NCBI GenBank assembly: GCA_023380635.1
Contig: JAMCRP010000001.1
Location: 173,305-237,304 of the forward strand
Length of the DNA stretch: 64,000 bases
Direction: 5' to 3'
DNA from: Patescibacteria group bacterium
Lineage (GTDB): Bacteria; Patescibacteriota; Microgenomatia; JAMCZE01
A program made the position numbers and the translations under genes. This document shows, piece after piece, positions 1-64,000 of this stretch. The notes beneath the pieces were generated by a model. It saw only the letters and a list, made by a program, of their open reading frames with translations. It did no database searches and had not been told where the DNA came from. The number at the start of each line of letters is the position of its first letter. Within the stretch, counting starts at the first letter, position 1.

Positions 1-639
1 TGGGCTGTCGACAACGGCTGGTCAGGACTGGAACACCTGGCTTATATTCCCGGAACGGTTGGCGGAGGTTTGGTTGGCAATATGGGAGCTTACGGACAGC
101 AGATTGCCGACATTTTCGTCTGTGCCAAGGCCGGTAAGGAAATTTTCACCAAAGAACAGTGCCGTTTTGGTTATCGGGAAAGCGCTTTTAAAGATATTTT
201 GAAAGATTATTTTCTTGAATCTGTCACTTTGAAACTTTCCCGCGACCCGAACGCCAAAAAAATTGCCGAAGAAACTACCACTTTACGCAAAACTAAATTG
301 CCCGACTGGATAACCTTGGGATCGGCCGGAAGTTTTTTCAAAAACCCCTTTATTGACCCGGAAAAGTTGAAAAATTTGCAAAAACTCCTGCCTGATGTCC
401 CCAACTTTCCCGTCCAAGGCGATCATCAGATTAAAGTTCCGGCGGCTTATTTACTGGAAAGCTTGGGTTGGAAAGGCAAAAGAATCGGCAATGTTGGAAC
501 CTATGAGAAGCATGCCCTGATCGTAGTCAATTACGGGGGCGCCACTGGGAAGGAAATCTTCGAATTCGCCCAAAAAATGCAGCAGGATGTTAAAGAGCAC
601 TATGGAATTGTCCTGGAACCGGAAGTTAACGTTGTTTAA
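1..639 (+). CDS. murB: UDP-N-acetylenolpyruvoylglucosamine reductase MurB, C-terminal part (5' end lies outside the window)
   Basis: The frame-1 ORF runs open from position 1 (WAVDNGWSGLEHLAYIPGTVGGGLVGNMGAYGQ...). The MurB C-terminal substrate-binding domain is recognisable (GSAGSFFKNP, LLESLGWKG). Confidence 0.85.
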   Translation, partial: WAVDNGWSGLEHLAYIPGTVGGGLVGNMGAYGQQIADIFVCAKAGKEIFTKEQCRFGYRESAFKDILKDYFLESVTLKLSRDPNAKKIAEETTTLRKTKLPDWITLGSAGSFFKNPFIDPEKLKNLQKLLPDVPNFPVQGDHQIKVPAAYLLESLGWKGKRIGNVGTYEKHALIVVNYGGATGKEIFEFAQKMQQDVKEHYGIVLEPEVNVV

Positions 640-856
640 GCTGCCAGCAACTTTTGGGAACTAACGACACTACTCCCAGTTGCAGACGAGCCGGAACAGT
701 GCACAGCCTATTTGCTTCAGATGACTGCATCCAACAACCACAAGTGACCCCCTCGGGAATAATCGGTTCCCACCTGGCTCTGACATCAGCAGGTAACTCA
801 TCAGTCAAAAGGAAATTTTTCGCGTTTTCCGGCAAAAGGTCTTCAATTTTGTTCAT
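626..856 (-). CDS. small hypothetical protein (76 aa), translationally coupled to murC
   Basis: Its ATG at 856-854 overlaps the murC TGA stop (853-855) as an ATGA overlap. It has no recognisable domain, carries a C-x-C motif, and its 3' end overlaps the convergent murB stop by 14 nt. Confidence 0.3.
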   Translation of the reverse strand: MNKIEDLLPENAKNFLLTDELPADVRARWEPIIPEGVTCGCWMQSSEANRLCTVPARLQLGVVSLVPKSCWQLKQR

Positions 857-2151
857 CGTAATAATAAGTTACTAACTTCATACACATCTCCGGCTCCCAT
901 GATTAAAACCACATCGTTTTTTGAAAGGTTGCGGGCAAGGAAGTTGGCGACATTAACTAGTTCGCCGCCCACATAAGTAGCTTTTGGGCCGCCGATGGCC
1001 AGGGCCAAATCTTTGCCGGAAGGCTTGGTAACGCCGCTTTCCCGGCGAGTATAGACATCAGTAACCACCACTTTATCGGCTTTCGCCAGTTCTTTTTTGA
1101 AATCTTCAAAAAGTTTTTCCAGTCGGGCATGCATATGGGGCTGGAAAACTACCCAAATTTTCTTTTTCGGATATATTTCCCGGGCCGCCGCAATATTTAC
1201 CGCCACCGCCGTCGGATGGTGAGCATAATCATCATAAATCTTAGCCCCTTCGACTTCGCCTCTATATTCAAACCTTCTCTCCAGGCCCCCAAAACTCTCG
1301 AGTCCCTCGCGAATTTTCTGGTCTTTTACCCCGAGTGTCTTAGCTACTATCCAGGCAGCTGCGGCATCGCTTCTCAAGTGTTCCCCCGGCAGTTTCAACT
1401 TCGCCTGGCTCTTGGTCAGCTTTTTGTACTTAATAATTTTTAACTTAAGATTCTTAAGCATCTTAAGTTTCTTAAGTAATTTATTACAACCTTCATCTTC
1501 AGCATTGACTACAAGAATTTGAGCTTTACTGGCAAACTTCACAAATGAAGCCATAATCTGGTTAAAATCTTTAAAGTACTCCGGATGATCCATTTCTATG
1601 GAAGTAATTACTGCTAGGTCCGGTTTGTAGATCAAAAATTTATCCCGGAATTCGTCGGCTTCAAAAACGAAATATTTGCTTTTTCCGATCCGATCGTTTT
1701 TCTTTTCCCAGTCCAAAAGATTTGCCCCGATTTCGCAAGTCGGATCTAATCCAGCTGTTTCCAGGACCCGGCAGATTAGGGCGGTTGTCGTTCCTTTTCC
1801 GTGAGTTCCGGCCACGGCAATTGTATATTTTCCTTTCTGCAGATATTTGGCCATGAATTCTTCCCAGGTTAAAGCAATCCCTTTTTCGTTGGCTTTAGTG
1901 TATTCCGGGTGAGTAAGACTTTGATAAAAAACCGCCGGAGTATGAACCAAAAGGCCAGTATTTTTTAAGTGAGAAACATCATGGCCGATGGCTACCGGTA
2001 TTCCTTCTTTGCGTAAGCGATAGGTAATGGAGCTTTCTTCCAGGTCGCAACCTGTTACTTTGTACCCGTACTCTTTGGCGATGCGCGCAACTGCACTGGC
2101 CCCGGAACCCCCAATGCCCATGAAGTGGACTTTAGTGGTTTTGCTTGTCAT
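853..2151 (-). CDS. murC: UDP-N-acetylmuramate--L-alanine ligase MurC, with a Lys/Leu-rich low-complexity insertion
   Basis: Mur ligase N-terminus (FMGIGGSGASAVARIA), P-loop (AVAGTHGKGTTTALI) and Mur C-terminal domain are present. An insertion LKKLKMLKNLKLKIIKYKKLTK lies between the central and C-terminal domains. Confidence 0.9.
   Translation of the reverse strand: MTSKTTKVHFMGIGGSGASAVARIAKEYGYKVTGCDLEESSITYRLRKEGIPVAIGHDVSHLKNTGLLVHTPAVFYQSLTHPEYTKANEKGIALTWEEFMAKYLQKGKYTIAVAGTHGKGTTTALICRVLETAGLDPTCEIGANLLDWEKKNDRIGKSKYFVFEADEFRDKFLIYKPDLAVITSIEMDHPEYFKDFNQIMASFVKFASKAQILVVNAEDEGCNKLLKKLKMLKNLKLKIIKYKKLTKSQAKLKLPGEHLRSDAAAAWIVAKTLGVKDQKIREGLESFGGLERRFEYRGEVEGAKIYDDYAHHPTAVAVNIAAAREIYPKKKIWVVFQPHMHARLEKLFEDFKKELAKADKVVVTDVYTRRESGVTKPSGKDLALAIGGPKATYVGGELVNVANFLARNLSKNDVVLIMGAGDVYEVSNLLLR
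1444..1476. repeat. imperfect 9-nt periodic repeat (CTTAAGNNN x4) inside murC, encoding the LK-rich insert
   Basis: The palindrome CTTAAG occurs at 1444, 1453, 1462 and 1471, a strict 9-nt spacing. It is in frame, so it creates the LK(x) tripeptide repeats. Confidence 0.7.
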
Positions 2152-3370
2152 TCAGATCCACGACGGCCTGCTTAAATTGCCGCCCTCTGTCTTTGTAGTT
2201 CTTAAACATGTCAAAGCTGGCACAGGCAGGAGAAAGAAGAACTACATCACCAGATATGGCTGTATTATACGCCGTTTTTACTATCTCGTCCATACTCTTT
2301 AATCCTTCAATAATCCTAATATCTCCGGCCTTTCCTACCGCCTCTTTTATCTTTTTTGCCTCTGTCCCGATTAAGATCAGAGCCTTAATGTTTTTAGCAC
2401 CCCGAATAATTTTCCCGAGTTCCGAGAAGTCAGAATTTTTTGAACTGCCTCCCAAAACCACAATTTCCGGTTCCTTAAAGGCCTTAATAGCCGCAATGGC
2501 TGTTTCCGGTGTTGTAGAGAAAGAATCGTTGTAATAGGTGACACCGTTGATTTTTGCAACCTCTTCCAACCGGTGTTCCAGGCCCCTAAAATTTTTAATT
2601 ACCCGCCGCATTGTCTCCTCATCGATTCCAATAATTTTTGCTACCGTGGCTGCCGCTACCACATTCTCCCGATTGTGGCTACCGCGCAAACCAATTTCCT
2701 CATCGGCCATGTTTTGGAGAGCGTCTTTACTTATCCAAACAACTTTTCCCGTCGCCGCTCTGCCAATTTCCGCGGAATTGGGATAGTCCTTATTAATCAC
2801 GGCATAGTCTGTTGGCTTCTGATGAGAAACAATACTTTTCTTGGCGTCAAGATATTCCTGCACCGTCGGATGCCAATCCTGATGCTCTTGAGTGACCATC
2901 AAAACCACGGCGATGTGAGGGGATTTATCCAAATCAATTAACTGAAAACTAGAAAGTTCCAGAATGACCCAGGAATTTTTTGTCAGTTTTAAATCAAACA
3001 CCCCGGTTCCGATATTGCCGCCAAGATAAACATCATATCCGGCCGCTTTCATAATTTCATAAATTAAGCTGGCCGTTGTTCCTTTTCCTTTCGTCCCCGT
3101 AACCCCGATAATTTTTCCCGGACACACGTCAAAAAAAAGTTTTGTTTTGGAAGTTATCGGCGTTTTGGTTTTGAGAAGTTCCGGCCGATATCTGTAGACA
3201 CCGGGGCTACGGACAATTAAATCGTATTTATCCAGGTTTTCAAACTTGTCGCCGTTTTTTTCGTCCAGAATGGTAACCTTATCTCCCCGACTTTTTAAAT
3301 AGGGAATTACATCCTGGGTGTCGATGCCTAAACCAAGAACGGCCACTTTCATAGTTTTATTTGTTCCCAT
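2132..3370 (-). CDS. murD: UDP-N-acetylmuramoylalanine--D-glutamate ligase MurD
   Basis: MurD N-terminal Rossmann region (KVAVLGLGIDTQDV) and P-loop (GVTGTKGKGTTASLIYEIM) are present. It overlaps murC by 20 nt. Confidence 0.9.
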   Translation of the reverse strand: MGTNKTMKVAVLGLGIDTQDVIPYLKSRGDKVTILDEKNGDKFENLDKYDLIVRSPGVYRYRPELLKTKTPITSKTKLFFDVCPGKIIGVTGTKGKGTTASLIYEIMKAAGYDVYLGGNIGTGVFDLKLTKNSWVILELSSFQLIDLDKSPHIAVVLMVTQEHQDWHPTVQEYLDAKKSIVSHQKPTDYAVINKDYPNSAEIGRAATGKVVWISKDALQNMADEEIGLRGSHNRENVVAAATVAKIIGIDEETMRRVIKNFRGLEHRLEEVAKINGVTYYNDSFSTTPETAIAAIKAFKEPEIVVLGGSSKNSDFSELGKIIRGAKNIKALILIGTEAKKIKEAVGKAGDIRIIEGLKSMDEIVKTAYNTAISGDVVLLSPACASFDMFKNYKDRGRQFKQAVVDLNDKQNH

Positions 3371-4065
3371 TTATATTTTAAGCTTTCCGGCCAGAAATTG
3401 CCCGCCACTTCCCGGGCTTTTTCCACGCTATCGGTAACTAAAAATTTTCTTTCCGCTTTACCGAAATTTGGTTCAATCGAATTTTTAATGGTCAGAGATA
3501 ATTCTTCAGCGGGATCAATCACAGTTACCTTTTCCCCAACCACTTTTTCGATGGTTTTTCTCATAATCGGAAAGTGGGTGCAGCCAAGTACGAGCGTTTC
3601 TACATTCTCCATAGGCATTAAATAATGTTTTGCGGCGGTTAGAGCTACCTCGCTGTCAGCAAAACCTTCTTCTACTAAGGGCACAAACAGCGGACAGGCC
3701 TTGCCGGGAATTGGATAGATACCACTATTAATGGTTGCTTTGGTACCAATAACGGCCGCCTTTTGCCCATCAAGTTTTCGTAAAACCGGACTAATAACAT
3801 CAAACACCGGTACCGGAGAAATCTTCTTAATGTCTTCCAGGGCGTTGGCGGATATAGAGTTGCAGGCAATTACCAGGCACTTTACTTTTTGTTTCAGAAG
3901 AAATCTGGCGAGTTCCAAAGCAAATTTTTTGATAGTCTCTTTTGATCGAGTACCATATGGCACTCTGGCCGTATCCCCGAGGTACAAAATACTTTCGTTT
4001 GGTAAAACCCGAGTAATTTCTTTCACCACCGTCAGCCCCCCCACCCCGGAATCAAAAACGCCAAT
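3349..4065 (-). CDS. murI: glutamate racemase MurI (start codon uncertain; possibly non-canonical)
   Basis: The conserved MurI N-terminus IGVFDSGVGGLTV is encoded in frame from 4086 downward, but no ATG precedes it (TAG at 4089-4087). Candidate starts are ATT at 4065-4063 or GTG at 4044-4042 (the ORF-track start). The GTG start would cut the conserved motif. Both MurI catalytic Cys regions (CNSISA, LGCTHFP) are present. Confidence 0.75.
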   Translation of the reverse strand: MGVFDSGVGGLTVVKEITRVLPNESILYLGDTARVPYGTRSKETIKKFALELARFLLKQKVKCLVIACNSISANALEDIKKISPVPVFDVISPVLRKLDGQKAAVIGTKATINSGIYPIPGKACPLFVPLVEEGFADSEVALTAAKHYLMPMENVETLVLGCTHFPIMRKTIEKVVGEKVTVIDPAEELSLTIKNSIEPNFGKAERKFLVTDSVEKAREVAGNFWPESLKYKWEQIKL

Positions 4066-4082
4066 AGGAAAATCGTTTACTT

Positions 4083-4574
4083 TTATCTAATTTCTCCTCC
4101 TTCCATGTATAAAACTTCGGTCTTATCAACTTTTGCTAAACACCTTTTTAAACGCTTTGGTAAGGAAGTATGTGTTTTCAAACTGGTAACCATAGGCACT
4201 GCTTTATTAATAGCTACAAAAACAAAATCGCTCAGTTCCTCTTTAGGCAATTTTATTTTTCTAATATCATTTTCTTTCAGGACCCCTCCGAAAAAATCAA
4301 ACATAATTGCTTCATCTTTTGGACCATATGGTAAAGTATAGTCAACCCCTATTAATTTGAGCTTCCTAATCGTAAGATTCAACTCCTCTTTAACCTCTCT
4401 TGTGGCTGCCTGTTTTGGAGATTCATCTTTTTCCACAACGCCGCCGGGAACGCCCCAACGGTCCTTGTAGGTTGGTTTTACCAGAAGAATCTCACCCTTT
4501 TTATTAATAAAAAACACCTCAGAGGCCATTCTTTTTCGCGGCAAGCTTTTATAATAGTCAACTCCTGTTAGCAT
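4083..4574 (-). CDS. Nudix hydrolase
   Basis: Nudix box GGVVEKDESPKQAATREVKEELNL (GX5EX7REUXEEXGU pattern). Confidence 0.8.
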   Translation of the reverse strand: MLTGVDYYKSLPRKRMASEVFFINKKGEILLVKPTYKDRWGVPGGVVEKDESPKQAATREVKEELNLTIRKLKLIGVDYTLPYGPKDEAIMFDFFGGVLKENDIRKIKLPKEELSDFVFVAINKAVPMVTSLKTHTSLPKRLKRCLAKVDKTEVLYMEGGEIR

Positions 4575-5622
4575 TTAGTAATTCTAACGCGATTTTTTGA
4601 TCACTCCAGGGCACTTCCTTACCGCCGAGGTTCATGGATTTCTGGTGGCCGACGCCGGTAAGAAGAACCACATCGCCTGGCTTGGCCAGCAGTAACGCTT
4701 TATGAATCGCTTCTTTTCTGTCGGCAATTTTGTAGTATTCCTTGCTGCTATTTGCGATTCCCTTTTCAATTTCATCTATGATCTTCTCCGGCTTTTCGTT
4801 GTAGGTATCCTCATGTGTCAGGAAAATGATATCGTCGTACTTGGCCGCAATCGTTCCCATGAGCGGCCGCTTACCCTTGTCACGATTGCCAGTGCAACCA
4901 AAGACATGAATTAATCTTTTACCCATTTTTTTGGCCACCGGCAAAACTTTTTCAAAAGCCTGCGGAGTATGAGCAAAATCGACGATCACGGTAAACGGTT
5001 TTTTAGCCACTACTTCCAATCTCCCAGGCAGCGGTTCAAAGTTGGCGACCGCTTCCCGAATATCTTTATCCTCTATTCCTAAGGCCTTAGCCACAGAAAT
5101 CGCCGCCAGACAGTTCTCCCGGTTAAAATCTCCGGCCAGTTGGGTTTTAAAGCGGTAGCCTTTAAATTTGGTCCAATCCGCCACCTGTTTACAGCTTTTT
5201 AGAAATTTTAGTTTGGTATTGCGGTAGTTTTCAAAGGTTTTGTGATAGTCGAGATGTTCGTTGTCGGCGATATTAGTCAAAACCCCGACGGCAAACGGAA
5301 TCCCCCAAATCCGGTTTTGGTCAATCGCGTGCGAGGATACTTCCAGGACGACATGAGTACATTTATTGCGCAAGCTTTGGACCAGAAATTTCTGCAACTT
5401 CCAGGTAGTAGGAGTCGTCGTGTGAGCAGAGGATAAAGTGGAAAGGACCGCTGTTTTGTGGCCCGCTTCTGTCAGAATGTGATAAACCAAATTAGTGGTG
5501 GTAGTCTTTCCGTCAGTCCCGGTTATTCCGATCACAGTTAATTTTTTTCCAGGAAAACCGTAATAAAAACAAGCCAAAACCGCTTCCAGCCAATGGCCAA
5601 AGTTTTTAAGCTTGCGCAGCAT
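4558..5622 (-). CDS. murE: MurE-like Mur ligase (UDP-MurNAc-tripeptide synthetase) lacking N-terminal domain 1
   Basis: P-loop ITGTDGKTTTT at residues 34-44. MurE-type motifs DFAHTPQAFEKVL and GCTGNRDKGKRPLMG match E. coli DYAHTPDALEK and GCGGDRDKGKRP. Only 354 aa, and ftsI ends 18 nt upstream, so there is no room for domain 1. Confidence 0.6.
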   Translation of the reverse strand: MLRKLKNFGHWLEAVLACFYYGFPGKKLTVIGITGTDGKTTTTNLVYHILTEAGHKTAVLSTLSSAHTTTPTTWKLQKFLVQSLRNKCTHVVLEVSSHAIDQNRIWGIPFAVGVLTNIADNEHLDYHKTFENYRNTKLKFLKSCKQVADWTKFKGYRFKTQLAGDFNRENCLAAISVAKALGIEDKDIREAVANFEPLPGRLEVVAKKPFTVIVDFAHTPQAFEKVLPVAKKMGKRLIHVFGCTGNRDKGKRPLMGTIAAKYDDIIFLTHEDTYNEKPEKIIDEIEKGIANSSKEYYKIADRKEAIHKALLLAKPGDVVLLTGVGHQKSMNLGGKEVPWSDQKIALELLNANRS

Positions 5623-5639
5623 ACTTGTATTTTAGCAGA

Positions 5640-7418
5640 TCACGGCGCGACGCTGTAGTAATAAAGCAAATCACGGGCAATTGCCGCAAAAACCGGGCCG
5701 GCTGTATCGCTTCCCCAAATCCGTACTTCCGGCTGGTCTAGTTTCACTATTACCAGAAACCGCGGATTATCGGCCGGATAGTAGCCCATGAGCGATGCGT
5801 TATAACCGGTATCAATGTATTTCCCCCCGGCGGCAATCTGAGCCGTACCGCTTTTAGCTGCAATTTTGAAATCAGCTAGAGCTTTTTCCCGGTCTATAGG
5901 AAAATGTTCCGGACTTTCCCGGGCAACATGGACCAGCATTTCCGTCACTGTTTTTGCCGTCGCTGGACTAATAATTTGCTCGCTTTGCGGCCAGCTAAGG
6001 TCGATAGTTTTATTGCCATCAATAATTTTTGAAACCAAATGAGGCGTACTCATGCGGCCGTTATTCGCCAGCACCGACCAGGCTTTCATCATCTGCATGG
6101 CGTTAACCCCGATTCCCTGACCGAAAGTTAAAGTGGCTTTATCAATCTCGTAATAATTAGCCTTGGGTCTTAAAAATCCCCCTTCTTCCTCCTGCAGATC
6201 AATGCCGGTTTTTTGTCCGAAACCATACTTTTGAATGTACGAGTATAATTTGTCAAAACCCAGTTTTTCACCGACAAAAGTCATACCGGTATTATCAGAA
6301 TTAACTAAAACATCAGTCATGGTTTCGTTAGGGTGATATTTGTCATCAAAAGTATGAATATAGTCAGTGCCAATTTTTCTTGGGCCGTCGCATTTGTCAC
6401 AAGTCGTGTTCGGTGTTAATTTATTTTCATTAATTGCCGCCGCCATCACTAACGGCTTAAAGATTGATCCCGGTTCGAAAAGATCGGCCACTGCCGGGTT
6501 TTTGTAAAGCTTGGCGGGGTAATAAGAAAAATTTGCCGGGTCATACTGAGGAAACGAAGCATCGGCCAAAATCGCGCCTGTCTTTGGGTCCATCACAATC
6601 GCCAGGCCTCCCGAAGCTTTCCAATCTTTAATCCCTTTCAATAGATCCGTTTCCACGAACCGCTGGACCGAGCGATCGATAGTGGTTACCAGGTCCCGGC
6701 CGTCCTGTTTATCCCGACGTGTTTCTGTTCCGACAGCAATCGGACGGCCGAAAGCGTCCTTTTCGATGCGCACTTCCCCAGCTTTGCCCGCCAGCTCCCG
6801 TTCGTAATAACCCTCCAAACCAAAATAGCCCTTCGGATTGCCTACAGCATCAAAACCTACAAAGCCCAAAAGATGAGCCGCCATTGAAGCTTCCGGATAG
6901 TCCCGGCTGGGTTCGGATTCAAAACCCAACCCGGCGATATTCAGCTTATTAATCTGGTCTTTCGTGTTCTGACCCACAAAATGGGATAAATTGACCCAGA
7001 TCGCGTTTTTAATGTTAAATTTTGCCAATAAATCTGAGGCGATGCTTTTCTGGGTATCTTTCAAAAAATTTTCCCGGTCCTGTGGGGTAATTTCTCCGCT
7101 ACCGGTGGGAATCAGAGGAACATCAGTGGCCAAGATTGCTGCCAGTTTATCGGCGACCAGCTCTTTGTTATCAGTAAACTTCGATAAGTTCACATAAAAA
7201 AGATAGTCGTCCTTGTTGGCTACCAAAGGAAAACCATCAGCACTTAGAATTTCTCCCCGCCCTGCCGGAATCTCCAGGGAATAAAAATGCTCGTCGTCAG
7301 CCGCCGCCGCCAAACTTTCCGCCGAGATTATCTGAATATAAGCTAATTTCAGAATAACCAGGGTAAAAGCAACGAGGAAGATTGTCCCCAGAAGCCGCAA
7401 TTTAGCCGCAAACCTCAT
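5640..7418 (-). CDS. ftsI: penicillin-binding protein 2 / FtsI-type transpeptidase
   Basis: N-terminal TM anchor, PBP dimerisation region and transpeptidase domain, with SxxK (SIFKP), SxN (SDN) and KTG (KSGTA) motifs. Confidence 0.85.
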   Translation of the reverse strand: MRFAAKLRLLGTIFLVAFTLVILKLAYIQIISAESLAAAADDEHFYSLEIPAGRGEILSADGFPLVANKDDYLFYVNLSKFTDNKELVADKLAAILATDVPLIPTGSGEITPQDRENFLKDTQKSIASDLLAKFNIKNAIWVNLSHFVGQNTKDQINKLNIAGLGFESEPSRDYPEASMAAHLLGFVGFDAVGNPKGYFGLEGYYERELAGKAGEVRIEKDAFGRPIAVGTETRRDKQDGRDLVTTIDRSVQRFVETDLLKGIKDWKASGGLAIVMDPKTGAILADASFPQYDPANFSYYPAKLYKNPAVADLFEPGSIFKPLVMAAAINENKLTPNTTCDKCDGPRKIGTDYIHTFDDKYHPNETMTDVLVNSDNTGMTFVGEKLGFDKLYSYIQKYGFGQKTGIDLQEEEGGFLRPKANYYEIDKATLTFGQGIGVNAMQMMKAWSVLANNGRMSTPHLVSKIIDGNKTIDLSWPQSEQIISPATAKTVTEMLVHVARESPEHFPIDREKALADFKIAAKSGTAQIAAGGKYIDTGYNASLMGYYPADNPRFLVIVKLDQPEVRIWGSDTAGPVFAAIARDLLYYYSVAP

Positions 7419-7759
7419 GGCATAACCTCGGTCCCGGCGTTTTTACCCATAGCCATTTCCGGCCGGGCGGAAAGATAGGCATATTTGTCAGTTTTGGTAA
7501 AGCCCAGAGTCTTGACCCGCTGTTCGACCGAAAGCATCGACTGCTGAGAACGGGTTTCCTCGGCGAGTTTTTGATTTTCCGTTTCCAGCTTGGAAATCTG
7601 CTGGTCCAGTCTTCGTAAGCTATCTGAGGTTTCTACCAGCCGGTTAGCCGCAAATACCCGCCCGGCCGAAAGCAGACCGACGATCACAAAAAGCACCAGG
7701 ACAACCAGTCCGGATACTTTTTCCTGCCTTAAATTTTGTTCCTGTTGTAATTTTTGCAC
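7415..7759 (-). CDS. ftsL: cell division protein FtsL-like (single TM plus coiled coil)
   Basis: 114 aa with a TM segment (LVVLVLFVIVGLLSAG) followed by a heptad-like coiled coil (ISKLETENQKLAEE). It sits between rsmH and ftsI as in canonical dcw clusters. Confidence 0.6.
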   Translation of the reverse strand: MQKLQQEQNLRQEKVSGLVVLVLFVIVGLLSAGRVFAANRLVETSDSLRRLDQQISKLETENQKLAEETRSQQSMLSVEQRVKTLGFTKTDKYAYLSARPEMAMGKNAGTEVMP

Positions 7760-7797
7760 TATTTTCCATCGCTGCCCCCGATGTTCATATTTATTGC

Positions 7798-8685
7798 TTA
7801 TATTTTTTCTGCTACTCTCAACTTCCCGCTTCTCGCCCTCGGATTCCTGTCAATTTCCTCTTTTGTCGGTGTTGTTGGTGTCTTAGTCATATCCCTCATT
7901 ACCCCTATATCCCCCATTTCCCTGATAAAATTCTTTACAATCCTGTCTTCCAGTGAATGAAAACTGATTATTGCCAGTTTTCCTCCCGGTTTCAGCAGTT
8001 TTACCGCCTGCGGCAAAGCTGCTTCTAAACTGGCCAGCTCGTCGTTTACCGCGATTCTTAGCGCCTGAAACACTCTTGTCGCCGGGTGTGTCCGATCCCT
8101 GTCGCTCCTGCCTCTTACAGAAAGTATCGCTTTGGCCAGCTGATCTGTTGTCTCGAATCTTTTATTTTTTCTCTCCTCAACAATTATTTTTGCAATCTGC
8201 CTGGCAAACCTTTCTTCTCCAAACTTCCAGAATAGGTTCGCCAGTTCCTTCTCTCCTCCGGCATTTATTAAATCCGCCGCTGTTACCGTTTGGGTTGCCG
8301 GATCCATTCGCATATCCAACTTAGCGTCCTTATTGAAAGAAAATCCCCGGTAATCAGTTTCGAGCTGATGACTGGAAACTCCCAAGTCCATAAGTATTCC
8401 GCTTACCTGCGAAAACCCGGCCTCTATGGCGATTTCTTTTAAATGTGCAAAGTTACTCTGTCGTAATACTAATTCTCCCCGATTCTCCCAATCTCCCAAA
8501 TTTCTCTTAGCGTTTTCTATTGCTTCACTATCCTGATCTATCCCCAAAACTTTTCCCCCTGCCTTAAGTATTCCTGTCGTATGCCCTGATCCTCCCAGTG
8601 TGCAATCGATGTATTTTTCTCCTGGCTTTATCTCAAGCGCTTCTAAAACCTCGTTTAAAAGTACCGGAATATGATACTCGTCCAT
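7798..8685 (-). CDS. rsmH: 16S rRNA (cytosine1402-N4)-methyltransferase RsmH/MraW
   Basis: HIPVLLNEVLEAL and DCTLGGSGHT motifs, and it follows mraZ. Confidence 0.9.
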   Translation of the reverse strand: MDEYHIPVLLNEVLEALEIKPGEKYIDCTLGGSGHTTGILKAGGKVLGIDQDSEAIENAKRNLGDWENRGELVLRQSNFAHLKEIAIEAGFSQVSGILMDLGVSSHQLETDYRGFSFNKDAKLDMRMDPATQTVTAADLINAGGEKELANLFWKFGEERFARQIAKIIVEERKNKRFETTDQLAKAILSVRGRSDRDRTHPATRVFQALRIAVNDELASLEAALPQAVKLLKPGGKLAIISFHSLEDRIVKNFIREMGDIGVMRDMTKTPTTPTKEEIDRNPRARSGKLRVAEKI

Positions 8686-8687
8686 CT

Positions 8688-9101
8688 CTAAAACGGTCCC
8701 GCCGGTAAAGTGCTCTTAACTTTCTCCCATTCCTTCTTTTCCCAAATTTCAAAATGATCTCCGGCCCCAACCACCACAACTTCCGGTTTCAACTCAGCAT
8801 ATTTACGCAATTCCACGGGTACAGTAATTCTTCCTTGGGCGTCATATTCAATAACTTCTGCTTCAGAAAAGAACTGGCGACGAACCAGTCTTCCGTCAGC
8901 AGTAAACACCGGCTTATCAAAACCCGCCTGGACCATCTTTTCCCATCCGTCGGGTGAAAAGCCGAATACACATTTGTCAAAGCCTGTAGAAAGAACCAGT
9001 TCTTCGCTTCCGAGAGCTTTGCGAATTTTAGAAGGTAAAGCCATTTGGCCATTTGACAAGAGTTTAACTTCATGTGTGCCTAAAAAATACTTTATATTCA
9101 C
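8688..9101 (-). CDS. mraZ: transcriptional regulator MraZ (GTG start)
   Basis: Two SpoVT/AbrB-like repeats (ALPSKIRKAL, GRITVPVELRKYA). It is the first gene of the dcw block. The start is GTG at 9101-9099. Confidence 0.8.
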   Translation of the reverse strand: MNIKYFLGTHEVKLLSNGQMALPSKIRKALGSEELVLSTGFDKCVFGFSPDGWEKMVQAGFDKPVFTADGRLVRRQFFSEAEVIEYDAQGRITVPVELRKYAELKPEVVVVGAGDHFEIWEKKEWEKVKSTLPAGPF

Positions 9102-9241
9102 GATATTTCACTCTATTTATCTATTCATAACTAGTCTGAACCTTTTTTCACGCCTTGTCAAGCACTATTTTCACTAAAATCTGGTAAGAAGACAGCAAAA
9201 GAAAACAATCCTATAAAAATGAAGCTTATTAGTGGAGTCCG
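9102..9241 (-). promoter_or_regulatory. putative dcw/mraZ promoter region with three GTGAAA(W) direct repeats
   Basis: This AT-rich 140-nt gap is the only sizeable intergenic gap in the left half of the window. GTGAAA occurs on the minus strand at about 9111, 9151 and 9174. Confidence 0.3.
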
Positions 9242-9715
9242 TTACAGAGAGATGGTTCCGGTCCAGATGGAGCCGTCGGAGAAGTCGAGCTCAATTTCCA
9301 CCGAAGTCACGCCGTCGTTACGCACACAAGACTTGGTGGAGCAGGTTCCCAGATCAATGACCTGAGTATAGGTTCCGTTAGTCACCTCTTGTGGTTTCAT
9401 GACCAGGGCGCCCTGGGTGCCTTTATTGCTGGTTTCGTATTGCACAACATAAGTGAGAGTTTTTACAGTGGGGTCGATGCCCTTGGCAGTTAGAGTAAAG
9501 TTATCCAGCCCATTAGCGCTGCGGCCTTTTTTGGCCGTTACCACCAGCTTCTGAACCCATTCCGGCTGAGTCGAAAGGTCCACTTTCTTAATCCCGGTTT
9601 CCGTCACTTCCGGTTTGGGCACAATTGCGGGCTTAGCTTGCGATTTTTGCCAGACGAGAAAACCGCCAACTACTACCAGAAGAAGAACTATTAAAACGGG
9701 CAGTTTATTTTTCAT
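9242..9715 (-). CDS. hypothetical secreted or membrane-anchored protein (157 aa)
   Basis: N-terminal signal/anchor (LPVLIVLLLVVVGGFLV) and a Thr/Ser-rich beta-type C-terminal region. No recognisable domain. Confidence 0.6.
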   Translation of the reverse strand: MKNKLPVLIVLLLVVVGGFLVWQKSQAKPAIVPKPEVTETGIKKVDLSTQPEWVQKLVVTAKKGRSANGLDNFTLTAKGIDPTVKTLTYVVQYETSNKGTQGALVMKPQEVTNGTYTQVIDLGTCSTKSCVRNDGVTSVEIELDFSDGSIWTGTISL

Positions 9716-11070
9716 CCGAGCCTGCTTTTTATCTCTTCAACCAGTGTATCAGCATTTATTCTCTCTTGTAAAGTGGTATCCCGGTCCCGGATGGTGACGG
9801 TATTGTCTTCAAGTGTCTGGTAGTCAACCGTTACGCACCATGGGGTTCCGATTTCGTCCTGGGCCAGATATCTTTTCCCGATATTTCCCCGCTCATCCCA
9901 GACTGCCGGAAAGTGCAGTTTCAGTTCATGGTAAATTTTTTCTGCTTTACCCACTAATTCCGGCTTGTTTTTGACCAACGGGAAGACGGCCACTTTGTAT
10001 GGCGCTAGCTTTGGAGAAAGCTTTAAGACTACCCGCTCTTTTTCCTGATCCTCGGTGTAGGCATCAGCCAAAACCATAAACATCAACCGGTTAATTCCCA
10101 CTGCCGGCTCAATGACATGCGGCACAATCGCTTCTCCCGTCTCAGGATCACGGTAGGTTAAGTCAGCTCCGGAAAACTTGGCGTGCTGGGAAAGATCATA
10201 ATTTGTCCTGTAAGCCACTCCCCATAGCTCTTTCCAGCCAAAGGGATAGTTATAATCCAAGTCGTAGGTATCTTTGCTGTAATGACTGCGCTCTTTGTCC
10301 GAATGCCTTCGCCAGCGCAAATTTGGCTCTTTTACGCCTAAAGTGTTAGTCACAAAATGCCACATGTTCTCTTTCCAGTCTGCCATTAATTTTTCCCAGT
10401 CGTTTTTATCCGGATTAAAGAAATACTCGATTTCCGCCTGTTCAAACTCCAAAGTTCGGAAGATAAACTGCCCCGTAGTTATTTCGTTACGGAAGCTTTT
10501 TCCGATCTGGCCAATTCCAAAAGGCAATTTAACCCTTGTCGAGTCGACAACATTACGGAAATTGGAGAAAATTCCCTGAGCGGTTTCCCCGCGTAAATAG
10601 GCCGCAGATTTATCATCTTCCACTACTCCGATGCTGGTTTCAAATAGCAAATTAAACTTCTTGGGTTCGGTTAATTCGTTTCCTTCGGGGCTTTTAATCC
10701 TGTTCTTAGCAATATATTCTGCCATTTCTTCAAAGGTCATATTGTCCGCTTCCGAACCAATCAAATGATCGGCACGATAGCGTTTGTGAGTTACTTTATC
10801 TTCTACGAGAGGATCGTTGAAGCTAGTCACATGCCCTGAAGCTTCCCAGGTTTTAGGATGAAGAATTATTTGAGAATCTAACCCCACCATGTCGTCTCTT
10901 TTACTGATGAATTCGCTCCACCAGAGATTACGAATATTGCGAAGCAATTCAGCTCCGGCCGGACCATAATCATAGGAGCTAACTAATCCCCCGTAAATTT
11001 CTGAAGTTTGATAGACAAACCCCCGCCTTTTACAAAGCGCCACAATTTTTTGCATCAAATCCTCAGCCAT
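9712..11070 (-). CDS. glyQS: glycyl-tRNA synthetase, alpha2 (class II, archaeal/eukaryal-type) form
   Basis: FVYQTSEIYGGLVSSYDYGPAGAELLRNI, a class II core and a C-terminal anticodon-binding domain; 452 aa. Confidence 0.85.
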   Translation of the reverse strand: MAEDLMQKIVALCKRRGFVYQTSEIYGGLVSSYDYGPAGAELLRNIRNLWWSEFISKRDDMVGLDSQIILHPKTWEASGHVTSFNDPLVEDKVTHKRYRADHLIGSEADNMTFEEMAEYIAKNRIKSPEGNELTEPKKFNLLFETSIGVVEDDKSAAYLRGETAQGIFSNFRNVVDSTRVKLPFGIGQIGKSFRNEITTGQFIFRTLEFEQAEIEYFFNPDKNDWEKLMADWKENMWHFVTNTLGVKEPNLRWRRHSDKERSHYSKDTYDLDYNYPFGWKELWGVAYRTNYDLSQHAKFSGADLTYRDPETGEAIVPHVIEPAVGINRLMFMVLADAYTEDQEKERVVLKLSPKLAPYKVAVFPLVKNKPELVGKAEKIYHELKLHFPAVWDERGNIGKRYLAQDEIGTPWCVTVDYQTLEDNTVTIRDRDTTLQERINADTLVEEIKSRLG

Positions 11071-11091
11071 AAGTAGAGTTTAGCAGGAGAA

Positions 11092-11616
11092 CTATAATTC
11101 CTCAATGATCTTCTTACTTTTGATGCGCCGTTCGGCAACGGATTCGACAAAAGAAGTCAGGCCTTCTTTGGGATAGTGACCGAATGGGAGAAAACCAAGC
11201 TGCCAAAGCAGCTTAGCCGTGAATTCCTTTATTTTATTTTCTTCCAGGTTCTTACCCTTCAGTAATTCCTCTAAAAGCCAGTAAACTTGTTCGTGCGGTT
11301 CATTTTCCGGCAGAAGTTTATCTATTACTTCCGCGGCGTAGAAAGCAAAACCAAGAGATTTAAAATTATTCTGCATTACAAATGGAGTTACTGTTTTGGC
11401 TTCGGTAATAATCTCAAAGTTTTTGCCCCGGTGAAGCATGAGTGCCACTTCGTTTAGCGGTTCCAGGTGCGGCGCCCGGCGGCTTTTTATTCTCCTAATA
11501 CCTTTAGCTACCACTGATAACTTGCCCCGTTCCTTGGTAAACAAGGTGATTACCTTATCGCTTTCCCCAAAATTTATGCGTTTGAGAACAATCCCGGTTA
11601 TTTTCGAAGTCTTCAC
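11092..11616 (-). CDS. recO: DNA repair protein RecO (short form)
   Basis: RecO N-terminal OB-fold signature (GIVLKRINFGESDKVITLFTKERGKLSVVAKG). At 174 aa it is shorter than typical RecO proteins. Confidence 0.55.
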   Translation of the reverse strand: MKTSKITGIVLKRINFGESDKVITLFTKERGKLSVVAKGIRRIKSRRAPHLEPLNEVALMLHRGKNFEIITEAKTVTPFVMQNNFKSLGFAFYAAEVIDKLLPENEPHEQVYWLLEELLKGKNLEENKIKEFTAKLLWQLGFLPFGHYPKEGLTSFVESVAERRIKSKKIIEEL

Positions 11617-11630
11617 GAGGAGATTATACC

Positions 11631-13541
11631 CTACAACTTGACGTTGATTTCCTTATCTTCCGTCAGCGCGAACTCCTGCGATTTATTGTTGACGATTACC
11701 TTGTAGTCAATGCCATCTGTCCCCGGTTGTTTTTGAATCAGGAGATTATAGTTGCCGTTCTTTTTGAAATTGCCGGCAACTTTATACTTAATCTGAATTT
11801 TAGCTAAGCCTTCCGGCACGACCGTAAAGAAGCCGTCAACAACCGTGTGGTCCAGATCATCAAAAGTCTGGCTTTTGCTCTCAAAACCCTTAACATCCGT
11901 AATTGTCGCCCCTTTTGGCAGGTAAACTCGCAGGTAGTCCCGGTATATTCCTGCCAGGCAGAGCCCGGAGACCCGTTCCAAAGAACAGTTATCCGCTGCG
12001 TGGGGATAACGGTATTCAAGATTAAGGGTTTCATCGGCGCCGCTGTCAGTTATCGAAACTTCCTTGGTCACTTTAGGAACAATGTAGAGGTTAGACTTGG
12101 CCCCGGCCAGATTGGCGTCATTGACATGAAGGTAGTCACCGTTATAAGTTTTAATCCGGCCGCCGAAATTCAGAGCCTCAATCCCCCGTTGGGCATCTTC
12201 ATTATGAACATAGAATAGAATGTGTTTTTGCAGAGCTTCGCTCATCGCCGCCTGGAAAAGTGGAGCATAAACCTGTTTACTTCCAGTCATGGCTTTTTTC
12301 ATTAAAGATTGCAGAAGAACCCCGATAATATCTTTGCGGCTGCCCCGTTCGTAGGCTTTTGGCTCATCAGCATATTTTTCCAGTTCATAAATTACCATCG
12401 GACAGTCACACTGCGGAACTTTTGTGGTCGTAAAAGTGGTGCCGTAAGTGTCCACCGGCCCCAAAACATTCATTAGACTCACTAGAACATGGGTGTCCAT
12501 GGCAATGATGCCATCAATGTTTTGCTTGGCATTTGAAGTGGCATACAGATCTTCAAAGGTTTTCATGGAAGAGTAATAATCCGGCGAGAAGTTGGCGTCG
12601 CGCATCCGCCAGCCATAAACATTAAGATATCGGGAAATGGGATCCGGAGGAGCAACATGTTTGGTCATCGTGTCATCAAGTTTGTAAATATCGTCGGAAG
12701 TCTGAAGAGAAATTTTGCCCTTGTCTACCTGAAAAATCGCATAGGCGGTAATAAAACCGCCGGTTGGACGCAGTTCCGCATCATTTTGGAACAAAACCAT
12801 GTACTTTTTTGGCTGCTGGGAACCGAGCATTTCCGGCAACTGCTTGACCATCGGCCGCGCTTCGGTCAAAAGATTGTCAGCCATATCAATTGCTTCTTTC
12901 GCCCCCACAATCTGGCTTCTAATCGGTTTTCCCTGAAAGCTTTCCGGGTAACGGTTCGGGTCGACCTGATCCAGAGCCTTGCGCATCGCACTGACTTTAA
13001 CCGCAATCTGGTCAATCTGAGGTTTAACCTTATCCAGGGTTTCCACCATCATCGCAATCCGTTCTTCAGTAGTTCCCCCGGTGAAGCTTCCCTGGCCTTT
13101 AAGACCCAACAAATCAGCGTATGGCTCAATGGCCGTCGCTGTTATCTGAGCGGCCTCCAAACCCTGCTTACCGGCATCCATGAAGGCAAAAGCATCGTTA
13201 GTGTAACCGCCCAGAAGGGGAATAAATCTAGTCCAGCCAATCAGGTTCAGATCCGATTGAACGACCGTTAACTGCTTTTGTGTCGCGACAACAGCGTCTC
13301 TGGTTTTGGCGATATCCTGAGATTTAGCCGCGTCTTTAATTCCCAGCGCCAACCGATAAGTTGTCTTGGCATCGGCGTAAAGGCGAAACAGCGGTAATCC
13401 TAACGCCAGAACTAAAACCACGACGGCAATTATTAATACTAAAAGCCCTTTTTTATGCGGCAGTTTCTTTTCCGTCATAACCGGTTCGGCTTTCGCCACA
13501 AAGGTTTCATCCGGTTTAATTTCTTTGATTTCTTCTTCCAT
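11631..13541 (-). CDS. large N-terminally membrane-anchored extracytoplasmic protein (DUF4012-like, family assignment unverified)
   Basis: 636 aa with one TM (LLVLIIAVVVLVLALGLPLF) and no catalytic motifs recognised. It lies directly upstream of the glycosylation locus. Confidence 0.5.
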   Translation of the reverse strand: MEEEIKEIKPDETFVAKAEPVMTEKKLPHKKGLLVLIIAVVVLVLALGLPLFRLYADAKTTYRLALGIKDAAKSQDIAKTRDAVVATQKQLTVVQSDLNLIGWTRFIPLLGGYTNDAFAFMDAGKQGLEAAQITATAIEPYADLLGLKGQGSFTGGTTEERIAMMVETLDKVKPQIDQIAVKVSAMRKALDQVDPNRYPESFQGKPIRSQIVGAKEAIDMADNLLTEARPMVKQLPEMLGSQQPKKYMVLFQNDAELRPTGGFITAYAIFQVDKGKISLQTSDDIYKLDDTMTKHVAPPDPISRYLNVYGWRMRDANFSPDYYSSMKTFEDLYATSNAKQNIDGIIAMDTHVLVSLMNVLGPVDTYGTTFTTTKVPQCDCPMVIYELEKYADEPKAYERGSRKDIIGVLLQSLMKKAMTGSKQVYAPLFQAAMSEALQKHILFYVHNEDAQRGIEALNFGGRIKTYNGDYLHVNDANLAGAKSNLYIVPKVTKEVSITDSGADETLNLEYRYPHAADNCSLERVSGLCLAGIYRDYLRVYLPKGATITDVKGFESKSQTFDDLDHTVVDGFFTVVPEGLAKIQIKYKVAGNFKKNGNYNLLIQKQPGTDGIDYKVIVNNKSQEFALTEDKEINVKL

Positions 13542-13555
13542 GAGTTTTCAGGATA

Positions 13556-14194
13556 TCACCATTTGTTAAACATTGCCAAGGGGGTTTTTAAAACGATCAC
13601 AAAGTCTCTCCAGATAGATTTGTTACGGGCATACGCAGCGTCAAGAGCTACCCGTCGATCCCAAGAAATGGCATTACGACCGCTTGTTTGCCAAGGACCA
13701 GTGAGCCCCGGTTTTACCGAAAGCGCTACATCCAATTCCTTTTTTAAGCCTGGAAAGAATTTTAGTTGCTGAGCAATTTCATCACCAAAAATATCATCAT
13801 TTCGATATGCTCTCGGACCAACCATACTCATGTCGCCCGCAAGAATATTCCAAAGATTAGGTAATTCGTCGAGGCTATATTTTCTAATAAATCTTCCCAC
13901 TCTGGTAATCCTGGGATCCTGGTTCGCCGGGAGTTTCCAACCCTCTTTTTTCTTAAAATTCTTCATGAACTCTCTATCTTTGGCCAGCATCTTGTCAACA
14001 TTGTCAAACATAGATCGGAATTTCCAGATAAAAAATATTTTTCCGTCCTTGCCCACTCGCCTCTGTTTATAAATACATGGACCTGGCGAGTCTAATTTAA
14101 TTGCCAAGGCAATTAGAAGAAGTAAAGGAGAAAACAGGGTAATTACAAACAGTGCCGACAGAATATCCGTGGTTCTTTTAAGAATGTCGTACAT
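13556..14194 (-). CDS. small monotopic phosphoglycosyl transferase (bacterial sugar transferase family, PglC/WbaP C-terminal-like): initiating enzyme
   Basis: Membrane re-entrant helix, then KFRSM...DELPNLWNILAGDMSMVGPRA, the hallmark of PF02397 polyprenyl-phosphate hexose-1-P transferases. Confidence 0.85.
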   Translation of the reverse strand: MYDILKRTTDILSALFVITLFSPLLLLIALAIKLDSPGPCIYKQRRVGKDGKIFFIWKFRSMFDNVDKMLAKDREFMKNFKKKEGWKLPANQDPRITRVGRFIRKYSLDELPNLWNILAGDMSMVGPRAYRNDDIFGDEIAQQLKFFPGLKKELDVALSVKPGLTGPWQTSGRNAISWDRRVALDAAYARNKSIWRDFVIVLKTPLAMFNKW

Positions 14195-15293
14195 ATTCGC
14201 GATATTTTCTTTCGGCAGTTTCCTTAAATTCTTTTTTAAACCTTTCTTTCGAAAACCTCTGTGCGTTAGTATTGCAATCTTCTCTGATTACTCTTACTTC
14301 TCTAATTTCTCGGATTTTCGCGGCCAAGCTCTCCGGTTTCGGCTCGTCAAAAAACCAGCCGGTTTTCCCTTCAACTACCGTTTCCGTCACCCCTCCTTTT
14401 TTATATGCAATTACCGGTTTACCATGGGCCTGGGCCTCCACCGCGACAATGTTAAAATCCTCTTCTCCGGGAATTACGACCGCCCGGCAGTTTTCATAAT
14501 ACCGGTTCAGCTCTTCGTCTGTCAAATAGCCCAAAAACTCTATATTCTTTTTTGCCCTCCCCTTCAATCTGTTTTCTTCTTTCCCTGTCCCGATTATTTT
14601 TAGCGGCAACCCCAGCTGGTTAAACGCGCTAACGGCAATATCCAGCCTTTTTTGCGGCGCCAACCGCGAAACAATTAAATAATATTCCCCGGCGTTTGAG
14701 GCTTGAGATTTGCTTGGGATTTGGGATTTGGGATTTGGGATTTCTACTGGTGGATAGATTACTTCGCTCTCCCGATTGTAGATTCGTTTTATCCTTTCCT
14801 GTACTGCCCGAGAAATAGTCAAGTACTGGTCCGGCCTGGCAGCCACAATCCTGTCGTACCAGCGCAAATACTTCACTAACGGATTACTGACGGCCCGAAA
14901 CCAACCCGGCTTGGCAGAAAAATAATCGTCATGACTATCCCAAAGATAACCGACCGGGTTCAGGCAGTAGCAAAGATGGAAAGTTTCGGGCTTAGTAATG
15001 ATCGCCTTTGCAAATTCATGAGTGACGGAAATTACCAAATCATATTTATCAAAATTGAAGCTTTCAAAGGCTAAACCCATTAAATATGGGTACATTTCGT
15101 GTGCATTTTTAGGAAGCGGTAATTTTTGAAGAAAAGATGTCCTCACATCAAAGCTATCAGCCCATGGCGTCAATCTCTTATCATAGACAGAGGTATAGAG
15201 CGGAGCCTCTGGCCAAATCTCATGCAGGGCCAAAAGTAATCTCTCTGCCCCGCCAAACTTATTTATCCGATCGTAAACTAGAGCTACTTTCAT
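14178..15293 (-). CDS. GT4 glycosyltransferase carrying an internal heptanucleotide repeat
   Basis: N-terminal GGAERLL and C-terminal GT4 motifs. A 7-nt x 4 repeat lies at the inter-domain linker. Confidence 0.8.
   Translation of the reverse strand: MKVALVYDRINKFGGAERLLLALHEIWPEAPLYTSVYDKRLTPWADSFDVRTSFLQKLPLPKNAHEMYPYLMGLAFESFNFDKYDLVISVTHEFAKAIITKPETFHLCYCLNPVGYLWDSHDDYFSAKPGWFRAVSNPLVKYLRWYDRIVAARPDQYLTISRAVQERIKRIYNRESEVIYPPVEIPNPKSQIPSKSQASNAGEYYLIVSRLAPQKRLDIAVSAFNQLGLPLKIIGTGKEENRLKGRAKKNIEFLGYLTDEELNRYYENCRAVVIPGEEDFNIVAVEAQAHGKPVIAYKKGGVTETVVEGKTGWFFDEPKPESLAAKIREIREVRVIREDCNTNAQRFSKERFKKEFKETAERKYREYVRHS
14714..14741. repeat. perfect tandem repeat (TTGGGAT)x4 inside a GT4 CDS (coding strand ATCCCAA x4)
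   Basis: Read directly from the sequence: four perfect 7-nt units, in frame at four copies, encoding IPNPKSQIP. One unit more or less would shift the frame. Confidence 0.9.
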
Positions 15294-16338
15294 AAATTTT
15301 ACGAGTTTCCTTTACGCAGCGTTCCCAACTATATGATTTGGCTCTTTTATATCCACGATCTGTTAGTTCTTTCAATTTTTCCTTATCCTTTAGTGTCTCC
15401 TTTATTACTCTGGCAATATCTTTAGGATCATTTTGATTAAAGTAGACCGCTGCGTCGCCATACACTTCATGAAACACAGGAATATCCGAAACGATTGCCG
15501 GGCAGCCAACACTCATGGCTTCCAATGGAGGGATGCCAAAGCCTTCCATTTTCGAAGAGGTGACAAAAGCTGAGGCGTGGCGATACCAGTCAGCTAGCCG
15601 GCTATTGGGCACTTCACCAATAACTTCGACATATTTTGATTTTGGTAGCCGGGGATAGAAAAATTTATCATTCCCTACCAGAACAAGTTTCATTTTTAAA
15701 ATTTCCGCAGCTTTGATCAAGGTCTCAACATTCTTATGCGGATGGGCATTGCCCACATACAGGAGATAGGGTTTGACCGTTAATGGTTTGCCGGGCTTTG
15801 AAGTGCCTTCCAAAGCTCCTGATTCATAAATCACGGAAATCTTATCGGGATCAGCCTTGTAATGTTTTACTATCTCACTTTTAGCGTCATTGGACAGGGT
15901 AAAAATCCTTTCCGCCCGGAAGACACTAACCCAATTAACCAGATGGTAACCGGTTTTTTTAATGACATACAACCAACCGGGCAGCGTCGACCATTTGCCG
16001 GTTTTATAGTGATCAAATATCAAGTCGTGAATAGTAATGACAAATTTGCCGGGATAAAGAATCGGGAAGGAAAAATAGGGGAAATGTAACAGATCCAATT
16101 TTTCCCGGGAGAATATCCAGGGAAGAAGCAGCTGCTCTCTTAGCGTATGCCAGTGGACATCCGCCAGAACTTTTTTCCATTTCGGGCTGGGCATTTCAAC
16201 CGCCTCGAATTCTTTTTTGGAAAAAAACCAGACATATTCGTTTTCTTTATCGATTTCAGGAAGATATTTAAAAATTGAACGAATGTAGCGACCAACACCA
16301 GTTTCGTTCCACAGCCGGGCGTCAATGCCGATCCTCAT
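15259..16338 (-). CDS. GT4 glycosyltransferase
   Basis: N-terminal MRIGIDARLW...GVGRY and a C-terminal E-x7-E-type GT4 domain (EGFGIPPLEAMSVGCP). Confidence 0.8.
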   Translation of the reverse strand: MRIGIDARLWNETGVGRYIRSIFKYLPEIDKENEYVWFFSKKEFEAVEMPSPKWKKVLADVHWHTLREQLLLPWIFSREKLDLLHFPYFSFPILYPGKFVITIHDLIFDHYKTGKWSTLPGWLYVIKKTGYHLVNWVSVFRAERIFTLSNDAKSEIVKHYKADPDKISVIYESGALEGTSKPGKPLTVKPYLLYVGNAHPHKNVETLIKAAEILKMKLVLVGNDKFFYPRLPKSKYVEVIGEVPNSRLADWYRHASAFVTSSKMEGFGIPPLEAMSVGCPAIVSDIPVFHEVYGDAAVYFNQNDPKDIARVIKETLKDKEKLKELTDRGYKRAKSYSWERCVKETRKIYESSSSLRSDK

Positions 16339-17276
16339 TAGTCCCTCCCCCGCCGTAAATAATTGACCAAACCGATTCCGCCAAGCACCGCGCTGCGAAA
16401 CAGTTCTGGGTACTTTTTGCGATAATGTTTATCGTAAAAAATGCGCATCGCGTCATAACGGGCTTGGTTCCACCTTGCCTGATTGTCAGGATCAACTTTG
16501 GCTACGGATTTTGAAGTAGATTTTAAACCCGAACTGGCTCCCCAATAGTGCATAATTTTAACATCCGGAACAAAATAAACTTTGTAGCCCAGCTCCTTTA
16601 CCCGGTAGCACATCTCGATATCTTCGCCATAGGAAAAATAATCCTCGTCAAACCAACCAATCTTGTCTAATAATTTCTTTCGAATTAGTAAAAATGTCCC
16701 GGACACGGCATCAACCTCATGAACTTTGTCTAAAGGTAAATAGGTAGCCGTATAGCCGGAAAACATTTTGCTTTTGGGAAACAGTTTTGCCAGGCCTGTA
16801 AAATAGGCTAATGAGTTCCAAGGTGTGGGAAACCCCCGGTGAGAAGCATAGTATTGACCACCGTTGGGTAATAGCGTCAGGCAGGTGGAAATGCCGGCAT
16901 CAAGAGTATAGTCCATAAACTGAACCATTCGCTCCAGAGTTCCGGGGTATACTTGCGTGTCGGAATTAAGAAACAGAACATACTCCCCTTTTGCCTTTTC
17001 CCTAGCGCAATTATTACCTCGTGTGAATCCGCAATTTTCTTTGTTTTTTATTAACTCCACTTCCGGAAACTCTTTCTGAACCATTATTACTGAGTTGTCC
17101 GTACTGGCGTTATCGATCACTATCACCTGATAGTCCGGACGCGAGGGTATGGAAGCCAAGCACTGCCGCAACAACGCTTCAGTATTGTAGTTGAGAATAA
17201 TAATTGACAATTTAACTTTTGCCGGCAGTTTCTTCATAGATTTTTTCCAGACTGGTAGAAATTTTTCCCCAGTCAT
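16338..17276 (-). CDS. GT2 glycosyltransferase (GT-A fold)
   Basis: LSIIILNYNTEALLRQCLASI...VIVIDNASTDNS and DxD. Confidence 0.8.
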   Translation of the reverse strand: MTGEKFLPVWKKSMKKLPAKVKLSIIILNYNTEALLRQCLASIPSRPDYQVIVIDNASTDNSVIMVQKEFPEVELIKNKENCGFTRGNNCAREKAKGEYVLFLNSDTQVYPGTLERMVQFMDYTLDAGISTCLTLLPNGGQYYASHRGFPTPWNSLAYFTGLAKLFPKSKMFSGYTATYLPLDKVHEVDAVSGTFLLIRKKLLDKIGWFDEDYFSYGEDIEMCYRVKELGYKVYFVPDVKIMHYWGASSGLKSTSKSVAKVDPDNQARWNQARYDAMRIFYDKHYRKKYPELFRSAVLGGIGLVNYLRRGRD

Positions 17277-18405
17277 AATTATCAGCCACTAACTTTTTAG
17301 CGTTGGTGGACAGACTTTTTGCCAGAGGTTTATTCAGCACTGCTTCTACCGCCAGTTTTGCCAGTTCATTTTTGTTATTACTAATCAGGGCATGCTTCCG
17401 GTCAATCGCCCCAATCCCTTCAATGCCGATTTCCGTGGAGACCACCGGCAAATCTGAGGCCATCGCTTCCAGAATTTTGTATCTGGTCCCCCCGCCGCCA
17501 AAAAGCGGTGCCAGAAGAACTGCTGAGCCCTGATAAGCTGTCCTTATGTCTTCGACATCGTCGGATACGACAATGCTGTCACCAGCCAGATTTTTAATGG
17601 CTTCCGTGGGACTTCGTCCCACAATCCACAAGGTTGCCTCGGGAAGCTTCTTTTTTATTTCGGGCCAGATTTCTCTTACCAGAATTTCCACCGCCTCCCG
17701 GTTCTGTAACCAGTTAAAATTTCCTACAAACAGGAATTTTGTGCCCGTTGATTTACCGTTAAGGATTTTTTTAGTGAAGAAATCCATGTCCACGCCGTTA
17801 GGAACAATACCAACATCCAGTCCCGGCGCCAGTTCTTTCATTTTTTCCTTGTCCGCTTCCGACATGGCCACTACTTTTTTAGCCTTTTGCCAAAAATATT
17901 TTTCCCAATATTTATGTTTAGCGACATCGACATACAACAACGGTTTTACCGGCCAAAGCCGGGAAGTTTGCGTGAAATGTTGGTAGACAAGATATTCAAT
18001 CGTCTGCTCGGCAAGAAGAACCGGAACCGTAGTGGAGGCAATGTTGGGCATAATGTAATAAGTTTCCACATGGATTAGATCATACTTTTCCTTTGCCAGT
18101 TCGGCGGAAATCGCCTCAGTCACCCGGCCGCTACGATACATGTTCACCAAATAGGGATAAGGGGATACCGCGGTTACCAAAAGCTTTTCCGGCGAAGCCC
18201 AGGCTTTTTTCCGGCCAAAGATTTCCACTTTACGGCAATATTTTCGCAATTGGGTTAAATCCGGTTCCGGTTGATCTGTCCGCAAAAAAGAAAACGAAGT
18301 GATTTCATGTTTTCGGGAAAGATTCTTAATTAGATTGAAAGTTCTCGTCTGGCCACCAGAATTTGGTGGATACGGCACGTATGGCGTAAACATCAAAATT
18401 TTCAT
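17212..18405 (-). CDS. GT4 glycosyltransferase
   Basis: MKILMFTPYVPYPPNSGGQTR N-terminus and a GT4 C-terminal domain. Confidence 0.8.
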   Translation of the reverse strand: MKILMFTPYVPYPPNSGGQTRTFNLIKNLSRKHEITSFSFLRTDQPEPDLTQLRKYCRKVEIFGRKKAWASPEKLLVTAVSPYPYLVNMYRSGRVTEAISAELAKEKYDLIHVETYYIMPNIASTTVPVLLAEQTIEYLVYQHFTQTSRLWPVKPLLYVDVAKHKYWEKYFWQKAKKVVAMSEADKEKMKELAPGLDVGIVPNGVDMDFFTKKILNGKSTGTKFLFVGNFNWLQNREAVEILVREIWPEIKKKLPEATLWIVGRSPTEAIKNLAGDSIVVSDDVEDIRTAYQGSAVLLAPLFGGGGTRYKILEAMASDLPVVSTEIGIEGIGAIDRKHALISNNKNELAKLAVEAVLNKPLAKSLSTNAKKLVADNYDWGKISTSLEKIYEETAGKS

Positions 18406-18408
18406 AAC

Positions 18409-21400
18409 TTACTTGGGAAGCTCGCTGTCGGGGACCAGCTGGATAATTACATACTTGTCCGTTTGAGCCAGAAGCTTGTAAGGGTAGAACTTTTTATTGG
18501 TGACGGGTTTGATTTCCCAAACCGGCCACGCGTCAGCCATGATCTTTTTAGTCTGGTCGTCCAAATTAACGCTGACATAATACTGTGCTCCTTCATTTAT
18601 CAATTTATCAAGGCTCCCGTCCATGATCGGCCAACCTTTGCGGTCAGTTTGGTAAAGAAAGGCGGTATCGCCGTCATAGGGCGCAATTACTTTGGCCCGC
18701 CAATCCGTCAGCTCCCGAACTCTCTGCCCGGCTTCGACAATTTCCGGATGATTGATGTTGTAATAGTCTTTGATAAAGTACCAGCCGAAAGCCAGCATGA
18801 ACAAAACAGTAATGACTGCCAGAATTTTGCTCCGGAAATTTTGTGATAGCAGAAAGTCCAGTCCCATGGCAGCCAAAATTACCAGCGAGGGGATAATTAA
18901 AATCTGGTAGTAATCATGCCGGACATTGCCAGTCGCAAAAATAGTTAAATATAAAAGACTGCCGGCAAACAAAACCAGAGGGAAATATTTGTACTTGCCG
19001 GCGGTATTTCTTACCAACCCAAGACCAAGTAAGATCAACCCCCAGTATCCCAAAATTTCCCGTCCGATCCGGTCAGCAAAGATCCAATACCAGAAAGCTC
19101 CTTTAAATCTGATCCCGTCACCGTTAAGCAGCCAGTCGTTGGCCGGTATGCCAGCCGGATACTGCTGCATCCACCAGCGCCAGAGAAGTAATGGCACCAA
19201 TGAAATGATCCCGAAAAGACCTAAAATCGCCCATTGTCGCCAGTTTAAGCCGAATCCCACTAACCAAAAGTAGGCCAAGGGAATCAACAGAAAAGCTGCA
19301 TAAGGTTTAATTAGCAAGGCGACAATCGCCAAAATCAGAGCCAGAACAAGATATCTTTTCCTTTGGGAGAAAACATAGGAACTGGCAAACCACAAGGCCC
19401 CAAGCGAGGCGGCTACCATCGAAGGATCAGGCAAAACGGTCCTGCCGAAATAGATATTGTACGGTAAAACGGCAAATAGACCGGCGGCCAGGTAGGCGAT
19501 CCGCCGGGACAAAAACCGCCGACAGAGCAGAAAAATAAATACTGCTCCAATTGCCGTCGCCAAAGCTGAGGTAAGCCGCCCAGCCGCCTCTACGGTCCAG
19601 TCGGCTAGTATCCGGTCAACAAAAAGTGACGCGGCATTATATATGGGGAACTCCACAAATCTTATACCCAGCGGATTGGGTTTTCCCGAAGCCATGGAAG
19701 AAAGGTCGTCGTATGTCGGATACAGCCAATTAATGGTTTTGTTGCGCAAGAAATCCCGGGTCACGGCCGAAGTATCCGCCTGGCGCCAGGAATGCCAGTC
19801 GGCAATCGGCGAATTAATTTTGTAAGTCCGGATCGACAACGCAACAACTGCGATAACCGCCACCCAGAGAAAATCGGACAACAGAAACTTTTTCACCCGG
19901 GCGAGGAAATTTTTGAAAGAAAATTCAATTCGTAGCGGTTCCATATTCGTCTTAATTTTTTCCCGGGTTAAATAAAGTGACCCAAGAGTCATCCCGGACA
20001 CCCCCCAGAAGACATAAGCAACCTTACTGGATTCGAAAATATCGATCATAGTAGCGTTTACCAAAAGCCCGCCGATCAGGCCGATGAAGCCGGCAACCAG
20101 CGAATATAAGAGCGGATCCCGTATCCCTCCAAGGCTGCGAAATGCGATCCAGGCCATCACTAATAAAGTTCCAAAAAAGGCCGCGAAACCTAAGAATCCG
20201 GTTTCTCCCAAAGCCCGCAGATAGTCATTGTCCGTCGATTCTCCTTCAGTATAGTCATATTTGTTTGCCTGGCTAAGGGTTGCATAGCCTTTTCCCAAAA
20301 GCGGATCCATCTCAAAACCGGCAATCGCCCGGGGCCAGGTCGTATCAAACCTGATACCGGTAGACAAGTCGAACATTAAAGCGTTTTGTGAATAAGTCCT
20401 TTGTGTCGGCACTAAAACCGTAGCTCCACTGGCAGTCTTTTTCGGCATTAAAAGGGGGATTTCGTTTCCGGTGACATCACTGGGCTTCATTGGTGTTGGC
20501 GGCTGGTCAGAAGGAGTCGTTACCGCCGCGATATTATTTTCCAAAAACGTGGCGTTTTGGGTCGGGGCATTGCCGGCAGGCCTTAACAAAATTTCCCGCA
20601 CAGCAGAGAACCTGTCAGCAAACTTAAAAAGAGTCAGAAATCTTGAAGACAGGTCTCCGAACGAGAGCATTAATAAGATACTTAAAAATGCCGCCGCTGC
20701 CCAACGGCTTACCCCCCAACCCAACCCTTTTTTAAAGGTCCAAAGAAAGATAACCACCGACAGCCCCAGCATATATCCAGCAAAGGAAATCCGCGAAGCC
20801 GTAAGAATTAACAGCCAAAAACCTCCGGCCAGAAGCAAGACAATCCCCAATTTTGCCAGCTTATTCTTTAAACCAAAAAGGAAACTCCAGCAAAGCGTCA
20901 GGGCAATCACCAGATACCCGGCCAGGTCGTAGTGCCCGCCGAAAGTCGAAAGAACCCGGGCGTGAGCCGTGAGATATAACCACCAGCCTTTGGCAAATTC
21001 CCGATTCATTGTGGAGAAAGCCGGCCAATACAGATATTTTTGTCCGTAGCCATAGATAATCACGCCCAACAGGGTCAGAAAAAATAGTCCCAGGTATATT
21101 TTCAGCGCCTTCATAGATCTTATTGAAGCAAAGAAAACGAAAAATAAGGAAAAGTACTCGGCCCGGCGCAGCCAGTGCAGGAAGGTTTTTCCGGCAAAAA
21201 GATATTGCAAGGGGACCGTCTGGATAATAAATATTGCCGTGATTACCGAGAGCAATCCGATGACTAAATATCCGATCAGCCCAAGTGAAACGGCGTTAAA
21301 AACAAGTTTGATTTTCCGGCGCAATATCCAGAGCAGAAAAATCACAATGGTCGCCGCCACAAAGAAATCTTCAAGCCTGACTCGAACATTGTAACCGTAC

Positions 21401-21510
21401 AAAATGTCAAACAGCGGCCACTTCGGGTAAAGAGGAATAAAAACCAGCAAGAATCCGGCTAAAACCGCCAGAATATTATTGTCCAGCCAATGCAGCCATT
21501 TGGCTATCAT
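18409..21510 (-). CDS. 1033-aa fusion: O-antigen ligase/polymerase-like (Wzy_C/WaaL) polytopic domain + GT-C (PMT/ArnT-like) polytopic domain + C-terminal soluble domain
   Basis: The N-terminal half carries Wzy_C hallmarks (SRISFAGYMLGL loop; TDNDYLRALGETGFLGF). The second half is a new TM bundle with the periplasmic acidic motif WHSWRQADTSAVTRDF typical of GT-C enzymes. Confidence 0.6.
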   Translation of the reverse strand: MIAKWLHWLDNNILAVLAGFLLVFIPLYPKWPLFDILYGYNVRVRLEDFFVAATIVIFLLWILRRKIKLVFNAVSLGLIGYLVIGLLSVITAIFIIQTVPLQYLFAGKTFLHWLRRAEYFSLFFVFFASIRSMKALKIYLGLFFLTLLGVIIYGYGQKYLYWPAFSTMNREFAKGWWLYLTAHARVLSTFGGHYDLAGYLVIALTLCWSFLFGLKNKLAKLGIVLLLAGGFWLLILTASRISFAGYMLGLSVVIFLWTFKKGLGWGVSRWAAAAFLSILLMLSFGDLSSRFLTLFKFADRFSAVREILLRPAGNAPTQNATFLENNIAAVTTPSDQPPTPMKPSDVTGNEIPLLMPKKTASGATVLVPTQRTYSQNALMFDLSTGIRFDTTWPRAIAGFEMDPLLGKGYATLSQANKYDYTEGESTDNDYLRALGETGFLGFAAFFGTLLVMAWIAFRSLGGIRDPLLYSLVAGFIGLIGGLLVNATMIDIFESSKVAYVFWGVSGMTLGSLYLTREKIKTNMEPLRIEFSFKNFLARVKKFLLSDFLWVAVIAVVALSIRTYKINSPIADWHSWRQADTSAVTRDFLRNKTINWLYPTYDDLSSMASGKPNPLGIRFVEFPIYNAASLFVDRILADWTVEAAGRLTSALATAIGAVFIFLLCRRFLSRRIAYLAAGLFAVLPYNIYFGRTVLPDPSMVAASLGALWFASSYVFSQRKRYLVLALILAIVALLIKPYAAFLLIPLAYFWLVGFGLNWRQWAILGLFGIISLVPLLLWRWWMQQYPAGIPANDWLLNGDGIRFKGAFWYWIFADRIGREILGYWGLILLGLGLVRNTAGKYKYFPLVLFAGSLLYLTIFATGNVRHDYYQILIIPSLVILAAMGLDFLLSQNFRSKILAVITVLFMLAFGWYFIKDYYNINHPEIVEAGQRVRELTDWRAKVIAPYDGDTAFLYQTDRKGWPIMDGSLDKLINEGAQYYVSVNLDDQTKKIMADAWPVWEIKPVTNKKFYPYKLLAQTDKYVIIQLVPDSELPK

Positions 21511-21515
21511 TTTAT

Positions 21516-22112
21516 TTATTGAAATAAGCGGGCCCGGCCCAGTTTGTAGTGTAAGTCTTTATTTTTTCGCTCTCCTATTTTAACAGCCGGCACCCCTCCG
21601 ACAACAGTCAGTTCCGGCACATCTTTGGTCACCACAGCTCCGGCAGCAATTATCGCTCCGTTACCCACTTTAACTCCAGGCAAAATAATGACGCGCGGGC
21701 CGATAAAAACATAATCGCCGATTTCGACAGGCGCTTCGATTGGGTCAAAGCCCTCGGAAGTAGTATCATGCTCAGAGTTGTAAATCATTACCTGGGAAGC
21801 GATATCGGTATGATTGCCAACAGTTAGTTTGTCCCGACCGTCAAGAAAAGCATGATCGCCAACAATTGAATCTTGCCCAATAGTGATATTTTTTGGTTGG
21901 AAGAATCTGGCCCAGGTATGAATGGTGCTCCCTTCGCCGATTTTTATGCCGGCCAGAGCATAGAAGAAATGCCGAACAAACCTGCAAGGAACCTGACCGA
22001 CACAATTTAAAACCATCAGCTCAAAATCCAGACAATAATTGTAGAAGCGGGTCACAATCTTCGGCCAAGCCTGGCTAAAACTTAAGTTTTTTCCGTATTT
22101 GTCTTTAAACAT
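21516..22112 (-). CDS. hexapeptide-repeat (left-handed beta-helix) acetyltransferase, sugar O-acetyltransferase-like (WcaF/WbbJ type)
   Basis: Tandem hexapeptide repeats (IGDYVFIGPRVIILPGVKVGNGAIIAAGAVV). Confidence 0.75.
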   Translation of the reverse strand: MFKDKYGKNLSFSQAWPKIVTRFYNYCLDFELMVLNCVGQVPCRFVRHFFYALAGIKIGEGSTIHTWARFFQPKNITIGQDSIVGDHAFLDGRDKLTVGNHTDIASQVMIYNSEHDTTSEGFDPIEAPVEIGDYVFIGPRVIILPGVKVGNGAIIAAGAVVTKDVPELTVVGGVPAVKIGERKNKDLHYKLGRARLFQ

Positions 22113-23178
22113 TTTTAAGCACTTCCAGCGTTTGTTTTGCTGTGTCTTCCCAATTATACCGTTTTACCAGTTTTAAACCAGCTTTGATCTGGTTTTTGCG
22201 CTCAGAATCGCCCATTTCCAGAACTTTCTCCAAGGCCGAGCGGATACTTTCAACCTCATATGGATTCTCGATATAAATGGTACACTCTCCGCACACTTCC
22301 GGAAGCGAAGACACTCGGGAAACCACCACCGGAACCCCTGTCGCCATTGCTTCCACCGCCGGAATACCAAAGCCTTCATACAAGCTAGGTAGGACATAAG
22401 CAGCCGCCCCTTTCATCAAACCAGCCACTTCGGTATCAGGAATATATCCTGTGAATTCCACTCTATCACCGAGCTTGCTGGCTATTTCGAAGACATCCTG
22501 ATACATCCACCCGCCTCGGCCTTCGTTTTTCATGCCGCCGATCACCAGTTTAATATCCTTATCTTCCAGCTGACCAAAAGCTTCAATTAAGCGGACCAGG
22601 TTTTTGCGCGGCTGAAGAGTTCCCAGATAGAAAAAATACTTATCCTTCCTGGCCGGTTTTACTTTTTCATTAAAGCGAGCCTGATCATACCCTAGATGGG
22701 TAACCACAATTTTCTCCGGCGGCAGGTGGTAAAGCTGGACAAGGTCGCCTTTGGTCGCTTCGGAAATGGCGATAACTTTTTTAGCCTGCATCGCCGAAAG
22801 CCGCGTCCAGTACTTAAGTTGGTACAAATCTTTTTTCTTGAAGTACTGGGGGAATTTTTCAAAAGCCAGGTCCATCACGGAAATCACTGACGGACACGAT
22901 AGATATAGCGGGGCATAGTGTGTCGGAGTAAAGAGAACATCCGGAGGATTAGCTAGTAACCTCTTTTGTAAACCCGTCAGCGTCCAGAGGTTTTTGGGCC
23001 CAAAAACCTCATAAGGCAAATCCGGCATCTCCGGCAAGGGCGGATTTTCTAAATACACTTGGAATTTGGTGCTTGGAGTTTGGAATTTTACGAACTGCTT
23101 AAGCAGTTCGTAAGCATACTGCCCCACCCCGACCCGGTGGGAGACATTGGCTTCGTTGCCGTTTATGCCAATAGTCAT
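22105..23178 (-). CDS. GT4 glycosyltransferase
   Basis: C-terminal EGFGIPAVEAMATGVPVV. Paralogous to the GT4 genes at 24282, 15259 and 57308. Confidence 0.8.
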   Translation of the reverse strand: MTIGINGNEANVSHRVGVGQYAYELLKQFVKFQTPSTKFQVYLENPPLPEMPDLPYEVFGPKNLWTLTGLQKRLLANPPDVLFTPTHYAPLYLSCPSVISVMDLAFEKFPQYFKKKDLYQLKYWTRLSAMQAKKVIAISEATKGDLVQLYHLPPEKIVVTHLGYDQARFNEKVKPARKDKYFFYLGTLQPRKNLVRLIEAFGQLEDKDIKLVIGGMKNEGRGGWMYQDVFEIASKLGDRVEFTGYIPDTEVAGLMKGAAAYVLPSLYEGFGIPAVEAMATGVPVVVSRVSSLPEVCGECTIYIENPYEVESIRSALEKVLEMGDSERKNQIKAGLKLVKRYNWEDTAKQTLEVLKNV

Positions 23179-23197
23179 ATTTCTTTAATTCTACAAC

Positions 23198-24298
23198 TTA
23201 AAACTTTCCAATCGGACCGGTATTTTTCAGAATTATCCAGTGGGTTCGAGACAAGAATTCCAGTCCAACAATTGTCAACCATAAGTATACCGGCAGAACC
23301 GTGGCTCTCAGCCAACTTTCGCTAACTATTTCTCCCACAAAAAGCGCCGGACCAAAAAGTGCCATCGTCAGATAATAGGACGACATGTGATTGGGCAAAA
23401 AATAAAACGGCGCAGCCGCAACTATAAACCAGACCCCGGATAAGAGGAGAATTCTCGCGTGCGGCTGTCTGAGCGAAAAATAACGCATTAAGCCGATTGT
23501 CATCAGGAAAATCAGGACCAAAAATAGCCAGAGAATGACATTGCCAGCTTCGAACCGAACACCCTCAGGCAAATTTAGCCCGCGGAAAAGATACCATCTG
23601 GCTGTCACCAACACCCGGCCACTTAAGGAATAACTATAATCTGAAACCCGCGGCAACCCAATAATCTTCAGTTTGGCCACAAAATAGAACCCGGCCAGAA
23701 CAAAACTGCCAACAAGTCTTTTCGACCAGGAACCGAAATGCCAGCTCAGGACCAGGAAAATAAAGGGTAGGGTCAATGCCAGCTCATTTGAAAAGATCGC
23801 TAAAATCGTTACCAGAAATGTCGCCACAGTTGCGGCAATTCCGGGTTTCAAATAGAGATATGCAGCCAGAAAATAAAACAGGGCACCTAAACTGAAATAC
23901 GAGGTCGCAATCCAAAAAAAGTTCCCAAAAAGTGAAACGTTTAGAGCATAGACAAACGTTCCCGTCATGGCTTTTTCGCGACTTTTTAGAATCTTTTTAA
24001 GGAGCAAATAAACGACGACCACCGTCAAACTATACGCGGCAAATTCAGCAAGATGATAACCAATCGGATTTAGACCAAATAAGTTGCGAGAGAGACCATA
24101 AAAAAGCTGGATGCTTACCGGCCGGTAATGATAAACATCCGGAACGGTGGCCAACCAGTTGCCGGAGCCGGCCATGTCCATGGCAATCCGGTCATCCTGA
24201 AAAAAACGGGCGTTAAAAGAGTCCCGGTAAACAAAGGCCGACAAAAGGATAATGCCACTAAGCAAATAGACTTCCCACTGGTTAAGAAAGTGTTTCAT
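23198..24298 (-). CDS. polytopic membrane protein (about 10 TM) of unknown function, possibly polymerase- or GT-C-like
   Basis: Highly hydrophobic throughout. The start was moved to ATG 24298 (MKHFLNQ) because the longer ORF overlaps the upstream GT4 by 95 nt. Confidence 0.5.
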   Translation of the reverse strand: MKHFLNQWEVYLLSGIILLSAFVYRDSFNARFFQDDRIAMDMAGSGNWLATVPDVYHYRPVSIQLFYGLSRNLFGLNPIGYHLAEFAAYSLTVVVVYLLLKKILKSREKAMTGTFVYALNVSLFGNFFWIATSYFSLGALFYFLAAYLYLKPGIAATVATFLVTILAIFSNELALTLPFIFLVLSWHFGSWSKRLVGSFVLAGFYFVAKLKIIGLPRVSDYSYSLSGRVLVTARWYLFRGLNLPEGVRFEAGNVILWLFLVLIFLMTIGLMRYFSLRQPHARILLLSGVWFIVAAAPFYFLPNHMSSYYLTMALFGPALFVGEIVSESWLRATVLPVYLWLTIVGLEFLSRTHWIILKNTGPIGKF

Positions 24299-25322
24299 AG
24301 GCTTTTGCCGTTTGCCGGGCGGTCTCTTCCCAAGAGAACTTACTGGCCTGGCCGCGGCCCTTCTTAATAAGGGCATCTTTTTTAGATTTGTTCATTTCCA
24401 ATACCGTCTCAATCTTTTCCGCAAGATCGTTTGCATCGAGAGGGTCAATATAAATAGCCGCGTCGCCGCCCACTTCGGGCATGCTGGAAACATTGCTGGT
24501 AATTACCGGACAATCGCAATTGAAGGCTTCTAATATCGGAATTCCGAACCCTTCATAAAGGCTCGGGTACACAAACACCGCGGCGTTAGTGTACAAGTCA
24601 GCCAGCTGATCGTTGGGGACATATCCTAAAAGTTTGACGCCGTTTACTGTTTCTTCTTTCTCGCCCCAACCATATTTTCCGGCAATTACGAGATCGACAT
24701 CCTTAGTTTTTAAGAGTTGATAAGCCTGGATTAGCCGGCCCAGGTTCTTACGTGGTTCTCTGGTTCCGACGGCTAAAATATAAGGCCGCTCGCTTTTTTT
24801 GACTTGCCCCTTCTTCATCGTTGTAGCTTCGTAAATTACTTTAATTTTCTCCTGCGGAATATTGAGAGTTTTCACAATATCTTTTTTGGTCGACTGGGAG
24901 ATAGCAATAACCGCATCCACTTCCTTTTTCACCCATTCGAGTCTTCTTTTTTGCGCGGCGACTATTTTTGGATGTGATGATTGCGGATATTTATAAACGA
25001 CCAGGTCATGAATTGTCGTAATTTTCTTGGCCGTCGTCGGTGGTTGAGTCCAATCAGAAGAATGAAAAACGTCGACCTTTCCGATTAAACTTTCCACCGG
25101 CAGCGTGTGCAGTTGGTTCCATAATATTTCTAGCAGTGTCGGCGGGATCGGAAAAACTTTTGTTTGCGGAAAAACTTTAAATTCTTTCTGCTTGCGAAGA
25201 CTTGCTCCAAACAAAACTAAATCATTATTTGTCTTTAACAGGCTCGTTACGAGGTTTCGGGTATAAATCCCCACCCCCGTTCCGGGAAACGCCATTTGGC
25301 TGATATCTATTCCGACTTTCAT
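24282..25322 (-). CDS. GT4 glycosyltransferase
   Basis: MKVGIDISQMAFPGTGVGIY...EGFGIPILEAF. Confidence 0.8.
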   Translation of the reverse strand: MKVGIDISQMAFPGTGVGIYTRNLVTSLLKTNNDLVLFGASLRKQKEFKVFPQTKVFPIPPTLLEILWNQLHTLPVESLIGKVDVFHSSDWTQPPTTAKKITTIHDLVVYKYPQSSHPKIVAAQKRRLEWVKKEVDAVIAISQSTKKDIVKTLNIPQEKIKVIYEATTMKKGQVKKSERPYILAVGTREPRKNLGRLIQAYQLLKTKDVDLVIAGKYGWGEKEETVNGVKLLGYVPNDQLADLYTNAAVFVYPSLYEGFGIPILEAFNCDCPVITSNVSSMPEVGGDAAIYIDPLDANDLAEKIETVLEMNKSKKDALIKKGRGQASKFSWEETARQTAKAYETLS

Positions 25323-26596
25323 AAAGAGTATTTCCAGATTAACAGATTATTAAAACTTTTTTGCTCTACCAGTTTATACCCGTTAGCCTCAATTATTTGC
25401 CTTTCCAGATCCTTTGGATCGAAAATTTCTTGGACATAACGAACCAAATAGACCGTCTGGGCGCCGTTTAGATTAAAATTAGATTGGTCCATAATTTGCA
25501 AATCCGGTTTGTAGTAAAGAAGCGGGGCGGATTGAGCCAGGTTGGGCATAACGACCCTACTATTAATAGTATCCGCATACTGCGCTGCCGATCGCCAGTC
25601 CTCCCGCCAGAATTTGGGATTAAAGTTGAAATAGACCAAACTTAAAAGACTGACAATAACGACTAATCCGGCAGCGATCTTTCCCGCTCTGGAAAGCAAC
25701 AGAACAAAAGCGGGCAAAACAAATAGGAATCGGAAATATGTAAAGACAGGAACCTTAAAAGAAATTACAGCGGCTAAAAACAGCGGAGTCAAAAACCACA
25801 GCCAAAGTCTTTTTTCCTGATTTCTGGCAAGTGTCAAGAAATAACCTATTCCCACACCGCCGGTGATTAGACCATAGAGATATTTATTCTCGACACTCAC
25901 CCGGCCAAAAATAAATTTTACCGGCAGTAAGGCCAAGGTTTTTAAATTTGTCCGACCCAAAGTATCGCCCCAGGAAGTCCCTGCCGCGCTTAGCCCGTTG
26001 CCCAATTGGTTAAGTAGAAGGGGGACAGCCGGCAGCATGAACAAAATGATGACGGAAAAATATTTCAGAAAAGTTTTTTTATAGCGGGTAATGAAAAAAT
26101 ATACCGGCAGCATCAAGGCCGGAAGATAATCCGTGTACAAAGATAAAACCACAGCGGCAGCAAATGCCAGCCACTTTTTCTCCAGTAAAAAGTAGATAGC
26201 CGACGCCACCAGCATCATCGCCAAAGAATACATCCGGGCTTCTTGGGAATAATAAACCGCGAGGGGATTAACGGCTAAAAATAATGCCGCCAAAATCCCC
26301 GCCCGACGGGAAAAGAGTTTCTCGCCGATTTTGAATACCAGAAACACCGTCACTATTCCAAACAAAACCGATGGAATTCGGCTGGCAATTTCGCTGTAAC
26401 CAAATATTCCGTCCCACCATTTCAGGAACAAATAGTACAGCGGTGGATGGAAATCGCCGGGAGCAAATTTTGAAACCAACTCGCCAAACGTATTGCTTTT
26501 AATCGCCTGAAGGGTTATCGCCTCATCCAGCCAAAGCGACTGGTTCAGGTTGATCAGCCGGACAGCAAATCCCAGTAGTAAAATAACGTAAATCAC
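25319..26596 (-). CDS. GT-C fold glycosyltransferase (PMT_2/ArnT-like, GT39/GT83-type)
   Basis: N-terminal TM, then LWLDEAITL (the DE motif of polyprenyl-P-sugar-dependent GT-C enzymes), then about 10 further TM segments. Confidence 0.65.
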   Translation of the reverse strand: MIYVILLLGFAVRLINLNQSLWLDEAITLQAIKSNTFGELVSKFAPGDFHPPLYYLFLKWWDGIFGYSEIASRIPSVLFGIVTVFLVFKIGEKLFSRRAGILAALFLAVNPLAVYYSQEARMYSLAMMLVASAIYFLLEKKWLAFAAAVVLSLYTDYLPALMLPVYFFITRYKKTFLKYFSVIILFMLPAVPLLLNQLGNGLSAAGTSWGDTLGRTNLKTLALLPVKFIFGRVSVENKYLYGLITGGVGIGYFLTLARNQEKRLWLWFLTPLFLAAVISFKVPVFTYFRFLFVLPAFVLLLSRAGKIAAGLVVIVSLLSLVYFNFNPKFWREDWRSAAQYADTINSRVVMPNLAQSAPLLYYKPDLQIMDQSNFNLNGAQTVYLVRYVQEIFDPKDLERQIIEANGYKLVEQKSFNNLLIWKYSL

Positions 26597-27453
26597 TTGT
26601 ATTTTTTTTCTCCAAAAAATGACAGCAGGACGCTGGTTTCAACAGCGCCGTTAAAAACAAGTTTAAAAATAAAAAACTGCCAGTCGGGTAATTTAAGAAC
26701 CGCCCAAAAGGGACAATAGCGGAAAAGGTTGTAAATCCGGCGGATTATGTTCTTTGTCAAAAATTCATTTTTTCCGAACCACCGGGCCTGTTTCCAAATC
26801 TCTGGCAAAGTATCCGGGCTTCGGTGATAATAAACAGCGCCTTTGGCAGCTACCGGATACGCGTTCAGTTTTTCCGCAATAGTCCAGTCATCCGTATAGC
26901 CGACATTGGTATCAAAACCGCCCATGGAAAGAAATTTTTCCCTAAGAATCGCGCGAAAAACTTTGTTCCTTTCTTCATCGGCCTTTTCGCCTTCCAGTTT
27001 CTCCAGTAAAGTTTTCCCGAATTTATATAAACCAGTGGCTTTTGCAGCATATCCCCGCGGATCCATTTTATCGACGCTTCGACCAAAGTTCAGATTCCAA
27101 TACCTGGCCAAGGGTTTATCTTTATTAAGAAGATATTCATCTTCACTGTATGTCCCGATAGCCTTCCCGCTCACTATCGGAGCGATCAGCTTTTCCACGA
27201 AATCCGGCGCAAACTCCATATCCGCGTCTACAAAAACCAGAATATCTCCTTTTGCTTTGCTGGCCCCAAAATTTCTGGCCGCTCCCGGTCCCTTGTGGCT
27301 TTGTTTGTAGGTTGCGTATTTTACTGAGCCATCCGTAGAGCCATCATCGACAACAATTATTTCCAAAGGGATGGTTTGCTTGGCAAGGCTGGCCAGGCAA
27401 TTTCCGATAACCTCTTCCTCATTAAATATTGGTATAATAACCGATACTGTCAT
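26593..27453 (-). CDS. GT2 glycosyltransferase
   Basis: VSVIIPIFNEEEVIGNCLASL...IIVVDDGSTDGS...VFVDADME. Confidence 0.8.
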   Translation of the reverse strand: MTVSVIIPIFNEEEVIGNCLASLAKQTIPLEIIVVDDGSTDGSVKYATYKQSHKGPGAARNFGASKAKGDILVFVDADMEFAPDFVEKLIAPIVSGKAIGTYSEDEYLLNKDKPLARYWNLNFGRSVDKMDPRGYAAKATGLYKFGKTLLEKLEGEKADEERNKVFRAILREKFLSMGGFDTNVGYTDDWTIAEKLNAYPVAAKGAVYYHRSPDTLPEIWKQARWFGKNEFLTKNIIRRIYNLFRYCPFWAVLKLPDWQFFIFKLVFNGAVETSVLLSFFGEKKYK

Positions 27454-27474
27454 CTATCTAGATTGTAGCATTCT

Positions 27475-28395
27475 ATGAATTGTTTAGTCACCGGAGGAGC
27501 AGGATTCATTGGCAGTCATCTTGTTGACCGATTATTATCCGACGGTCATGAAGTTACAGTTATTGATAACTTCTCAACGGGCAGACCGGAAAACCTCGCC
27601 GGAAAAAAAGTTGAAATAATTAAGAGAAGCATTTGCGATAATCTGGATCAAATTTTCGAAAATGAGAAATTTGAGGTAGTTTTTCACCTGGCTGCTATTC
27701 CGCGGGTTCAGCTCTCCATAAATGACCCCGTCAATACCCACGAAACTAATATCAACGGCACTTTTAATCTTTTGCTCACCTGTCGGAAGTTTAATGTAAA
27801 GCGGTTTGTCTTTTCCTCCAGCTCATCAGTTTATGGTGACCAGGACCGTTTACCGCTTGTCGAAACAATGACCCCGAACCCAAGTTCACCTTATGCCTTG
27901 CATAAGCTTGTTGGCGAGCATTATTGCCGCTTGTTCCGGGAGCTTTATGGCCTGGAAACTATCAGTTTGCGTTATTTTAATGTCTATGGTCCCCGTCAGA
28001 ATCCAGATGGCGGTTACGCTAATCTTATTCCCAAATTCTTCCGGATGCTCAAAGACGGCAACAGTCCCGTAATTAATGGCACCGGGAAACAAACCAGAGA
28101 CTTTACCTATGTTGGTGATGTTGTCGAAGCCAACCTTCTGGCCGCAAACACAACAAACCCCGATTGTTTTGGCCAAACTTTTAATGTTGGTGCCGGAAAG
28201 AATTACTCTGTTAACGAAGTGGCCGAAATAATTATTAAACTGACAGGCTCAAAATCCAAGGTTAGCTATGGGCCAAAAGTGGTCGAGCCTCAGAACACTC
28301 TGGCAGATATCTCTAAATCAACAAAACTGCTTGGCTGGTCGCCAAAAACCAATTTTACCGAGGGGATGAAAATAGTCTTTCGTACTCTGAAATAA
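27475..28395 (+). CDS. NAD-dependent sugar epimerase/dehydratase (SDR, GalE/WbpP-like)
   Basis: TGGAGFIGSHLVDRLL Rossmann motif; catalytic YALHK (YxxxK). Confidence 0.85.
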   Translation: MNCLVTGGAGFIGSHLVDRLLSDGHEVTVIDNFSTGRPENLAGKKVEIIKRSICDNLDQIFENEKFEVVFHLAAIPRVQLSINDPVNTHETNINGTFNLLLTCRKFNVKRFVFSSSSSVYGDQDRLPLVETMTPNPSSPYALHKLVGEHYCRLFRELYGLETISLRYFNVYGPRQNPDGGYANLIPKFFRMLKDGNSPVINGTGKQTRDFTYVGDVVEANLLAANTTNPDCFGQTFNVGAGKNYSVNEVAEIIIKLTGSKSKVSYGPKVVEPQNTLADISKSTKLLGWSPKTNFTEGMKIVFRTLK

Positions 28396-29386
28396 TTTTC
28401 GGCCAGGAAAATCTTTCTGCTTCTCTCATAGCAACCGTTTTACCTGCAGCAAACTCCAGGGCCTTTGCATACTGATCGCTGTCCGTCGGGTCAACAAAAA
28501 TTCCGGCATCACCTAAAATCCAGCGTGGCCGGGGCGCATCGGTCGCCACGCAAACTTTTCCCGCGGCCAAACTTTCCAGAAAAACCATCGGCGAATTCTC
28601 CTGAGGGCTCGATGGCAGAGTGATAATATCTGCGGCGGCATAGTAGCCCGGTATATCCTTATAATCTACAACCAAACTCAAAAACCGCTTCTTTCCCAAC
28701 AGCTTCTCACCTGTTTCTTTAATTTCATCCAATAATTCTCCCTGGCCCAAATGCAACAAACTTCCTCTCTCCATTTTCGCGACGGCTTTTATGGCTAAAT
28801 CAACTCTTTTGTAAGGTACAGCGGCAGCCGGACAAAGAATAATTGGTCGTTCCAGATCTAGCTTTACGGGTTTTGCTTTCCTAAAAGTTTCGCAATCGAT
28901 ACCATAGGGAATTGTTTCCACTCTTGTCCACGGACTGACTTTCTTAGCCCACTGGGCAGTCGGCTCTGTCGTGGCCACAAACACATCCGGCTTCAGCCAC
29001 AAATTCCACCTTTCATCCCAATATGGCCCCGAGTGGCCGGTAATAAGAATTTTGCTTCTTAGAAAAAACTTACAAAGAATGACCTGCCAAAAACCGTTCA
29101 AGGGAATTATCCAATCGTATTTTTCTTTTTGCAATTGCGGCAATATCTGCTTGGTAAACTGAAGTACAGAAATAGCTGCCGGATCCAGGAACAGTCTCTT
29201 GCGTAGCATTAAAAAGAAATTATTTGGCTGCTGGTGTTCCGGCTGAGTAATTTTTACGGTCGTATCTCTGCCTGAAAAAAATCTGACTTCATATTTCCCG
29301 TCCAGGCGGCGGGCCAGTTCTTCTGTAAAGCTTTCCGCTCCCCGATTATTAATTCCGCTGTAAAGATTTAAAAATGCTATTTTCAT
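28355..29386 (-). CDS. GT4-like glycosyltransferase
   Basis: The C-terminal domain has MVFLESLAAGKVCVATD (an E-x7-E variant). Confidence 0.65.
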   Translation of the reverse strand: MKIAFLNLYSGINNRGAESFTEELARRLDGKYEVRFFSGRDTTVKITQPEHQQPNNFFLMLRKRLFLDPAAISVLQFTKQILPQLQKEKYDWIIPLNGFWQVILCKFFLRSKILITGHSGPYWDERWNLWLKPDVFVATTEPTAQWAKKVSPWTRVETIPYGIDCETFRKAKPVKLDLERPIILCPAAAVPYKRVDLAIKAVAKMERGSLLHLGQGELLDEIKETGEKLLGKKRFLSLVVDYKDIPGYYAAADIITLPSSPQENSPMVFLESLAAGKVCVATDAPRPRWILGDAGIFVDPTDSDQYAKALEFAAGKTVAMREAERFSWPKIISEYERLFSSPR

Positions 29387-30090
29387 AGTTTACCTTGAGC
29401 CCCGTCGAAGGGTTTTTCTGCCACGACAAACAGGTGCGGTCCCCAATATTTAAATATTCGGAAAACCTTCTGCCATGGTTTAGCATTTGGGAGTTCCATC
29501 TCCCAAAAAGAGTCGGCTTCAACTATTTTAAGTTTTTTATCCCGTAAAAAGCGAGCCACATCTCCCAGATATGGTTCTAACGTCGTGTCAAAATCACTTT
29601 CAAAGGTGTCCACGGTGTCAGTTTGCGGCTGAACCCGGTTCCAGCTTCGGTTAAATAATAGTTTCAATATTCGCGATCCCTTAAAATTTGGCGAGGCGCG
29701 ATTCGGTGCGCCGTAGTTCGGCGCAAGAATTATTAATAATCCACCGGGCCGGAGAACCCTGACCATTTCCGCCAACAACTCTTTTGGTTTTTCCGTGTGC
29801 TCCAAAACAAAAAAACTGACTACCCGGTCGAAACAGTTGTCTTTATATGGCAGTTTTATTCCGTCAAACTTATCAAAACCAAACTTTTCGGCCAAATCAC
29901 TGACATCGCAGCCCTTACGCTTGGTTGTTTTCCCGCCTAATTTTTTGAGCTTACTGCCGTCGCCGCAACCGACATCAAGGATTGCTTTAGCGTCTTTACA
30001 ATACTCGACCGCCCTGAGAAAACCGGGGTGATCAAACTTTTCTCTCCGGGCGATTCTCTCGTAATACTTTTTGTCCGACCAGATTTTCAT
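29383..30090 (-). CDS. class I SAM-dependent methyltransferase
   Basis: ILDVGCGDGSKL motif I and post-I/II motifs (Methyltransf_11-like). Confidence 0.8.
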   Translation of the reverse strand: MKIWSDKKYYERIARREKFDHPGFLRAVEYCKDAKAILDVGCGDGSKLKKLGGKTTKRKGCDVSDLAEKFGFDKFDGIKLPYKDNCFDRVVSFFVLEHTEKPKELLAEMVRVLRPGGLLIILAPNYGAPNRASPNFKGSRILKLLFNRSWNRVQPQTDTVDTFESDFDTTLEPYLGDVARFLRDKKLKIVEADSFWEMELPNAKPWQKVFRIFKYWGPHLFVVAEKPFDGAQGKL

Positions 30091-30869
30091 ATTCGGAAAC
30101 TCCTCTTAATATTTTTGGCAGGAGTAACTATACTCGCAGCGACTTCATACAGTACCGATCTTCTTGGGAAATCTAATTCTGCAAATACCTCGGGCAATTC
30201 TTGCGATTGAAAAACCAATCCTTTTTCCAACTTTTGAGAACGAATCCCGGCCACTTTCAGATTACTTGAGGATCGTTTCAAATGAGTAGCGTGCAGATAC
30301 CAACTGTCAGAAAACTGCAATTTCTCGTCCCAACCATTTAGAGATTTCCCTTGATATTCATACATCTCTAAGGGATAAACTCCCCCAACAGTCAGGCCGG
30401 GAATGTTTCGGAAACCCCGCATATTAAAATTTCCCCTTCTCCCCTGAAATTGATATTTGCCCGCGTTTTCCGGAAGATAGTGATAGATGTCACCAACCGC
30501 ATTGCGGCTCCGACAATAAACGGCAATCTTTTCCTTAGGCATTGTTTCCAGGTCATGAAGAAACTTTTTAATATTGGTACTAGACCAAACTTCGTCGCCG
30601 TCCAAAAGCATAAAAAAGTCGGTTTTTGTCCGGTCGATCATTTCCTGACGAAACGAGACCAACTTTTCCGGCGAAACCGGACCTTTTTCTTCGAAAAAAA
30701 TTTTTTTATCGTGGATACTATTTATAATGTCCTTTGTCTTATCTGTGGAACCGGTATCATACAAAAGTATCTTATCAACTAAAGGAAGCACCGATTGAAG
30801 AGCAAATCCCACGAATTGGTCTTCGTTTCGAACCAGGCTATGAACGGTGACGGACATATTGCCAAACAA
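30087..30869 (-). CDS. putative GT-A fold glycosyltransferase (GT2-like)
   Basis: LLYDTGSTDKT and the DxD-like LLDGDEVW. Weaker match than the other GT2 genes. Confidence 0.45.
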   Translation of the reverse strand: MFGNMSVTVHSLVRNEDQFVGFALQSVLPLVDKILLYDTGSTDKTKDIINSIHDKKIFFEEKGPVSPEKLVSFRQEMIDRTKTDFFMLLDGDEVWSSTNIKKFLHDLETMPKEKIAVYCRSRNAVGDIYHYLPENAGKYQFQGRRGNFNMRGFRNIPGLTVGGVYPLEMYEYQGKSLNGWDEKLQFSDSWYLHATHLKRSSSNLKVAGIRSQKLEKGLVFQSQELPEVFAELDFPRRSVLYEVAASIVTPAKNIKRSFRI

Positions 30870-32052
30870 CTAAATAATAGGAAAAGTTAAAAATCTGCCC
30901 CAAAATGTAAGCTGTTACCGCTCCCCAAATTCCAAATCGGGGTATTAGCCCGAAATAAAGTGCGATACTCACAATCAGCTGCATCGCCGAACCGGTCAGA
31001 TGCCAAACCGATTTTCCTTTCTGGTACAAGACCACTGCAGTGAAAGGCCCGGAAAGAAAGAAAAAAACCATGCCGACCAGCATCCAATTAAAGGCCGGAA
31101 TTGCTTCCAGATATTTATTGCCAAAAACCAGCGGAATAACGATTCCGGAAACAATAATCGTTGCCAACATTCCCAAACTGGCCAGAAAAGATATCAGAAT
31201 ATAATCCCTAAAAGCCTTCGTCTGTTGGGAAATTGTCGAAAGTTTTGGTGAAAAAACTCCCTCCAGAGCCGCGGCCACCTGGGCGAAAACCGAAAGGAGT
31301 TTTTGGGCCGAACTGTAAATACCCGTCACGGCAGCTCCGCCCAAAAGATAAAGTATGGGGATATCAATCTTTGCGGTTAGCGAGGCGATACCATAAGACA
31401 ACGCCAACCAGCGGCAATAATTAACAACTTCTCTAAGGATTCGGCGGGCACTCGTAAAGTCTAGCAGCTGCCAGCGAAAGTTTATCCACAGTATAGCTAT
31501 CCCCATAATAAAAGCGGCAGCGTTTGCCAGACTAAAAACTGTCAGGGCTGACACTGTCTTCAATAACCCTAAAACAACCAGATAATAGGTCAACGCCAAT
31601 CGGATGGTATTGCCAAAAATGTTGACAAAGACATAGCTCATATATTTCTGTCTGGCCAAAAAACTCTGGGTAACCAAACTGACAAAAAGGAGCGAGACAC
31701 CGACGGCCGCGCCGTAAATTTGCAGATGATCTCCCAAAACTATTGAAGCAACAAAAAAGACCGCTGTAATAATTACTCCGACGGCAATTCTCTGAAGCGT
31801 TGCCAGGGAAAAAATAGCCGGAAACCGCTCCTGCGCCCCGAACTTTACTAAAGCGCTGCCCAGCCCCAGATCTCCCAGTTCTGAAGCCAGGAGCCCCAGG
31901 CCAAGCAGATAGGAAAAATAACCAAAGCCCGAAAGCCCCAAAATCCGGGCGACCAGAATATAGAAAACAAACCCCAGGAGGGAGTTAAAAACCGTCCCCG
32001 CGCTTAAACCGGCACTTTGAAAAAAATTCTGTCTATTGGTTAACCGCCACAT
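30838..32052 (-). CDS. Wzx-type polysaccharide flippase (MOP/PST family)
   Basis: About 12 TM, and the N-terminal pattern AGTVFNSLLGFVFYILVARILGLSGFGYFS typical of Polysacc_synt proteins. Confidence 0.75.
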   Translation of the reverse strand: MWRLTNRQNFFQSAGLSAGTVFNSLLGFVFYILVARILGLSGFGYFSYLLGLGLLASELGDLGLGSALVKFGAQERFPAIFSLATLQRIAVGVIITAVFFVASIVLGDHLQIYGAAVGVSLLFVSLVTQSFLARQKYMSYVFVNIFGNTIRLALTYYLVVLGLLKTVSALTVFSLANAAAFIMGIAILWINFRWQLLDFTSARRILREVVNYCRWLALSYGIASLTAKIDIPILYLLGGAAVTGIYSSAQKLLSVFAQVAAALEGVFSPKLSTISQQTKAFRDYILISFLASLGMLATIIVSGIVIPLVFGNKYLEAIPAFNWMLVGMVFFFLSGPFTAVVLYQKGKSVWHLTGSAMQLIVSIALYFGLIPRFGIWGAVTAYILGQIFNFSYYLVVWQYVRHRS

Positions 32053-33343
32053 AATCAGCCTCTATTTTAGCGCCGCCAGGGTTAATTATTCTAATATTAA
32101 CTCCCGGGTCATGAGAAAAATAATAGCGCACAAATTCCCCGACACCATAGTTTTCTGTAGCAACCACAATTTTTTTACCAGCTGCCAAAATCCTGATCGC
32201 TTCTATTTGTTTTGCTGCTTTTAGCCCTGAAGGCCAACCGGTAAAGAATTGCCACTGCTCCACAGCCGGTAGCGGCGCTGTTGCCGGCGATACCTCTATT
32301 TGCATAAACAGAATTAACGGCTGAATTAAAAAAGCAACCAGGATCACTAAACGCAACATTCCCAATTTTAGACTACCGATTAAATAAGCATCCAACAGAA
32401 ACCCTGGTACCAATAAAATTAGTAAATACCGAGGGAAAAAAATCTTTGCCAAAAAAGCTTCAGCCAGCAGTGGCAGAAAAAAAGTTATCGCCAAAAATGC
32501 CGCCGATTTGTTTTTGTGAACCAGGTTATAAACCCCGGCGATTAAAACGCCAACCAGTGGCAGCACCCCTAAATAAACAGCCAGCCAATCTTTCAAACTC
32601 ATTTTTAAATTAGTCAGGAGTACCTCCCGAATGTGTTTGGCGGCAAAAAACGGCGAATAAACAAAGGTCTGGTTTTTATCGGCAATGGCCGCAAAGCCGG
32701 GAGCAAACAAAATTGGCAAATATATCGCTCCTGCAATGATAATAACTAGCAATAGTAATTTATTCTTTTTAATTATCAGCATTGTCAGCGGCACCAAAAA
32801 AACAAACATCTGGGCAATCGTCTTGGTGACCAGGGCCAGCCCGTAAAAAACACCGGATATCAGCACCCACCGAAGACTCTTTAGCCTTGATGCCTTTACT
32901 AAACCAAAAAGAAATCCGGTCAAAAGAAAAACCAGAAGCCCGTCCAGAAGGCTGAGTCGGTTATAAACCAGGGCAAACGGTGAAAAGACATAAAATAGCA
33001 TCGCGATTTGACCGGTCCTCTGATCAAACAATTCTTTTCCTAAAAAATAGACCAGCGTTGCTGTCCCCAGTCCCGCCAGAAGCGACATAACTCTTCCGGC
33101 CAGAATCGGGTCGGGTAATCTGGAAAGGGCAGTCAGCAGCCAGAAAAACAGCGGTTCTTTCCCGTCAGCAAAAGAAATCCAGAGCGGGTTACTTATCCCT
33201 TCCCGAACCAAACGAAGATAATAAACCTCATCGGTAAAAAGCGGCCAGGAAACCAGTCCCCAAGCTCGTGTTATCAAATAAATGACAACCAGAGTCAGAA
33301 AAAACCAGTTAGGTTTTATTTGCTTTAAGATCAATTTTCCCAT
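32033..33343 (-). CDS. GT-C fold glycosyltransferase (PMT_2/ArnT-like)
   Basis: LFTDEVYYL acidic motif after TM1; polytopic. Confidence 0.6.
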   Translation of the reverse strand: MGKLILKQIKPNWFFLTLVVIYLITRAWGLVSWPLFTDEVYYLRLVREGISNPLWISFADGKEPLFFWLLTALSRLPDPILAGRVMSLLAGLGTATLVYFLGKELFDQRTGQIAMLFYVFSPFALVYNRLSLLDGLLVFLLTGFLFGLVKASRLKSLRWVLISGVFYGLALVTKTIAQMFVFLVPLTMLIIKKNKLLLLVIIIAGAIYLPILFAPGFAAIADKNQTFVYSPFFAAKHIREVLLTNLKMSLKDWLAVYLGVLPLVGVLIAGVYNLVHKNKSAAFLAITFFLPLLAEAFLAKIFFPRYLLILLVPGFLLDAYLIGSLKLGMLRLVILVAFLIQPLILFMQIEVSPATAPLPAVEQWQFFTGWPSGLKAAKQIEAIRILAAGKKIVVATENYGVGEFVRYYFSHDPGVNIRIINPGGAKIEADYVAVNQ

Positions 33344-34718
33344 CTTTAATTATGAAATTAACCTCATAAAAAGGTGCAGATTTCGGTAATCGATCAGTGT
33401 ACAGCCAGGATAAATATAAGTCCATATAAGATTTTACCGGCTCATGGCCCAAATAGGTAAAAAGATAGCGAAAACCATACGGTTGACAATGGCCCAGACA
33501 GGTAACATCAAAAGAAAACGGCTGATTACCCACGACCTGAATAGCTTTTTGCACCGCCTGCAACTTTTCCGGATAGGATTCGCTGTGATAGGCGGCCAGC
33601 ATTTTTGTCATATTAAGCCAGAGAAAAATCCCGATTAAGACTACACCAAACATTTTCCCGAGGTTGTTTTGCCAAATCCGATCAAAGCTGGTCCCGGCAA
33701 GAAAAAACAAAGGAATTGCTATCGGAGTGTAATAATAGCCGGAAATTGGGCTGCGGAAAATCAACAATCCTAAAACCGTCGCCCCAACTTGCAACCACAA
33801 CAGCTGGTATGCCCGATCTTTCTTCGCCAATTTTAACGAAACTATCACCAGGAAAAGCATCAATACTGAAACAATTTGCATCTGTCCTCGGTCCAGAGTA
33901 TTGTCTCCCAAAGTAAGCTGACTACTAACATCATTGTTATCCTGATAAGCAAACAACTTTCCGGAAGTATTTAATAATTCTGTCGTTACCGCTACTGTCC
34001 TATTAGGAAAAGTTTGAGTATTGGCTTTTGGGGCCGTAAAGTATGTCGCCAAGGCTCGCAGTTCCAAAAAATTGTGCCGGGCTTCAAAAAGAAAAACCGG
34101 AGAAAAAGACAGGAGAAAAATTATTGCCGCCAAAACCGTAGTTTTAATATTCAATTTTTGGTAGCCCATTACCAAGGCCAAAACCGCAAATAAGAAAAGC
34201 GACATCCCTGTTCCGTGAGCGCTGACGGCTAAGGCCAAAGTTAGTGCCAGGAGTATTAATTTTCGTTTATAGACGAAATAGAACACTAGTAAACTTAAAA
34301 TTGGGGTAAGCGAGGCATTCCAATAATGCCGGTCCCACAGGCTCATCAGCATCGAGCCGGAATATAATATGGCGGCAAAAAAAGCCGCCCGTTCGCCAAA
34401 CATTTTTTTGCCCAGGAAATATACCAATAGAGCTGTAATCGCTCCCAAAGATGAAACAAAAATTCCAAAAACCACTGGATCCCCCCGGCCGATAAAAGCC
34501 ACGATCGCCATTAAATAGACAAACCAGGGCGTGGTGTAAATCCCGGTGTCGGCCATACTGCCGCCGATCAGGGGAAAATGATAACCGGTGGCAATGTTAA
34601 GCGGGATGTAACTCCAATATTCTTCATCCATTGTCCAATGCAAAAGCTGCGGCAAATGATAGAAGCGCATGAAAACCGCCAAAACCAAAATAGTCAGCAA
34701 AAAAATTTTAGTCTTCAC
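33309..34718 (-). CDS. GT-C fold glycosyltransferase (PMT_2/ArnT-like)
   Basis: HWTMDEEYWS motif after TM1; polytopic. Confidence 0.6.
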   Translation of the reverse strand: MKTKIFLLTILVLAVFMRFYHLPQLLHWTMDEEYWSYIPLNIATGYHFPLIGGSMADTGIYTTPWFVYLMAIVAFIGRGDPVVFGIFVSSLGAITALLVYFLGKKMFGERAAFFAAILYSGSMLMSLWDRHYWNASLTPILSLLVFYFVYKRKLILLALTLALAVSAHGTGMSLFLFAVLALVMGYQKLNIKTTVLAAIIFLLSFSPVFLFEARHNFLELRALATYFTAPKANTQTFPNRTVAVTTELLNTSGKLFAYQDNNDVSSQLTLGDNTLDRGQMQIVSVLMLFLVIVSLKLAKKDRAYQLLWLQVGATVLGLLIFRSPISGYYYTPIAIPLFFLAGTSFDRIWQNNLGKMFGVVLIGIFLWLNMTKMLAAYHSESYPEKLQAVQKAIQVVGNQPFSFDVTCLGHCQPYGFRYLFTYLGHEPVKSYMDLYLSWLYTDRLPKSAPFYEVNFIIKDGKIDLKANKT

Positions 34719-35422
34719 TTTTTGGCCACGATTAATATCGACACTCCAAACGGCATGTTGATAAAACGCAGGAGAAACCTTTCGACAGCCGCGGCAAAGA
34801 GAAGAAAATTATTAACTGCCGGCGGCAGCTCCACAAAATCCGACTCCTGGCGGCCGCCCAGCCGGCTTTTAATTAAACGGATAATAAAAGCCGGGGAATG
34901 GGGACAAAAAAAATAGGTTGCCTTTTCCACCCGCAGACCACTGTTAGCCACGAGCTTTCGCGCCTGCCCCAGAGTGTAGCGGCGTTTGTGGCCAAGCATT
35001 TCGTCCCAATAGGTCCACAAAAACTGATAGGCCGGGACAGTGAGAATTAATCTGCCGCCGTCTTGCAGGAGTTCGTATATGCCGGAAAGCAACTTGTCGT
35101 CATGCTCCACATGTTCCAAAACATCCAAACATAAGACAGTATCAAAAGTTCCCGCAGGATAGGGCAGGGGTTTTTCAAAGTCCGCGGCTTTAACTTTTTC
35201 CAGTCCCCGCTTTCGGCAAAACACCAAAGCCTCTCTTGAACCGTCCAGCCCATACGCGTCATACCCGGATTCTTTCAGTTCTGATAGCATTGACCCGGTC
35301 CCGCAGCCGACATCCAGAATCTTTTTCCCTTGCAAAAACCTTTTAACTAGTTGCCTTTTGGCGACATGCCACCAGTAAGTTTTCTCCTGGCGGTACATCT
35401 CCGGATAAAGGTCTTCCCTCAT
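34715..35422 (-). CDS. class I SAM-dependent methyltransferase
   Basis: ILDVGCGTGSML. Paralogous to the MTases at 29383 and 43332. Confidence 0.8.
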   Translation of the reverse strand: MREDLYPEMYRQEKTYWWHVAKRQLVKRFLQGKKILDVGCGTGSMLSELKESGYDAYGLDGSREALVFCRKRGLEKVKAADFEKPLPYPAGTFDTVLCLDVLEHVEHDDKLLSGIYELLQDGGRLILTVPAYQFLWTYWDEMLGHKRRYTLGQARKLVANSGLRVEKATYFFCPHSPAFIIRLIKSRLGGRQESDFVELPPAVNNFLLFAAAVERFLLRFINMPFGVSILIVAKK

Positions 35423-35426
35423 TTTA

Positions 35427-36776
35427 TTAGTGATAAATATTAAAGACTAACTGCATTGCAATAACATTTAAAGCCACCATGGCTGTGGCCGAAAGAATTG
35501 CCCCAATTTTTTTCCAGCGCCCGAAAAGAGCTGTGATACCTGCCAAAAGGAGGGCCATCTGGGGAATGATATTGGGAAAAAGATATCTTCCCTGAAGCCC
35601 CAGGGAGAATCCGGTTGACTGCATCAGCCGCCAGTCCCAAAAGACCAGATAAATAAGATAGAAGGCGGAAGAAAGAAGAAAAAAAATTAACGCCTTTAAC
35701 TCAAAAGTAATTTTCCAGTTTTTAGCTGCTAACAATATTTTTATCACTAATCCAAGTGCGGCCAGAACTGCCACCCGGGTGATTATTTTCATAACCATCG
35801 GCGGCAAGGTAACTCCCAGCCATTTGAAAACTCCCCAATACCACGGCCACATTTCAAACGCCAGTTTTCCAACTCGGAAATGCAAATAATCCAAAAAGCT
35901 AATTGCTCCGGCGGGACCAACCCCGGGCATGTAAGGGATTGGTATACGCAAAAGAAAAGCCGCAATCGGCGAAAGCAGGACTCCCGCCGCCAATATGATT
36001 CCCAAAAGCTTTCTTTTGAAAAAGAGATAGACAAAAACCGCCACCGCAACGGGCAGGAAAAAAATCATAAACTGTTTCGTCTGCATTCCCAAGAACAAGG
36101 TGGCGGCTGATACCACTGCCAGTTTCCAGGAAAACCCCTTCTTTAAGGCAAAAAGCAAAATCAGTATTCCCAGAGAATATAAAAGATTAAGCAGATTATC
36201 TGGATGGATGCCGGCTGAAACATAGGAAATCATCGGCTGAAAGGAGACTATTATTCCCAGGGAAAAAGCGAAAAGATTATCTTCCCAGATCAGTTTTCCG
36301 ATTTTGAAAGCGACTGCCGCCAAAAGCAAATTTAAAATTACCGGTAGGATTCTGGCGGCCATTACCCGGTTGACAAGATTTTGAGAATAGACAGCGTTAT
36401 AAAAAGGCACCGAAAGGTCATAATAAAGCGGTGGATAGACGGCAGCTTCCTGACCGACATAAGTAGTCCTGGCCACGATAGGCATAACCGGAACGGGAGA
36501 ATTGTTTTTATATTCCGGATGGTAGGTATACTTATTATTTCCCCGCTCATCCCGGCGCGTCCCCAGAATATCTTCGGCAGTCGCTTCCTCTAACGAAAGA
36601 TTATTTACCGGATCGATTTGAGTGGTCTTCTTTTCCGCGTACCACTGCAACTGAGCAAAATGTGCCTGTTCATCCGGGGTCTGAAAAATCGGCACCAGAT
36701 TTATCCAAAGCAGGCTTTTAAGTAAAACTGCCGCCAGCAATAAAACCAAAAAATAATTACTCCGCAGCCACTTCAT
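35427..36776 (-). CDS. GT-C-like polytopic membrane protein
   Basis: QTPDEQAHF motif after TM1; about 12 TM. Confidence 0.55.
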   Translation of the reverse strand: MKWLRSNYFLVLLLAAVLLKSLLWINLVPIFQTPDEQAHFAQLQWYAEKKTTQIDPVNNLSLEEATAEDILGTRRDERGNNKYTYHPEYKNNSPVPVMPIVARTTYVGQEAAVYPPLYYDLSVPFYNAVYSQNLVNRVMAARILPVILNLLLAAVAFKIGKLIWEDNLFAFSLGIIVSFQPMISYVSAGIHPDNLLNLLYSLGILILLFALKKGFSWKLAVVSAATLFLGMQTKQFMIFFLPVAVAVFVYLFFKRKLLGIILAAGVLLSPIAAFLLRIPIPYMPGVGPAGAISFLDYLHFRVGKLAFEMWPWYWGVFKWLGVTLPPMVMKIITRVAVLAALGLVIKILLAAKNWKITFELKALIFFLLSSAFYLIYLVFWDWRLMQSTGFSLGLQGRYLFPNIIPQMALLLAGITALFGRWKKIGAILSATAMVALNVIAMQLVFNIYH

Positions 36777-37884
36777 ATAACAATTTCTTCAATTTTGTCA
36801 GATTATTATCCCATGTATAGCTTCTCTTTGTCAGGGCCAGGGCGTGATTGGCCAGTTCCCGGCGTTGGCGGGTGTCAGACAAGATCTTCTCCAGTACCCG
36901 GGCTAGTTCGTCCGTATTGTTCGGCGTCACCAATAGTCCGGTTTCGCCATCTTTAACAACCTCACTTGTGCCGGCAATATTAGAAGCCACGACCACGGTT
37001 TTAGAGGCAAAAGACTCCAATGCCACATGCGGCAACCCTTCATAATCTGAAAAAAGGACTAAGATCTCAGATTTGTCTATCACCTCATGGCTTTGATCCG
37101 GCAAAACATCTCCTAGAAAACAAATTCTCGCCGACAGCCCAAATTTTTTAACCAGACTTTCCAGTCTTTGTCTTTCTTCCCCGTCACCGACGATTTTCAG
37201 GGAGAACTTTACCTCTTTTTTGACTAATTTATTAGCGGCTTCAATGATCAGGTCAACATTTTTCCATGGCGCCAGACGACCCACCACCACAATCTGCTCG
37301 GCAACTTTTTGAGGTTGGCTAGAAAGTATTTCTACGGAATTGGGAATTACCAGGAGTTGTTTAGCGGGGACTTGATAGTACTTTTCCAGTAATCTTGCCA
37401 GATAGAAAGCCGGAGTGATGACTTTGTCGCTTCGTCGCAAAACCAGTTTAGTAATTTTATACAAAAGACCCTGATGTTTCTGCTCGGTCTGTAAAAACAT
37501 CTCTAAAGTCGAACTTACCAAAATTTTCCCCCGGCGCCGGCCCTCTTCCCAGGCGGGATCACCAACATACTTGGTAATTATTTTCTTCCCCAGAATTTTT
37601 CCGGCCGTCAAGGCTACCAAACCAACCACTGCCGGTTCCTGGATATAAATTAAATCCGCCCAAAGTCCCTGTCGCAAGCAGGCAAAAAACAAATTCAGCT
37701 GTCTTGTCAGGGTATTTCCGGATTTAGAAATAATCGTCGCCCTGTTGTCGGAAACAGACTTGGCCCCAAAACTGATTACCCGAACATCAAATTCGGGGAT
37801 TAAACGGTTTAGAAGTTCCCGGCTATATGTTGCCGGCCCGCCAATCTCAGGAGAGTAAATTGGAGAGACAATCAGCAGCTTCAT
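36757..37884 (-). CDS. GT4 glycosyltransferase
   Basis: MKLLIVSPIYSPEIGGPATY...EGLPHVALESFASKTVVV. Confidence 0.8.
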   Translation of the reverse strand: MKLLIVSPIYSPEIGGPATYSRELLNRLIPEFDVRVISFGAKSVSDNRATIISKSGNTLTRQLNLFFACLRQGLWADLIYIQEPAVVGLVALTAGKILGKKIITKYVGDPAWEEGRRRGKILVSSTLEMFLQTEQKHQGLLYKITKLVLRRSDKVITPAFYLARLLEKYYQVPAKQLLVIPNSVEILSSQPQKVAEQIVVVGRLAPWKNVDLIIEAANKLVKKEVKFSLKIVGDGEERQRLESLVKKFGLSARICFLGDVLPDQSHEVIDKSEILVLFSDYEGLPHVALESFASKTVVVASNIAGTSEVVKDGETGLLVTPNNTDELARVLEKILSDTRQRRELANHALALTKRSYTWDNNLTKLKKLLYEVAAE

Positions 37885-39020
37885 TCTTTAAAGAGTCCGA
37901 TAAAAAGGCTGGCCGCTTTTTCTAAATCGTACTTTTGGACTTGTTTTGTTCCTTCATAAATAAGTTCCTGCCTTCTTTGCAAACTCTTTAACAATTGTAC
38001 GGCAAAACTGGAAAAAGTTTTCAGATCTCCCGGCTCGGCAACATATTTTTTTTGTTTTGGTGTCAGTATATCCCGAACTCCGCCGACATTAAAAGCCACA
38101 AACGGCACTTTCATGGCCATGGATTCCAGAAGAACCCGGGGAAAGCCCTCCTGTCGTGACGGCATGATTAAAAGATCCGCCAAGGAAAAGTACTTAGAGA
38201 TTTCCTTATTGGGAATTGCCCCCAAAACCCGAACCGACTTTTTTTGACCGGCTAATTCCGTCTTAAGTTTTTTTTCATCAGGTCCCCCGCCGATAATAAC
38301 AAACCGTGCCTCCGGCACTTCGGAGATAACATTTTGTATTAATTCCGGCAGGTACCCTGTTCCTTTTCTGGGTACCAGCCGATGAACAAATAGAACCACC
38401 TTATCTTCGGGAAGAAACTTTAGCTTTCGTCTTAATCTTATTTGTTCAGTCTTACTTATTGTCATAAAACGCTGCAAATTAACCCAGTTCGGCAAAATTT
38501 TTATCTTATCGTGAGGAACTCCAAAAGTTTTTTCATAAAAATCACCCACTGTTTCCGTTCCGGTGACCAGATAGTTTACCAGCCGCAAAGTCAATAGCAT
38601 TGGCCAATGATCAGTTAGCCGTCTTCTTAAACCAGTAAAATCGTTGGTCAAATGAGCATGGTAGTTCTCAAAAGTTTCACAGTGCCAAAAATAAACTTTC
38701 CCACCGGTCGGTCGAAAGATCAGACTGGCAATAATCGCGCTCCAGTAAGAATAATGTACATAGGCAGTTCTATATCCTTGTGATCGAAATCCGAGAAAAA
38801 TAAAAAATCTTTCTAATAGACCAAATGGCGGCAGAGTAAGCTGCTGTCTATAAATTTTTACTTTTTGCTCTAAAAAACCCGGGTTTTCACCTTTTTCGAT
38901 AAACAAGGCGATTTTGACAATATTAGAGTTTCTCTCAAGCAATTCGGACAAGTTATAATAATGAGATGATGAATTGCTGGAATATTCCGGCAAAATGTAG
39001 AGAAGTTTTCCTTTGTTCAT
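37881..39020 (-). CDS. GT4 glycosyltransferase
   Basis: C-terminal QEGFPRVLLESMAMKVPFV. Confidence 0.75.
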   Translation of the reverse strand: MNKGKLLYILPEYSSNSSSHYYNLSELLERNSNIVKIALFIEKGENPGFLEQKVKIYRQQLTLPPFGLLERFFIFLGFRSQGYRTAYVHYSYWSAIIASLIFRPTGGKVYFWHCETFENYHAHLTNDFTGLRRRLTDHWPMLLTLRLVNYLVTGTETVGDFYEKTFGVPHDKIKILPNWVNLQRFMTISKTEQIRLRRKLKFLPEDKVVLFVHRLVPRKGTGYLPELIQNVISEVPEARFVIIGGGPDEKKLKTELAGQKKSVRVLGAIPNKEISKYFSLADLLIMPSRQEGFPRVLLESMAMKVPFVAFNVGGVRDILTPKQKKYVAEPGDLKTFSSFAVQLLKSLQRRQELIYEGTKQVQKYDLEKAASLFIGLFKE

Positions 39021-39029
39021 CAGGTCCTG

Positions 39030-40130
39030 TTAAAATTGCTGAATGTTTTCCCGATACCCTAAAAGAACTTTAGCAACTTTATTACTCCAGTTTGGAACCA
39101 AGTACTCTTCTGGAATTGTCCAGTTAACCCTTTGACTTAATACTGTTTCGACACTAAGTAATACTGAATCCGCATTTGCTCCCGAAAGGATATTACTTCC
39201 CGCCTCAATTGCTTCCGGTCGTTCGTTTGTATCACGTAATGCGACGTTAGGAACACCAAATAATGTACATTCCTCTGGTTCGGTTCCGCTATCACTCAAG
39301 ACACAGTAAGCATTCTTTTCCAATTTAACAAAGTCAAAAAAACCCATTGCCTCAACAATCGTAATACCTTTATCGAGTTTAATCCCGGATGTTAATTTAG
39401 ACAACTTATCCTTAGTCCTAGGATGGACACTCCAAACAAACGGAAGTCTGTATCTTCTTACGATCGAATTAAATGCTGAAACAAAGTTTGCGAGCCGTTT
39501 TAAATCGTTAGTATTCTCAGTTCTATGCAGAGTAGCAAGAAAATATTTTTTTTCTTTTACCTGCAACTCTTCAAGTTTTTGACTTGAGTTTATTTTCTCT
39601 GCATAGCGATCAAGAACTTCTTTAATAGGATTACCAACCACATATATGCGACTCGCGTGGTAACCTTCGTGAATCAAAAGATCTCTAGCCCTCTCGGTAT
39701 TCGCCATGAGAAGAGCACTGCAAGTATCAATAATTCTTCTATTCGACTCCTCAGGTACGCGGTCATCAAAGCATCGGTTACCTGCTTCCAAGTGAAAAAC
39801 TGGAATTCCCATCTTTTTAGCCACTATTGCAGATAGACCGCTATTAGTATCTCCGAAAATCACAATGCGGTCAGGCCTGAATGAGTTAATTACTTTTTCT
39901 GCTCCAACCATAATTTTGCCTATACTCTTAAATGGACTACTTGATTGTGATTCGAAAGAATAATCGGGAGCTCGTAATCCTAATTCCTTAAAAAAAATAT
40001 CTTTTAGGTTCGCGGTGTAGTTTTGCCCAGTATGGAGGATTTTGTGATCACACAATTGGTCCAAAAGGGGCATTAATACACTTAGCTTAATAATTTCAGG
40101 CCTAGTTCCAATAATAGTTAAAATCTTCAT
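39030..40130 (-). CDS. UDP-N-acetylglucosamine 2-epimerase (WecB/FnlC/Cap5G-like)
   Basis: MKILTIIGTRPEIIKLSVL...HTGQNY...D(S)GTEPEE; Epimerase_2 family. Confidence 0.85.
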   Translation of the reverse strand: MKILTIIGTRPEIIKLSVLMPLLDQLCDHKILHTGQNYTANLKDIFFKELGLRAPDYSFESQSSSPFKSIGKIMVGAEKVINSFRPDRIVIFGDTNSGLSAIVAKKMGIPVFHLEAGNRCFDDRVPEESNRRIIDTCSALLMANTERARDLLIHEGYHASRIYVVGNPIKEVLDRYAEKINSSQKLEELQVKEKKYFLATLHRTENTNDLKRLANFVSAFNSIVRRYRLPFVWSVHPRTKDKLSKLTSGIKLDKGITIVEAMGFFDFVKLEKNAYCVLSDSGTEPEECTLFGVPNVALRDTNERPEAIEAGSNILSGANADSVLLSVETVLSQRVNWTIPEEYLVPNWSNKVAKVLLGYRENIQQF

Positions 40131-41191
40131 CTTAACAATTCGCCCTCATATTTTAATTCCTTATCAAGAAGTAAATCATTTTTGCTGAGAAGTTCTCGGG
40201 TGTTCGACAGGGACATAATATTGTCAGTAGAACTATAGGATTTTTTAATTGGTTGACCGTCTTTGTGATGATTAGGAAAATGAGAAAGAACTGGTTTAAT
40301 AACGTAATAATCTCCGCGTTTATAAGTACGATGAGATTCTTCTTCTGAAACAAGCTCCTCGTAAATCTTCTCACCGGGTCTTATTCCAGTATAAGAAATG
40401 CTAATCTTTTTATTACCAATTAATGCCTTAGCTACATTATTAATATTTGAAGAAGGAATGATCGGAATATATATTTCACCAGGAAGGGCAGAGCCTAAAG
40501 CAGCAAGAATTGTATCTACTGCCTTTTCTAGAGTGAGCAAAAATCGAGTCATATCCTTAGTGGTAACTGTCACTGGCCCCCCATTCTTAATCTGATCATG
40601 AAAAAGAGGGATTACCGAACCCCGGGAAGCAAGGACATTCCCATAGCGCACACAAATGAACCTTGTATAAGGCAAATTTAGATTTGCAGTAATGAATAAC
40701 CTTTCTTGTAAAGCTTTTGTCATACCCATAACGTTGACAGGGCGACAAGCCTTATCTGTTGAAACTCCTACTACTGCACTAATTTTCAGCCCACCCTCCT
40801 CAATAGCGCGAATTATGTTTTGTGGACCCAAGATGTTAGTCTGAACGGCCTCAAAGGGAAAGTACTCGCAGGAAGGAACTTGTTTTAAAGCAGCTGCATT
40901 AATTACAATGTCGGCATCTCGTAATACAGATCGGACAGAATGATAATCTCTTATATCTCCAATGCGGAAATCGAGGATTCTCTGATAGTCATCGTAGATA
41001 ATTTCTTCGGTCGCGTTCCTTTTCTTGAGGTATTCCAGACGCATATAATATTGTTTGGCCTCATCTCTTGAAAAGATTATAATTTTTTTTGGACGGCCGT
41101 GATTTCCAGTAAGTAAACGTTTAGTCAAAACCTTCCCCAATGATCCAGTTCCACCTGTAATTACAATAGTTTTATTTTCAAAAAGAATCAT
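40127..41191 (-). CDS. UDP-GlcNAc 4,6-dehydratase(/5-epimerase), CapD/FnlA/PseB family
   Basis: ITGGTGSLGKVL...IIIFSRDEAKQ; Polysacc_synt_2 family. An A9 tract lies in codons for KKI. Confidence 0.8.
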   Translation of the reverse strand: MILFENKTIVITGGTGSLGKVLTKRLLTGNHGRPKKIIIFSRDEAKQYYMRLEYLKKRNATEEIIYDDYQRILDFRIGDIRDYHSVRSVLRDADIVINAAALKQVPSCEYFPFEAVQTNILGPQNIIRAIEEGGLKISAVVGVSTDKACRPVNVMGMTKALQERLFITANLNLPYTRFICVRYGNVLASRGSVIPLFHDQIKNGGPVTVTTKDMTRFLLTLEKAVDTILAALGSALPGEIYIPIIPSSNINNVAKALIGNKKISISYTGIRPGEKIYEELVSEEESHRTYKRGDYYVIKPVLSHFPNHHKDGQPIKKSYSSTDNIMSLSNTRELLSKNDLLLDKELKYEGELLR

Positions 41192-42093
41192 GCTGATATT
41201 GATTTCTTTTTAAGCAAGTTAATATTTTGGACATACATATCCTCGATCATTTTGGGCCAATCCGGAGGAATATATTTGCTTAATTTTCTGAACTTGTCTG
41301 AATTTAATGATCTATCACAGATAAAATTATCATCGATCTCAATTCTAGTAGATTTATTATATCTTTTTGCTATTAATTGCAAGAGATCAAATTTAGAAAT
41401 TGGTTTTGACGAAATATTATAAATGCCTGTAAGCTCGTCATTTGGAATTATATATTTACTAAAAACTTTGGTAAGTTCGATTAATGTCAATCCACTATAA
41501 ATAGCTCTTCGAAATCCTTTAACTGTAACCCGCTGTGACAGAAACCATTCCAATAGTTCGTATTTAGTTCCTAGTTCATGGCCGATATATGAAGATCTGA
41601 TTGTCAAAGAATGCGAATTAGCGACTTCGCCCAGCCCTTTTGTTTTACCATACATATCTAATGCATCTGGAGTATCATTATCGTCATAATTTCCCTTCCG
41701 TCCGCTAAATACGCAGTCTGTGCTTAGATGAATTAATCTAGCATTATTCTTTTTACAAATACCTGATAACAGATGTGGGAAAAGCGCATTAACATAAATG
41801 GCTTGTTCAGGCACTTGGCATTCTGGTAATTGTTTAATTATTCCAATGCAGTTAATCACTTCTTGTGGTCGTAGTTGATAAATTATATTTTCAAACTTTT
41901 TGATGTTCCATGCGTTTAATTCATCAAGTATGTGCTCACGCTCTTTAGCGTTGAATATCTGTTTTGTCTTAATCGAGCTTCTCGAGGTTCCCCAAACTTC
42001 ATAACCTTTAGTGCTAGATAAGCCGAGAAAGAGAAGGCGACCAATTTTCCCCGTTGCGCCCAGCACTAGAATCCTCTTTTTTGTCATAATCAT
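41188..42093 (-). CDS. RmlD-like reductase (dTDP-4-dehydrorhamnose reductase family; FnlB/Cap5F-like)
   Basis: ILVLGATGKIGRLL Rossmann motif and the RmlD substrate-binding architecture. It lies between CapD-like and GT genes, as in FucNAc loci. Confidence 0.65.
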   Translation of the reverse strand: MIMTKKRILVLGATGKIGRLLFLGLSSTKGYEVWGTSRSSIKTKQIFNAKEREHILDELNAWNIKKFENIIYQLRPQEVINCIGIIKQLPECQVPEQAIYVNALFPHLLSGICKKNNARLIHLSTDCVFSGRKGNYDDNDTPDALDMYGKTKGLGEVANSHSLTIRSSYIGHELGTKYELLEWFLSQRVTVKGFRRAIYSGLTLIELTKVFSKYIIPNDELTGIYNISSKPISKFDLLQLIAKRYNKSTRIEIDDNFICDRSLNSDKFRKLSKYIPPDWPKMIEDMYVQNINLLKKKSISA

Positions 42094-42108
42094 TAAAAAA
42101 ATTTAAAT

Positions 42109-43335
42109 TTATAGCTCTCTAACTATTTTAAGAAATTTGAGAGAATTCATTTTGGCGTTATGGTTCGCCAGAAATGTGTCTTTAGCCTTCGATAACAAAG
42201 CACGGCGTATTTTTTTATTTGTGAGAAGAGTTTTGATTGCTTTTGCCAGCTCAGCCGAATTTTGCTCGGTGACAGTTAACGCGGTCCCCGTTTCTTTAGC
42301 GTAAGAAACAACCGCCGAGTATTTTGGTGCATATACAAGAATTGGTACTCCAGAAGCTAAGTATTCTGTATATTTTGCAGGAGTAGCTGTTCTTATTATA
42401 TCTATATTTTTTGACCCGAATGACATGGGAACAAAAGCAATACCAGACGATCGGATAGTTTCCTGGACATGAGATGGTGCTACTTCGTTAAAGGTTACAT
42501 TCATTGATAAAGTGATGCCTAACCGATTTAAGTCGTCTTTACAATTCGGAGAAATAATTGCTACTTTAACGTGTAATATTTTTAAGATATTTATGGCATC
42601 AAGAAGATCAATTATTCCTTGAACTTGAGCCCAATAAATTGATCCCACAAACACAATTGTTGAATTGTGTTTTATCTTTTCTCTATTATTTGCTTGAACA
42701 GCTCTATCAACTTCTACCGAGTTATAAATTAACTTTGAGTTAATTCCGTATCTTTTTTTGAAGTGGTCGCGCGTAGGTTTATTGTTTACAATTACATGTC
42801 TAGCACTTTTAAAGATCATGCCTTCAAGCGCCCATGCGAGAACAGAATCAAGTAATGATCGGGAGTTCCCTCGCCAAAGGTCAAATATCAGGATTAGGTA
42901 AGGCTTCCTGGTTAAAAAATGCAAAATGAATGTTGCCATTAGTTGTTCCCCGTTGGCGGTACCAACAAGCAGTTCTATATTCTCGGATTTAATCAGTCTA
43001 ATGCCAGTTATTACTATTAATGTTGTTTCCCATATTATGTTTAATTGCTTGTTCGTAAATCTCTTTATTTTTGCTACAAGAGTATATTTTAAAGTAAATT
43101 GCTTGGTTCCGAGCTTTTTTTGTTCGGGAATTGGAAGGTAATAATAGTATTTTGCCGGAAGCCATTTCTCATCGGAAGAATTAATGTCTACAAATCCCGA
43201 TCCGTTAGTTAAAAAACAATATGATCCTTGTGGGAATGTCTTAAAAAGATTATATAGCATTAAGGGGCCACCTTTTCTTTGCGGCGGAGCCCACGCAGAG
43301 AGAATCAAGGTCTTTTTTATCCTAGAGGCAATCAT
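42109..43335 (-). CDS. GT4-like glycosyltransferase
   Basis: C-terminal Glycos_transf_1-like region (IVFVGSIYWAQ...PAKYTEYLASGVPILV). Confidence 0.5.
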   Translation of the reverse strand: MIASRIKKTLILSAWAPPQRKGGPLMLYNLFKTFPQGSYCFLTNGSGFVDINSSDEKWLPAKYYYYLPIPEQKKLGTKQFTLKYTLVAKIKRFTNKQLNIIWETTLIVITGIRLIKSENIELLVGTANGEQLMATFILHFLTRKPYLILIFDLWRGNSRSLLDSVLAWALEGMIFKSARHVIVNNKPTRDHFKKRYGINSKLIYNSVEVDRAVQANNREKIKHNSTIVFVGSIYWAQVQGIIDLLDAINILKILHVKVAIISPNCKDDLNRLGITLSMNVTFNEVAPSHVQETIRSSGIAFVPMSFGSKNIDIIRTATPAKYTEYLASGVPILVYAPKYSAVVSYAKETGTALTVTEQNSAELAKAIKTLLTNKKIRRALLSKAKDTFLANHNAKMNSLKFLKIVREL

Positions 43336-43997
43336 AGTGTTGATTTAACCGCAAGCAAATGAAAGCTTAAGGCAGGCATTCTTGAAAAAAAGAACTGGGA
43401 GACGTTGGCGACCACGAGCCAAATTGTTTTGGGTGAAAAACGGATGTAACCCTCTTCTCGACGAAGGAACTTAAGGCCGCCAGCACCAATGCATGCAAAT
43501 CCGGCAGCGTTAAAATCTTTAGCAAACCACCCCGAACGGTGTTTATTCCATGGGTTTATTTCTGTATGTTTGTCGTCTTGAGAGATATACCCGTTAGGCG
43601 TAAGAATAATTACTTTTCTGCGAGCGATTCGCTGTGCTTGTTTAATCAATTCCCAGCCTTGCGTTTTATCTAAATGCTCGATAACATCAAAAGAAACTAC
43701 AGCATCGAAGGAATTATCTTTAAATTTCTTCCACAATTTAGAAATATCCCCAACAATAACTTTGTGATACGCTTTAGATTCAAGTGCCTTCTTTGCGGCT
43801 GGAATATACGCTTCAACTCCCGTAATTCTTCCCAAAAACCGTACGTCCCTTAAAAAGGACTCTCTCCCATCACTGCAGCCGACATCTAAGATAGTAGTCG
43901 TTCCCATTAACTCTTCTCGCACCCTTTTCGAGATAAACTCTCTTTCGGGATAAAAAAATCTGTCTATTTTCCATCCGACACGACTCAATATTATCAC
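43332..43997 (-). CDS. class I SAM-dependent methyltransferase
   Basis: ILDVGCSDGRE. Confidence 0.75.
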   Translation of the reverse strand: MIILSRVGWKIDRFFYPEREFISKRVREELMGTTTILDVGCSDGRESFLRDVRFLGRITGVEAYIPAAKKALESKAYHKVIVGDISKLWKKFKDNSFDAVVSFDVIEHLDKTQGWELIKQAQRIARRKVIILTPNGYISQDDKHTEINPWNKHRSGWFAKDFNAAGFACIGAGGLKFLRREEGYIRFSPKTIWLVVANVSQFFFSRMPALSFHLLAVKSTL

Positions 43998-45247
43998 TTG
44001 TAAACTAATAAAAAATAATTCTCAATTATTATAAAAACCTGTGTAGCTATTCTTGCCAGAATCAGACCTACTAAGCCAAGATAATACCCGAACCCGAAAG
44101 TTAATGCAATTTGTACGATAGGAGTAGTTACTCCCGATATTCCCATACGTCGATGCCTTTGCTTTGCCACCAATGCGGTTCCCATAACTCCAGGAACTAT
44201 TGAAATCATATTCAAACCAGCTAATTGGGTTAATGGGATAGCTTGATTATATTTTGGGAAGAATAAATGAAAAAGCGTGGGGGCCAAAAAGTAGTAACCA
44301 ACAATTCCCAAAACAATAACTAACGAAAAATACAAAACCTTGCGGGGCAAAAAGGAATTAATTTCGTCTACAGACAGGTGAACTAACTTTGGCATTGCTA
44401 AAGAAGGTATAAACTTAAAAAATATCCGAGCTTGCTCGGGGATAGAAATAGCTAGCGAATACATCGCTAGGCTCTCTGATCCCAGGAAATGCCACACTAA
44501 AATAGAGTCGAGATATTGGGCAACAGTATTTAAACAGTTAAGGATACTTTGGTATATACCCGTTTTAATAATGCTCTGATCTTGAGCCAAACTAGTTGGA
44601 AATTTTTGGATAATTAATTTATAAATAAAAATATTAAATAGCAAGGTTGAAATAAAATAACTACTTATAACAGCGAAAAGCCCTAATCTTAAAATTAGTG
44701 CAACTATTGAAACCAACATGGGAATAAAAAATACAACAAATGTAATTACTGAATAATGTTTGAAGTCCTTCCTTCCTAAAAATAACGCCGAATAGGTGTT
44801 AAATGCATTAGAGACGGGTATTACTAAACTAAGTAAGAGGACTGTTGACCCAAGAAATAAATTTTGAGAAATAAAGTAAAACAAGCTTAAGGAAATACCA
44901 ACTAGTAATGGTAGCGTTCCGAATATTATTTGAACCCGCACTGCTTCTTTAAGTATGGCTTCTTTCTCCTTTGCTACAGCTAAAGTGACTGCGGTGTTCA
45001 TTCCAGTTAATGTCAGAGCTCCAAGTAAAGAGGCGATGACAAAAACAAATTTGTAAAGTCCATATTCTTGAGGAGTAAACACACGGGTAAAAATTACTAC
45101 TGAGATTAATGAAATTGCAGCGGTTAGTAGGTTAAGAATAGACAACCAAGCTGTGGAATAGGCAGCATAGTTCAAATCTAACCCCACGAGTAGTGATATT
45201 TTTTGAATTAAATTATTTGTTGGAGAGAAAGATTCAAGTATTTTCAT
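43994..45247 (-). CDS. Wzx-type polysaccharide flippase (MOP/PST family)
   Basis: 12-14 TM and Polysacc_synt-like N-terminus. It is the second flippase in the locus. Confidence 0.7.
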   Translation of the reverse strand: MKILESFSPTNNLIQKISLLVGLDLNYAAYSTAWLSILNLLTAAISLISVVIFTRVFTPQEYGLYKFVFVIASLLGALTLTGMNTAVTLAVAKEKEAILKEAVRVQIIFGTLPLLVGISLSLFYFISQNLFLGSTVLLLSLVIPVSNAFNTYSALFLGRKDFKHYSVITFVVFFIPMLVSIVALILRLGLFAVISSYFISTLLFNIFIYKLIIQKFPTSLAQDQSIIKTGIYQSILNCLNTVAQYLDSILVWHFLGSESLAMYSLAISIPEQARIFFKFIPSLAMPKLVHLSVDEINSFLPRKVLYFSLVIVLGIVGYYFLAPTLFHLFFPKYNQAIPLTQLAGLNMISIVPGVMGTALVAKQRHRRMGISGVTTPIVQIALTFGFGYYLGLVGLILARIATQVFIIIENYFLLVYK

Positions 45248-45280
45248 TTATTATTTAATCCTGACTATACAAATTTACTT

Positions 45281-46288
45281 TTGTTAGTTATCATATCAAA
45301 CATGAGAATTTTAATCACTGGTGGGGCCGGTTTTCAGGGAAGCCATATCGTGAATTATCTAGTTCAAAATGGTCACGAGATCACTATTCTTAATACCTTC
45401 TCGGAGTCTTCGCAAGAACGCCTTCTAACTCTAAAGGACAAGGTGACTACTGTGTGGGGAAGTGTTACTGATAAGGAGTTGGTTGACAAGACGGTCCGCG
45501 AACACGATCTGATTACCCATCTTGCCGCAAGAATAAATGTAGATGAGTCAGTTACGGACCCAAGATCTTATTTAGATGTTAATATTTATGGCACCTACAA
45601 CATTTTAGAAGCCATCCGAAAGTTGACAAACAGGCCACGACTAATTTATTGGAGCACTTGTGAAGTTTACGGTGAACCCAAAAGAGGTATTACCTTAAAT
45701 GAAGAATCAGAACTTCGCCCTCAAAGTCCATATGCCGCATCAAAAGCTGGAGCCGATCGCCTATGTTATTCTTATTATCAAACTTACGGTTTAAACATTG
45801 TCATAAGCCGTTTTTTTAATATTTTTGGAGAGGGACAAAAGTCAGGGCAACATGGCGCATTAATTCCCATAATGGTAGAAAGGGCAATACACGGAGAACC
45901 ATTGACAGTATCCGGGACAGGCAAACAAACACGAGACTATACTTATATTTCTGATGTTATAAAAGCTTTCGGACTTCTTATGAACCACAAGGAATTATCC
46001 GGGCAAGCAGTTAACTTTGCTTCTGGAGTTAATACTTCTGTTATAGATATTGCTCAATACATCGCGAATAAACTAAAGGCGAAAGTCGTGCATACGCCAG
46101 CCCGCCCCGGCGAAGTAATGAAGTTTCCGGCAGACATTTCCAAGGCGAAAACACTTGGATTTAAGCCTACGGTAACTATTTGGGAAGGGATTGATCGGTA
46201 TATTGACTGGCGGTTATCAAAGAAAGAACCCTCTTCGCCCGGTGCCTCCAAGTATATTTCTGCGAGACTGTTTGAAAAGCCTGAGTAG
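45281..46288 (+). CDS. NAD-dependent sugar 4,6-dehydratase/epimerase (SDR, RfbB/UXS-like)
   Basis: ITGGAGFQGSHIVNYL; catalytic STCEVYG and YAASK. Confidence 0.85.
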   Translation: MLVIISNMRILITGGAGFQGSHIVNYLVQNGHEITILNTFSESSQERLLTLKDKVTTVWGSVTDKELVDKTVREHDLITHLAARINVDESVTDPRSYLDVNIYGTYNILEAIRKLTNRPRLIYWSTCEVYGEPKRGITLNEESELRPQSPYAASKAGADRLCYSYYQTYGLNIVISRFFNIFGEGQKSGQHGALIPIMVERAIHGEPLTVSGTGKQTRDYTYISDVIKAFGLLMNHKELSGQAVNFASGVNTSVIDIAQYIANKLKAKVVHTPARPGEVMKFPADISKAKTLGFKPTVTIWEGIDRYIDWRLSKKEPSSPGASKYISARLFEKPE

Positions 46289-47408
46289 CAATTGTTTCGG
46301 CTAACTTTTTGTTAGTAATCAACTCCTTAATTCCTAGTGCTAAACTTTCTGGGCTACCCGGCTCAGCCAACAACGCAGTTTCCCGGTCAATCAACACTTC
46401 TTTTACGGAGGGGAGATCAGTAGCAATAATTGGATTTTTGGTAGCCATGTATTCAAACATCTTGAGTGGTGCCATTATATAAGCGTAGTGTTCTGTCCAA
46501 GGAAAGGGCATGGCACAAACATCAAAAGCGCGCATGTATTTGTAAAGAGTCTTTGGAGGGACGTGACCGATAAAATAATAATCGTCTTTAGCCAGATTGT
46601 TCTCTTTCGCTAGGCGGCGATATTTTTCTATCTGTTCCTCTGGTCCGCCAACACATACCAAAAATAATTTCTTATTTTCCTTCTTTAAAATTCCCATAGC
46701 AGAGATAAGCTCTGGTATACCCTTTTCCATGTTATTGGTCAAAAACCTGCCTCCATATCCGACAATAATTTTTTCAGAAGGTAGTTTTAATCCCTTTCGT
46801 AGCTCAGATTTGGAAGTTTGATAATCAAAATCCTGCAAGTTTATACTATTTGGGAGAACTTCTATTTTCCCTGCAAAATTCTTCTTTGTGTAATATTCTG
46901 CCATTTTATGAGTAGTGGTAACTATAATATCTACCCTGCTAAGTGCAATCTTTTCCAGTAACCGTTCATAGAAATTACCAGGCAAAATATGCACTTCATA
47001 AACAACTGTAGGGCTATATATTAGTTTGATCAGCTTAAGTAAAACTAAAATTTCTTTACATTCAGTAAACAAGTGCACATATTTTCTCTTGTTGGTGAAG
47101 AGATACAGGACCAGTCCAAGACTATATGACCAGCTCATAACAAAATAGCGTAAATGTGAGAAAAACCGCTCCGTTAACAAAGTCTCCGGTAATATCAGGC
47201 AAGGCAAACTTTTTAAGACATACCTGTTTGGTGCTAGCTGATAATAATCCCAAAAATTTTCTTTAATTGTTTTTACCGGCGGAATTCTGGGTTGTAACAA
47301 CTCTAATTTGTGACCATTATCAAAAAAAGCCTGGCACATAACAGCAATCATTCGGGAGACACCACGCTGCTCTGGCATCCTAATTTTGGTAACAAAAGAA
47401 ATTAGCAT
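46176..47408 (-). CDS. GT4 glycosyltransferase
   Basis: C-terminal Glycos_transf_1 region. Its 3' end overlaps the convergent + strand gene by 113 nt. Confidence 0.7.
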   Translation of the reverse strand: MLISFVTKIRMPEQRGVSRMIAVMCQAFFDNGHKLELLQPRIPPVKTIKENFWDYYQLAPNRYVLKSLPCLILPETLLTERFFSHLRYFVMSWSYSLGLVLYLFTNKRKYVHLFTECKEILVLLKLIKLIYSPTVVYEVHILPGNFYERLLEKIALSRVDIIVTTTHKMAEYYTKKNFAGKIEVLPNSINLQDFDYQTSKSELRKGLKLPSEKIIVGYGGRFLTNNMEKGIPELISAMGILKKENKKLFLVCVGGPEEQIEKYRRLAKENNLAKDDYYFIGHVPPKTLYKYMRAFDVCAMPFPWTEHYAYIMAPLKMFEYMATKNPIIATDLPSVKEVLIDRETALLAEPGSPESLALGIKELITNKKLAETIATQAFQTVSQKYTWRHRAKRVLSLITASQYTDQSLPK

Positions 47409-48190
47409 GTTAGGCGAACTAAACTACGTACACCGTTTAAAGGAACTATTTTTTGTTTATATCCAGGAAACAAAGACAAAAACCGTCTTAAAGATGCTTT
47501 CATTAAATCCGGGTGCACCTCACCTATAAGATAATCAGTACCATGCTTATTCTTAAATGAACGAAATACCTTATATTCTTCACCTTCAATATCAAACTTT
47601 ACAAGATCTATTTTCCTGATCCCAAGTTCTTTAACGATAGAATCAAGTGAACGACACTGGACATCAATACTCATCTGTTTAGGATATCTTTGAAAAAGTG
47701 AAGAAGACATACTACCGTCGCTAATGTATAACTTATTTGTTTGGTTAACATCGGACAAGGCGAAATTGTAGGCTTTCACTCCATCGAAAGACGCAATATT
47801 TCTCTTAAGGATTAAGTAGTTATCGGGGTTCGGCTCGAAACAGAATATTTTTGATTTCGGGTAAAGTAGTTTAAAGTATATAACTGATGTGCCGATATGA
47901 GAACCCAGGTCCAGAATAACGGGATTATTCTGATTTAGGCTTACTTTATAAGTCTCATTGATAAAAATGTCTTCTATGGCTACCGTATCAATATTGTCCC
48001 GGACCGTTAACACGAACTGAGTTCCAAACTTTTGAAATGATAGCTTAAATTGAGTATCGGGAAATATCCCCAGTTTTTGCCTTATCGGGGACCAGACAAA
48101 GATAATTAGCAATTTTATTCTTGTTAAATTATCTGCGGACAAGGAAAAAAGGTGAAACCTGAATAAATTTCTAATTGTAGTTAGTGTCAT
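47402..48190 (-). CDS. FkbM-family methyltransferase
   Basis: ILDLGSHIGTSVIYF...FEPNPDNY...KFDIEGEE. Confidence 0.75.
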   Translation of the reverse strand: MTLTTIRNLFRFHLFSLSADNLTRIKLLIIFVWSPIRQKLGIFPDTQFKLSFQKFGTQFVLTVRDNIDTVAIEDIFINETYKVSLNQNNPVILDLGSHIGTSVIYFKLLYPKSKIFCFEPNPDNYLILKRNIASFDGVKAYNFALSDVNQTNKLYISDGSMSSSLFQRYPKQMSIDVQCRSLDSIVKELGIRKIDLVKFDIEGEEYKVFRSFKNKHGTDYLIGEVHPDLMKASLRRFLSLFPGYKQKIVPLNGVRSLVRLTC

Positions 48191-49289
48191 GAATCGTCAA
48201 CTTATACATTGAGAGCATGTCTTTTTTGATTTTTTCTAATTCACCATCAATTAAGACAAGTTTTCTTCCCGCTAACGCCATTTTTTGATATTTTTGCGGG
48301 TGACGCAAAATTTCCACGATTCCTTCAGCCATTTTTTTAACATTACCCACCGGAACCACATAGCCGGTTTTGTTCTGAATCACAATCTCGCCGGCGCAAC
48401 CGGTATTGGTCATTATTACCGGCGTTCCCCGGGCCAGAGCCTCTAAACAAACCAACGCCCAGCCTTCATGATTACTGGAAAGAGCAAATAAAGAAGCTTT
48501 CTCCACTATTTTTTTAATTTCATCCGGCTTCTTCCAGCCTAAGACATTTGCCCCATCTCCGATATTTTTCCGCTCTTCTCCATCCCCCACAATCCATAAT
48601 TCTATATTAGGTATTTGCTTTCTGGCTATATTGACCGCCTCTACTAATGACGGAAAATTTTTCTGTTTAGCTATCCGGCCAACTGTAACAATTAGATCTT
48701 TCTGGCGTTTAGCTTTTTTTACCGGTCTGAGAAACTCTTCGTTGATTCTTACGCCAACATAGCCAATCTTATTCTTCAAACCCGGATACCTGCGTTTAAT
48801 ATCATCGCGAATGTGGTTGTTCCTTGCTCTGACGCTGTCTGCCTGAGTCAAAACCAGTAATCCCAAATAATAGAGAAAGCGGTTAAACAGCGACTCTTCC
48901 CTAAAATACCGGCTGTTAAAAAACTCGCTATGGATTTGAATATTCAAAGGATACTTGAGAAACCGTTTAACTAAAATCCCGGCAACCCCGGTAGCAAACG
49001 GATCCTGGGCGCTGATTAAATCAAATTTTGTATCGATATCCCGGACAATTTTTAGGGTATCCAGAACATAACTAAATTTATTTGTACTGTTTGTGGGGAT
49101 TATTTTTAAATTCCTCCGGCTAACGGCTCTTTTATTTTCTTTCTCCAAAGTAAAAACAATGACCGTTAAACCGGAAAGAGCGGAAGCATAAAATTGGTGC
49201 CGTCGGAAGACATCAGAGGTGGGGTCAAATAAACATTTATCCAGACTAATTGTTAGAACGTTCATAGTTAACACTAAGATCAGAAACAA
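48171..49289 (-). CDS. GT4 glycosyltransferase
   Basis: C-terminal HEGWALVCLEALARGTPVI. Confidence 0.8.
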   Translation of the reverse strand: MFLILVLTMNVLTISLDKCLFDPTSDVFRRHQFYASALSGLTVIVFTLEKENKRAVSRRNLKIIPTNSTNKFSYVLDTLKIVRDIDTKFDLISAQDPFATGVAGILVKRFLKYPLNIQIHSEFFNSRYFREESLFNRFLYYLGLLVLTQADSVRARNNHIRDDIKRRYPGLKNKIGYVGVRINEEFLRPVKKAKRQKDLIVTVGRIAKQKNFPSLVEAVNIARKQIPNIELWIVGDGEERKNIGDGANVLGWKKPDEIKKIVEKASLFALSSNHEGWALVCLEALARGTPVIMTNTGCAGEIVIQNKTGYVVPVGNVKKMAEGIVEILRHPQKYQKMALAGRKLVLIDGELEKIKKDMLSMYKLTIHDTNYN

Positions 49290-50913
49290 CTATCCGCCAT
49301 TGATCCGTTACCCCCGGACGGGCGGAACATAAGCTATACTTTGACTTATATGCTGTCCCTAAATAGAACTCCTTGATTTTATCATTTAGTCCAAGATAAC
49401 GCCGGAGTTGTAAGGGGTGATTGTTTAAATCCACGTTAAGGCAGCTTCGGTTCGTATAAGCCGCTGTCAAATTGGCTTGCAAACTTTTCCAGCCCCGATC
49501 TTCAAGAAAGCCCCTGGTTGTTAGGGAAAAATTCCGCCTAAGATTAGCCAACGGGGGAGGATAAGTTTCTGTAAAGCGTTCACTAACTTTAAAACTAGTG
49601 TTAAAGAATGTAGAGCCGGTATAAATTGCTGAATAACAAATTAAAACAGCAAGCAATAGCCAAAATCTTTTGAAACTAAAAACCAGAGTTACAATTAACG
49701 GAACAGTTAAAAAATAAAGATAATAAACCCTTATACCGTTGGAGAGAAAAAAAGCCGTAGTTACAAATATTAACGTGAGAATAAATTTGTTTGGTTTCAA
49801 AACTAGACTTACAGCAAAGGCTAAAAACAGAATGAGCCCATACTGGTCAGTAAGAATCGACAAAAAATTATAAACATTCTGCAATGGTGAGAATTGCACC
49901 ATCGAAGCTCCTGGATTCGTTGGCGTGTGAAAGATCCTTGAAAAAAATATATCCATGTAACCTGTAGAAAGATAAGCGCCAAGATTGTAAACAATTACTG
50001 GAAGAAACATCAGTAAAAAAATTGTCAGAAACCTTGCCCGAAACTTGGTAAAAAGCAGAGCAACCGGAACAAAAATAACCGCCACTGCCTTTACTAACAT
50101 TGCTCCTCCCAAAAAAATTGAACTTAAAATAAGATACTCATTTTTCTTTGTTTTTAAATGCCGGGTATAGAAGTAAAGAAACAAAACTAGATAAAAACCT
50201 AAAAACATTTCCCGTTGGAAAATTCTGCTTAGAAAAACGTGATAATTGTTTACGGCTAACAAAAGTGCACCTAAAAATGCTAATTTTTGGTCTTCTGCAA
50301 TCTCTAAAATTAAATAATAAGTTACTCCAACAGTAATGACCCCTAACATTGCCGGGGCAGCACGATACATCCAGTCAGATAAAAGATCCAATCCATGTGG
50401 TTCTAGAATTTGCATAGTAAAGTGCTGGATATACATTGTTAAGGGTGGATGAGCTGAAAAAGATAAAACATACGCTTTCCTCCCGGCAAAAATACCGTCT
50501 ACAAGGTTATAAGCTTGATAACCGAGATCGTACTCATCACTATTTAAATCCGCACGGTTAAGCTGGTAAAAAGAAAAGAAAACCGAAACTAAAATTGGAA
50601 TAACTACTAGCCAGTTAATCTTTAAGTTCAGTTTGAGAGTCTCTTTCTTTTTAACGAAGAAAACTAACAACCAGGCTAAAAGATGTAAGCCAACAAGCAT
50701 CATCAGATCTCCTGACAAATGTGGACCAAAAATCGCTGCCGCACTCTGGCCCTCCCGTAAGACATTTAAAAATCCTGCCGGATAAGTCAAAAGAAGACTT
50801 AGACCAATAGAGCTGAAAATCCTTTCCGCCCAAGATTTGGGGTTATCTAAAAGTAAAAGACTTAACGGGTAGCCGGAAAATAAGTAAACAAAAAATAAAA
50901 GTATCGGTGTCAT
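49246..50913 (-). CDS. GT-C fold glycosyltransferase (PMT_2/ArnT-like)
   Basis: Polytopic, with NSDEYDLGYQ acidic motif. The start is set at ATG 50913-50911, which overlaps the upstream TGA (ATGA). Confidence 0.6.
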   Translation of the reverse strand: MTPILLFFVYLFSGYPLSLLLLDNPKSWAERIFSSIGLSLLLTYPAGFLNVLREGQSAAAIFGPHLSGDLMMLVGLHLLAWLLVFFVKKKETLKLNLKINWLVVIPILVSVFFSFYQLNRADLNSDEYDLGYQAYNLVDGIFAGRKAYVLSFSAHPPLTMYIQHFTMQILEPHGLDLLSDWMYRAAPAMLGVITVGVTYYLILEIAEDQKLAFLGALLLAVNNYHVFLSRIFQREMFLGFYLVLFLYFYTRHLKTKKNEYLILSSIFLGGAMLVKAVAVIFVPVALLFTKFRARFLTIFLLMFLPVIVYNLGAYLSTGYMDIFFSRIFHTPTNPGASMVQFSPLQNVYNFLSILTDQYGLILFLAFAVSLVLKPNKFILTLIFVTTAFFLSNGIRVYYLYFLTVPLIVTLVFSFKRFWLLLAVLICYSAIYTGSTFFNTSFKVSERFTETYPPPLANLRRNFSLTTRGFLEDRGWKSLQANLTAAYTNRSCLNVDLNNHPLQLRRYLGLNDKIKEFYLGTAYKSKYSLCSARPGVTDQWRIVVSDLSVNYERSNN

Positions 50914-51986
50914 CAGGCTAGTTGTATTAAATGCTCTTCGACTTTCCGGGAGATGTTGCCCCAATCGTATTTTTCTGCTACCAGCATTCTGGCGTTTCTG
51001 ACTAATTTCTCGCGTAACTTGGAGTCTTTATATATTTTCTCTATTGCTTGGGCCAACCCAGTGGGATCGTCGGGAGTTACCAATAAACCAGTCTTATTGT
51101 TATCAAGGAAATCGATTATCCCTCCAACCGGGGTGCCGATTACCGGTATCCCGGCCGCCATCGCTTCAATAAAAGAATTCCCGAAACCCTCAAAACGGGA
51201 TGGTCGAACAAACAAATCACTCTTAGCCAATAATTGCGGGATCTTCTCCGAATCAACGCGGCCCAGAAAAACTATTTTATCGGTTAGGCCTAGTTTAGTT
51301 ACTAAATTTTCCAGCTCCCGTCTTTGCGGTCCTTCGCCGGCAACAGTTAATTCAAAAGGTATATCCAGGTCCCCGCAGGCTTCAATCAGGGTGTCAATGC
51401 CATTACGCGGTATCAATGATGACGTTGTAATAATTTTGATTTTTGAATTTTTTTGAGATTGGGAATTTTGAACTTGAAACTTGGCAGTGTCTACACCATT
51501 AGGTATTATCACCACTTTTTTGGCACCGTATTTTTTTGCTAAACCGGCGCTATAGCTGCTGACCGCAGCGACAGTATCCATGTATCTTAGCGGAAACATC
51601 AGCACGGTATTAAACATCGGGCCTAAATATTTCTGAAAGACTTGGGCCGCCCGCCCTTTGCCCACCCATTCTTCCGTGGCCAGGTTTGGGTTCTGGCAGG
51701 TGACATAGACCGGTTTTCGCGTTAAAAGTTTTAGAAATAAACCGGCCCAACACAAATATTCCTGTTTTAACCAGATGATGTCAAACTTTTCCTTTAAAAC
51801 CTCGGGGATAACAAAAATTGAGTACGTCAGCCAGCTAAGATTGGGAATTTTCGGGTAAGAGATTTCGTTTATTAGTGTTACCTTCTCAAAACTTGGAGCT
51901 ATCCGTTTTAAAACTTCAACGAAATGCGCCTCGGCGCCGCCAATTTTTTTTGGATCGAAACCTCCGCCAATTGCCAGAAGCTTCAT
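50913..51986 (-). CDS. GT4 glycosyltransferase
   Basis: GGAEAHFVEV...FEGFGNSFIEAMAAGIPVI. An A8 tract lies in codons 12-14. Confidence 0.8.
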   Translation of the reverse strand: MKLLAIGGGFDPKKIGGAEAHFVEVLKRIAPSFEKVTLINEISYPKIPNLSWLTYSIFVIPEVLKEKFDIIWLKQEYLCWAGLFLKLLTRKPVYVTCQNPNLATEEWVGKGRAAQVFQKYLGPMFNTVLMFPLRYMDTVAAVSSYSAGLAKKYGAKKVVIIPNGVDTAKFQVQNSQSQKNSKIKIITTSSLIPRNGIDTLIEACGDLDIPFELTVAGEGPQRRELENLVTKLGLTDKIVFLGRVDSEKIPQLLAKSDLFVRPSRFEGFGNSFIEAMAAGIPVIGTPVGGIIDFLDNNKTGLLVTPDDPTGLAQAIEKIYKDSKLREKLVRNARMLVAEKYDWGNISRKVEEHLIQLA

Positions 51987-53305
51987 TTGTTTTCTCCTTT
52001 TAGGGAAATTCTTCCTCCGGGATAGTAATAGATGGTCTTATACGACGGATTTATCTCGCTTGGGTCAAGAGTATAAATCACCGGCCGGTTGGCGTAATAG
52101 GAGGCAAACCAGCCGTCGAAGGGAACGCTGGGGTCAAAACTGACAACTTGCACTTTGTCCGTCGGCATTGTGTTGGCTCCGGCATATTCCCCAATCCTCG
52201 CGCTCTCGCGGTATAAACTGCTGTCTTCCAAGGCCATAATAAAATTCCAACGCGCGGCAATCATCACCACCACAAGCAAAGCGACAAGCCAATAAGGCCG
52301 GATAACCAGGGCCGTAGACAAGGCTAGAAAAGGCCAAAAATAGATCAGCAGATAATCATGTCGGGAAGCCGCGTCGCGAAAAACCAGGGGATAAATTACC
52401 GCGTACATCAAAAATAAGATAGTAATTCTATTTCTTTTCCAAACCAAGCCAATAGCAGCCAGAGGCACCAACAAAAAGTAATAAGCCCACGACCAGCTGG
52501 CCAAAGTTCTTACATACCAGACCATATTAACCCCGGATGTTCTTAACAGAAATATTTCCCGCAAGCCTCCGCCAAAAAAATCGTTGGTCACAAAGTGGTC
52601 ATGGAGTAAGTGGATGCCAAACAGGGCCGGGGCGGTAATAAAAAGCAGCAGATATTTTTTATTCCAGGATTTTGTCAAAAAAGCATGGAGGGCAATCGCC
52701 GGCACGAGGAAAAATCCCGGCCAGGTTAAAAGTTCAGCCGCGGTAATGGCCGCAAACATGGGCCAGAATTTTTTGTTCAGATAAAACCAGAAGGAGAGCA
52801 GAACAAAAAACATCAAAGGAATCTCGTGGACGGGCATTTTTCCAAAATAGATAAACATTGGAGTTACCAGCCAGAAAAAAGAAGCGATGATTGCCGTTTT
52901 TCGATCTAAGAATTTCTCGGCAATTTTATAAAAGACAGCTATTGCCCCCAGCGAGAAAACCATGGCCATCAGCCGCGAAACCCAGTTGGCTATCCCGAAG
53001 ACTTTAAAAAAGAGGGCCCACAACAAAGCGAAGGCAGGCAGGAAATGGAAATTATAATCGTATTCTAATAGGTTGTTTACCGGTCCCGCGTTGAGGGTCA
53101 TGGCGAAAGAGGTTTTAAACGGACCGTTGACAGCGAAATTTTTGGCCACCTGTCCCCAATACACCCCATTCCAGTCATGATGTCCCCAGAAAGGTTTATT
53201 GAGGTTGTAGCTTAGAATAAGCGTGGCTGTAAGAAGAATAATAAACAGCGGCGACCTTATCCCAGGAATAGTTTTTCTTAACAAATTCGTAACCGTTTTC
53301 ACCAT
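51983..53305 (-). CDS. polytopic membrane protein, GT-C-like
   Basis: About 11 TM, with GHHDWNGVYW after TM1. Confidence 0.5.
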   Translation of the reverse strand: MVKTVTNLLRKTIPGIRSPLFIILLTATLILSYNLNKPFWGHHDWNGVYWGQVAKNFAVNGPFKTSFAMTLNAGPVNNLLEYDYNFHFLPAFALLWALFFKVFGIANWVSRLMAMVFSLGAIAVFYKIAEKFLDRKTAIIASFFWLVTPMFIYFGKMPVHEIPLMFFVLLSFWFYLNKKFWPMFAAITAAELLTWPGFFLVPAIALHAFLTKSWNKKYLLLFITAPALFGIHLLHDHFVTNDFFGGGLREIFLLRTSGVNMVWYVRTLASWSWAYYFLLVPLAAIGLVWKRNRITILFLMYAVIYPLVFRDAASRHDYLLIYFWPFLALSTALVIRPYWLVALLVVVMIAARWNFIMALEDSSLYRESARIGEYAGANTMPTDKVQVVSFDPSVPFDGWFASYYANRPVIYTLDPSEINPSYKTIYYYPGGRISLKGENK

Positions 53306-54164
53306 AATTCTTCTTATCCTTAATTATAACCCGAATAGCGTCCGCCAACTGGACGGCATTCCCGGGCGCCACTATTAATCCACATTTTGCTGTCTCAATC
53401 AATTTTTTACAATCCCCGACATCAGTGGCCACTATGGGCAGCTTGCTGGCCATAGCTTCCAGAAGAACTATTGGCAGTCCTTCAGACAGTGACGGCAAGA
53501 CAAAAAGATCCGCCTGTTTGAAGCGTTGTATCTTCTCCCGGCCGTAAATCCCGTCGGCCAGATCCAGCTCAACTTTGGGATTATCAATCTTTTTAACGGC
53601 TTCCTCCAGAAATCTGACTCCTTTTACCGGATCGTATTTCCGCCCGATCCAAAATATCCTGAACTTAGCCGGGTCCTTCTTTGCTTTGACAGCATCGAAT
53701 TCTTTGATATTAATCCCATTGCTCACAGTCAAATAACCATCCAGGTTGCCAGCAGAAAAACGATAATCAAACGGCCAAACCCGAAGGACCAGCCATAACC
53801 ACAATCGGCCAATTCCCAGACTGTCCAGTAGTCCTCCGCCAACCATTTTTTTCCCCAGTCCGTGGACAGTAACCGCTGTTTTTTTGTCCCGCAATTTTAC
53901 AATCGGCAGAAAGGCACTTGTGGAAAAATTATGGCTATGATAAATATCGTAGTCAGAGGTAAATAAGAATCTTAAAACCCAAAAGGCGAACCAGACCCGG
54001 TGGAAAAAATTAGAAAACTTAAACTTTGGATTAATAAGCGTCGGGGCGATAATATCAACCTGATACTCATATTTTTCTTTCAGGATTTTTGCAACCTGCT
54101 TAACATGTTCCTGACCGCCGCCCCAAACCGGCAGCCAGGCATCGGTCAGCATGCAAATTTTCAT
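53196..54164 (-). CDS. GT4-like glycosyltransferase
   Basis: SEGLPIVLLEAMASKLPIV. Confidence 0.7.
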   Translation of the reverse strand: MKICMLTDAWLPVWGGGQEHVKQVAKILKEKYEYQVDIIAPTLINPKFKFSNFFHRVWFAFWVLRFLFTSDYDIYHSHNFSTSAFLPIVKLRDKKTAVTVHGLGKKMVGGGLLDSLGIGRLWLWLVLRVWPFDYRFSAGNLDGYLTVSNGINIKEFDAVKAKKDPAKFRIFWIGRKYDPVKGVRFLEEAVKKIDNPKVELDLADGIYGREKIQRFKQADLFVLPSLSEGLPIVLLEAMASKLPIVATDVGDCKKLIETAKCGLIVAPGNAVQLADAIRVIIKDKKNYGENGYEFVKKNYSWDKVAAVYYSSYSHAYSKLQPQ

Positions 54165-55294
54165 ATTTCTTTAGCGTATACCCGCAAAGTTTCTCCGGCG
54201 GCAGTTTCCAGAGTATTTGCGCCGGCAAACCGTGTGGCTCTTTCCTTTAATTTCTGGTATTTATTTTTATCTTTAACCAACTCTTCCAACTTATCAGCTA
54301 AGTCCCGCGGATCGCCGGTTTTAAAAAGCAGCCCAGCCTGGCTTTTTTGGGCGATTTCCTGATTAACGGGGATATCACTATTCACAAACGGCAAACCGCA
54401 GCCGGCCGCTTCCAGAGTTACGATTCCGAAGCCTTCAATGGCCGACGGCAAGCAAAAAATTTGGCTTTGCGCCATTTGTTTTAACACCTCTTCATGAGGA
54501 AGGTTTCCCAAAAACCGCACCTGGTTTTTGACCCCCAGGTTTTCTGCTAGTTTTTCCAGCTTACTCTTCTGTGGCCCGTCGCCAACAATTTTGTATGCCA
54601 AAATAATTCCCCGTTTTTTAAGTTCCGAAATTGCTTTAATAACCGTGTCGTTATGCTTATATCCGACCAGACGATTGACCGAGATTATCTCTTTTATTGG
54701 ATTCAATTTTTTGTTATTGGAAATTACTTCAATCCCAGGATAAATAACAGAAATCTTTGAAGCTTTTATCCCTTTTTTCTCCAGTTTTTCCCGGGTCATT
54801 TCACTTAGGGCAATGTAATTATCGGCCCTGATAGTAAAACCCAGCCATTCGTTAACAAAATTAACAGAACCATTTATCAAACCCAAGGCCTTAACCCAGC
54901 CCCGAAAGCCCAAAATATCCGGAACCCAATAGACCAATTTCTTTCTTTTCAATCTGGCAATTAAAAAAGAGGCCACATAAACTGCGGTGTTGTTGGCGTC
55001 AACTACCTCAAAATCAGTTTTGAGGCCGTTAGGAATTAAACTTAAAGCAAAAAGGAGTCGGGAAAGATCAGAACCGGATTGAACATAACTATATTTCGGG
55101 CCGATTCTTATAACTTTGATTCCGCTCCAATTATCGTTCCTGCCAGTTCCCGGTAAATTGGCCGTTAACACTGTTACCTCATGCCCGCTCTTTGCCAATT
55201 GTTTAGCCAGATAATAAGTCCGCGTTTCGCAGCCGCCGGTAATTTCGCCCCCGTCTTCAACCGGAAAAAACTCGGAAAGCAGAAGAATCTTCAT
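54161..55294 (-). CDS. GT4 glycosyltransferase
   Basis: MKILLLSEFFPVEDGGEITGG...IEGFGIVTLEAAGCGLPFV. Confidence 0.8.
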   Translation of the reverse strand: MKILLLSEFFPVEDGGEITGGCETRTYYLAKQLAKSGHEVTVLTANLPGTGRNDNWSGIKVIRIGPKYSYVQSGSDLSRLLFALSLIPNGLKTDFEVVDANNTAVYVASFLIARLKRKKLVYWVPDILGFRGWVKALGLINGSVNFVNEWLGFTIRADNYIALSEMTREKLEKKGIKASKISVIYPGIEVISNNKKLNPIKEIISVNRLVGYKHNDTVIKAISELKKRGIILAYKIVGDGPQKSKLEKLAENLGVKNQVRFLGNLPHEEVLKQMAQSQIFCLPSAIEGFGIVTLEAAGCGLPFVNSDIPVNQEIAQKSQAGLLFKTGDPRDLADKLEELVKDKNKYQKLKERATRFAGANTLETAAGETLRVYAKEI

Positions 55295-55298
55295 AGGG

Positions 55299-55625
55299 CT
55301 ATTTCTTGTCCTGAAGCGCGATCTTGCGAACCAGTTCCGTGATTTCGTGGCGAATATCTTCCATGAGAACGTATGCCCGGAACATGAGATAGAAAAGAGT
55401 AACTATCGACGCATAAACAATTAAGTCCACTCCCCGACCGATTCCCAAAAACTGGGCAAAGTGAGTAGTTTCGTTGGGAAAAACTACTACTGTGATCGCC
55501 CCGCTGAAAAGGATAGCCCAAAACCCAAATTCAGCCACCGACACCTTGTGGTCACGTAAACGGAGAAACACCCGGCTAAGGGCAAACAGCAGAGAGACGA
55601 TTAAGATGATCTGAATTATATTCAT
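55299..55625 (-). CDS. small 3-TM membrane protein associated with the DPM1-like GT2 (DUF2304-like or GtrA-like role inferred)
   Basis: 108 aa. Its ATG overlaps the GT2 TGA stop (ATGA). Confidence 0.45.
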   Translation of the reverse strand: MNIIQIILIVSLLFALSRVFLRLRDHKVSVAEFGFWAILFSGAITVVVFPNETTHFAQFLGIGRGVDLIVYASIVTLFYLMFRAYVLMEDIRHEITELVRKIALQDKK

Positions 55626-56299
55626 CGAAATAATCTTAAGAGCATGCCTTTGCCCACGCTTACAGCCTGCCAAAGCGACGGGTCGTTATGCGAATGGTTC
55701 TGGCTGTATTCAGTATAAATCGGTTTAATGGAAATTTCCTTTAACCTTAAATTATTGCGCCTGATTTCCATAAAAAACTCGTTGCTGACTTCCATTCTAT
55801 CAGTTTTAATGGCTATTTTTTCAATCGCTTGTCGGTTGAAAGCCCTAAGCCCAGAAGTCGTATCGGTTGTCCAGATGTGGTACAGCAGTAAAGTCGCAAG
55901 GTTGCTGGCATAATTGACTGCTGTCCGGGCCAACGGCATACCCCGGGGATTAATCAGCCGGCTGCCGATAACGACATCCGCTTGTTCGTTTTTAATTGGT
56001 AATATCAGCTTTTCCAAATCTTTAGCCTTATGTTGCCCGTCTCCATCGAAAGTAATCAATAATTCGTGGCCCTTGCGCCGGGCATACTCAAACCCGGTTC
56101 CCAGCGCCGCCCCCAGACCTCGGTTGACCACATGCCGCAAAACCGTTGCTTTTTTCTCCGCCGCAACCTTACTGGTCTGATCCGTGGAGCCATCGTCTAC
56201 AACCAGAATATCTCTATAACCATAAGATTGGAGATCACCAATCACTTCGCCAATTTTCTTTTCTTCATTATGAGCCGGAACCACAATTAAAGTTTTCAT
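55622..56299 (-). CDS. GT2 polyprenyl-phosphate sugar synthase (DPM1/GtrB-like)
   Basis: LIVVPAHNEEKKIGEVI...ILVVDDGSTDQT...ITFDGDGQH. A soluble GT2 of the dolichyl-P-mannose synthase type. Confidence 0.75.
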   Translation of the reverse strand: MKTLIVVPAHNEEKKIGEVIGDLQSYGYRDILVVDDGSTDQTSKVAAEKKATVLRHVVNRGLGAALGTGFEYARRKGHELLITFDGDGQHKAKDLEKLILPIKNEQADVVIGSRLINPRGMPLARTAVNYASNLATLLLYHIWTTDTTSGLRAFNRQAIEKIAIKTDRMEVSNEFFMEIRRNNLRLKEISIKPIYTEYSQNHSHNDPSLWQAVSVGKGMLLRLFR

Positions 56300-57336
56300 C
56301 AGCTAACCCAATAGCCACGGGTAAAAAGCGCGGTAAGTATCCCCAATAGTACAACAAAAAAAGACAAAATTGCCAGCTTAAGGCGGGTATTTTTTATTGC
56401 AGCCAGGCCGATATAGATCGGAAAAATTGTTAACAGGTATCGTGGCATGGAAGAAAGCGTCCCCGAAAACGATGGTAATAAAAAGGCCGCCCAGGAGAAA
56501 ATTGCCCAGGAAACGGGTATTTTCCTTCGCGCGGATAACCAAAACAGGACTGCGGCTCCAAAAAGAAAAGCAACGAATTCCAGACCGGCGATCCAATAAT
56601 CATAATGGGCGGGGTTGGCCGTAAAAAATATTTTCAAATAGCGAAACAGGACCTGTAAAGGATTAACGAGGGTTGAAAACGAGTCCGCGCGGCCGTTTTG
56701 GAAAGCACTTTGGGCTGATAGGAAAAACAGCGGTTTCCCAAAGCGAATTCCCAGGTACAATGAATATGCCGCCAATCCCAACCAGGCAAACGGATGGAGA
56801 AAAGATCCGACCAGCCGCGTCGCCCCGGCGGGGATGCTGAAAAATTTTGAATAGGAATAGGTCAGCAAAACCAGGAGGAGAAAAAACGATTCCGTATAGA
56901 TTGCGCCGAAGAAAAATGATGTCGGGAAAGCAAACAAAAAAGCCACCGCCCATTTATTTTTTGTGAGGCTATACAACACTATGGCTGCCAAAAGAATCGA
57001 AAGATTGGAAATGAGCAGACCGGCAACAAGAGGATTTAGAAAATTGGAGAAGAGGTTCATCAGCATCGGGTATAAAGGAAAAAAGACTTGAGTCCCAAAA
57101 CCGTCATAGCCGTTTTTCGCCAGCATAAGGTAATGGACACCATCAAAACTCCCCCACTGCCACAGCCACTGTGGCAGCCCGCTGCCTTTAAGAATGGTAT
57201 CAAAATAAGGAAAGCTGCCTTTAAATGGCAAATACCTTATCCCCAGGTACTCAAAAAACAGCAAACCAAACCGCCAAACTGCAAATATGACAAGAATAAA
57301 GGCATTATCACGCCAGAATTTTTTCATAGACTTCAT
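56299..57336 (-). CDS. GT-C mannosyltransferase-like membrane protein (PIG-V/GT76-like; family unverified)
   Basis: WGSFDGVHYLMLAKNGY...FFPLYP resembles Mannosyl_trans2. Polytopic. Start is uncertain because the longer ORF overlaps the upstream GT4. Confidence 0.45.
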   Translation of the reverse strand: MKSMKKFWRDNAFILVIFAVWRFGLLFFEYLGIRYLPFKGSFPYFDTILKGSGLPQWLWQWGSFDGVHYLMLAKNGYDGFGTQVFFPLYPMLMNLFSNFLNPLVAGLLISNLSILLAAIVLYSLTKNKWAVAFLFAFPTSFFFGAIYTESFFLLLVLLTYSYSKFFSIPAGATRLVGSFLHPFAWLGLAAYSLYLGIRFGKPLFFLSAQSAFQNGRADSFSTLVNPLQVLFRYLKIFFTANPAHYDYWIAGLEFVAFLFGAAVLFWLSARRKIPVSWAIFSWAAFLLPSFSGTLSSMPRYLLTIFPIYIGLAAIKNTRLKLAILSFFVVLLGILTALFTRGYWVS

Positions 57337-58264
57337 AGGTTTGTTTTGCCGTTTTCGTCCAGGAAAACTTGGCCGCCTGAGCCAACTCTTTTCCAGATGG
57401 TTTAACCGCAACTATCTTATCAGCCATATCGTCAACATCTGTTACATCAGTATAGGTAGCCGCGTCGCCGGCAATTTCCGGCAGACTGCCATTTTTACCG
57501 CAAATGACCGGTGTCCCGCAGGCCATCGCTTCCAGAACCGGCAGTCCAAAACCCTCATAGATTGACGGTTGAACATAGACTTTTGCCCGGTTATAAAGTT
57601 TAACCAGCTCTGAAGTTTCCACAAATCCCCTGGCGATGACATTTTTACCGTCAATAAAAGACTGTACTTCTTTCAATGACCGGGCTTCGATATTGTTTCC
57701 CGCCGTCTGGGTAAACTCCTTTCCTACCAGCACGAGAGGAATATTAACCTTCCGGCAGGCCTCTACCAGAGGAACAACATTTTTATTCCAATTGCCACCG
57801 CCAACGTAAAGAACAAAGTTTTCTCTTTTTATTTTTAGCGGTTTAAAGGCTTCATCGGGGGCTAGATAAGTTACTTGTGACTGTAAACCTATTATTTGTT
57901 GAATATCTTTTTTCGAGCAAACAGAATCTGTGAGGATAGCGTCTACTTTACTTAAAAGAAACCGTTGCCAAGGCCAAACGATCTTTGCCCGCAACCCAAA
58001 TGGATAATGCTCAGGAAATTTTAGAGGGGTTACATCATGCAGTGTCACCACCGTTTTAGCAGTAGTAATTGGTGAAAGCGTCGGCCAGGAAAAATCAAAA
58101 TAGGGATAATGGACAATGTCAAATCCTGTAGTGGGTACATACGGTACATCAATCCAACGAACATCAACCAAAGGTTGCAAAGCTTCAAAGAGCCGCTTGG
58201 CATAAAAGCCAACACCCCTCACGGAGTGCCCCACTATCGGAGGTTTTACCATGGCAACTCTCAT
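57308..58264 (-). CDS. GT4 glycosyltransferase
   Basis: EGFGLPVLEAMACGTPVI. Confidence 0.8.
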   Translation of the reverse strand: MRVAMVKPPIVGHSVRGVGFYAKRLFEALQPLVDVRWIDVPYVPTTGFDIVHYPYFDFSWPTLSPITTAKTVVTLHDVTPLKFPEHYPFGLRAKIVWPWQRFLLSKVDAILTDSVCSKKDIQQIIGLQSQVTYLAPDEAFKPLKIKRENFVLYVGGGNWNKNVVPLVEACRKVNIPLVLVGKEFTQTAGNNIEARSLKEVQSFIDGKNVIARGFVETSELVKLYNRAKVYVQPSIYEGFGLPVLEAMACGTPVICGKNGSLPEIAGDAATYTDVTDVDDMADKIVAVKPSGKELAQAAKFSWTKTAKQTYEVYEKILA

Positions 58265-59013
58265 ATCTTTTTTTCTATGCTTTTAAAATATGCTACGGGA
58301 AATAGTAACGCCTGAAACAGGGCCCAAACAAAACCTGGAAAACCGTCAAGAAAACCCAGGTGGCGAAAATACACAATTACAAACCCCTGCAAAGGGTCAA
58401 AGAGGGGCCGCCAGAAAAGATATTGGAACCAGCCGCCGTTAACTTCTTTTGCCATAATGTCTGAATACCGGTTAAAGCGCCGGTCCAGATAGACGCCAAA
58501 AGTCGGGTTATTGTAGTGGAGCAAATCATTTTTCAAGTAGCCTGTTTTTCCTTCAACCACTGCTTGTTCATGAACGCTTTTTGCCGGAAGATTACCCTTA
58601 CCCCGGCGGTATAATCGCATAGTATAGTCTGGGTAAGTTCCGCCTTTTTTTAAAAAACGGCCGAGGAAAAAATTTGCCCGGGGAATCCAGAAACCGTTTT
58701 CTTCCGGGATACTCTCAAGAGTATCTGCAATTTCCTTCTTCAGCGCCGGACTGACGACTTCATCGGCATCCAGTTGCAAAATCCATTCGCCGGTGGCCGC
58801 GTCATTGGCCATTCTTTTGTTAATGTGGAAATTAGGCTTGTTAGTAGTGGATATTACTTTAGCTTTATATTTTTTAGCGATTTCGACTGTTCTATCCAGA
58901 GATTTTCCATCTGCAATTACGATTTCATCAGCGATGTCCTTTACTGAATCCAGACAACGGGGCAAAAATTTTTCCTCATTAAAAGTGGCCAAGGTGACCG
59001 AAAGTTTAGTCAT
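58261..59013 (-). CDS. GT2 glycosyltransferase
   Basis: LSVTLATFNEEKFLPRCLDSV...LQLDADEVV. Confidence 0.75.
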   Translation of the reverse strand: MTKLSVTLATFNEEKFLPRCLDSVKDIADEIVIADGKSLDRTVEIAKKYKAKVISTTNKPNFHINKRMANDAATGEWILQLDADEVVSPALKKEIADTLESIPEENGFWIPRANFFLGRFLKKGGTYPDYTMRLYRRGKGNLPAKSVHEQAVVEGKTGYLKNDLLHYNNPTFGVYLDRRFNRYSDIMAKEVNGGWFQYLFWRPLFDPLQGFVIVYFRHLGFLDGFPGFVWALFQALLFPVAYFKSIEKKI

Positions 59014-59014
59014 A

Positions 59015-59746
59015 CTAGTCAGCGAAGCGGTATTTAAAAATACACCAAAGAGCCTGCGTTCCGTCTTTAAAAGTATTAAATTTTTTTCCCTGGTCGAAGC
59101 TGCGAGGTTTGGTAGTAATTGCTACTTCCCTAATTTTAAAACCACTTTTTAACAGTTTAGCCGTAACTTCCGGTTCCATCTCAAAACCATTCGCCTTTAA
59201 ATTAATCTTTTTTATGGCTTCCCGGGGAATTAATTTATACCCGGTTTCCATATCGGTTAACCAGGTACCGTAGAGAAGACTATTGACTAAACTGAATACC
59301 CTATTGGCAAAATAATGCATCACCAGGACCGTTCGGTGTCTACCGAAAAGCACCGGAGGAGAAGTTAATCGCGAACCATAAACTACTGTCCCGGGAAATT
59401 TTTCCGCTTTAGCCAAAAGCCGCGGAATTTGCTCCGGATCGTACTCTAAATCGGCATCCTGAATAATGGCGTAATCTCCGGTGACTTTAGAAAATCCGGT
59501 TCGCACTGCCGCGCCTTTCCCCTGATTCGCCTCGTGTTCAAAATATTTAACTTCAGGGTGTTTTTTGGCGAACGCTTGGATAATTTTTCCGGAATTGTCT
59601 TTAGAAGCATCATTAACCACAATAATTTCTTTTTTCCACGGCAACTTAACCGCTACCACCTTTTGCAGAATTGATTTTAGCGTTGCTTCTTCGTTGTAGA
59701 CCGGCATCACTATCGATAATCTTGTCATATGCCTTTCCTCCACCAA
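59015..59746 (-). CDS. GT2 polyprenyl-phosphate sugar synthase (DPM1/GtrB-like)
   Basis: LSIVMPVYNEEATL...IIVVNDASKDNS...IIQDADLEYDPEQIP. Confidence 0.8.
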   Translation of the reverse strand: MVEERHMTRLSIVMPVYNEEATLKSILQKVVAVKLPWKKEIIVVNDASKDNSGKIIQAFAKKHPEVKYFEHEANQGKGAAVRTGFSKVTGDYAIIQDADLEYDPEQIPRLLAKAEKFPGTVVYGSRLTSPPVLFGRHRTVLVMHYFANRVFSLVNSLLYGTWLTDMETGYKLIPREAIKKINLKANGFEMEPEVTAKLLKSGFKIREVAITTKPRSFDQGKKFNTFKDGTQALWCIFKYRFAD

Positions 59747-61221
59747 TTCTGGACATCGTCATATACAGCCAACACCGAAAAGGGATACCAGCCATTTTGT
59801 TTGGTAAGTAAATTCCAATTTTCAGAGAGGTCCACAACACTGAATTCCTGCCCTTGAAATTCACCTTTGGCCGACTCAGTGGCATTAGCTAGTCCGCAAT
59901 TTTCGCTGGAGTAAAGGCAAATCCCTACCGGGCGGCCAAAATCGCTTTCGTCACCCGACGCTTCCAAAGCCAAGGAAAAAGAATAGCTCACATTTGAAGT
60001 GGCTAAGCCTTTGCCGTAAACCGCCAGCTTCTCACCGGGAAATTTTTTCTCCAACTGATCTCTCACAATCGCAAGCCTCTGGAAATTATTGTTATAATTC
60101 ATAGTATCTTTTGAAAAATAAAGACCAGAAACGATAAGAGAAAATGAAGCTAGAAGACCCAAGATCTTGTTAATTCGCAAAATTTGATTCAATACCCAGC
60201 CTACCAGAAGAATCAAACCGGCATGAAAATAGATCAGGTATCCGTCCAGCCGCTCGCTGCGAAGATAGCGTAGCCAGATAATTTGGATTCCGATAGCTGC
60301 AAGGAAATACAAAAATGTTAAGGAAACTTTTCTGCGGATGACGGAAACAGATATAACCACAAGGGACGACAAACCGAATAACATTCCGGCAACAAACGGT
60401 CCGCCGGCAATTTTTCCCAAAAACGTCGGCCAGAATGATCCCACATACAATAGCCAGCGGTCGCTAACCCAGAAACGATATTGTCCTACCCGAAAGTAAT
60501 AGATCAATTGTTCAAGATTGCGGAAATTTCGACTGGAATCCCACAAAAGCATGGGCCAAAGAAGAAGAACCAATCCCAACCCACTCGCAACGGCGAATTT
60601 AAACGCGGACTTAATATCTCGAATTTTGACGAAAAACATAATCGGGAAATATACCAACAGGTAAACTCCCTGATAGTGCAAGGATACAGCAGCTCCCGCA
60701 CCCAAGCCGGTCAAAAAGACAAAGCGCATTTTGCCGGATTTTAGATATGCCAGGAAACCAACCAGAGCAACGGCAGCGCAAATTTCCACTAATCCATGTT
60801 GTGTCAGATAGGATGATATGCCAATAACTGCCGGCGACACAGCCGCAATTAAAGCGGCTATTAAGCCTAACCTTTTTCCGCCCAGGATTTTTCCCGCCAA
60901 GGCTAATAGCCAAACAAAACCGAGCGAAATTACAAGCATGAACAACCATGGGGAAAGAAAAACATTAGGCAACAGAATGATTGGGAGCATCAAAAACCAA
61001 TACCAATTTGGTCCAAAAACGAATGGCCCGGCAGAGCTGAAAGAACCCACCCAAGGAAGCTGGTTAAGTTTGATCGCTCCGCGCGCCACTAGTAAATCTC
61101 TGGCGGTATCGCTGCTAAATAGGAAACGCAAATCAAAACCGCGTAACCTGATAACAAAAGCAAGAAGTAGAATTATCGCCAGTATTAACTGGTATCTATC
61201 AATTTTTAACCTTTGCCGCAT
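59725..61221 (-). CDS. GT-C-like polytopic membrane protein
   Basis: About 12 TM, with FSSDTARDL after TM1. Confidence 0.5.
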   Translation of the reverse strand: MRQRLKIDRYQLILAIILLLAFVIRLRGFDLRFLFSSDTARDLLVARGAIKLNQLPWVGSFSSAGPFVFGPNWYWFLMLPIILLPNVFLSPWLFMLVISLGFVWLLALAGKILGGKRLGLIAALIAAVSPAVIGISSYLTQHGLVEICAAVALVGFLAYLKSGKMRFVFLTGLGAGAAVSLHYQGVYLLVYFPIMFFVKIRDIKSAFKFAVASGLGLVLLLWPMLLWDSSRNFRNLEQLIYYFRVGQYRFWVSDRWLLYVGSFWPTFLGKIAGGPFVAGMLFGLSSLVVISVSVIRRKVSLTFLYFLAAIGIQIIWLRYLRSERLDGYLIYFHAGLILLVGWVLNQILRINKILGLLASFSLIVSGLYFSKDTMNYNNNFQRLAIVRDQLEKKFPGEKLAVYGKGLATSNVSYSFSLALEASGDESDFGRPVGICLYSSENCGLANATESAKGEFQGQEFSVVDLSENWNLLTKQNGWYPFSVLAVYDDVQNWWRKGI

Positions 61222-62854
61222 ATCCGCTCCTGAATAACAGTAAGATTATACAGGCAAAGGAGATCAAAGATAAACTGTCTGCCGCTCTATCAAGAGGTGT
61301 TTCTTCAAGCCGAAGCGAATAGGATCCGGGCTTCGGTCCGGATAACAGCATTAAGCCTGTGTCGTCGAATTTCAAGTCCTTCTGGGTCGTAATGACATTC
61401 CAATCTTTCCCTTTGGCCAGATTAAATCCATTATATTTAATTGTTGTTTGCGGAAAATAAAAACGATTGACGCGCAGAATTGCGGATCCGCTCGTGTTAT
61501 CTACTCGCCAATTCAAGCCCGAAGCATTTTCGCTTACTTCGGAAATACTCCCGTCGCCATAGAGAAAATCAAACCGGCTTGGCCGACCGGGCATCCGCAT
61601 GTTTACGCGCCAAACCGGAACATATTCATCACTGGTTGCTGTCGCTGTGCCTATATAACCAGAGAAAGTTTTATCCGAGTAGTTTAGTGGCTGGTTAATC
61701 CTAATGTGATTACGGTTTGCAATAAAAACTATTAGTAACAGCACGATTGCTAATAATTTCTGCCAGCGAAAATTGGCCACCAGATAAGCACCAAAAAACG
61801 CAAAAGAGATGGTTGTTATTCCGAGAAACCTCCAGGGAAAATCAACAATTGTTTTAATAATCGGAAGAATCTGCCAGATGTTACGAATAATCGGTGATTC
61901 TGTCATCAAAAAGACACTGGCGGCTAAAACCAAAAAGAAAAACAAAACCTCTTTTTCAAATTTACGCCGGATCATAATCAGTCCGCCGGTCAATATTGCT
62001 ACCATGATCTGTGTCAAGCCCAACTGAAAAGACATTTCGTCTCTAATTGTTCCCGGAAAATCAAAACCGTAACCCCAGGGACTGCGGATAAGCTGCCAGA
62101 AAGCCACGAAGTGGTCCCGAAAATATGTCATGTTCTGATCGAAATGAATAAATTGACGTTCGAAAAGATCAGGAACATAGATAAAAGCGCTGAGAGCAAA
62201 CGCTAAAGCGGTGGACAAAATAAAACGGCGAAAACTACGATGCAGTAACGCCCAACCCAGAAAGAGCGGCAGGGTCAATGCCGCTACCTCATTCTGGGAT
62301 AATAAGACGGCAGCCAACAATACCGCGGTGACTGTCCACCATTTTTTCTCGATACTCCAAAACACCAGCGGGACAAAACCATATGCCAGGTTCTCGGCCA
62401 AAGCTGCCCGGACATAAACATTGAGAAAATGGTACGGCACCCACATGTAAAAAACAGCGCCTACCAGAGCCCCCGTAGTTTTGAACTTATTTCTTAGCCA
62501 AAGAAAACAACTTAATCCGGAAAGGACGAAGCCCGCAGCCATCACCATGCGAAAGCTATTTTGATAGGAAATTGCCGCCATGTGAAGCAAGGCGCCAAGC
62601 AAATATGGAAGCGGGTAACTATAGACAAAAATCGGAGAGCCAAAATTGGAATTAAAATTAGTTGCCCATCTTGGAGGAAATTGGCCATCACTCAGATCTT
62701 GAAAATAGGCAGCAATCCTGGCAGTATGGGTAAAACCATCATGAGAGGTATAGAAAGGATTAGAGATAAGCGACCAAAGACCAATCACGCTGAAAATCGC
62801 AAGTATTATTAGAGCAAGAAGATTAGCTCTGTTTTTTTTGAAAAATCGGTGCAT
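61199..62854 (-). CDS. GT-C-like polytopic membrane protein (possibly YfhO-like)
   Basis: FYTSHDGFTHTARIAAYFQ...PPRW N-terminal loop, then many TM segments. Start set at MHRFF (62854). Confidence 0.5.
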   Translation of the reverse strand: MHRFFKKNRANLLALIILAIFSVIGLWSLISNPFYTSHDGFTHTARIAAYFQDLSDGQFPPRWATNFNSNFGSPIFVYSYPLPYLLGALLHMAAISYQNSFRMVMAAGFVLSGLSCFLWLRNKFKTTGALVGAVFYMWVPYHFLNVYVRAALAENLAYGFVPLVFWSIEKKWWTVTAVLLAAVLLSQNEVAALTLPLFLGWALLHRSFRRFILSTALAFALSAFIYVPDLFERQFIHFDQNMTYFRDHFVAFWQLIRSPWGYGFDFPGTIRDEMSFQLGLTQIMVAILTGGLIMIRRKFEKEVLFFFLVLAASVFLMTESPIIRNIWQILPIIKTIVDFPWRFLGITTISFAFFGAYLVANFRWQKLLAIVLLLIVFIANRNHIRINQPLNYSDKTFSGYIGTATATSDEYVPVWRVNMRMPGRPSRFDFLYGDGSISEVSENASGLNWRVDNTSGSAILRVNRFYFPQTTIKYNGFNLAKGKDWNVITTQKDLKFDDTGLMLLSGPKPGSYSLRLEETPLDRAADSLSLISFACIILLLFRSGYAAKVKN

Positions 62855-63572
62855 GGTAAATTCCCCACGAATTAAATATAAAGAGCGCGGCTTCCCAACA
62901 GCTTTCCCAGCCAAACTTCATTCCCCGCCAGACATTAATGGTATGTTGCTGATCGTGGTATCTGGTCGGAATCGGAATCTCTCCGATTTGCAAACCGGCG
63001 GCAATGGCTGAAAAAGTGAATTGCTGGTCAAAGGCATAATCATTGGAAAATCTTTGAAACGGAACAGTTTCCAGGGCTTTGCGGCTGTAGGCCCGCAGGC
63101 CACTCATATATTCAGAAAGGTTTTCGCCGGTAATGATGTTGGCAAAAAAGGTATACAAGCGGTTAAAAAAATATTTGTATTTGGGCATTCCACCAGTCAA
63201 TGCCATTCCCCGGTTTTTAATCCGGCTGCCAAACATTATGTCGTAATCTCCGTTAATAATCGGGTCGACCAGCCCCTTGATTTTTGAGCCATCATACTGA
63301 TAATCCGGGTGCAGCATGACGACTACATCGGGACCATCTTTTAAGGCTTCCCAATAGCAAGTCTTCTGGTTACCGCCATAGCCGAGATTATTCGGATGGC
63401 GAAAAACTGTTAATCCCAATTGTTCTGCTACCTCTGCCGTCTTGTCTTTGCTTGCGTCATCAACCAAAATAATTTTATCCACAACCCCGACAGGAATTTC
63501 TTTTATTGTTTTTTCGATTGTTTTCTCGGCAAAAAATGCCGGCAGAACGACAATAATTTTTGATTTTTTCAT
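62823..63572 (-). CDS. GT2 polyprenyl-phosphate sugar synthase (DPM1/GtrB-like)
   Basis: IIVVLPAFFAEKTIEKTI...IILVDDASKDKT...DYDIMFGSR. Confidence 0.75.
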   Translation of the reverse strand: MKKSKIIVVLPAFFAEKTIEKTIKEIPVGVVDKIILVDDASKDKTAEVAEQLGLTVFRHPNNLGYGGNQKTCYWEALKDGPDVVVMLHPDYQYDGSKIKGLVDPIINGDYDIMFGSRIKNRGMALTGGMPKYKYFFNRLYTFFANIITGENLSEYMSGLRAYSRKALETVPFQRFSNDYAFDQQFTFSAIAAGLQIGEIPIPTRYHDQQHTINVWRGMKFGWESCWEAALFIFNSWGIYHAPIFQKKQS

Positions 63573-64000
63573 GGTTCGATTTTATATAATTTCAGGGAGT
63601 CTTTTCCATAGCCATCAAAGTACTGGGCTATCAGGCGTACCTTCCATCCGGCCGGAGCCGCGGGCCGCTGATAAACAATAAAGTAATCCAGGCCAGCGGG
63701 TAAAATTTCCGGTGCCGGCCAATACGGTTTAATCGTTAAATTCGGATGGTCCTTTTGATAAAGTTCCAAAGCATAGGGCATTAGACCAAAGGTTCCTTCC
63801 ACTCCGACAGTAGTGTTCTTACCCGCAAAAAAGCTATTTATTTCGCGAAGCCCCCAGCCGGCTGACCAACTGTTAAGATATTGTGCCGAATCGGTATCGG
63901 CAATTGGCGCCTGGACCGGATCGGTTAAAAGTTTATAGTTGGTATATATGGGTAATATCAAGGCAAGGATTAAAACCACTGGGGCCAGTTTTTTAAATTC
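63569..64000 (-). CDS. hypothetical protein with N-terminal hydrophobic anchor; 5' end probably beyond the window
   Basis: The frame stays open to the window edge (EFKKLAPVVLILALILPIY...). Pro/Trp/Tyr-rich and possibly exported. No domain recognised. Confidence 0.4.
   Translation of the reverse strand, partial: EFKKLAPVVLILALILPIYTNYKLLTDPVQAPIADTDSAQYLNSWSAGWGLREINSFFAGKNTTVGVEGTFGLMPYALELYQKDHPNLTIKPYWPAPEILPAGLDYFIVYQRPAAPAGWKVRLIAQYFDGYGKDSLKLYKIEP

Follow-up and report, generated by a model that had tools for sequence, protein, structure and literature searches.

A putative three-module locus for polyprenyl-phosphate-based glycan assembly in a Gottesmanbacteria-like CPR bacterium

The window, i.e. 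the whole analysed stretch of 64,000 nucleotides, contains, apart from an extension past its end, a glycan-assembly gene cluster of at least 56 kb, a single co-oriented unit that occupies about one-twentieth of the ~1 Mb host genome. The initial annotation had placed the locus at 13556-63979. Both limits had to be moved: the true start is a DUF4012 gene at 11631-13541, and beyond the window end the cluster runs on with at least three more PMT-type GT-C genes, including the rest of g62. An assembly contig with 100% identity to positions 46299-64000 adds this rest of g62 and two PMT/PMT_2 genes. Between 13.5 and 64 kb, 47 of 49 genes are located on the minus strand, and 37 of the 48 junctions between cluster genes overlap or abut (widest gap 33 bp), in agreement with the earlier description of tight junctions and only two genes of opposite orientation. 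The region is tiled completely by ORFs, thus no space is left for hidden genes. Two Logan contigs match it at 100% identity over 12.0 kb and 17.7 kb, and its gene order is repeated in genomes from other samples; a chimeric assembly was rejected on these grounds. Pfam scans revealed no Wzz/Wzc, Wza or ABC-transporter domain in any ORF of the window cluster, as had been stated before. The protein g20 is 100% identical to a protein of a 'Patescibacteria group bacterium' at NCBI and its relatives belong to Gottesmanbacteria/Microgenomates. By these protein relationships the host, previously taken as CPR-like, is assigned to a Gottesmanbacteria-like CPR bacterium (Microgenomates).

Three modules were distinguished, with family counts based on Pfam scans of every main-strand ORF; coordinates refer to the minus strand unless a plus strand is indicated. 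Module 1, the core (11.6-36.8 kb), opens with g14 (11631-13541), a membrane-anchored DUF4012 protein without an assignable fold relative. It is followed by g15 (13556-14194), a small PglC/WbaP-type phosphoglycosyl transferase (PGT) and likely initiator (Bac_transf 203 bits, TIGR03025 248 bits), the single PglC-type enzyme between 13.5 and 64 kb and the sole PGT in at least 56 kb. The core encodes the GT4 enzymes g16 (14178-15293), g17 (15259-16338), g19 (17212-18405), g22 (22105-23178), g24 (24282-25322) and g28 (28355-29386) and the GT2 enzymes g18 (16338-17276), g26 (26593-27453; both Pfam and NCBIfam) and g30 (30087-30869; Pfam). Modification and export are represented by a hexapeptide O-acetyltransferase of the WcaF family (g21, 21516-22112), a GalE/TviC-like SDR sugar-nucleotide epimerase (g27, 27475-28395, plus strand), two SAM methyltransferases (g29, 29383-30090; g34, 34715-35422) and a Wzx/MOP flippase (g31, 30838-32052; Polysacc_synt). 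The GT4 gene g36 (36757-37884) follows the core. Module 2 is a low-GC, strain-variable cassette at about 37-48 kb and starts with the GT4 gene g37 (37881-39020). A non-hydrolysing UDP-GlcNAc 2-epimerase (g38, 39030-40130; WecB equivalog, 258 bits versus a cut-off of 210), a PseB/FnlA-like UDP-GlcNAc 4,6-dehydratase (g39, 40127-41191) and an RmlD-like reductase (g40, 41188-42093) together look like a 6-deoxy-HexNAc pathway. The cassette further comprises the GT4 enzymes g41 (42109-43335) and g45 (46176-47408), a SAM methyltransferase (g42, 43332-43997), an FkbM-family methyltransferase (g46, 47402-48013), a second Wzx/MOP flippase (g43, 43994-45247) and an SDR 4,6-dehydratase/epimerase (g44, 45281-46288, plus strand). 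Module 3, distal and rich in GT-C genes, extends from 48 to beyond 67 kb and begins with the GT4 gene g47 (48171-49289); further GT4 genes are g49 (50913-51986), g51 (53196-54164; C-terminal domain matched in part only), g52 (54161-55294) and g56 (57308-58252), accompanied by the GT2 gene g57 (58261-59013; Pfam, NCBIfam). The totals of one PglC-type transferase, 15 GT4, seven GT2, two Wzx, four methyltransferases and one acetyltransferase reproduce the initial annotation, which had counted at least 14 GT4 and about seven GT2 genes. It had missed the fusion in g20, the DUF4012 gene, the five sugar-nucleotide genes (g27, g38-40, g44) and the extension past the window.

Besides the Wzx flippases, eleven polytopic proteins are encoded between 13.5 and 64 kb, the number anticipated for GT-C-like proteins; ten have family-level GT-C evidence and one has weak evidence. 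Six pass the Pfam cut-offs for GT-C-clan families: the C-terminal half of g20, g25 (25319-26596; WLDE motif after the first transmembrane segment, TM1), g32 (32033-33343; FTDE motif), g48 (49246-50913; PMT and PMT_2, NSDE motif) and g50 (51983-53164), all with PMT_2 or PMT, and g60 (61199-62854; PF10131, PTPS_related, 46 bits), a membrane protein with colinear homologs in relatives. Matches to PMT_2 below the Pfam threshold were obtained for g33 (33309-34718; TMDE motif) and g59 (59725-61221). The DUF2142-type g35 (35427-36776), with an invariant PDExxH after TM1, had no Pfam match of its own; its homologs carried DUF2142 in 25 of 35 cases and PMT_2 in 11. The same applied to the PIG-V (GT76)-like g55 (56299-57264; SFDG motif), many homologs of which have PF04188 (PIG-V) or PMT_2. 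The remaining protein, g23 (23198-24298), had no Pfam match, presents an invariant FFQDD after TM1 and reached 53% hhalign probability against a DUF2142-like family, weak evidence for a probable GT-C. As predicted, the loop that follows TM1 bears an acidic motif in ten of the eleven proteins; in g50 it was not located. No MIR domain, a characteristic feature of PMTs of the eukaryote type, was found, and sequence-only searches of the PDB gave no matches. Taken together, the HMM matches support an assignment to GT-C-type enzymes rather than transporters. At the window end, g62 (63569-64000) represents the C-terminal part of a PMT/PMT_2 GT-C of 472-483 aa that starts outside the window (gene calls, BLAST).

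The 1033-aa protein g20 (18409-21510), named GT39 at NCBI, combines an O-antigen-ligase-like Wzy_C domain (49 bits) in its N-terminal half with an ArnT-like GT-C domain (PMT_2, 49.8 bits) in its C-terminal half. An AF2 model (pLDDT 76.9) resembled ArnT, STT3, PglB and ALG enzymes in Foldseek (ArnT, E 6e-7); WaaL (7tpg, E 1e-3) was matched separately and was the best match for the N-terminal half. Both WaaL arginines are invariant: R240 corresponds to R215 of E. coli (hhalign) and R387 to R288 (motif). Asp427 occupies exactly the position of WaaL His338 within an H-N-x9-G-x-x-G motif (residue roles according to PMC3643930 and PMC12800693). A ligase chemistry of g20 is not assured, since Asp replaces the canonical catalytic His of WaaL/PglL. 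The PglL-specific motif PF15864 was not detected in g20 at E <= 0.01. The two halves are encoded by two adjacent ORFs in Woese-, Curtiss-, Pace-, Beckwith- and Chisholmbacteria and by one ORF in Gottesmanbacteria-like genomes, a pattern across Microgenomates that we take as Rosetta-stone evidence for the pathway proposed below.

Not all GT2 enzymes appear to serve the presumed donor supply. The best NCBIfam matches of g54 (55622-56299), g58 (59015-59728) and g61 (62823-63572) were PpgS, AglJ, ArnC, PgfS and Dol-P-hexose transferase, and these three of the seven resemble polyprenyl-phosphate-sugar synthases: g54 of the PpgS/GacI type for HexNAc (PpgS model 148 bits, full length), g58 AglJ/ArnC/PgfS-like and g61 AglJ/PpgS/Dol-P-hexose-like. 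The other four look like ordinary cytoplasmic GT2s. The g54 gene is paired with g53 (55299-55625), a small DUF2304 membrane protein similar to the activators GacJ and Rv3632 (85.5 bits), and adjoins the GT-C gene g55. The arrangement of g53, g54 and g55 corresponds to that of two systems established by experiment, GacJ/GacI/GacL and Rv3632/PpgS/Rv3779, where a flippase of the Wzx type (GacK) can serve.

The modules differ in conservation. The core keeps its gene order in dozens of Microgenomates genomes (41/49, 44/44 and 43/44 in genome loci). In metagenome loci, a g33 homolog lay beside g35 homologs in 33 of 40 cases and a homolog of the Wzx g31 was kept downstream of the g35/g33 homologs in 27 of 40. 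Most Microgenomates have g35 as the distal end of the core and divergently transcribed genes upstream. The GC dip of the middle module was seen in 3/3 genomes, and one relative had Wzm/Wzt (an ABC transporter) and GT47 in its place. The distal module with its GacI/GacJ/GacL-type (PpgS/Rv3632-type) polyprenyl-P-sugar unit is kept in close relatives; in two of them it is colinear, 38 and 52 kb upstream of the g20 homolog on the same strand, and the module order is retained at 56-64% identity.

We consider it about 60% probable that the three modules constitute a polyprenyl-phosphate-based factory for a cell-envelope glycoconjugate of this monoderm host. From the families, folds, gene order and conservation observed we infer the donors and acceptors, the order of steps and the contribution of all modules to one product. 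In the core, g15 would prime undecaprenyl-P, and about nine cytoplasmic GT4/GT2 enzymes with the O-acetyltransferase and the methyltransferases would build an Und-PP-linked oligosaccharide, which g31 may flip. At the outer face, the WaaL-like domain of g20 would transfer the oligosaccharide en bloc to an acceptor, or polymerise it, while the GT-C domain fused to it and g25, g32, g33, g35 and probably g23 would add sugars from polyprenyl-P-sugar donors; g14 may be an extracytoplasmic accessory protein. Module 2, with its own Wzx, UDP-6-deoxy-HexNAc pathway, GT4s and methyltransferases, would provide a strain-specific part of the glycan. In module 3, the three PpgS/GacI/AglJ-like GT2s, one aided by g53, would produce polyprenyl-P-sugars, which at least eight GT-Cs may use as donors for lengthening or decorating the glycan on the outer side of the membrane.

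Two or three independent glycan loci may instead lie side by side, so that the 'megalocus' would be a genomic neighbourhood: one locus for an essential and conserved core polymer, one for an O-antigen- or capsule-like polysaccharide that varies between strains and has a separate Wzx, and an unrelated group of decorating GT-Cs. The two Wzx genes and the exchangeable middle cassette fit at least two separate products equally well, and the low GC and own sugar-nucleotide genes of that cassette, its substitution by an ABC-transporter set in one relative and the common core end at g35 with divergent genes upstream point in the same direction. We regard this reading as unlikely in view of the single initiating PGT, the nearly continuous overlap of junctions on one strand and the module order shared by two relatives. 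Moreover, the distal module encodes GT-Cs and polyprenyl-P-sugar synthases but lacks its own enzyme for initiating a backbone, and therefore needs an acceptor made elsewhere. A general protein O-glycosylation is also doubtful. Here, the Wzy_C domain of g20 would work as a PglL/PilO/WsaB-like O-oligosaccharyltransferase that passes the flipped oligosaccharide to S-layer proteins or type IV pilins, and the PMT-type GT-Cs would glycosylate proteins directly from polyprenyl-P-sugars. Wzy_C is common to WaaL and O-oligosaccharyltransferases, the GT39 name and several PMT/PMT_2 matches suit this function, and pilin glycosylation in Pseudomonas involves a Wzy_C enzyme (TfpO) as well as a GT-C (TfpW). 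CPR bacteria rely strongly on type IV pili, and their envelopes resemble those of Gram-positive bacteria (PMC6744442). However, g20 lacks a detectable PF15864 and has Asp where PglL/PglS conserve the catalytic His, neither the locus nor its immediate surroundings encode a candidate acceptor protein, and a MIR domain was not found. Least probable is that the core represents a classical Wzx/Wzy pathway in a monoderm host, with side chains decorated by GT-Cs; the Wzy_C half of g20 would then be the repeat-unit polymerase and DUF4012 a chain-length or export co-factor: PF04932 includes polymerases, the WaaL His is missing, the class-wide core has no other Wzy candidate and a DUF4012 gene of B. longum is flanked by a priming GT and wzz, but the WaaL fold match, the retained arginines and the unusually large repeat unit implied by about nine core glycosyltransferases argue against it.

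For the three-module factory the preferred acceptor is a membrane glycolipid, which would give a TacL-like lipoglycan, at somewhat less than even odds. Against the factory count that neither an LCP ligase, a glycolipid synthase nor a candidate glycoprotein is encoded within the window, that no GtrA-type flippase is present at the locus, and that three predicted polyprenyl-P-sugar synthases face at least 14 GT-Cs. The initial annotation had compared the locus to mycobacterial LM/LAM assembly or protein O-mannosylation; the likeness to LM/LAM and to the eukaryote-type process is one of logic only, and none of the cluster proteins could be identified as an ortholog of Emb, Aft, Mpt or Pim enzymes. 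Its separation from classical O-antigen or capsule loci could not be maintained. Since a PGT, Wzx flippases and a WaaL/Wzy_C-type domain are present, the locus is better seen as a hybrid of a Wzx-plus-ligase route and a GT-C decoration route. A literature search yielded nothing specific on this locus, in line with the expectation that it is undescribed for the lineage. Its 25-kb core, of which we found no earlier description, is conserved class-wide in Microgenomates.

Minus-strand ORFs cover the window almost entirely. From position 11631 to the window end, 49 successive glycan-assembly genes (g14 to g62) were identified, 47 of them on the minus strand, and 37 of the 48 junctions overlap or abut, the largest gap being at most 33 bp. 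The initial annotation of a 50-kb glycan megalocus, with all but two genes co-oriented and with minimal or overlapping junctions, was borne out in its layout, and its bounds (13556-63979) proved too narrow on both sides. The cluster begins at 11631 with g14, a DUF4012 gene (11631-13541, minus strand) omitted from that annotation, followed by g15, identified by Pfam as a PglC-type phosphoglycosyl transferase (PGT; 13556-14194, minus strand). At the opposite end it continues past 64000: a Logan contig 100 % identical to window positions 46299-64000 runs on with the rest of g62 (472-483 aa, PMT/PMT_2) and two more PMT/PMT_2 genes, thus the cluster comprises at least 55.6 kb with at least 14 GT-C-type genes. 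The apparent overlaps of 44-113 bp at g23, g46, g48, g50, g53, g55, g58 and g60 arise because the longest-ORF starts overshoot; they exceed the starts on independent contigs by 6-59 codons, and the coordinates of parts follow the shorter version wherever an independent gene call was available. Exact look-ups of g59, g60 and g61 gave no record. The first 11.6 kb of the window hold a cell-division/cell-wall (dcw) block, then housekeeping genes: MurB, MurC, MurD, MurI, a NUDIX protein, a Mur ligase, FtsI, MraW, glycyl-tRNA synthetase and RecO. This dcw-type block (1-11616) directly adjoins the glycan cluster. The NUDIX gene (4083-4574), with only 37 % GC, is inserted among the mur genes, and of the Mur ligase domains only the middle and the C-terminal one are matched by the 354-aa Mur ligase (4558-5622).

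Scanning each ORF with Pfam yielded one PglC-type PGT, 15 GT4 and seven GT2 genes, two Wzx flippases, four methyltransferases and one WcaF-family hexapeptide O-acetyltransferase, closely reproducing the earlier counts of one PglC-type transferase, at least 14 GT4, about seven GT2, two Wzx, four methyltransferases and one acetyltransferase. Five genes, not mentioned in the initial annotation, belong to sugar-nucleotide metabolism, namely g38 (WecB equivalog), g39 (PseB/FnlA-like), g40 (RmlD-like) and two plus-strand SDR epimerase/dehydratases; the first three together suggest a 6-deoxy-HexNAc pathway. Wzz/Wzc, Wza and ABC-transporter domains were absent from all window ORFs in these scans, as the initial annotation had stated. 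No GtrA-family ORF was found in the window, which has two Wzx genes, and the cluster contains no LCP gene. The predicted model of the DUF4012 protein gave no PCP-like match. Two GT4 genes are atypical and may be degenerate or specialised: g51 (53196-54164) lines up with Glycos_transf_1 over the last half of that model only, and g56 (57308-58252) has a shortened N-terminal domain.

The proteins of g14 and g20, the latter a WaaL-like/GT-C fusion, have 100 % identical NCBI counterparts, encoded on a 559-kb contig of a 'Patescibacteria group bacterium', and all close relatives belong to Candidatus Gottesmanbacteria or Microgenomates, which agrees with the CPR-like host proposed initially. A chimeric assembly of contigs was ruled out by the recurrence of the gene order in other genomes from other samples. 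The argument rests chiefly on this shared order, since the two Logan contigs, 100 % identical to the window over 12.0 and 17.7 kb, could come from the reads that also gave the window.

The g20 family alignment was scanned against one genome per species; more than 575 matches were obtained and 79 loci fetched, whose ORFs were compared with the window proteins by BLASTP. This synteny comparison, proposed with the initial annotation, revealed a colinear core: g19, g18, g16, g15 and g14 occurred in order in 41 of 49 loci with sufficient flank, g21 and g22 in 44 of 44 loci, g24 and g25 in 43 of 44. The conserved order is GlyRS - RecO - DUF4012 - PGT - GT4 - GT4 - GT2 - GT4 - (WaaL-like + GT-C) - acetyltransferase - GT4 - GT4 - GT-C - GT2 - GT4 - GT2 - Wzx, shared by Gottesman-, Woese-, Curtiss-, Roizman-, Pace-, Beckwith- and Chisholmbacteria. 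When metagenomes were scanned with the family of g35, a polytopic protein, 40 loci were obtained. Just downstream of the g35 homolog, 33 have a g33-like GT-C and 27 a g31-like Wzx; a large number go on through g30-g28-g26-g25-g24. Upstream of g35 most lineages carry a divergent g23-like GT-C, a g58-like GT2 and epimerases. Since the genes beyond g35 are divergently transcribed in most lineages, the core boundary was set at g35; the class-wide core is window 11.6-36.8 kb. Many third-party MAG contigs among the fetched loci (L002-L080) carry this Microgenomates-type locus under the title 'uncultured Gammaproteobacteria' or 'Pseudomonadales', and one match each falls in a Limisphaerales bin (L040) and an Omnitrophota bin (L064). 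Such labels are probably placeholders or stem from contaminated bins.

Beyond the core, the cluster of the window's lineage goes on with its genes in the same orientation. In two relatives, with g20 identities of 56 % and 64 %, the distal module from g62/g60 to g51/g47 is colinear at 29-80 % identity; it lies on the strand of the g20 homolog, at distances of 38 kb and 52 kb upstream. Between core and distal module lies a low-GC island (g37-g48, approximately 37900-51000) with 35-41 % GC against about 44-47 % elsewhere, equipped with its own Wzx and UDP-6-deoxy-HexNAc sugar-nucleotide pathway. In one relative this place is taken by Wzm/Wzt ABC-transporter genes plus a GT47, and both relatives show a GC dip entering the stretch. 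The stretch from core to distal module has the pattern expected of a serotype-like cassette that can be exchanged.

The core includes g20 (18409-21510, minus strand). Its product of 1033 aa, whose two-domain make-up the initial annotation does not mention, combines an N-terminal Wzy_C domain (PF04932, 49 bits, cut-off 31.7) with a C-terminal PMT_2 domain. Searches with single sequences of g20, g48 and g35 against PDB sequences (phmmer) and with the g35 and g20 family alignments as profiles gave no match, thus a comparison of folds was needed. In Foldseek, the AlphaFold model of g20 (pLDDT 76.9) matched ArnT best (5f15/5ezm, E 6e-7, TM 0.60), further STT3, PglB, AglB, ALG9/12, DPY19 and Pmt4, and separately the O-antigen ligase WaaL (7TPG, chain 7tpg_B; E 1.1e-3, TM 0.58). 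The model gives the C-half a GT-C fold. The gene is a single ORF in Gottesmanbacteria-like genomes and is split in nine loci of Woese-, Curtiss-, Pace-, Beckwith- and Chisholmbacteria (L026, L031, L036, L044, L057, L062, L063, L076, L079) into adjacent, often overlapping halves of about 530 aa (Wzy_C) and 480 aa (PMT_2). Judged from the sequences, this is a gene fusion or fission event, and one ORF in some lineages against two adjacent ORFs in others provides a Rosetta-stone link between the Wzy_C and PMT_2 activities.

In E. coli WaaL, R215, R288 and H338 are important and conserved in PglL (PMC3643930), and His324 of PglS, the counterpart of WaaL H338, is essential (PMC12800693). Residue R240 of g20 aligns to WaaL R215 in hhalign, with a weak overall score that makes this a motif-level correspondence, and R387 (S-x-G-I-R) fits the WaaL context S-L-G-A-R288 as a motif. 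Across the class, all 19 sequences compared have both arginines. We take the catalytic histidine to lie in an H-[NSQ]-x9-G-x-x-G motif, as E. coli H338, PglL H349 and PglS H324. At this site the histidine is absent from the g20 family and replaced by aspartate: g20 reads D427-N-x9-G438-x-x-G441 where WaaL has H338-N-x9-G-x-x-G, and Asp427 is invariant in 19 of 19 sequences examined, fused and split. The signature ESTD427-N-x9-G-x-x-G occupies residues 403-441 (approximately 20188-20304, minus strand). The N-half has the domain, the fold and both arginines of the WaaL/Wzy_C family, but not its histidine; the PglL-specific Pfam motif (PF15864) was not detected in g20 at E <= 0.01. The N-domain thus appears to keep the residues binding the Und-PP donor, but across the lineage the presumed catalytic base has changed from His to Asp.

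Beside the Wzx proteins, 11 polytopic proteins are encoded in the window, the number of GT-C-like proteins initially estimated. PMT_2/PMT matches above the curated Pfam cut-offs were obtained for the C-half of g20, g25, g32, g48 and g50, and PF10131 for g60; g33 and g59 had sub-threshold PMT_2 matches, and g23, g35 and g55 no Pfam match of their own. The g35 family has 1493 representatives in a library of 1.84 billion proteins; among 35 aligned members DUF2142 was matched by 25, PMT_2 by 11 and PMT by 6, and the family shares an invariant P-D-E-x-x-H right after TM1. Many g55 homologs contain PF04188 (PIG-V mannosyltransferase), some PMT_2, GT87 or ALG10. Directly or via their own family, ten of the 11 belong to the GT-C clan. 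The exception, g23, is a probable GT-C: its family has an invariant FFQDD after TM1, and we keep to 'probable' because hhalign gave probabilities of only 53 % (a DUF2142-like family) and 21 % against two GT-C families and Pfam assigned none of nine family members. This polytopic family lacking any Pfam model (window 23198-24298; 11113-12570 in L082; 5095-6549 in L083) occurs at two places: close relatives have it within the core, two relatives within the distal module. Many other Microgenomates transcribe it divergently upstream of g35.

The expected GT-C topology was largely found: a Kyte-Doolittle scan, a crude measure, counted 6-18 hydrophobic segments per protein, and ten of the 11 carry an acidic motif in the loop after TM1 (ADWHSWRQAD, FFQDD, WLDE, FTDE, TMDE, TPDE, NSDE, SFDG, SSDT, SHDG), with the acidic residues invariant in the family alignments; in g50 the motif was not located. 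Of these proteins g20 was modelled, and its predicted structure supports a GT-C fold. NCBIfam searches of the polytopic proteins gave only weak hints to Agl23, mannosyltransferases and STT3. A recent tandem duplication was ruled out, as the paralogs are only 23-31 % identical over about 100-200 residues.

The initial annotation had the GT2 enzymes as possible producers of polyprenyl-P-sugars. By sequence family this fits three of the seven, g54, g58 and g61, which are small and TM-less, with polyprenyl- or dolichyl-phosphate sugar synthases as best NCBIfam matches; the other four look like ordinary cytoplasmic transferases. For g54 the matches were PpgS (148 bits, full length) and AglJ (115 bits), for g58 AglJ, ArnC and PgfS, for g61 AglJ, PpgS and a Dol-P-hexose transferase, all scores being below the NCBIfam equivalog cut-offs, e.g., 148 vs 370 for PpgS. 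The gene g54 is flanked by g53 (DUF2304, 85.5 bits) and the PIG-V-like GT-C g55, a contiguous trio that is colinear in relatives. By sequence family, the trio matches the GacI/GacJ/GacL and PpgS/Rv3632/Rv3779 arrangements, both known from experiments. GacJ is a DUF2304 protein that lowers the Km of GacI for Und-P. Since GacK, the flippase of the Gac system, is Wzx-type, one of the two Wzx proteins, g31 or g43, could flip monosaccharide-P-lipids instead of a repeat unit.

GacI/GacJ/GacK/GacL of Streptococcus pyogenes, PpgS/Rv3632/Rv3779 of Mycobacterium tuberculosis and CsbB/GtcA/YfhO of Firmicutes are three-component transmembrane glycosylation systems. The cluster shares with them predicted cytoplasmic GT2 enzymes for polyprenyl-P-sugars (g54, g58, g61), a DUF2304 helper (g53) and acidic-loop GT-Cs predicted to transfer the sugar outside the membrane; a Wzx-type protein could serve as flippase. 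However, those systems have one to few GT-Cs per genome that decorate a polymer made elsewhere, whereas here at least 14 lie in one cluster, several inside a conserved backbone operon, and a GtrA-type flippase is lacking. With Wzx/WaaL O-antigen assembly, and with its monoderm counterpart, the synthesis of pneumococcal teichoic acid, the cluster has in common a PGT initiator, cytoplasmic GT4/GT2 elongation on Und-PP, Wzx and, at the outer face, a WaaL-fold enzyme with both arginines. The proposed distinction from a classical O-antigen or capsule locus stands in part: PGT (g15), two Wzx (g31, g43) and a Wzy_C domain are present, but Wzz/Wzc and Wza are not. Further differences from the WaaL route are the invariant Asp for the catalytic His, the fusion or translational coupling of the WaaL-like protein to a GT-C, the lack of LCP, and a locus that is core and class-conserved rather than hypervariable. 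The resemblance to mycobacterial LM/LAM and arabinogalactan assembly (Ppm1, PimE, Mpt, Emb, Aft) is one of logic, cytoplasmic GT-B/GT-A steps followed by many extracytoplasmic GT-C steps that draw on polyprenyl-P-sugars. The mycobacterial genes are dispersed, and the pathways start on phosphatidylinositol or decaprenyl-P-GlcNAc, not with a PglC-type PGT. Orthologs of PimA/B, Ppm1, PimE, MptA-C or EmbC/Aft were not detected when the polytopic proteins and the GT2 enzymes were scanned with NCBIfam; the matches were weak and generic, e.g., g25 to a mannosyltransferase model with 46 bits (cut-off 900), and the Emb and Aft structures ranked far below ArnT and STT3 in the fold comparison of g20. The EPS/CPS locus of Bifidobacterium longum 105-A (cpsD priming GT - DUF4012 - wzz - GTs; PMC5412050) shares the adjacency of PGT and DUF4012 at the cluster head, but has Wzz and neither the WaaL-GT-C pair nor the GT-C battery.

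From what is observed, namely the assigned families and folds, the order of the genes and their conservation, the best-supported pathway is a hybrid of two known logics. In the pathway that we infer, with its order of steps, its sugars and its three modules (core, low-GC cassette, distal module) as one unit, g15 would prime and the GT4/GT2 set would build an Und-PP-linked oligosaccharide with acetylation and methylation. Wzx would flip it, the WaaL-like domain would handle it at the outer face, and the GT-C enzymes, fed with polyprenyl-P-sugars, would extend or decorate the glycan. Pneumococcal teichoic acid is made with the flippase TacF, the polymerase TarP and the ligase TacL (PMC5727136). 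Because the known WaaL-like ligase of a monoderm is TacL, which attaches teichoic acid to a glycolipid (PMC5727136), and the cluster has no LCP gene, a lipid acceptor is favoured by analogy. Transfer of the glycan onto protein by O-glycosylation is a live alternative: g48 matches PF02366 (PMT; 39 bits, cut-off 22.7), as do genes past the window end, and DE motifs are present, but MIR domains were not found among these proteins. The O-OTases PglL/PilO/PglS and Gram-positive S-layer glycosylation (WsaB) likewise use a Wzy_C enzyme on Und-PP-glycans in an O-antigen-like route, yet here the PglL-specific motif, the catalytic His and an adjoining gene for an acceptor protein are lacking. Also live is the alternative that the Wzy_C domain of g20, the sole one in the window, acts as polymerase.

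All component families and each half of the logic are already known. New is, first, the scale: a single operon-like cluster, filling at least 5 % of a genome of about 1 Mb, brings together at least 14 GT-Cs and about 22 GT-A/B enzymes. Also new are the embedding of GT-Cs in a conserved backbone operon instead of add-on decorators, the class-wide retention of a 25-kb core beside dcw genes, the WaaL-like protein fused or coupled to a GT-C, and its invariant His-to-Asp change. No description of the locus came up in literature searches that combined CPR, Patescibacteria, Gottesmanbacteria or Microgenomates with the terms glycosyltransferase, GT-C, mannosyltransferase or O-antigen, in line with the initial expectation for this lineage; on DUF4012 the literature gave only a family-level remark.

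CPR bacteria, with genomes of about 1 Mb, lack many pathways of biosynthesis and presumably live on the surface of other cells; to our knowledge, almost nothing is known of their surface chemistry. We tentatively propose, with a probability of about 0.3, that the 25-kb core encodes an unrecognised signature envelope glycoconjugate of Microgenomatia, a lipoglycan or wall glycan standing in for teichoic acids or LPS, made by a new type of enzyme, a His-to-Asp WaaL ligase variant obligately paired with a GT-C, and that strain-variable extensions set host or phage specificity in these episymbiotic bacteria. The WaaL-like/GT-C pair, the DUF4012 protein and the GacIJL-like unit are targets for heterologous biochemistry. 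If active, a WaaL variant with Asp in place of His that is coupled to a GT-C would widen the repertoire of Und-PP-glycan transferases. The finding also offers the class a marker operon, as well as a candidate for what determines attachment to the host and recognition by phages. Because the core is kept gene by gene across Microgenomates beside the dcw genes, and at least 5 % of the genome is spent on the cluster, its product would be a major, probably essential glycoconjugate of the cell envelope.

Follow-up and report, generated by a model that had tools for sequence, protein, structure and literature searches.

A perfect heptanucleotide repeat in the inter-domain linker of a Patescibacteria GT4 glycosyltransferase gene: a candidate slippage-prone on/off site

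Introduction

To our knowledge, nearly all known cases of phase variation through repeat slippage come from pathogens adapted to a host. A heptanucleotide repeat governs the phase variation of pglE, a glycosyltransferase gene of Neisseria (PMC7157529). In Haemophilus influenzae, tetranucleotide repeats are tied to surface structures such as lipopolysaccharide, and heptanucleotide repeats of 8–14 units are candidate mediators of phase variation, with AACAACC (x13/x8) found in a TonB-dependent receptor gene and AATTTTG (x14) in hmw1A (PMC2651432). The mutation rate of simple-sequence tracts climbs with repeat number, and tracts with long units can be hypermutable from about three units (PMC4235727). 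Heptanucleotides are described as the commonest class of long simple-sequence repeat in most prokaryote genomes, with polymerase slippage held responsible (Mrazek 2007, as cited in PMC4679880; PMC4692102), and a preference for four units has been reported among G-rich heptamers (PMC4692102). Phase variation is also said to be typical of small genomes with few regulators (PMC11475388).

The repeat described here lies in a 64,000 nt stretch of DNA from a Patescibacteria group bacterium (GCA_023380635.1, JAMCRP010000001.1:173305-237304), which was analyzed as a whole and is referred to below as the window. The original prediction for this DNA was that a heptanucleotide repeat within a GT4 glycosyltransferase gene may act as a slipped-strand phase-variation switch, and that such a switch would be notable in an organism resembling the CPR. 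The second point stands, as a full-text literature search found no papers that connect Patescibacteria with either phase variation or simple sequence repeats.

Results

The Repeat and Its Surroundings in the Window

The features of the window that bear on the repeat are given in Table 1. The array is a perfect period-7 tract that reads (ATCCCAA)x4.3 on the coding strand, with TTGGGAT as the unit of the plus strand. The four full units originally noted at 14714–14741 are all present, and the tract as a whole extends to 14743. It is in phase 0 from codon 185, and codons 185–193 specify IPNPKSQIP, with the first base of codon 194 also included. Third-order Markov simulation of the window (300 runs) never produced a perfect period-7 tract longer than 21 nt, against the 30 nt observed, which excludes a chance origin. 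Being a tandem 7 nt unit that is longer than expected by chance, the array belongs among the heptanucleotide long simple-sequence repeats, and there is no second perfect repeat (at least three copies of a unit of at least 5 nt) within the 64 kb. The degenerate tail that follows, GCAA ATCTCAA GCCTCAA AC (SKSQAS codons), probably consists of decayed heptanucleotide units; its ATCTCAA recurs in an orthologue (L165) as the unit of an array, perfect and x4, that occupies this linker site. DNA secondary structure predicted over the repeat region was 0 kcal/mol (i.e., none) and Rfam returned zero matches in the window, so that a hairpin or RNA element was dropped as a reading of the repeat.

Table 1. 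Positions in the window of the heptanucleotide array, its host gene and related features.
Feature	Position (nt)	Strand	Basis	Remarks
Glycan-assembly cluster	11631-27453	(-)	Pfam/gene calls	Genes on the same strand, ~16 kb
Bac_transf gene	13556-14194	(-)		Initiating sugar-phosphate transferase, downstream of focal GT4
Focal GT4 glycosyltransferase gene	14178-15293	(-)	ORF, Pfam, alignment, AlphaFold2	GT-B fold, 371 aa
N-domain of focal GT4	14742-15293	(-)		aa 1-184
Inter-domain linker of focal GT4	14682-14741	(-)		aa 185-204
C-domain of focal GT4		(-)		aa 205-371
Perfect heptanucleotide array	14714-14743	(-), coding	Sequence, TRF	TTGGGAT x4.3, 30 nt
Degenerate tail of array	14694-14713	(-)		Directly downstream on coding strand
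Upstream GT4 gene	15259-16338	(-)		End overlaps focal start by 35 nt
Degenerate heptanucleotide array	23059-23088	(-)	TRF	TTGGAAT-like x4.3, 73% matches
Short degenerate heptanucleotide array	51432-51451	(-)	TRF	AATTTTG x2.9

Two degenerate heptanucleotide arrays occur elsewhere in the window, both within GT4 genes. The array at 23059–23088 falls at about aa 30–40 (KFQTPSTKFQV) of the gene at 22105–23178 (minus strand) and is what remains of a repeat like the focal one; the shorter array at 51432–51451 is located in the linker (AKFQVQNSQSQKNSKIKI) of the gene at 50913–51986 (minus strand).

The focal gene belongs to a cluster with the order DUF4012, Bac_transf, focal GT4, GT4, GT2, GT4, a 1033 aa protein with Wzy_C and PMT_2 domains, hexapeptide acyltransferase, GT4, membrane protein, GT4, PMT_2 and GT2. 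This is a predicted surface-glycan setting, the enzyme being surrounded by Bac_transf, Wzy_C, PMT_2, GT2 and other GT4 genes. The start of the Bac_transf gene overlaps the stop of the focal gene by 17 nt, and early termination of GT4 translation could therefore also lower the translation of Bac_transf.

The Host Protein and the Effect of Copy Number

Pfam matches to the focal protein comprise Glyco_transf_4 at aa 14–184, with a score (24.1 bits) slightly below the 28.5-bit cut-off, and Glycos_transf_1 at aa 192–346, with a score (102.7 bits) far over the cut-off of 26.4 bits. The EX7E motif, the defining feature of GT4, is present in the C-domain (E278...E286), and both of its residues are invariant across 35 aligned orthologues. 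The same alignment shows a highly conserved enzyme apart from the segment flanked by YPPV and YxLxVSRL, where both length and sequence are hypervariable. An AlphaFold2 model returned a GT-B fold with a mean pLDDT of 91.5, the sole low-confidence stretch being residues 193–197, and residues 184–204 are without secondary structure except for a three-residue helical turn (188–190). The Pfam boundaries and the unstructured, low-confidence stretch in the model place the repeat in a disordered inter-domain linker. Sequence, Pfam and model thus bear out the description of a non-triplet unit that is in frame at four copies and encodes IPNPKSQIP between the two domains.

When copy number was altered in silico, one, four and seven copies kept the frame (364, 371 and 378 aa), three and six copies gave stops at 203 and 210 aa, and two, five and eight copies gave stops at 216, 223 and 230 aa. 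Loss or gain of one unit from the present four would accordingly truncate the product after the N-domain (203 aa at three copies, 223 aa at five), as had been predicted. By inspection, no codon at which translation of the C-domain might obviously restart is present in the three- and five-copy frames of the window gene.

The Same Linker in Orthologues

The exact focal protein is found in a single NCBI genome, on a contig of 559 kb, and an exact-protein look-up gave no encoding contigs on record. The next full-length relatives are 73–78% identical and come from Microgenomates-type assembled genomes, and the nearest N-domain-only relative is 87% identical. Across Microgenomates the gene is conserved as a core orthologue (55–78% identity). 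Metagenome contigs scanned with a gapped flank pattern yielded no copy-number variant of the window locus (0 matches). The window species has been sampled once across the collections, and the frameshift variants described below are known from orthologues, not from the window locus.

Retrieval of orthologue loci gave 160, or 143 non-redundant loci once near-duplicates were removed, and 26 of these (18%) carry a period-7 array (TRF score of at least 36) in the focal linker. The units differ from one linker array to another (AAATTCC, AAGTTCA, AAAATCA, TTGAACG, AGCTTAC, TCATCCT, AAATACA, AATTTCC and others) and all 26 arrays are in frame. The sole frameshifted orthologue in the 143-locus sample, L029, is without an array. 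Arrays are seeded at two sites of the linker: at the 5' end the codons of a conserved E-K-F-x-I motif, whose GAAAAATTCCAAATT has a 7-periodicity of its own, and at the 3' end the N-T-K-Y-F-L codons. Many distant orthologues (55–58% identity) show peptides like that of the window, for example PLQIPNPKSQIPNK.

The closest array-free orthologues have linkers of 18 residues, the length of the one-copy form of the window linker, which indicates that the window lineage gained exactly three units. In three close relatives with flanks 91–97% identical, the linker has the same length (81 nt) and is occupied by entirely different arrays, indicating rapid turnover under constraint on both length and frame. 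A strict rule of 1+3n units over a 51 nt base linker fails, because the base linker varies from 48 to 63 nt.

Copy-Number Variation in Natural Samples

One-unit variants were found in two orthologues. In Ca. Blackburnbacteria, the linker of L174 contains (TTCAACG)x4, and the full-length product, of 359 aa, is present on at least 24 contigs. Its counterpart L168, a 23 kb contig found in two samples, has (TTCAACG)x3 and a frameshift that gives a 199 aa product and leaves the C-domain out of frame. One 7 nt gap is the sole difference between the two over 5,607 aligned nt (0 mismatches). The second pair is L089, with (TTCAAAA)x3.4 and an intact product of 369 aa, and L161, a 67 kb contig with (TTCAAAA)x2.4 in which the gene is split into ORFs of 198 and 168 aa; over 6,604 aligned nt there are two mismatches, and one 7 nt gap is the only indel. 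Under the original prediction, orthologues whose repeat never varies in length would have counted against a switch; each of these pairs differs by one unit, and L174/L168 shows just the foreseen change in an orthologue that matches the window in copy number. The frameshifted alleles came from cluster membership at 90% identity or more; ranking by full-length protein had kept them hidden until the membership look-up. With the slip as the sole indel and zero or two substitutions in 5.6 and 6.6 kb, slippage at these arrays of 3–4 units must, site for site, greatly outpace base substitution. The x3 and x2.4 variants had reached consensus frequency in their samples. The idea that four copies are too few to slip was dropped, given that hypermutability is considered possible for long units from about three copies and that the x4 to x3 change is seen here.

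In other conspecific contig pairs from independent assemblies (97.3–99.99% identity) no copy-number change was found at any period-7 array, and the invariant arrays include perfect AAATACA x4.9 and AAATCTA x4.6. Simulated changes of plus or minus one or two units at 190 period-7 arrays gave 16 candidates, with no frameshifted gene among those inspected. All of the inspected candidates were rejected on position: in L074, L013 and L022 the arrays overlap the stop codon at the 3' end of the gene, in L033, L100 and L148 they lie just upstream of the start codon, and in L152 the array spans a stop/start junction. An N-domain-only protein (P0176, 87% identical) was rejected as an assembly artefact, the linker in its locus L164 being a run of N at 2.4x coverage. 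P0122 (L162) was left unused, as it breaks inside the array into unrelated DNA on a 1.4 kb contig and may be a chimera or a rearrangement. The inserts in L100 and L148 had also suggested that heptamer arrays are left behind by a tiny palindromic mobile element with 7 bp target duplications; this was unsupported, as 110 intragenic GC-rich hairpins that were scanned showed no consistent 7 nt flanking duplication.

Disrupted and Split Forms of the Gene

In the lineage that is sister to the window organism, with an N-domain 87% identical, intact alleles of 375 and 370 aa occur alongside disrupted alleles, the latter on contigs of up to 53 kb. The disruption is a stop codon within a 77 nt patch of clustered changes and does not involve a heptamer array. 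In another lineage (six contigs, one of 569 kb), the focal-type GT4 and its neighbor are each divided into an N-domain ORF and a C-domain ORF, the stop of one overlapping the start of the next; in L029/L139 the split gene has an ATGA overlap, and in several other lineages the N-domain ORF ends directly after YPP. Given these stable split versions, interruption of the gene at the linker need not make a null allele. It also follows from the fused, frameshifted and split forms of this gene that glycosyltransferases called as partial or split at this position may be real alleles rather than errors.

Heptanucleotide Arrays Across Related Loci

Perfect repetition in these genomes is strongly biased towards a period of seven. 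Across the first 80 orthologue loci (1.23 Mb), perfect lag-k runs of at least 18 nt numbered 22 for k=7, five for k=14 and one each for k=8 and k=15, with none for the remaining k in the range 2–13. TRF (score of at least 36) detected 124 period-7 arrays in these 80 loci plus the window; period 6 yielded six arrays and period 8 yielded 32. The non-redundant full set contains 190 period-7 arrays in 1.76 Mb, with copy numbers centering on 4–5, and many have decayed to 70–90% matches. Of the 190, 132 (69%) are inside ORFs, and arrays are about four times denser in non-coding DNA (3.5 per 10 kb) than in coding DNA (0.83 per 10 kb). Within ORFs they peak at 50–60% of the length, which corresponds to the GT-B linker, and not near the 5' ends. 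GT4 genes make up 64 of 105 array-bearing ORFs and 37 of 122 array-free controls (Fisher p = 4.6e-6), and arrays are also present in the genes for MraW, PolA and a LepA-like GTPase, as well as in intergenic spacers. Heptanucleotide arrays are thus a lineage-wide habit that touches housekeeping genes and intergenic DNA too.

Discussion

The array is probably a replication-slippage microsatellite in a tolerant linker, one that would act as a mutable on/off generator and need not have been selected for switching. In the proposed sequence of events, Patescibacteria share a strong bias towards 7 nt tandem repeats, and selection would keep coding arrays only at in-frame copy numbers. In the window lineage one ATCCCAA would have grown into four copies (+21 nt) within the disordered linker of a conserved GT-B glycosyltransferase, the one place in the protein able to tolerate seven extra residues. 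At four copies the enzyme would be made; a one-unit replication slip would give three or five copies, a frameshift and an N-domain fragment of 203 or 223 aa, with loss of the enzyme and possibly reduced translation of the overlapping initiating transferase downstream. A second slip could restore the frame, so one step in making the surface glycan would be turned on and off stochastically, at a low to moderate rate.

From the orthologous arrays we infer that the window array slips at a comparable rate, and it would be reasonable to expect that it produces both off alleles and their revertants as often as a 'mutable' tract does. Judged by sequence comparison, the window repeat is probably a real slipped-strand frameshift hotspot, and plausibly a low-rate on/off switch. 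The phase-variation switch first proposed holds up in its anatomy and in the one-unit frameshift alleles of two orthologues; its adaptive side fares less well, given that all 26 linker arrays are in frame, that arrays are unchanged in the other conspecific contigs and that they also occupy housekeeping genes and intergenic DNA.

Selection that maintains the repeat for switching would make this true phase variation. The array could be an evolved contingency locus, kept perfect by selection for frequent, reversible switching of the glycosyltransferase (in phage escape or host attachment), in which case the heptanucleotide arrays of Patescibacteria glycan genes might jointly form a 'phasome'. Such a locus would account for the two natural one-unit frameshift alleles with almost no point substitutions alongside, the recurrence of arrays at one linker in 18% of orthologues, and the sister lineage carrying intact and disrupted alleles of the focal gene side by side. 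Growth from one to four copies by single units would moreover have crossed out-of-frame states, implying that the gene can be off for a while, and phase variation is described as typical of small, regulator-poor genomes (PMC11475388). The enrichment of arrays in GT4 genes points the same way, but is explained equally well by the insertion-tolerant GT4 linker. As part of the conserved core, the focal gene differs from the accessory genes that contingency loci typically are. Most alleles are intact, the arrays of the other conspecific contigs do not vary, many arrays have decayed, and arrays sit mid-gene in linkers and are also found in housekeeping genes and intergenic DNA. The arrays in housekeeping and intergenic DNA, their decay and the mid-gene peak fit mutational bias plus tolerance better than selection for switching. 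In sum, the predominance of intact alleles, array stability, decay, mid-gene position and presence in unrelated genes argue for an incidental origin, while glycan-gene enrichment, on/off polymorphism in multiple lineages and a regulator-poor biology keep the adaptive reading alive; a contingency locus is possible but somewhat unlikely.

At the other extreme, the array may be a stable and neutral in-frame leftover of a past burst of slippage, the frameshifts of relatives being deleterious mutations or pseudogenes. A constant copy number in the other conspecific contigs, the uniform frame of the linker arrays and the commonness of decayed arrays are what would be expected of such a leftover, and heptanucleotides are abundant in most prokaryotes through polymerase slippage, as reported (PMC4679880, PMC4692102). 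It is difficult to reconcile with the two slips being the sole indels beside zero and two substitutions in 5.6 and 6.6 kb, as slippage there outpaces point mutation per site and the slipped alleles stand at consensus frequency, and we regard a stable leftover as improbable. Another possibility is that GGGATTTGGGATTTGGGATTTGGG on the template strand folds as a G-quadruplex that modulates transcription or replication, with the four G-tracts favoring four units. The motif is a canonical G3N4 x4, one of three in the window compared to about 0.8 expected, and the four-unit preference published for G-rich heptamers (PMC4692102) is of this kind; a quadruplex has been proposed for the GGGNATC repeats of Xanthomonas and Nostoc. 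However, the window unit (GGGATTT) mismatches the GGGNATC family, with which it shares just the four G-tracts, has no second tandem copy in the window and lies within a gene, and the orthologous arrays lack G-runs (AAATTCC, TTCAAAA, TTCAACG, AAATACA) yet still center on 4–5 copies, so a role for a quadruplex seems very improbable. The mutable, not necessarily selected microsatellite described above is the explanation that we retain.

A broader and rather doubtful extension is that Patescibacteria, which have few regulators and an attached life on other cells, use short heptanucleotide repeats in glycan genes as phylum-wide stochastic switches, the window array having been caught in the 'on' state. 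GT-B enzymes would then toggle among a fused form (on), a frameshifted form (off) and a stable split into two polypeptides. Switches of this kind would serve cell-surface diversification, against phage or for host attachment. If phase variation does occur, the ultra-small, regulator-poor and largely uncultured Patescibacteria (CPR) would gain a simple means of varying surface glycans, and L174/L168 and L089/L161 already display the predicted one-unit frameshift in natural samples. Even if the arrays are incidental, the dominance of heptanucleotides, their recurrence at the linker and the fused, frameshifted and split gene forms can help in annotating metagenome-assembled genomes.

Comparison with Known Systems

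The closest counterpart is pglE of Neisseria, where a 7 nt tandem repeat likewise lies within the coding region of a glycan glycosyltransferase and a change of one unit shifts the frame between on and off. Switching and phenotypes have been proven by experiment for pglE, a gene of a human-adapted proteobacterium, whereas variation of the window tract, which has only four units and sits in an inter-domain linker, is deduced from orthologues. The H. influenzae loci are similar in having non-triplet units within ORFs, truncated products through slipped-strand mispairing and repeat numbers that differ from strain to strain (PMC2651432). Their tracts are usually 8 to 30 or more units long and vary between almost any two strains, while the Patescibacteria arrays have 3–5 units and are mostly invariant between conspecific contigs. 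A different resemblance is to the repeats of the type described by Mrazek and to those of Calothrix, Beggiatoaceae (TAACTGA) and Xanthomonas/Nostoc (GGGNATC), in which 7-base units also dominate, with a mode of about four units (PMC4679880; PMC4692102). All of these are mostly intergenic, and those of Beggiatoaceae and Xanthomonas/Nostoc consist of dispersed copies of one unit; the Patescibacteria arrays are 69% within genes, show a preference for glycosyltransferase linkers and have a unit that varies by site. With regard to the division into 'mutable' and 'hypermutable' classes (Bidmos and Bayliss 2014), the window array resembles the former, an intermediate, composition-derived tract that gives occasional adaptive frameshifts (PMC4235727), and by this analogy the 'mutable' simple-sequence framework appears to fit it best.

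Period-7 arrays within genes and at gene boundaries

Period 7 is almost the only tandem-repeat period in the Patescibacteria loci that carry orthologues of the focal GT4 gene (L001-L160). Among perfect runs of at least 18 nt, counted in the first 80 of these loci (1.23 Mb), 22 have period 7 and five have period 14 (2x7), while periods 8 and 15 are represented by one run each. The arrays usually consist of 4-5 copies of a unit whose sequence changes from site to site, and in several gene families they are found at fixed positions, i.e., at about aa 180-240 in GT4 genes of ~380 aa, at about aa 63-74 in ORFs of ~300 aa, and at about aa 365-375 in ORFs of ~490 aa. Examples are given in the table, along with arrays of the boundary type, where copy-number shifts could alter the spacing of ribosome-binding sites or the tails of proteins. 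In the first group of boundary arrays, those of L100 and L148 lie just ahead of a start codon and that of L152 spans a stop/start junction. The arrays of the second group (L074, L013, L022) contain the stop codon of a gene and encode its last few C-terminal residues.

Within the window, decayed heptanucleotide arrays are present in two GT4 genes besides the focal one. Three G-quadruplex motifs were found, compared with ~0.8 expected, and no Rfam family reached gathering score across the whole 64 kb (1-64000).

Positions of arrays, motifs, variant genes and palindromes in the window and in orthologue loci (L numbers)
Locus	Position	Feature
Window	23059-23088	Decayed array in GT4 gene 22105-23178(-); peptide KFQTPSTKFQV near N-terminus
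Window	51432-51451	Decayed array in GT4 gene 50913-51986(-); linker peptide AKFQVQNSQSQKNSKIKI
Window	14716 (+)	G-quadruplex motif
Window	12334 (-)	G-quadruplex motif, reverse-complement coordinate
Window	56079 (-)	G-quadruplex motif, reverse-complement coordinate
L016	2585-2616	Period-7 array
L026	3287-3317	Period-7 array
L061	5973-6005	Period-7 array
L074	17450-17485	Period-7 array; boundary type, second group
L013	1444-1472	Boundary array, second group
L022	1783-1807	Boundary array, second group
L100	2626-2649	Boundary array, first group
L148	8946-8974	Boundary array, first group
L152	653-684	Boundary array, first group
L155	973-1021	Boundary array, first group
L159	4381-4411	Boundary array, first group
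L160	4500-4533	Boundary array, first group
L163	271-1446	GT4 with longer linker
L165	2032-2700	GT4 with array and insert
L170	3566-3642	Divergent patch
L166	1976-4079	Split GT4
L167	3-2118	Split GT4
L029	6898-7955	Similar split, ATGA overlap
L139		Similar split, ATGA overlap
L100	6565-6585	Palindrome
L148	1949-1969	Palindrome
L148		Palindrome in linker
L058	12800-12820	Palindrome
L069	5429-5457	Palindrome

Length-variant, disrupted and divided GT4 genes

Close relatives are polymorphic for linker length, in frame: within one 90%-identity cluster, the linker of the L163 protein is 20 aa longer than that of protein P0120 (391 vs 371 aa), and the longer linker is composed of heptamers of the GAAGATA and ATCTACC types together with a duplication of 28 nt. 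At the equivalent linker site L165 has a perfect (ATCTCAA)x4 array, followed by an insert of ~150 nt with an in-frame TAG as well as two GC-rich hairpins; beyond the insert the C-domain resumes in the unchanged frame.

Among the nearest relatives of the window organism, L170 differs from L001 in a 77-nt patch covering the linker and first C-domain strand of the GT4, in 5.4 kb that are otherwise identical. The patch comprises a 15-nt gap and ~17 substitutions. G to T is frequent among these, and one change (GAA to TAA) truncates the protein at 197 aa. The same patch is found in L171 and L172, and with one additional change in L173; a recombination patch and localised mutagenesis are both possible origins. 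At other loci (L018, L026, L105/L106, L110, L112, L124, L125, L137, L138 and L140) the region that tblastn matches to the GT4 is 1378-1669 nt long rather than the usual ~1100, i.e., ~270-570 nt beyond normal gene length, and in L026 its first ~350 nt fall outside the linker-bearing ORF, which suggests insertions or disruptions in or ahead of the N-domain.

In L166 and L167, and on two further contigs, one of 569 kb, each of two adjacent GT4 genes is divided between two ORFs with overlapping stop and start. The ORFs for the N-domain are 173 and 189 aa long, and those for the C-domain 176 and 173 aa. As the arrangement is identical in the four places shown, of the six contigs that carry the protein, it looks like a stable division of GT-B glycosyltransferases into two polypeptides. 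Similar splits occur in L029 and L139.

A GC-rich palindrome within coding regions

Several genomes carry, inside the coding regions of different genes, a short GC-rich palindrome with the pattern CCTGCC(T)TGCCGGCA(A)GGCAGG, which is also found in the linkers of L016, L022, L023, L095, L119 and L001. In some linkers the local heptamer is present as direct repeats on both sides, as in L100, where a 21-nt insert is enclosed by two copies of GAAATTC. The inserts of L022 and L148 are similar as DNA but are read in different frames. This suggests that the palindrome may be a very small DNA element of the REP or MITE type whose in-frame insertion is tolerated.

Follow-up and report, generated by a model that had tools for sequence, protein, structure and literature searches.

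A 1033-amino-acid polypeptide encoded in the window (the whole stretch of Patescibacteria group DNA analysed, 64,000 nucleotides, hereafter the 64-kb window) was found to join a WaaL-fold module to an ArnT/PMT_2-type GT-C glycosyltransferase module in one chain. We tentatively favour, at somewhat less than an even chance, the reading that it is a two-active-site glycan-assembly enzyme acting at the outer face of the cytoplasmic membrane in a Wzx-type surface-glycopolymer pathway of Microgenomates-type CPR bacteria. The open reading frame lies exactly where an earlier note on this DNA had placed it, and the three motifs that the note quotes were located in it (SRISFAGYMLGL, aa 239; NDYLRALGETGFLGF, aa 428; WHSWRQADTSAV, aa 572). 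In a Pfam scan the ORF passed the curated cut-offs for both Wzy_C and PMT_2, which were the sole matches of the protein at E <= 1. It is organised as follows.

18409..21510, minus strand: fused WaaL-fold and GT-C protein, complete ORF with ATG start, 1033 aa
19966..21510, minus strand: N-terminal module, aa 1-515, 12 TM helices, WaaL/O-antigen-ligase fold (AF2 model and PDB match)
20173..20832, minus strand: Pfam Wzy_C (PF04932) match, aa 227-446, 49.0 bits against a cut-off of 31.7, profile positions 3-149 of 149
19876..19965, minus strand: inter-module linker, aa 516-545, ~30 residues, basic, poorly conserved, boundary of the split genes
18763..19875, minus strand: C-terminal membrane module, aa 546-916, ArnT/PMT_2-type GT-C TM core (PMT_2 and fold matches)
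19180..19590, minus strand: Pfam PMT_2 match, aa 641-777, 49.8 bits against a cut-off of 26.1
18412..18762, minus strand: C-terminal extracytoplasmic alpha/beta domain, aa 917-1033 (secondary structure, pLDDT ~80-90), part of the ArnT-like architecture

The Wzy_C match falls within residues 1-520, where the earlier note had expected it, and the second, GT-C-like membrane domain proposed there was borne out by the PMT_2 match and by ArnT/ALG/STT3-type fold matches; the proposed hydrophilic C-terminal domain corresponds to the alpha/beta domain (aa ~917-1033) that follows the last TM helix. The predicted topology runs from the 12 TM helices through the basic linker into the first TM helix of the GT-C module and, combined with the alignment, places all invariant charged residues of both modules in outer loops, so that one chain carries two catalytic-looking modules with the conserved loops of both predicted outside. 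Comparison of homologs indicates that both modules are under strong purifying selection. The full-length structure model had a pTM of only 0.58, so that no inter-module interface is established. The database names 'O-antigen ligase family protein' and 'glycosyltransferase family 39 protein' each cover only half of the protein.

The AF2 model of the N-half (pLDDT 82, pTM 0.83) had one significant match in a Foldseek search of the PDB, WaaL 7tpg_B (E 6.3e-7, TMt 0.63), with FtsW/RodA as the next-best structural matches (TMt ~0.5). One of the PDB matches, 6bas, is the RodA D255A mutant, and Asp255 is essential for RodA. With WaaL (7TPG) the module shares the 12-TM fold, a large outer loop between TM9 and TM10 and the Wzy_C match above cut-off. 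Residues were mapped onto WaaL by two methods, hhalign and Pfam profile coordinates, and conservation was counted over 267 N-half sequences from three architectures. The segments concerned are these.

20782..20802, minus strand: 'TASRISF' motif, aa 237-243, with R240 as the equivalent of EcWaaL R215
20227..20661, minus strand: large extracytoplasmic loop, aa 284-428, between TM9 and TM10, with R290, S383-x3-R387 and a beta-hairpin (secondary structure)
20392..20580, minus strand: Pro/Thr-rich low-confidence segment, aa ~311-373, pLDDT < 50, internal to the Wzy_C loop
20197..20241, minus strand: 'ESTDNDYLRALGETG' signature, aa 424-438, with Asp427 at the position of the essential His of WaaL/PglL

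R240 paired with EcWaaL R215 in hhalign and shared Wzy_C profile position 16 with the corresponding Arg of six WaaLs in the profile-coordinate mapping; R or K occupies this position in 264 of the 267 sequences. R290 paired with WaaL R265 in hhalign, and low-probability hhalign alignments placed S383-x3-R387 on WaaL S284-x3-R288, N428 on N339 and D490 on D389. R387, present in 267/267 sequences, is probably the equivalent of R288. An Und-PP-linked glycan donor is presumed, as for WaaL. The module differs from WaaL at EcWaaL H338: profile position 130 is His in six WaaLs and Asp in four family members by profile-coordinate mapping, and residue 427, set in an invariant [D/E]-S-T-D-N motif, is Asp in 264 of the 267 sequences and His in none. 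Roles of R215, R288 and H338 have been described for WaaL and PglL (PMC3643930); since this His is essential in WaaL, conserved in PglL and replaced here by Asp427, the N-module is not a canonical ligase, and with His invariably changed to Asp a putative distinct catalytic variant is concealed under the Wzy_C label. The earlier note had described a ligase/polymerase-like module; its WaaL/O-antigen-ligase fold stood, but the 'ligase' label is weakened by the replacement, and the module could equally be the polymerase of the pathway. Further differences from WaaL are an outer loop that reaches ~140 aa and carries a Pro/Thr-rich insert, extra invariant motifs (R45-x-E-D48, STMNRE166-171 and GGHYD191-195) and the covalent fusion to a GT-C enzyme. 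R115, E171 and D195 were each found in 267/267 sequences, and, besides Asp427, ~20 charged loop residues are >97% conserved across the same set.

The Pro/Thr-rich stretch had been taken for a periplasmic linker between the halves. It belongs instead to the extracytoplasmic TM9-TM10 loop within the Wzy_C module, ahead of the NDYLRALGETG motif, and three further TM helices of the first module lie downstream of it. The junction itself is at aa 516-545, predicted to be cytoplasmic from the positive-inside rule and the topologies of WaaL and ArnT. This linker is the least conserved region, with a mean column identity (measured relative to the 18409..21510 protein) of 0.37, compared with 0.62 (N-half) and 0.56 (C-half); the boundaries between split homologs fall at its position, and it is in frame and of similar length throughout the fused homologs.

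Conservation in the C-terminal module was counted over 244 C-half sequences. The full-length model, compared with the PDB, matched ArnT 5f15 (E 3.9e-6, TMt 0.60, matching query region unspecified), and its other fold matches were ALG12 (TMt 0.65), STT3, PglB, AftA and Pmt4. The acidic loop directly follows the first TM helix of the module.

19756..19809, minus strand: first extracytoplasmic loop motif 'PIADWHSWRQADTSAVTR', aa 568-585, with D571 and D579 (GT-C acidic motif)

D571 and D579 are present in 243/244 sequences, and R576, Q577, E620, P622, N862, H865 and Q869 in all 244. WRQAD579T was placed on ArnT WQPDET by a weak, low-probability hhalign alignment, and the E-x-P motif (E620, P622) was aligned to ArnT 'FEKP', although the Lys of ArnT E-K-P is Phe in this protein. 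P944, Y945, D948, W960 and P961 are invariant in the C-terminal alpha/beta domain. The PMT_2 match, the fold, the acidic first-outer-loop motif and the C-terminal outer soluble domain liken the module to ArnT/PMT_2-type GT-Cs (GT83/GT39; 5F15), and a polyprenyl-P-sugar donor is presumed. It differs from them in being fused, or translationally coupled, to a WaaL-fold enzyme, a pairing for which we found no description in the literature on any characterised GT-C. Two identities were rejected for this module. STT3, PglB and AglB oligosaccharyltransferases are suggested by fold matches only, and their WWDYG motif is absent from the protein, which has no WWD, the nearest string being 'RWWMQQ' (aa 778-783). 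A true protein O-mannosyltransferase (GT39, PMT) was set aside because only PMT_2 was reported for the 1033-aa protein at E <= 1, with no MIR, PMT_4TMC or PF02366 match at that threshold; some homologs had a PF02366 PMT match and none of them MIR.

The fusion recurs in related genomes. Full-length homologs with both domains (49-77% identity, ~990-1060 aa) formed at least 120 clusters at 90% identity from different samples and sources, and at 33 of 79 species-level genome loci the fusion was one uninterrupted ORF. In 39 of the 79 the halves were adjacent same-strand genes of one operon, N gene first and often overlapping. The fused forms are monophyletic, forming one clade of Gottesmanbacteria-like Microgenomates with no split member within it, so the fusion arose once, its source being a conserved pair of neighbouring genes. 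A single sequencing error could in principle fuse genes that are separate neighbours in so many relatives, but an assembly or frameshift artefact is effectively refuted, and retains next to no probability, given uninterrupted ORFs in 33 independent species-level genomes and in more than 100 clusters, their single clade and their in-frame linker of similar length. Conservation of the gene or gene pair extends to several hundred species-level genomes. The fusion had been called unusual, which holds in that fused forms are restricted to a single CPR clade; within that clade, however, fusion is the norm, and the gene pair occurs widely among Microgenomates-type CPR. The adjacent, often overlapping operon genes of relatives are good comparative evidence that the two modules work together, as the earlier note had supposed. 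The N-module is also fused to an unrelated membrane-plus-soluble C-terminal module, in 43 clusters.

The gene belongs to a conserved Wzx-type operon that adjoins the cell-division and cell-wall (dcw) cluster and lies inside a glycosylation super-cluster of >50 kb, of which the following genes are relevant here.

21516..22112, minus strand: WcaF/WbbJ-like hexapeptide O-acetyltransferase, upstream operon partner, stop 5 nt from the fusion start
13556..18405, minus strand: downstream conserved operon block (GT4, GT2, GT4, GT4, Bac_transf)
17212-18405, minus strand: GT4, downstream operon
16338-17276, minus strand: GT2, downstream operon
15259-16338, minus strand: GT4, downstream operon
14178-15293, minus strand: GT4, downstream operon
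13556-14194, minus strand: polyprenyl glycosylphosphotransferase Bac_transf, downstream operon
11631..13541, minus strand: DUF4012 protein, closing the conserved operon
30838..32052, minus strand: Wzx-type flippase (Polysacc_synt), super-cluster
55622..56299, minus strand: small GT2, candidate maker of the polyprenyl-P-sugar donor for GT-C modules, best match PpgS/AglJ

The position of the O-acetyltransferase is conserved in homolog loci L001, L003, L005 and L006, and the downstream gene order is the same in L001, L003 and L005; a Polysacc_synt gene lies upstream in L005 too. DUF4012 is CPR-enriched and has been linked to EPS clusters (PMC6744442). The super-cluster contains PpgS/AglJ/ArnC-like GT2 genes, and the best match of the GT2 at 55622..56299 was the polyprenyl-phospho-GalNAc synthase PpgS/AglJ (148 bits over the full length, below the equivalog cut-off). 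Among the scanned ORFs of at least 150 aa in the 64-kb window there was no further Wzy_C match and no LCP or Wzz family match. Annotation-free polytopic proteins are encoded in the cluster at 23198-24376, 35427-36776, 56299-57411 and 59725-61221, and none of its annotation-free membrane proteins matches a polymerase family. Pilin or S-layer genes were not recognised as neighbours, whether in the window or in L001, L003 and L005, and the window held no LPS genes.

In the mechanism that we propose, the phosphoglycosyl transferase and the cytoplasmic GT4/GT2 enzymes would build an Und-PP-linked oligosaccharide, which Wzx would flip. The N-module would bind the pyrophosphate through R240, R387 and probably R290 and move the glycan en bloc onto a hydroxyl acceptor, with Asp427 where WaaL and PglL use His. 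The C-module would use a polyprenyl-monophosphate sugar made by the PpgS/AglJ/ArnC-like GT2s of the super-cluster and glycosylate the same glycan or its acceptor. Extracytoplasmic GT-Cs of lactococci and streptococci act on wall glycopolymers, GacL and CsdB as decorating enzymes and WpsJ in a proposed anchoring role (PMC10821137), and the C-module might decorate like the former or anchor like the latter. Fusion would fix a 1:1 ratio and hold the two steps physically close. The 'ligate-and-decorate' mechanism suggested in the earlier note is a reasonable but hypothetical one.

Two observations make the N-module, within the two-active-site reading, somewhat more likely to be a repeat-unit polymerase (the Wzy role) than a terminal ligase: no other Wzy_C-type protein was found in the 64-kb window, and no separate polymerase is recognisable. 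The conserved outer-loop Arg and the operon context match the Wzy polymerase class, these features being permissive rather than specific; like Wzy and SEDS proteins (RodA/FtsW) the module is polytopic with a presumed Und-PP-linked donor at the outer face, and the surrounding Wzx, PGT and GT genes are those of a Wzy-dependent pathway, but it has no sequence-level match to any Wzy or SEDS family. Against the polymerase role, the only close solved structure is the ligase WaaL, in a comparison that contained no Wzy_C-type polymerase structure; conservation (40-77% identity across candidate phyla) is unusually high for a Wzy polymerase; and one of the annotation-free polytopic cluster proteins may instead be the actual polymerase. 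An LCP ligase or a second Wzy_C protein may also be encoded outside the 64 kb covered. The R387/R288 pairing and the ArnT motif alignment, on which the two-site reading draws, come from low-probability alignments. The main competing explanation, which we consider possible but hold as a minority view, makes the N-module a terminal ligase that transfers a finished Und-PP-glycan to a membrane glycolipid or other wall polymer, with the GT-C installing the acceptor sugar or decorating the product and any polymerisation left to an annotation-free polytopic protein. Since CPR bacteria are presumed to be monoderm and to lack LPS, lipid A-core cannot serve as its acceptor. A ligase in a monoderm has its nearest functional precedent in TacL of Streptococcus pneumoniae, a Wzy_C lipoteichoic-acid ligase that, in the absence of an outer membrane, transfers an Und-PP-linked polymer to a membrane glycolipid (PMC5727136); TacL was compared by function and not by sequence, and it differs in being a stand-alone protein of ~400 aa, for which that paper describes no GT-C partner. 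The one significant structural match of the N-half, WaaL, is likewise a ligase, the high cross-phylum conservation would fit a conserved acceptor, no LCP-type ligase was seen in the window, and several annotation-free multi-TM proteins could act as Wzy. However, the His common to WaaL and PglL is missing, with Asp in 264/267 sequences and never His, no acceptor pathway was identified, and those membrane proteins match no polymerase family.

Protein O-glycosylation appears unlikely. It would pair a PglL/PilO-like O-oligosaccharyltransferase with a PMT/TfpW-like C-module, TfpW being a GT-C pilin glycosyltransferase, on the pili or S-layer proteins that are prominent in CPR bacteria. Elsewhere both enzyme classes take part in the O-glycosylation of proteins, PglL and PilO belong to the Wzy_C proteins (PMC3643930), and PMT_2, the PF02366 PMT match of some homologs and Pmt4 among the fold matches point the same way; yet the equivalent of PglL His349 is absent, PglL_A (PF15864) did not match the 1033-aa protein even at E <= 1, pilin or S-layer neighbours were lacking at the loci named above, and the operon resembles a polysaccharide repeat-unit pathway. 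We doubt to a similar degree that one module is non-catalytic, with the N-module only an Und-PP-glycan-binding or scaffolding subunit for the GT-C, or the reverse. Loss of the canonical catalytic His and the adaptor-like occurrence of the N-module with an unrelated partner in 43 clusters would suit this, but the His has given way to an invariant Asp, which is competent as a general base, within an invariant motif, and the >97% conserved charged loop residues form a pattern typical of an active site rather than a decayed one. A bolder proposal, which we regard as rather improbable, is that the N-module is a new Asp-dependent branch of the WaaL/Wzy/SEDS fold, always paired with a second extracytoplasmic enzyme, the pair being a glycopolymer counterpart of SEDS-bPBP and the core synthase (polymerising and anchoring) of the main envelope glycopolymer of Microgenomates-type CPR. 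SEDS proteins have an essential Asp and form a cognate pair with a second enzyme (bPBP), as the N-module does with the GT-C, but the partner here is a glycosyltransferase and not a transpeptidase. Under the Asp-dependent-branch proposal that partner would be the ArnT-like GT-C in this protein and the unrelated membrane-plus-soluble module in the 43 clusters.

CPR/Patescibacteria make up a large share of bacterial diversity and live attached to other cells, and to our knowledge almost nothing is known of their surface glycans. If reconstituted, the fused enzyme might serve glyco-engineering. By comparison of genomes, the fusion argues for joint action of a WaaL-fold, putatively Und-PP-dependent enzyme with an ArnT-like, putatively Und-P-dependent one, and the gene or gene pair would offer a good way into the main envelope glycopolymer pathway of one CPR superphylum.

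The fusion gene occupies 18409..21510 on the minus strand, where reading of the window gave a 1033-codon ORF without interruption, and the three motifs quoted in the earlier note were all present, at aa 239, 428 and 572. Exactly two Pfam families were identified in the protein, each above its curated cut-off: Wzy_C (O-antigen ligase; aa 227-446, 49.0 bits against a cut-off of 31.7) and PMT_2 (aa 641-777, 49.8 bits against 26.1). No NCBIfam model matched it. As the ORF is unbroken and both domains score above their cut-offs, the single 1033-aa polypeptide proposed in that note, with Wzy_C recognised within residues 1-520, was confirmed. Each half is a member of a known superfamily; existing database labels read 'glycosyltransferase family 39 protein' or 'O-antigen ligase family protein'.

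A family-profile sequence search against all chains in the PDB gave no match even at E <= 10, making a fold comparison necessary. AlphaFold2 models were obtained for the full-length protein (31 homologs, pLDDT 77, pTM 0.58) and for the N-half (20 stand-alone homologs, pLDDT 82, pTM 0.83). For the N-half model alone, only the WaaL O-antigen ligase 7tpg_B (E 6.3e-7, TMt 0.63) reached significance, and the SEDS polymerases FtsW and RodA ranked next (TMt ~0.5). The full-length model matched ArnT (5f15; E 3.9e-6, TMt 0.60), ALG12 (TMt 0.65) and further class-A GT-C enzymes (ALG9, STT3, PglB, AftA and Pmt4). The search output gives no matched query region, and these matches were assigned to the C-half because they were absent with the N-half alone and PMT_2 is located in the C-half; they agree with the GT-C-like nature claimed for the second half, as does the PMT_2 match itself. 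The predicted models divided the protein as follows.

Parts of the fusion protein in the predicted models
aa 1-515, N-module, 12 TM helices
aa 284-428, large loop of the N-module between TM9 and TM10, ~145 residues
aa 516-545, basic junction segment
aa 546-916, second TM bundle
aa 917-1033, alpha/beta domain

The Pro/Thr-rich stretch that had been taken for a periplasmic linker (aa ~311-373, pLDDT <50) lies within the big loop of the first module, upstream of the NDYLRALGETG motif, and is followed by three further TM helices of that module. The true inter-module junction is the segment at aa 516-545. Conservation within the protein is lowest here: column identity to the window protein averages 0.37, compared with 0.62 in the N-half and 0.56 in the C-half. 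Positive-inside charges and the known topologies of WaaL and ArnT would place this segment in the cytoplasm, in which case the invariant charged loops of both modules would all be outside. The C-terminal domain described previously is indeed present as a soluble alpha/beta domain; it is not an extra module, since ArnT-type enzymes normally carry such a domain at the C-terminus.

Full-length homologs with both domains formed at least 120 clusters (49-77% identity, ~990-1060 aa), with the source names Patescibacteria, Microgenomates or Gottesmanbacteria. Searched exhaustively, 1.84 billion representative proteins yielded 2503 relatives, the best 150 of which were sorted by separate HMMs, one per half, into C-half only (60 representatives, ~470-500 aa), N-half only (40, ~500-620 aa), N-half with an unrelated C-terminus (43), N+C fusion as in the window (2) and fragments (5). 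Separately encoded halves were neighbouring genes; at one locus (L005) a Wzy_C gene (546 aa) and the PMT_2 gene that follows it (487 aa) share 8 nt, and at another (L006) the gap is 21 nt. A scan of one genome per species gave several hundred matching places and at least 575 confirmed stretches, a count in which a locus may appear twice as two patterns were used. The best 79 loci comprised 33 fused, 39 split and 7 cut by contig ends, and in the split loci the halves were adjacent, on the same strand and with the N gene first. The split state occurred in Woese-, Curtiss-, Roizman-, Beckwith-, Chisholm- and Pacebacteria. In a neighbour-joining tree of concatenated halves, the 29 complete fused loci and the window made up one clade with no split form inside it, indicating one fusion event, stably inherited. 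The frameshift or assembly artefact that the earlier note had considered was rejected on the recurrence of the fused ORF in relatives (at least 120 full-length clusters and 33 of the best 79 loci) and on this single clade. The split forms were also considered as cases of stop-codon read-through or recoding; this was rejected because halves in the same frame with one stop between them were found at 12 of 39 loci, the one-third expected by chance.

Many TPA metagenome-assembled genomes titled 'uncultured Gammaproteobacteria bacterium' or 'uncultured Pseudomonadales bacterium' carry the CPR-type gene and operon (loci including L008, L010-L013, L015, L021 and L022); these titles are probably placeholder or wrong taxonomic labels. 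Mis-binning of contigs may account for the single matches titled Limisphaerales (L046) and Omnitrophota (L070).

Judged from residue conservation, both halves are under strict selection. Across 267 N-half sequences from all three architectures, R45, D48, R115, E118, E171, H193, D195, S383, R387, D427, R432, E436, D490 and K496 were each retained in at least 264, and the active site of this module does not look decayed. PglL O-oligosaccharyltransferases share the functionally important residues R215, R288 and H338 of E. coli WaaL (PMC3643930). With one E. coli WaaL or ArnT sequence as the target, hhalign produced weak local alignments only. Profile-profile alignment with 16 enterobacterial WaaLs paired R240 with R215 and R290 with R265 (E 3.4e-4, probability 38%) and ended at the variable loop; an alignment of the C-terminal part, of very low probability, paired S383-x3-R387 with S284-x3-R288, N428 with N339 and D490 with D389. 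Because these alignments were weak, an independent test in Pfam profile coordinates was added. On the Wzy_C profile, six WaaLs had their His at position 130 and R215 at position 16, the positions taken in four fusion-family members by Asp427 (or its equivalent) and R240, respectively. This Asp is invariant in the family signature [D/E]-S-T-D-N-[D/N]-[Y/F/W]-L-R-x-x-G-E-x-G. Thus the Arg residues are retained in the fusion family, whereas the essential His of WaaL and PglL is replaced by an invariant Asp; on sequence grounds, the N-module is a distinct catalytic variant and not a canonical ligase. The replacement weakens the 'ligase' part of the earlier label.

In the N-module, TM6 carries an invariant G-G-H-Y-D motif at its outer end (aa 191-195, nt 20926-20940; H193 in 265 and D195 in all of 267 sequences). 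It has no counterpart in the WaaL alignment, and could supply an active-site His from another position.

In the C-half, R576, Q577, E620, P622, N862, H865 and Q869 were present in 244/244 sequences and D571 and D579 in 243/244, the latter two directly after the first helix of the module, as expected of the GT-C acidic motif. A weak hhalign alignment to E. coli ArnT (probability 15%) set WRQAD579T over ArnT WQPDET and R617-FVE620-F-P622 over RYFEKP.

The Asp-variant N-module was also seen with a different C-terminus, in the 43 representative clusters (~970-1270 aa) with an unrelated C-terminus, for example P0143, P0144, P0147, P0159 and P0175. This consists of a bundle of ~5-7 TM helices and a large soluble domain, with a calcineurin-like phosphoesterase match in P0143. 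These C-termini make up a family of their own; an HMM test of the module as a divergent GT-C gave no match, and hhalign against the GT-C half gave a borderline match (probability 55%) over the first helices only.

The fusion gene belongs to a tightly packed minus-strand operon (gaps 3-5 nt) with the order WcaF/WbbJ-like O-acetyltransferase, fusion, GT4, GT2, GT4, GT4, polyprenyl glycosylphosphotransferase (Bac_transf) and DUF4012, then recO; relatives, fused and split alike, have the same order at 46-56% identity. DUF4012, a family enriched in CPR bacteria, has been linked to EPS clusters (PMC6744442). The operon forms the proximal end of a >50-kb minus-strand glycosylation super-cluster (11631-64000), which takes up nearly all of the window beyond the dcw/mur genes. 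It contains ~17 GT4 and ~8 GT2 genes, several methyltransferases, sugar-nucleotide (NDP-sugar) enzymes and the following membrane proteins.

Membrane proteins of the super-cluster besides the fusion
25319-26596, minus, stand-alone PMT_2 GT-C protein
32033-33343, minus, stand-alone PMT_2 GT-C protein
33309-34718, minus, stand-alone PMT_2 GT-C protein
49246-50964, minus, stand-alone PMT_2 GT-C protein
51983-53305, minus, stand-alone PMT_2 GT-C protein
30838-32052, minus, Wzx-type flippase
43994-45247, minus, Wzx-type flippase
23198-24376, polytopic, no or weak Pfam/NCBIfam assignment
35427-36776, polytopic, no or weak assignment
56299-57411, polytopic, no or weak assignment
59725-61221, polytopic, no or weak assignment
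61199-62914, polytopic, no or weak assignment

The weak assignments were Agl23-like and PTPS_related; two of these polytopic proteins have GT-C-like acidic motifs directly after the first helix (FFQDDR, TPDEQ), and several may be GT-C-like. Two small GT2s had polyprenyl-phosphate sugar synthases (PpgS, AglJ, ArnC-like) as best matches. The Wzy_C domain of the fusion is the sole one in the window, and no family match to a separate Wzy polymerase, LCP ligase or Wzz was found among the window ORFs scanned (at least 150 aa), of which four polytopic ones have no assigned family.

At 0.36-0.40, the GC content of the segment at ~38000-52000 is clearly below the 0.43-0.47 seen elsewhere. Its genes include the second Wzx, GT4s, an FkbM methyltransferase and sugar-nucleotide genes, and within the super-cluster the segment may represent a glycan cassette that is variable or has been exchanged horizontally. 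A cell-wall/division block (853-8685) with three Mur-ligase genes, a Glu/Asp racemase, a NUDIX gene, a class B PBP and MraW adjoins the glycan cluster. Between them lie recO and a class II tRNA synthetase, neighbours seen again in a relative (L001).

In the mechanism we propose, the initiating enzyme would make Und-PP-sugar, cytoplasmic GTs and the acetyltransferase would finish the oligosaccharide, and Wzx would flip it. Outside, the WaaL-fold module would grip the pyrophosphate via its conserved Arg residues and move the glycan en bloc, with Asp427 acting instead of His, most plausibly as general base. From a polyprenyl-P-sugar donor, the GT-C module would add a sugar to the same glycan or its acceptor, or it might anchor the product, as proposed for WpsJ of lactococci; GacL and CsdB are precedents for decoration (PMC10821137).

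For the first module, we lean slightly towards a polymerase (Wzy role) over a ligase (TacL/WaaL role), because a Wzx-type pathway requires a polymerase and no other can be recognised, because the module lacks the His that characterises ligases and O-oligosaccharyltransferases, and because SEDS polymerases of the same fold depend on an essential Asp. Entry 6bas, RodA D255A, was among the N-half fold matches, and we take the Asp at this position of RodA to be essential for function. A ligase role, for which TacL is a precedent (PMC5727136), would instead suit the nearest solved structure, which is a ligase, and a fusion family unusually conserved for a Wzy; the cluster also has polytopic proteins without assignment, one of which could be the pathway's real polymerase.

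What appears to be new is the pairing itself (by fusion or by translational coupling), its wide occurrence within one CPR superphylum and the His-to-Asp catalytic variant; literature searches on the domain pair, on O-antigen ligase with Patescibacteria/CPR and on O-antigen ligase with GT-C and fusion found no description of any of these. A specialist is unlikely to be astonished by one more multi-domain glycan enzyme. For a CPR bacterium with a small genome, the super-cluster of >50 kb represents a large investment, and the comparative evidence opens the envelope glycopolymer of these bacteria to concrete tests.
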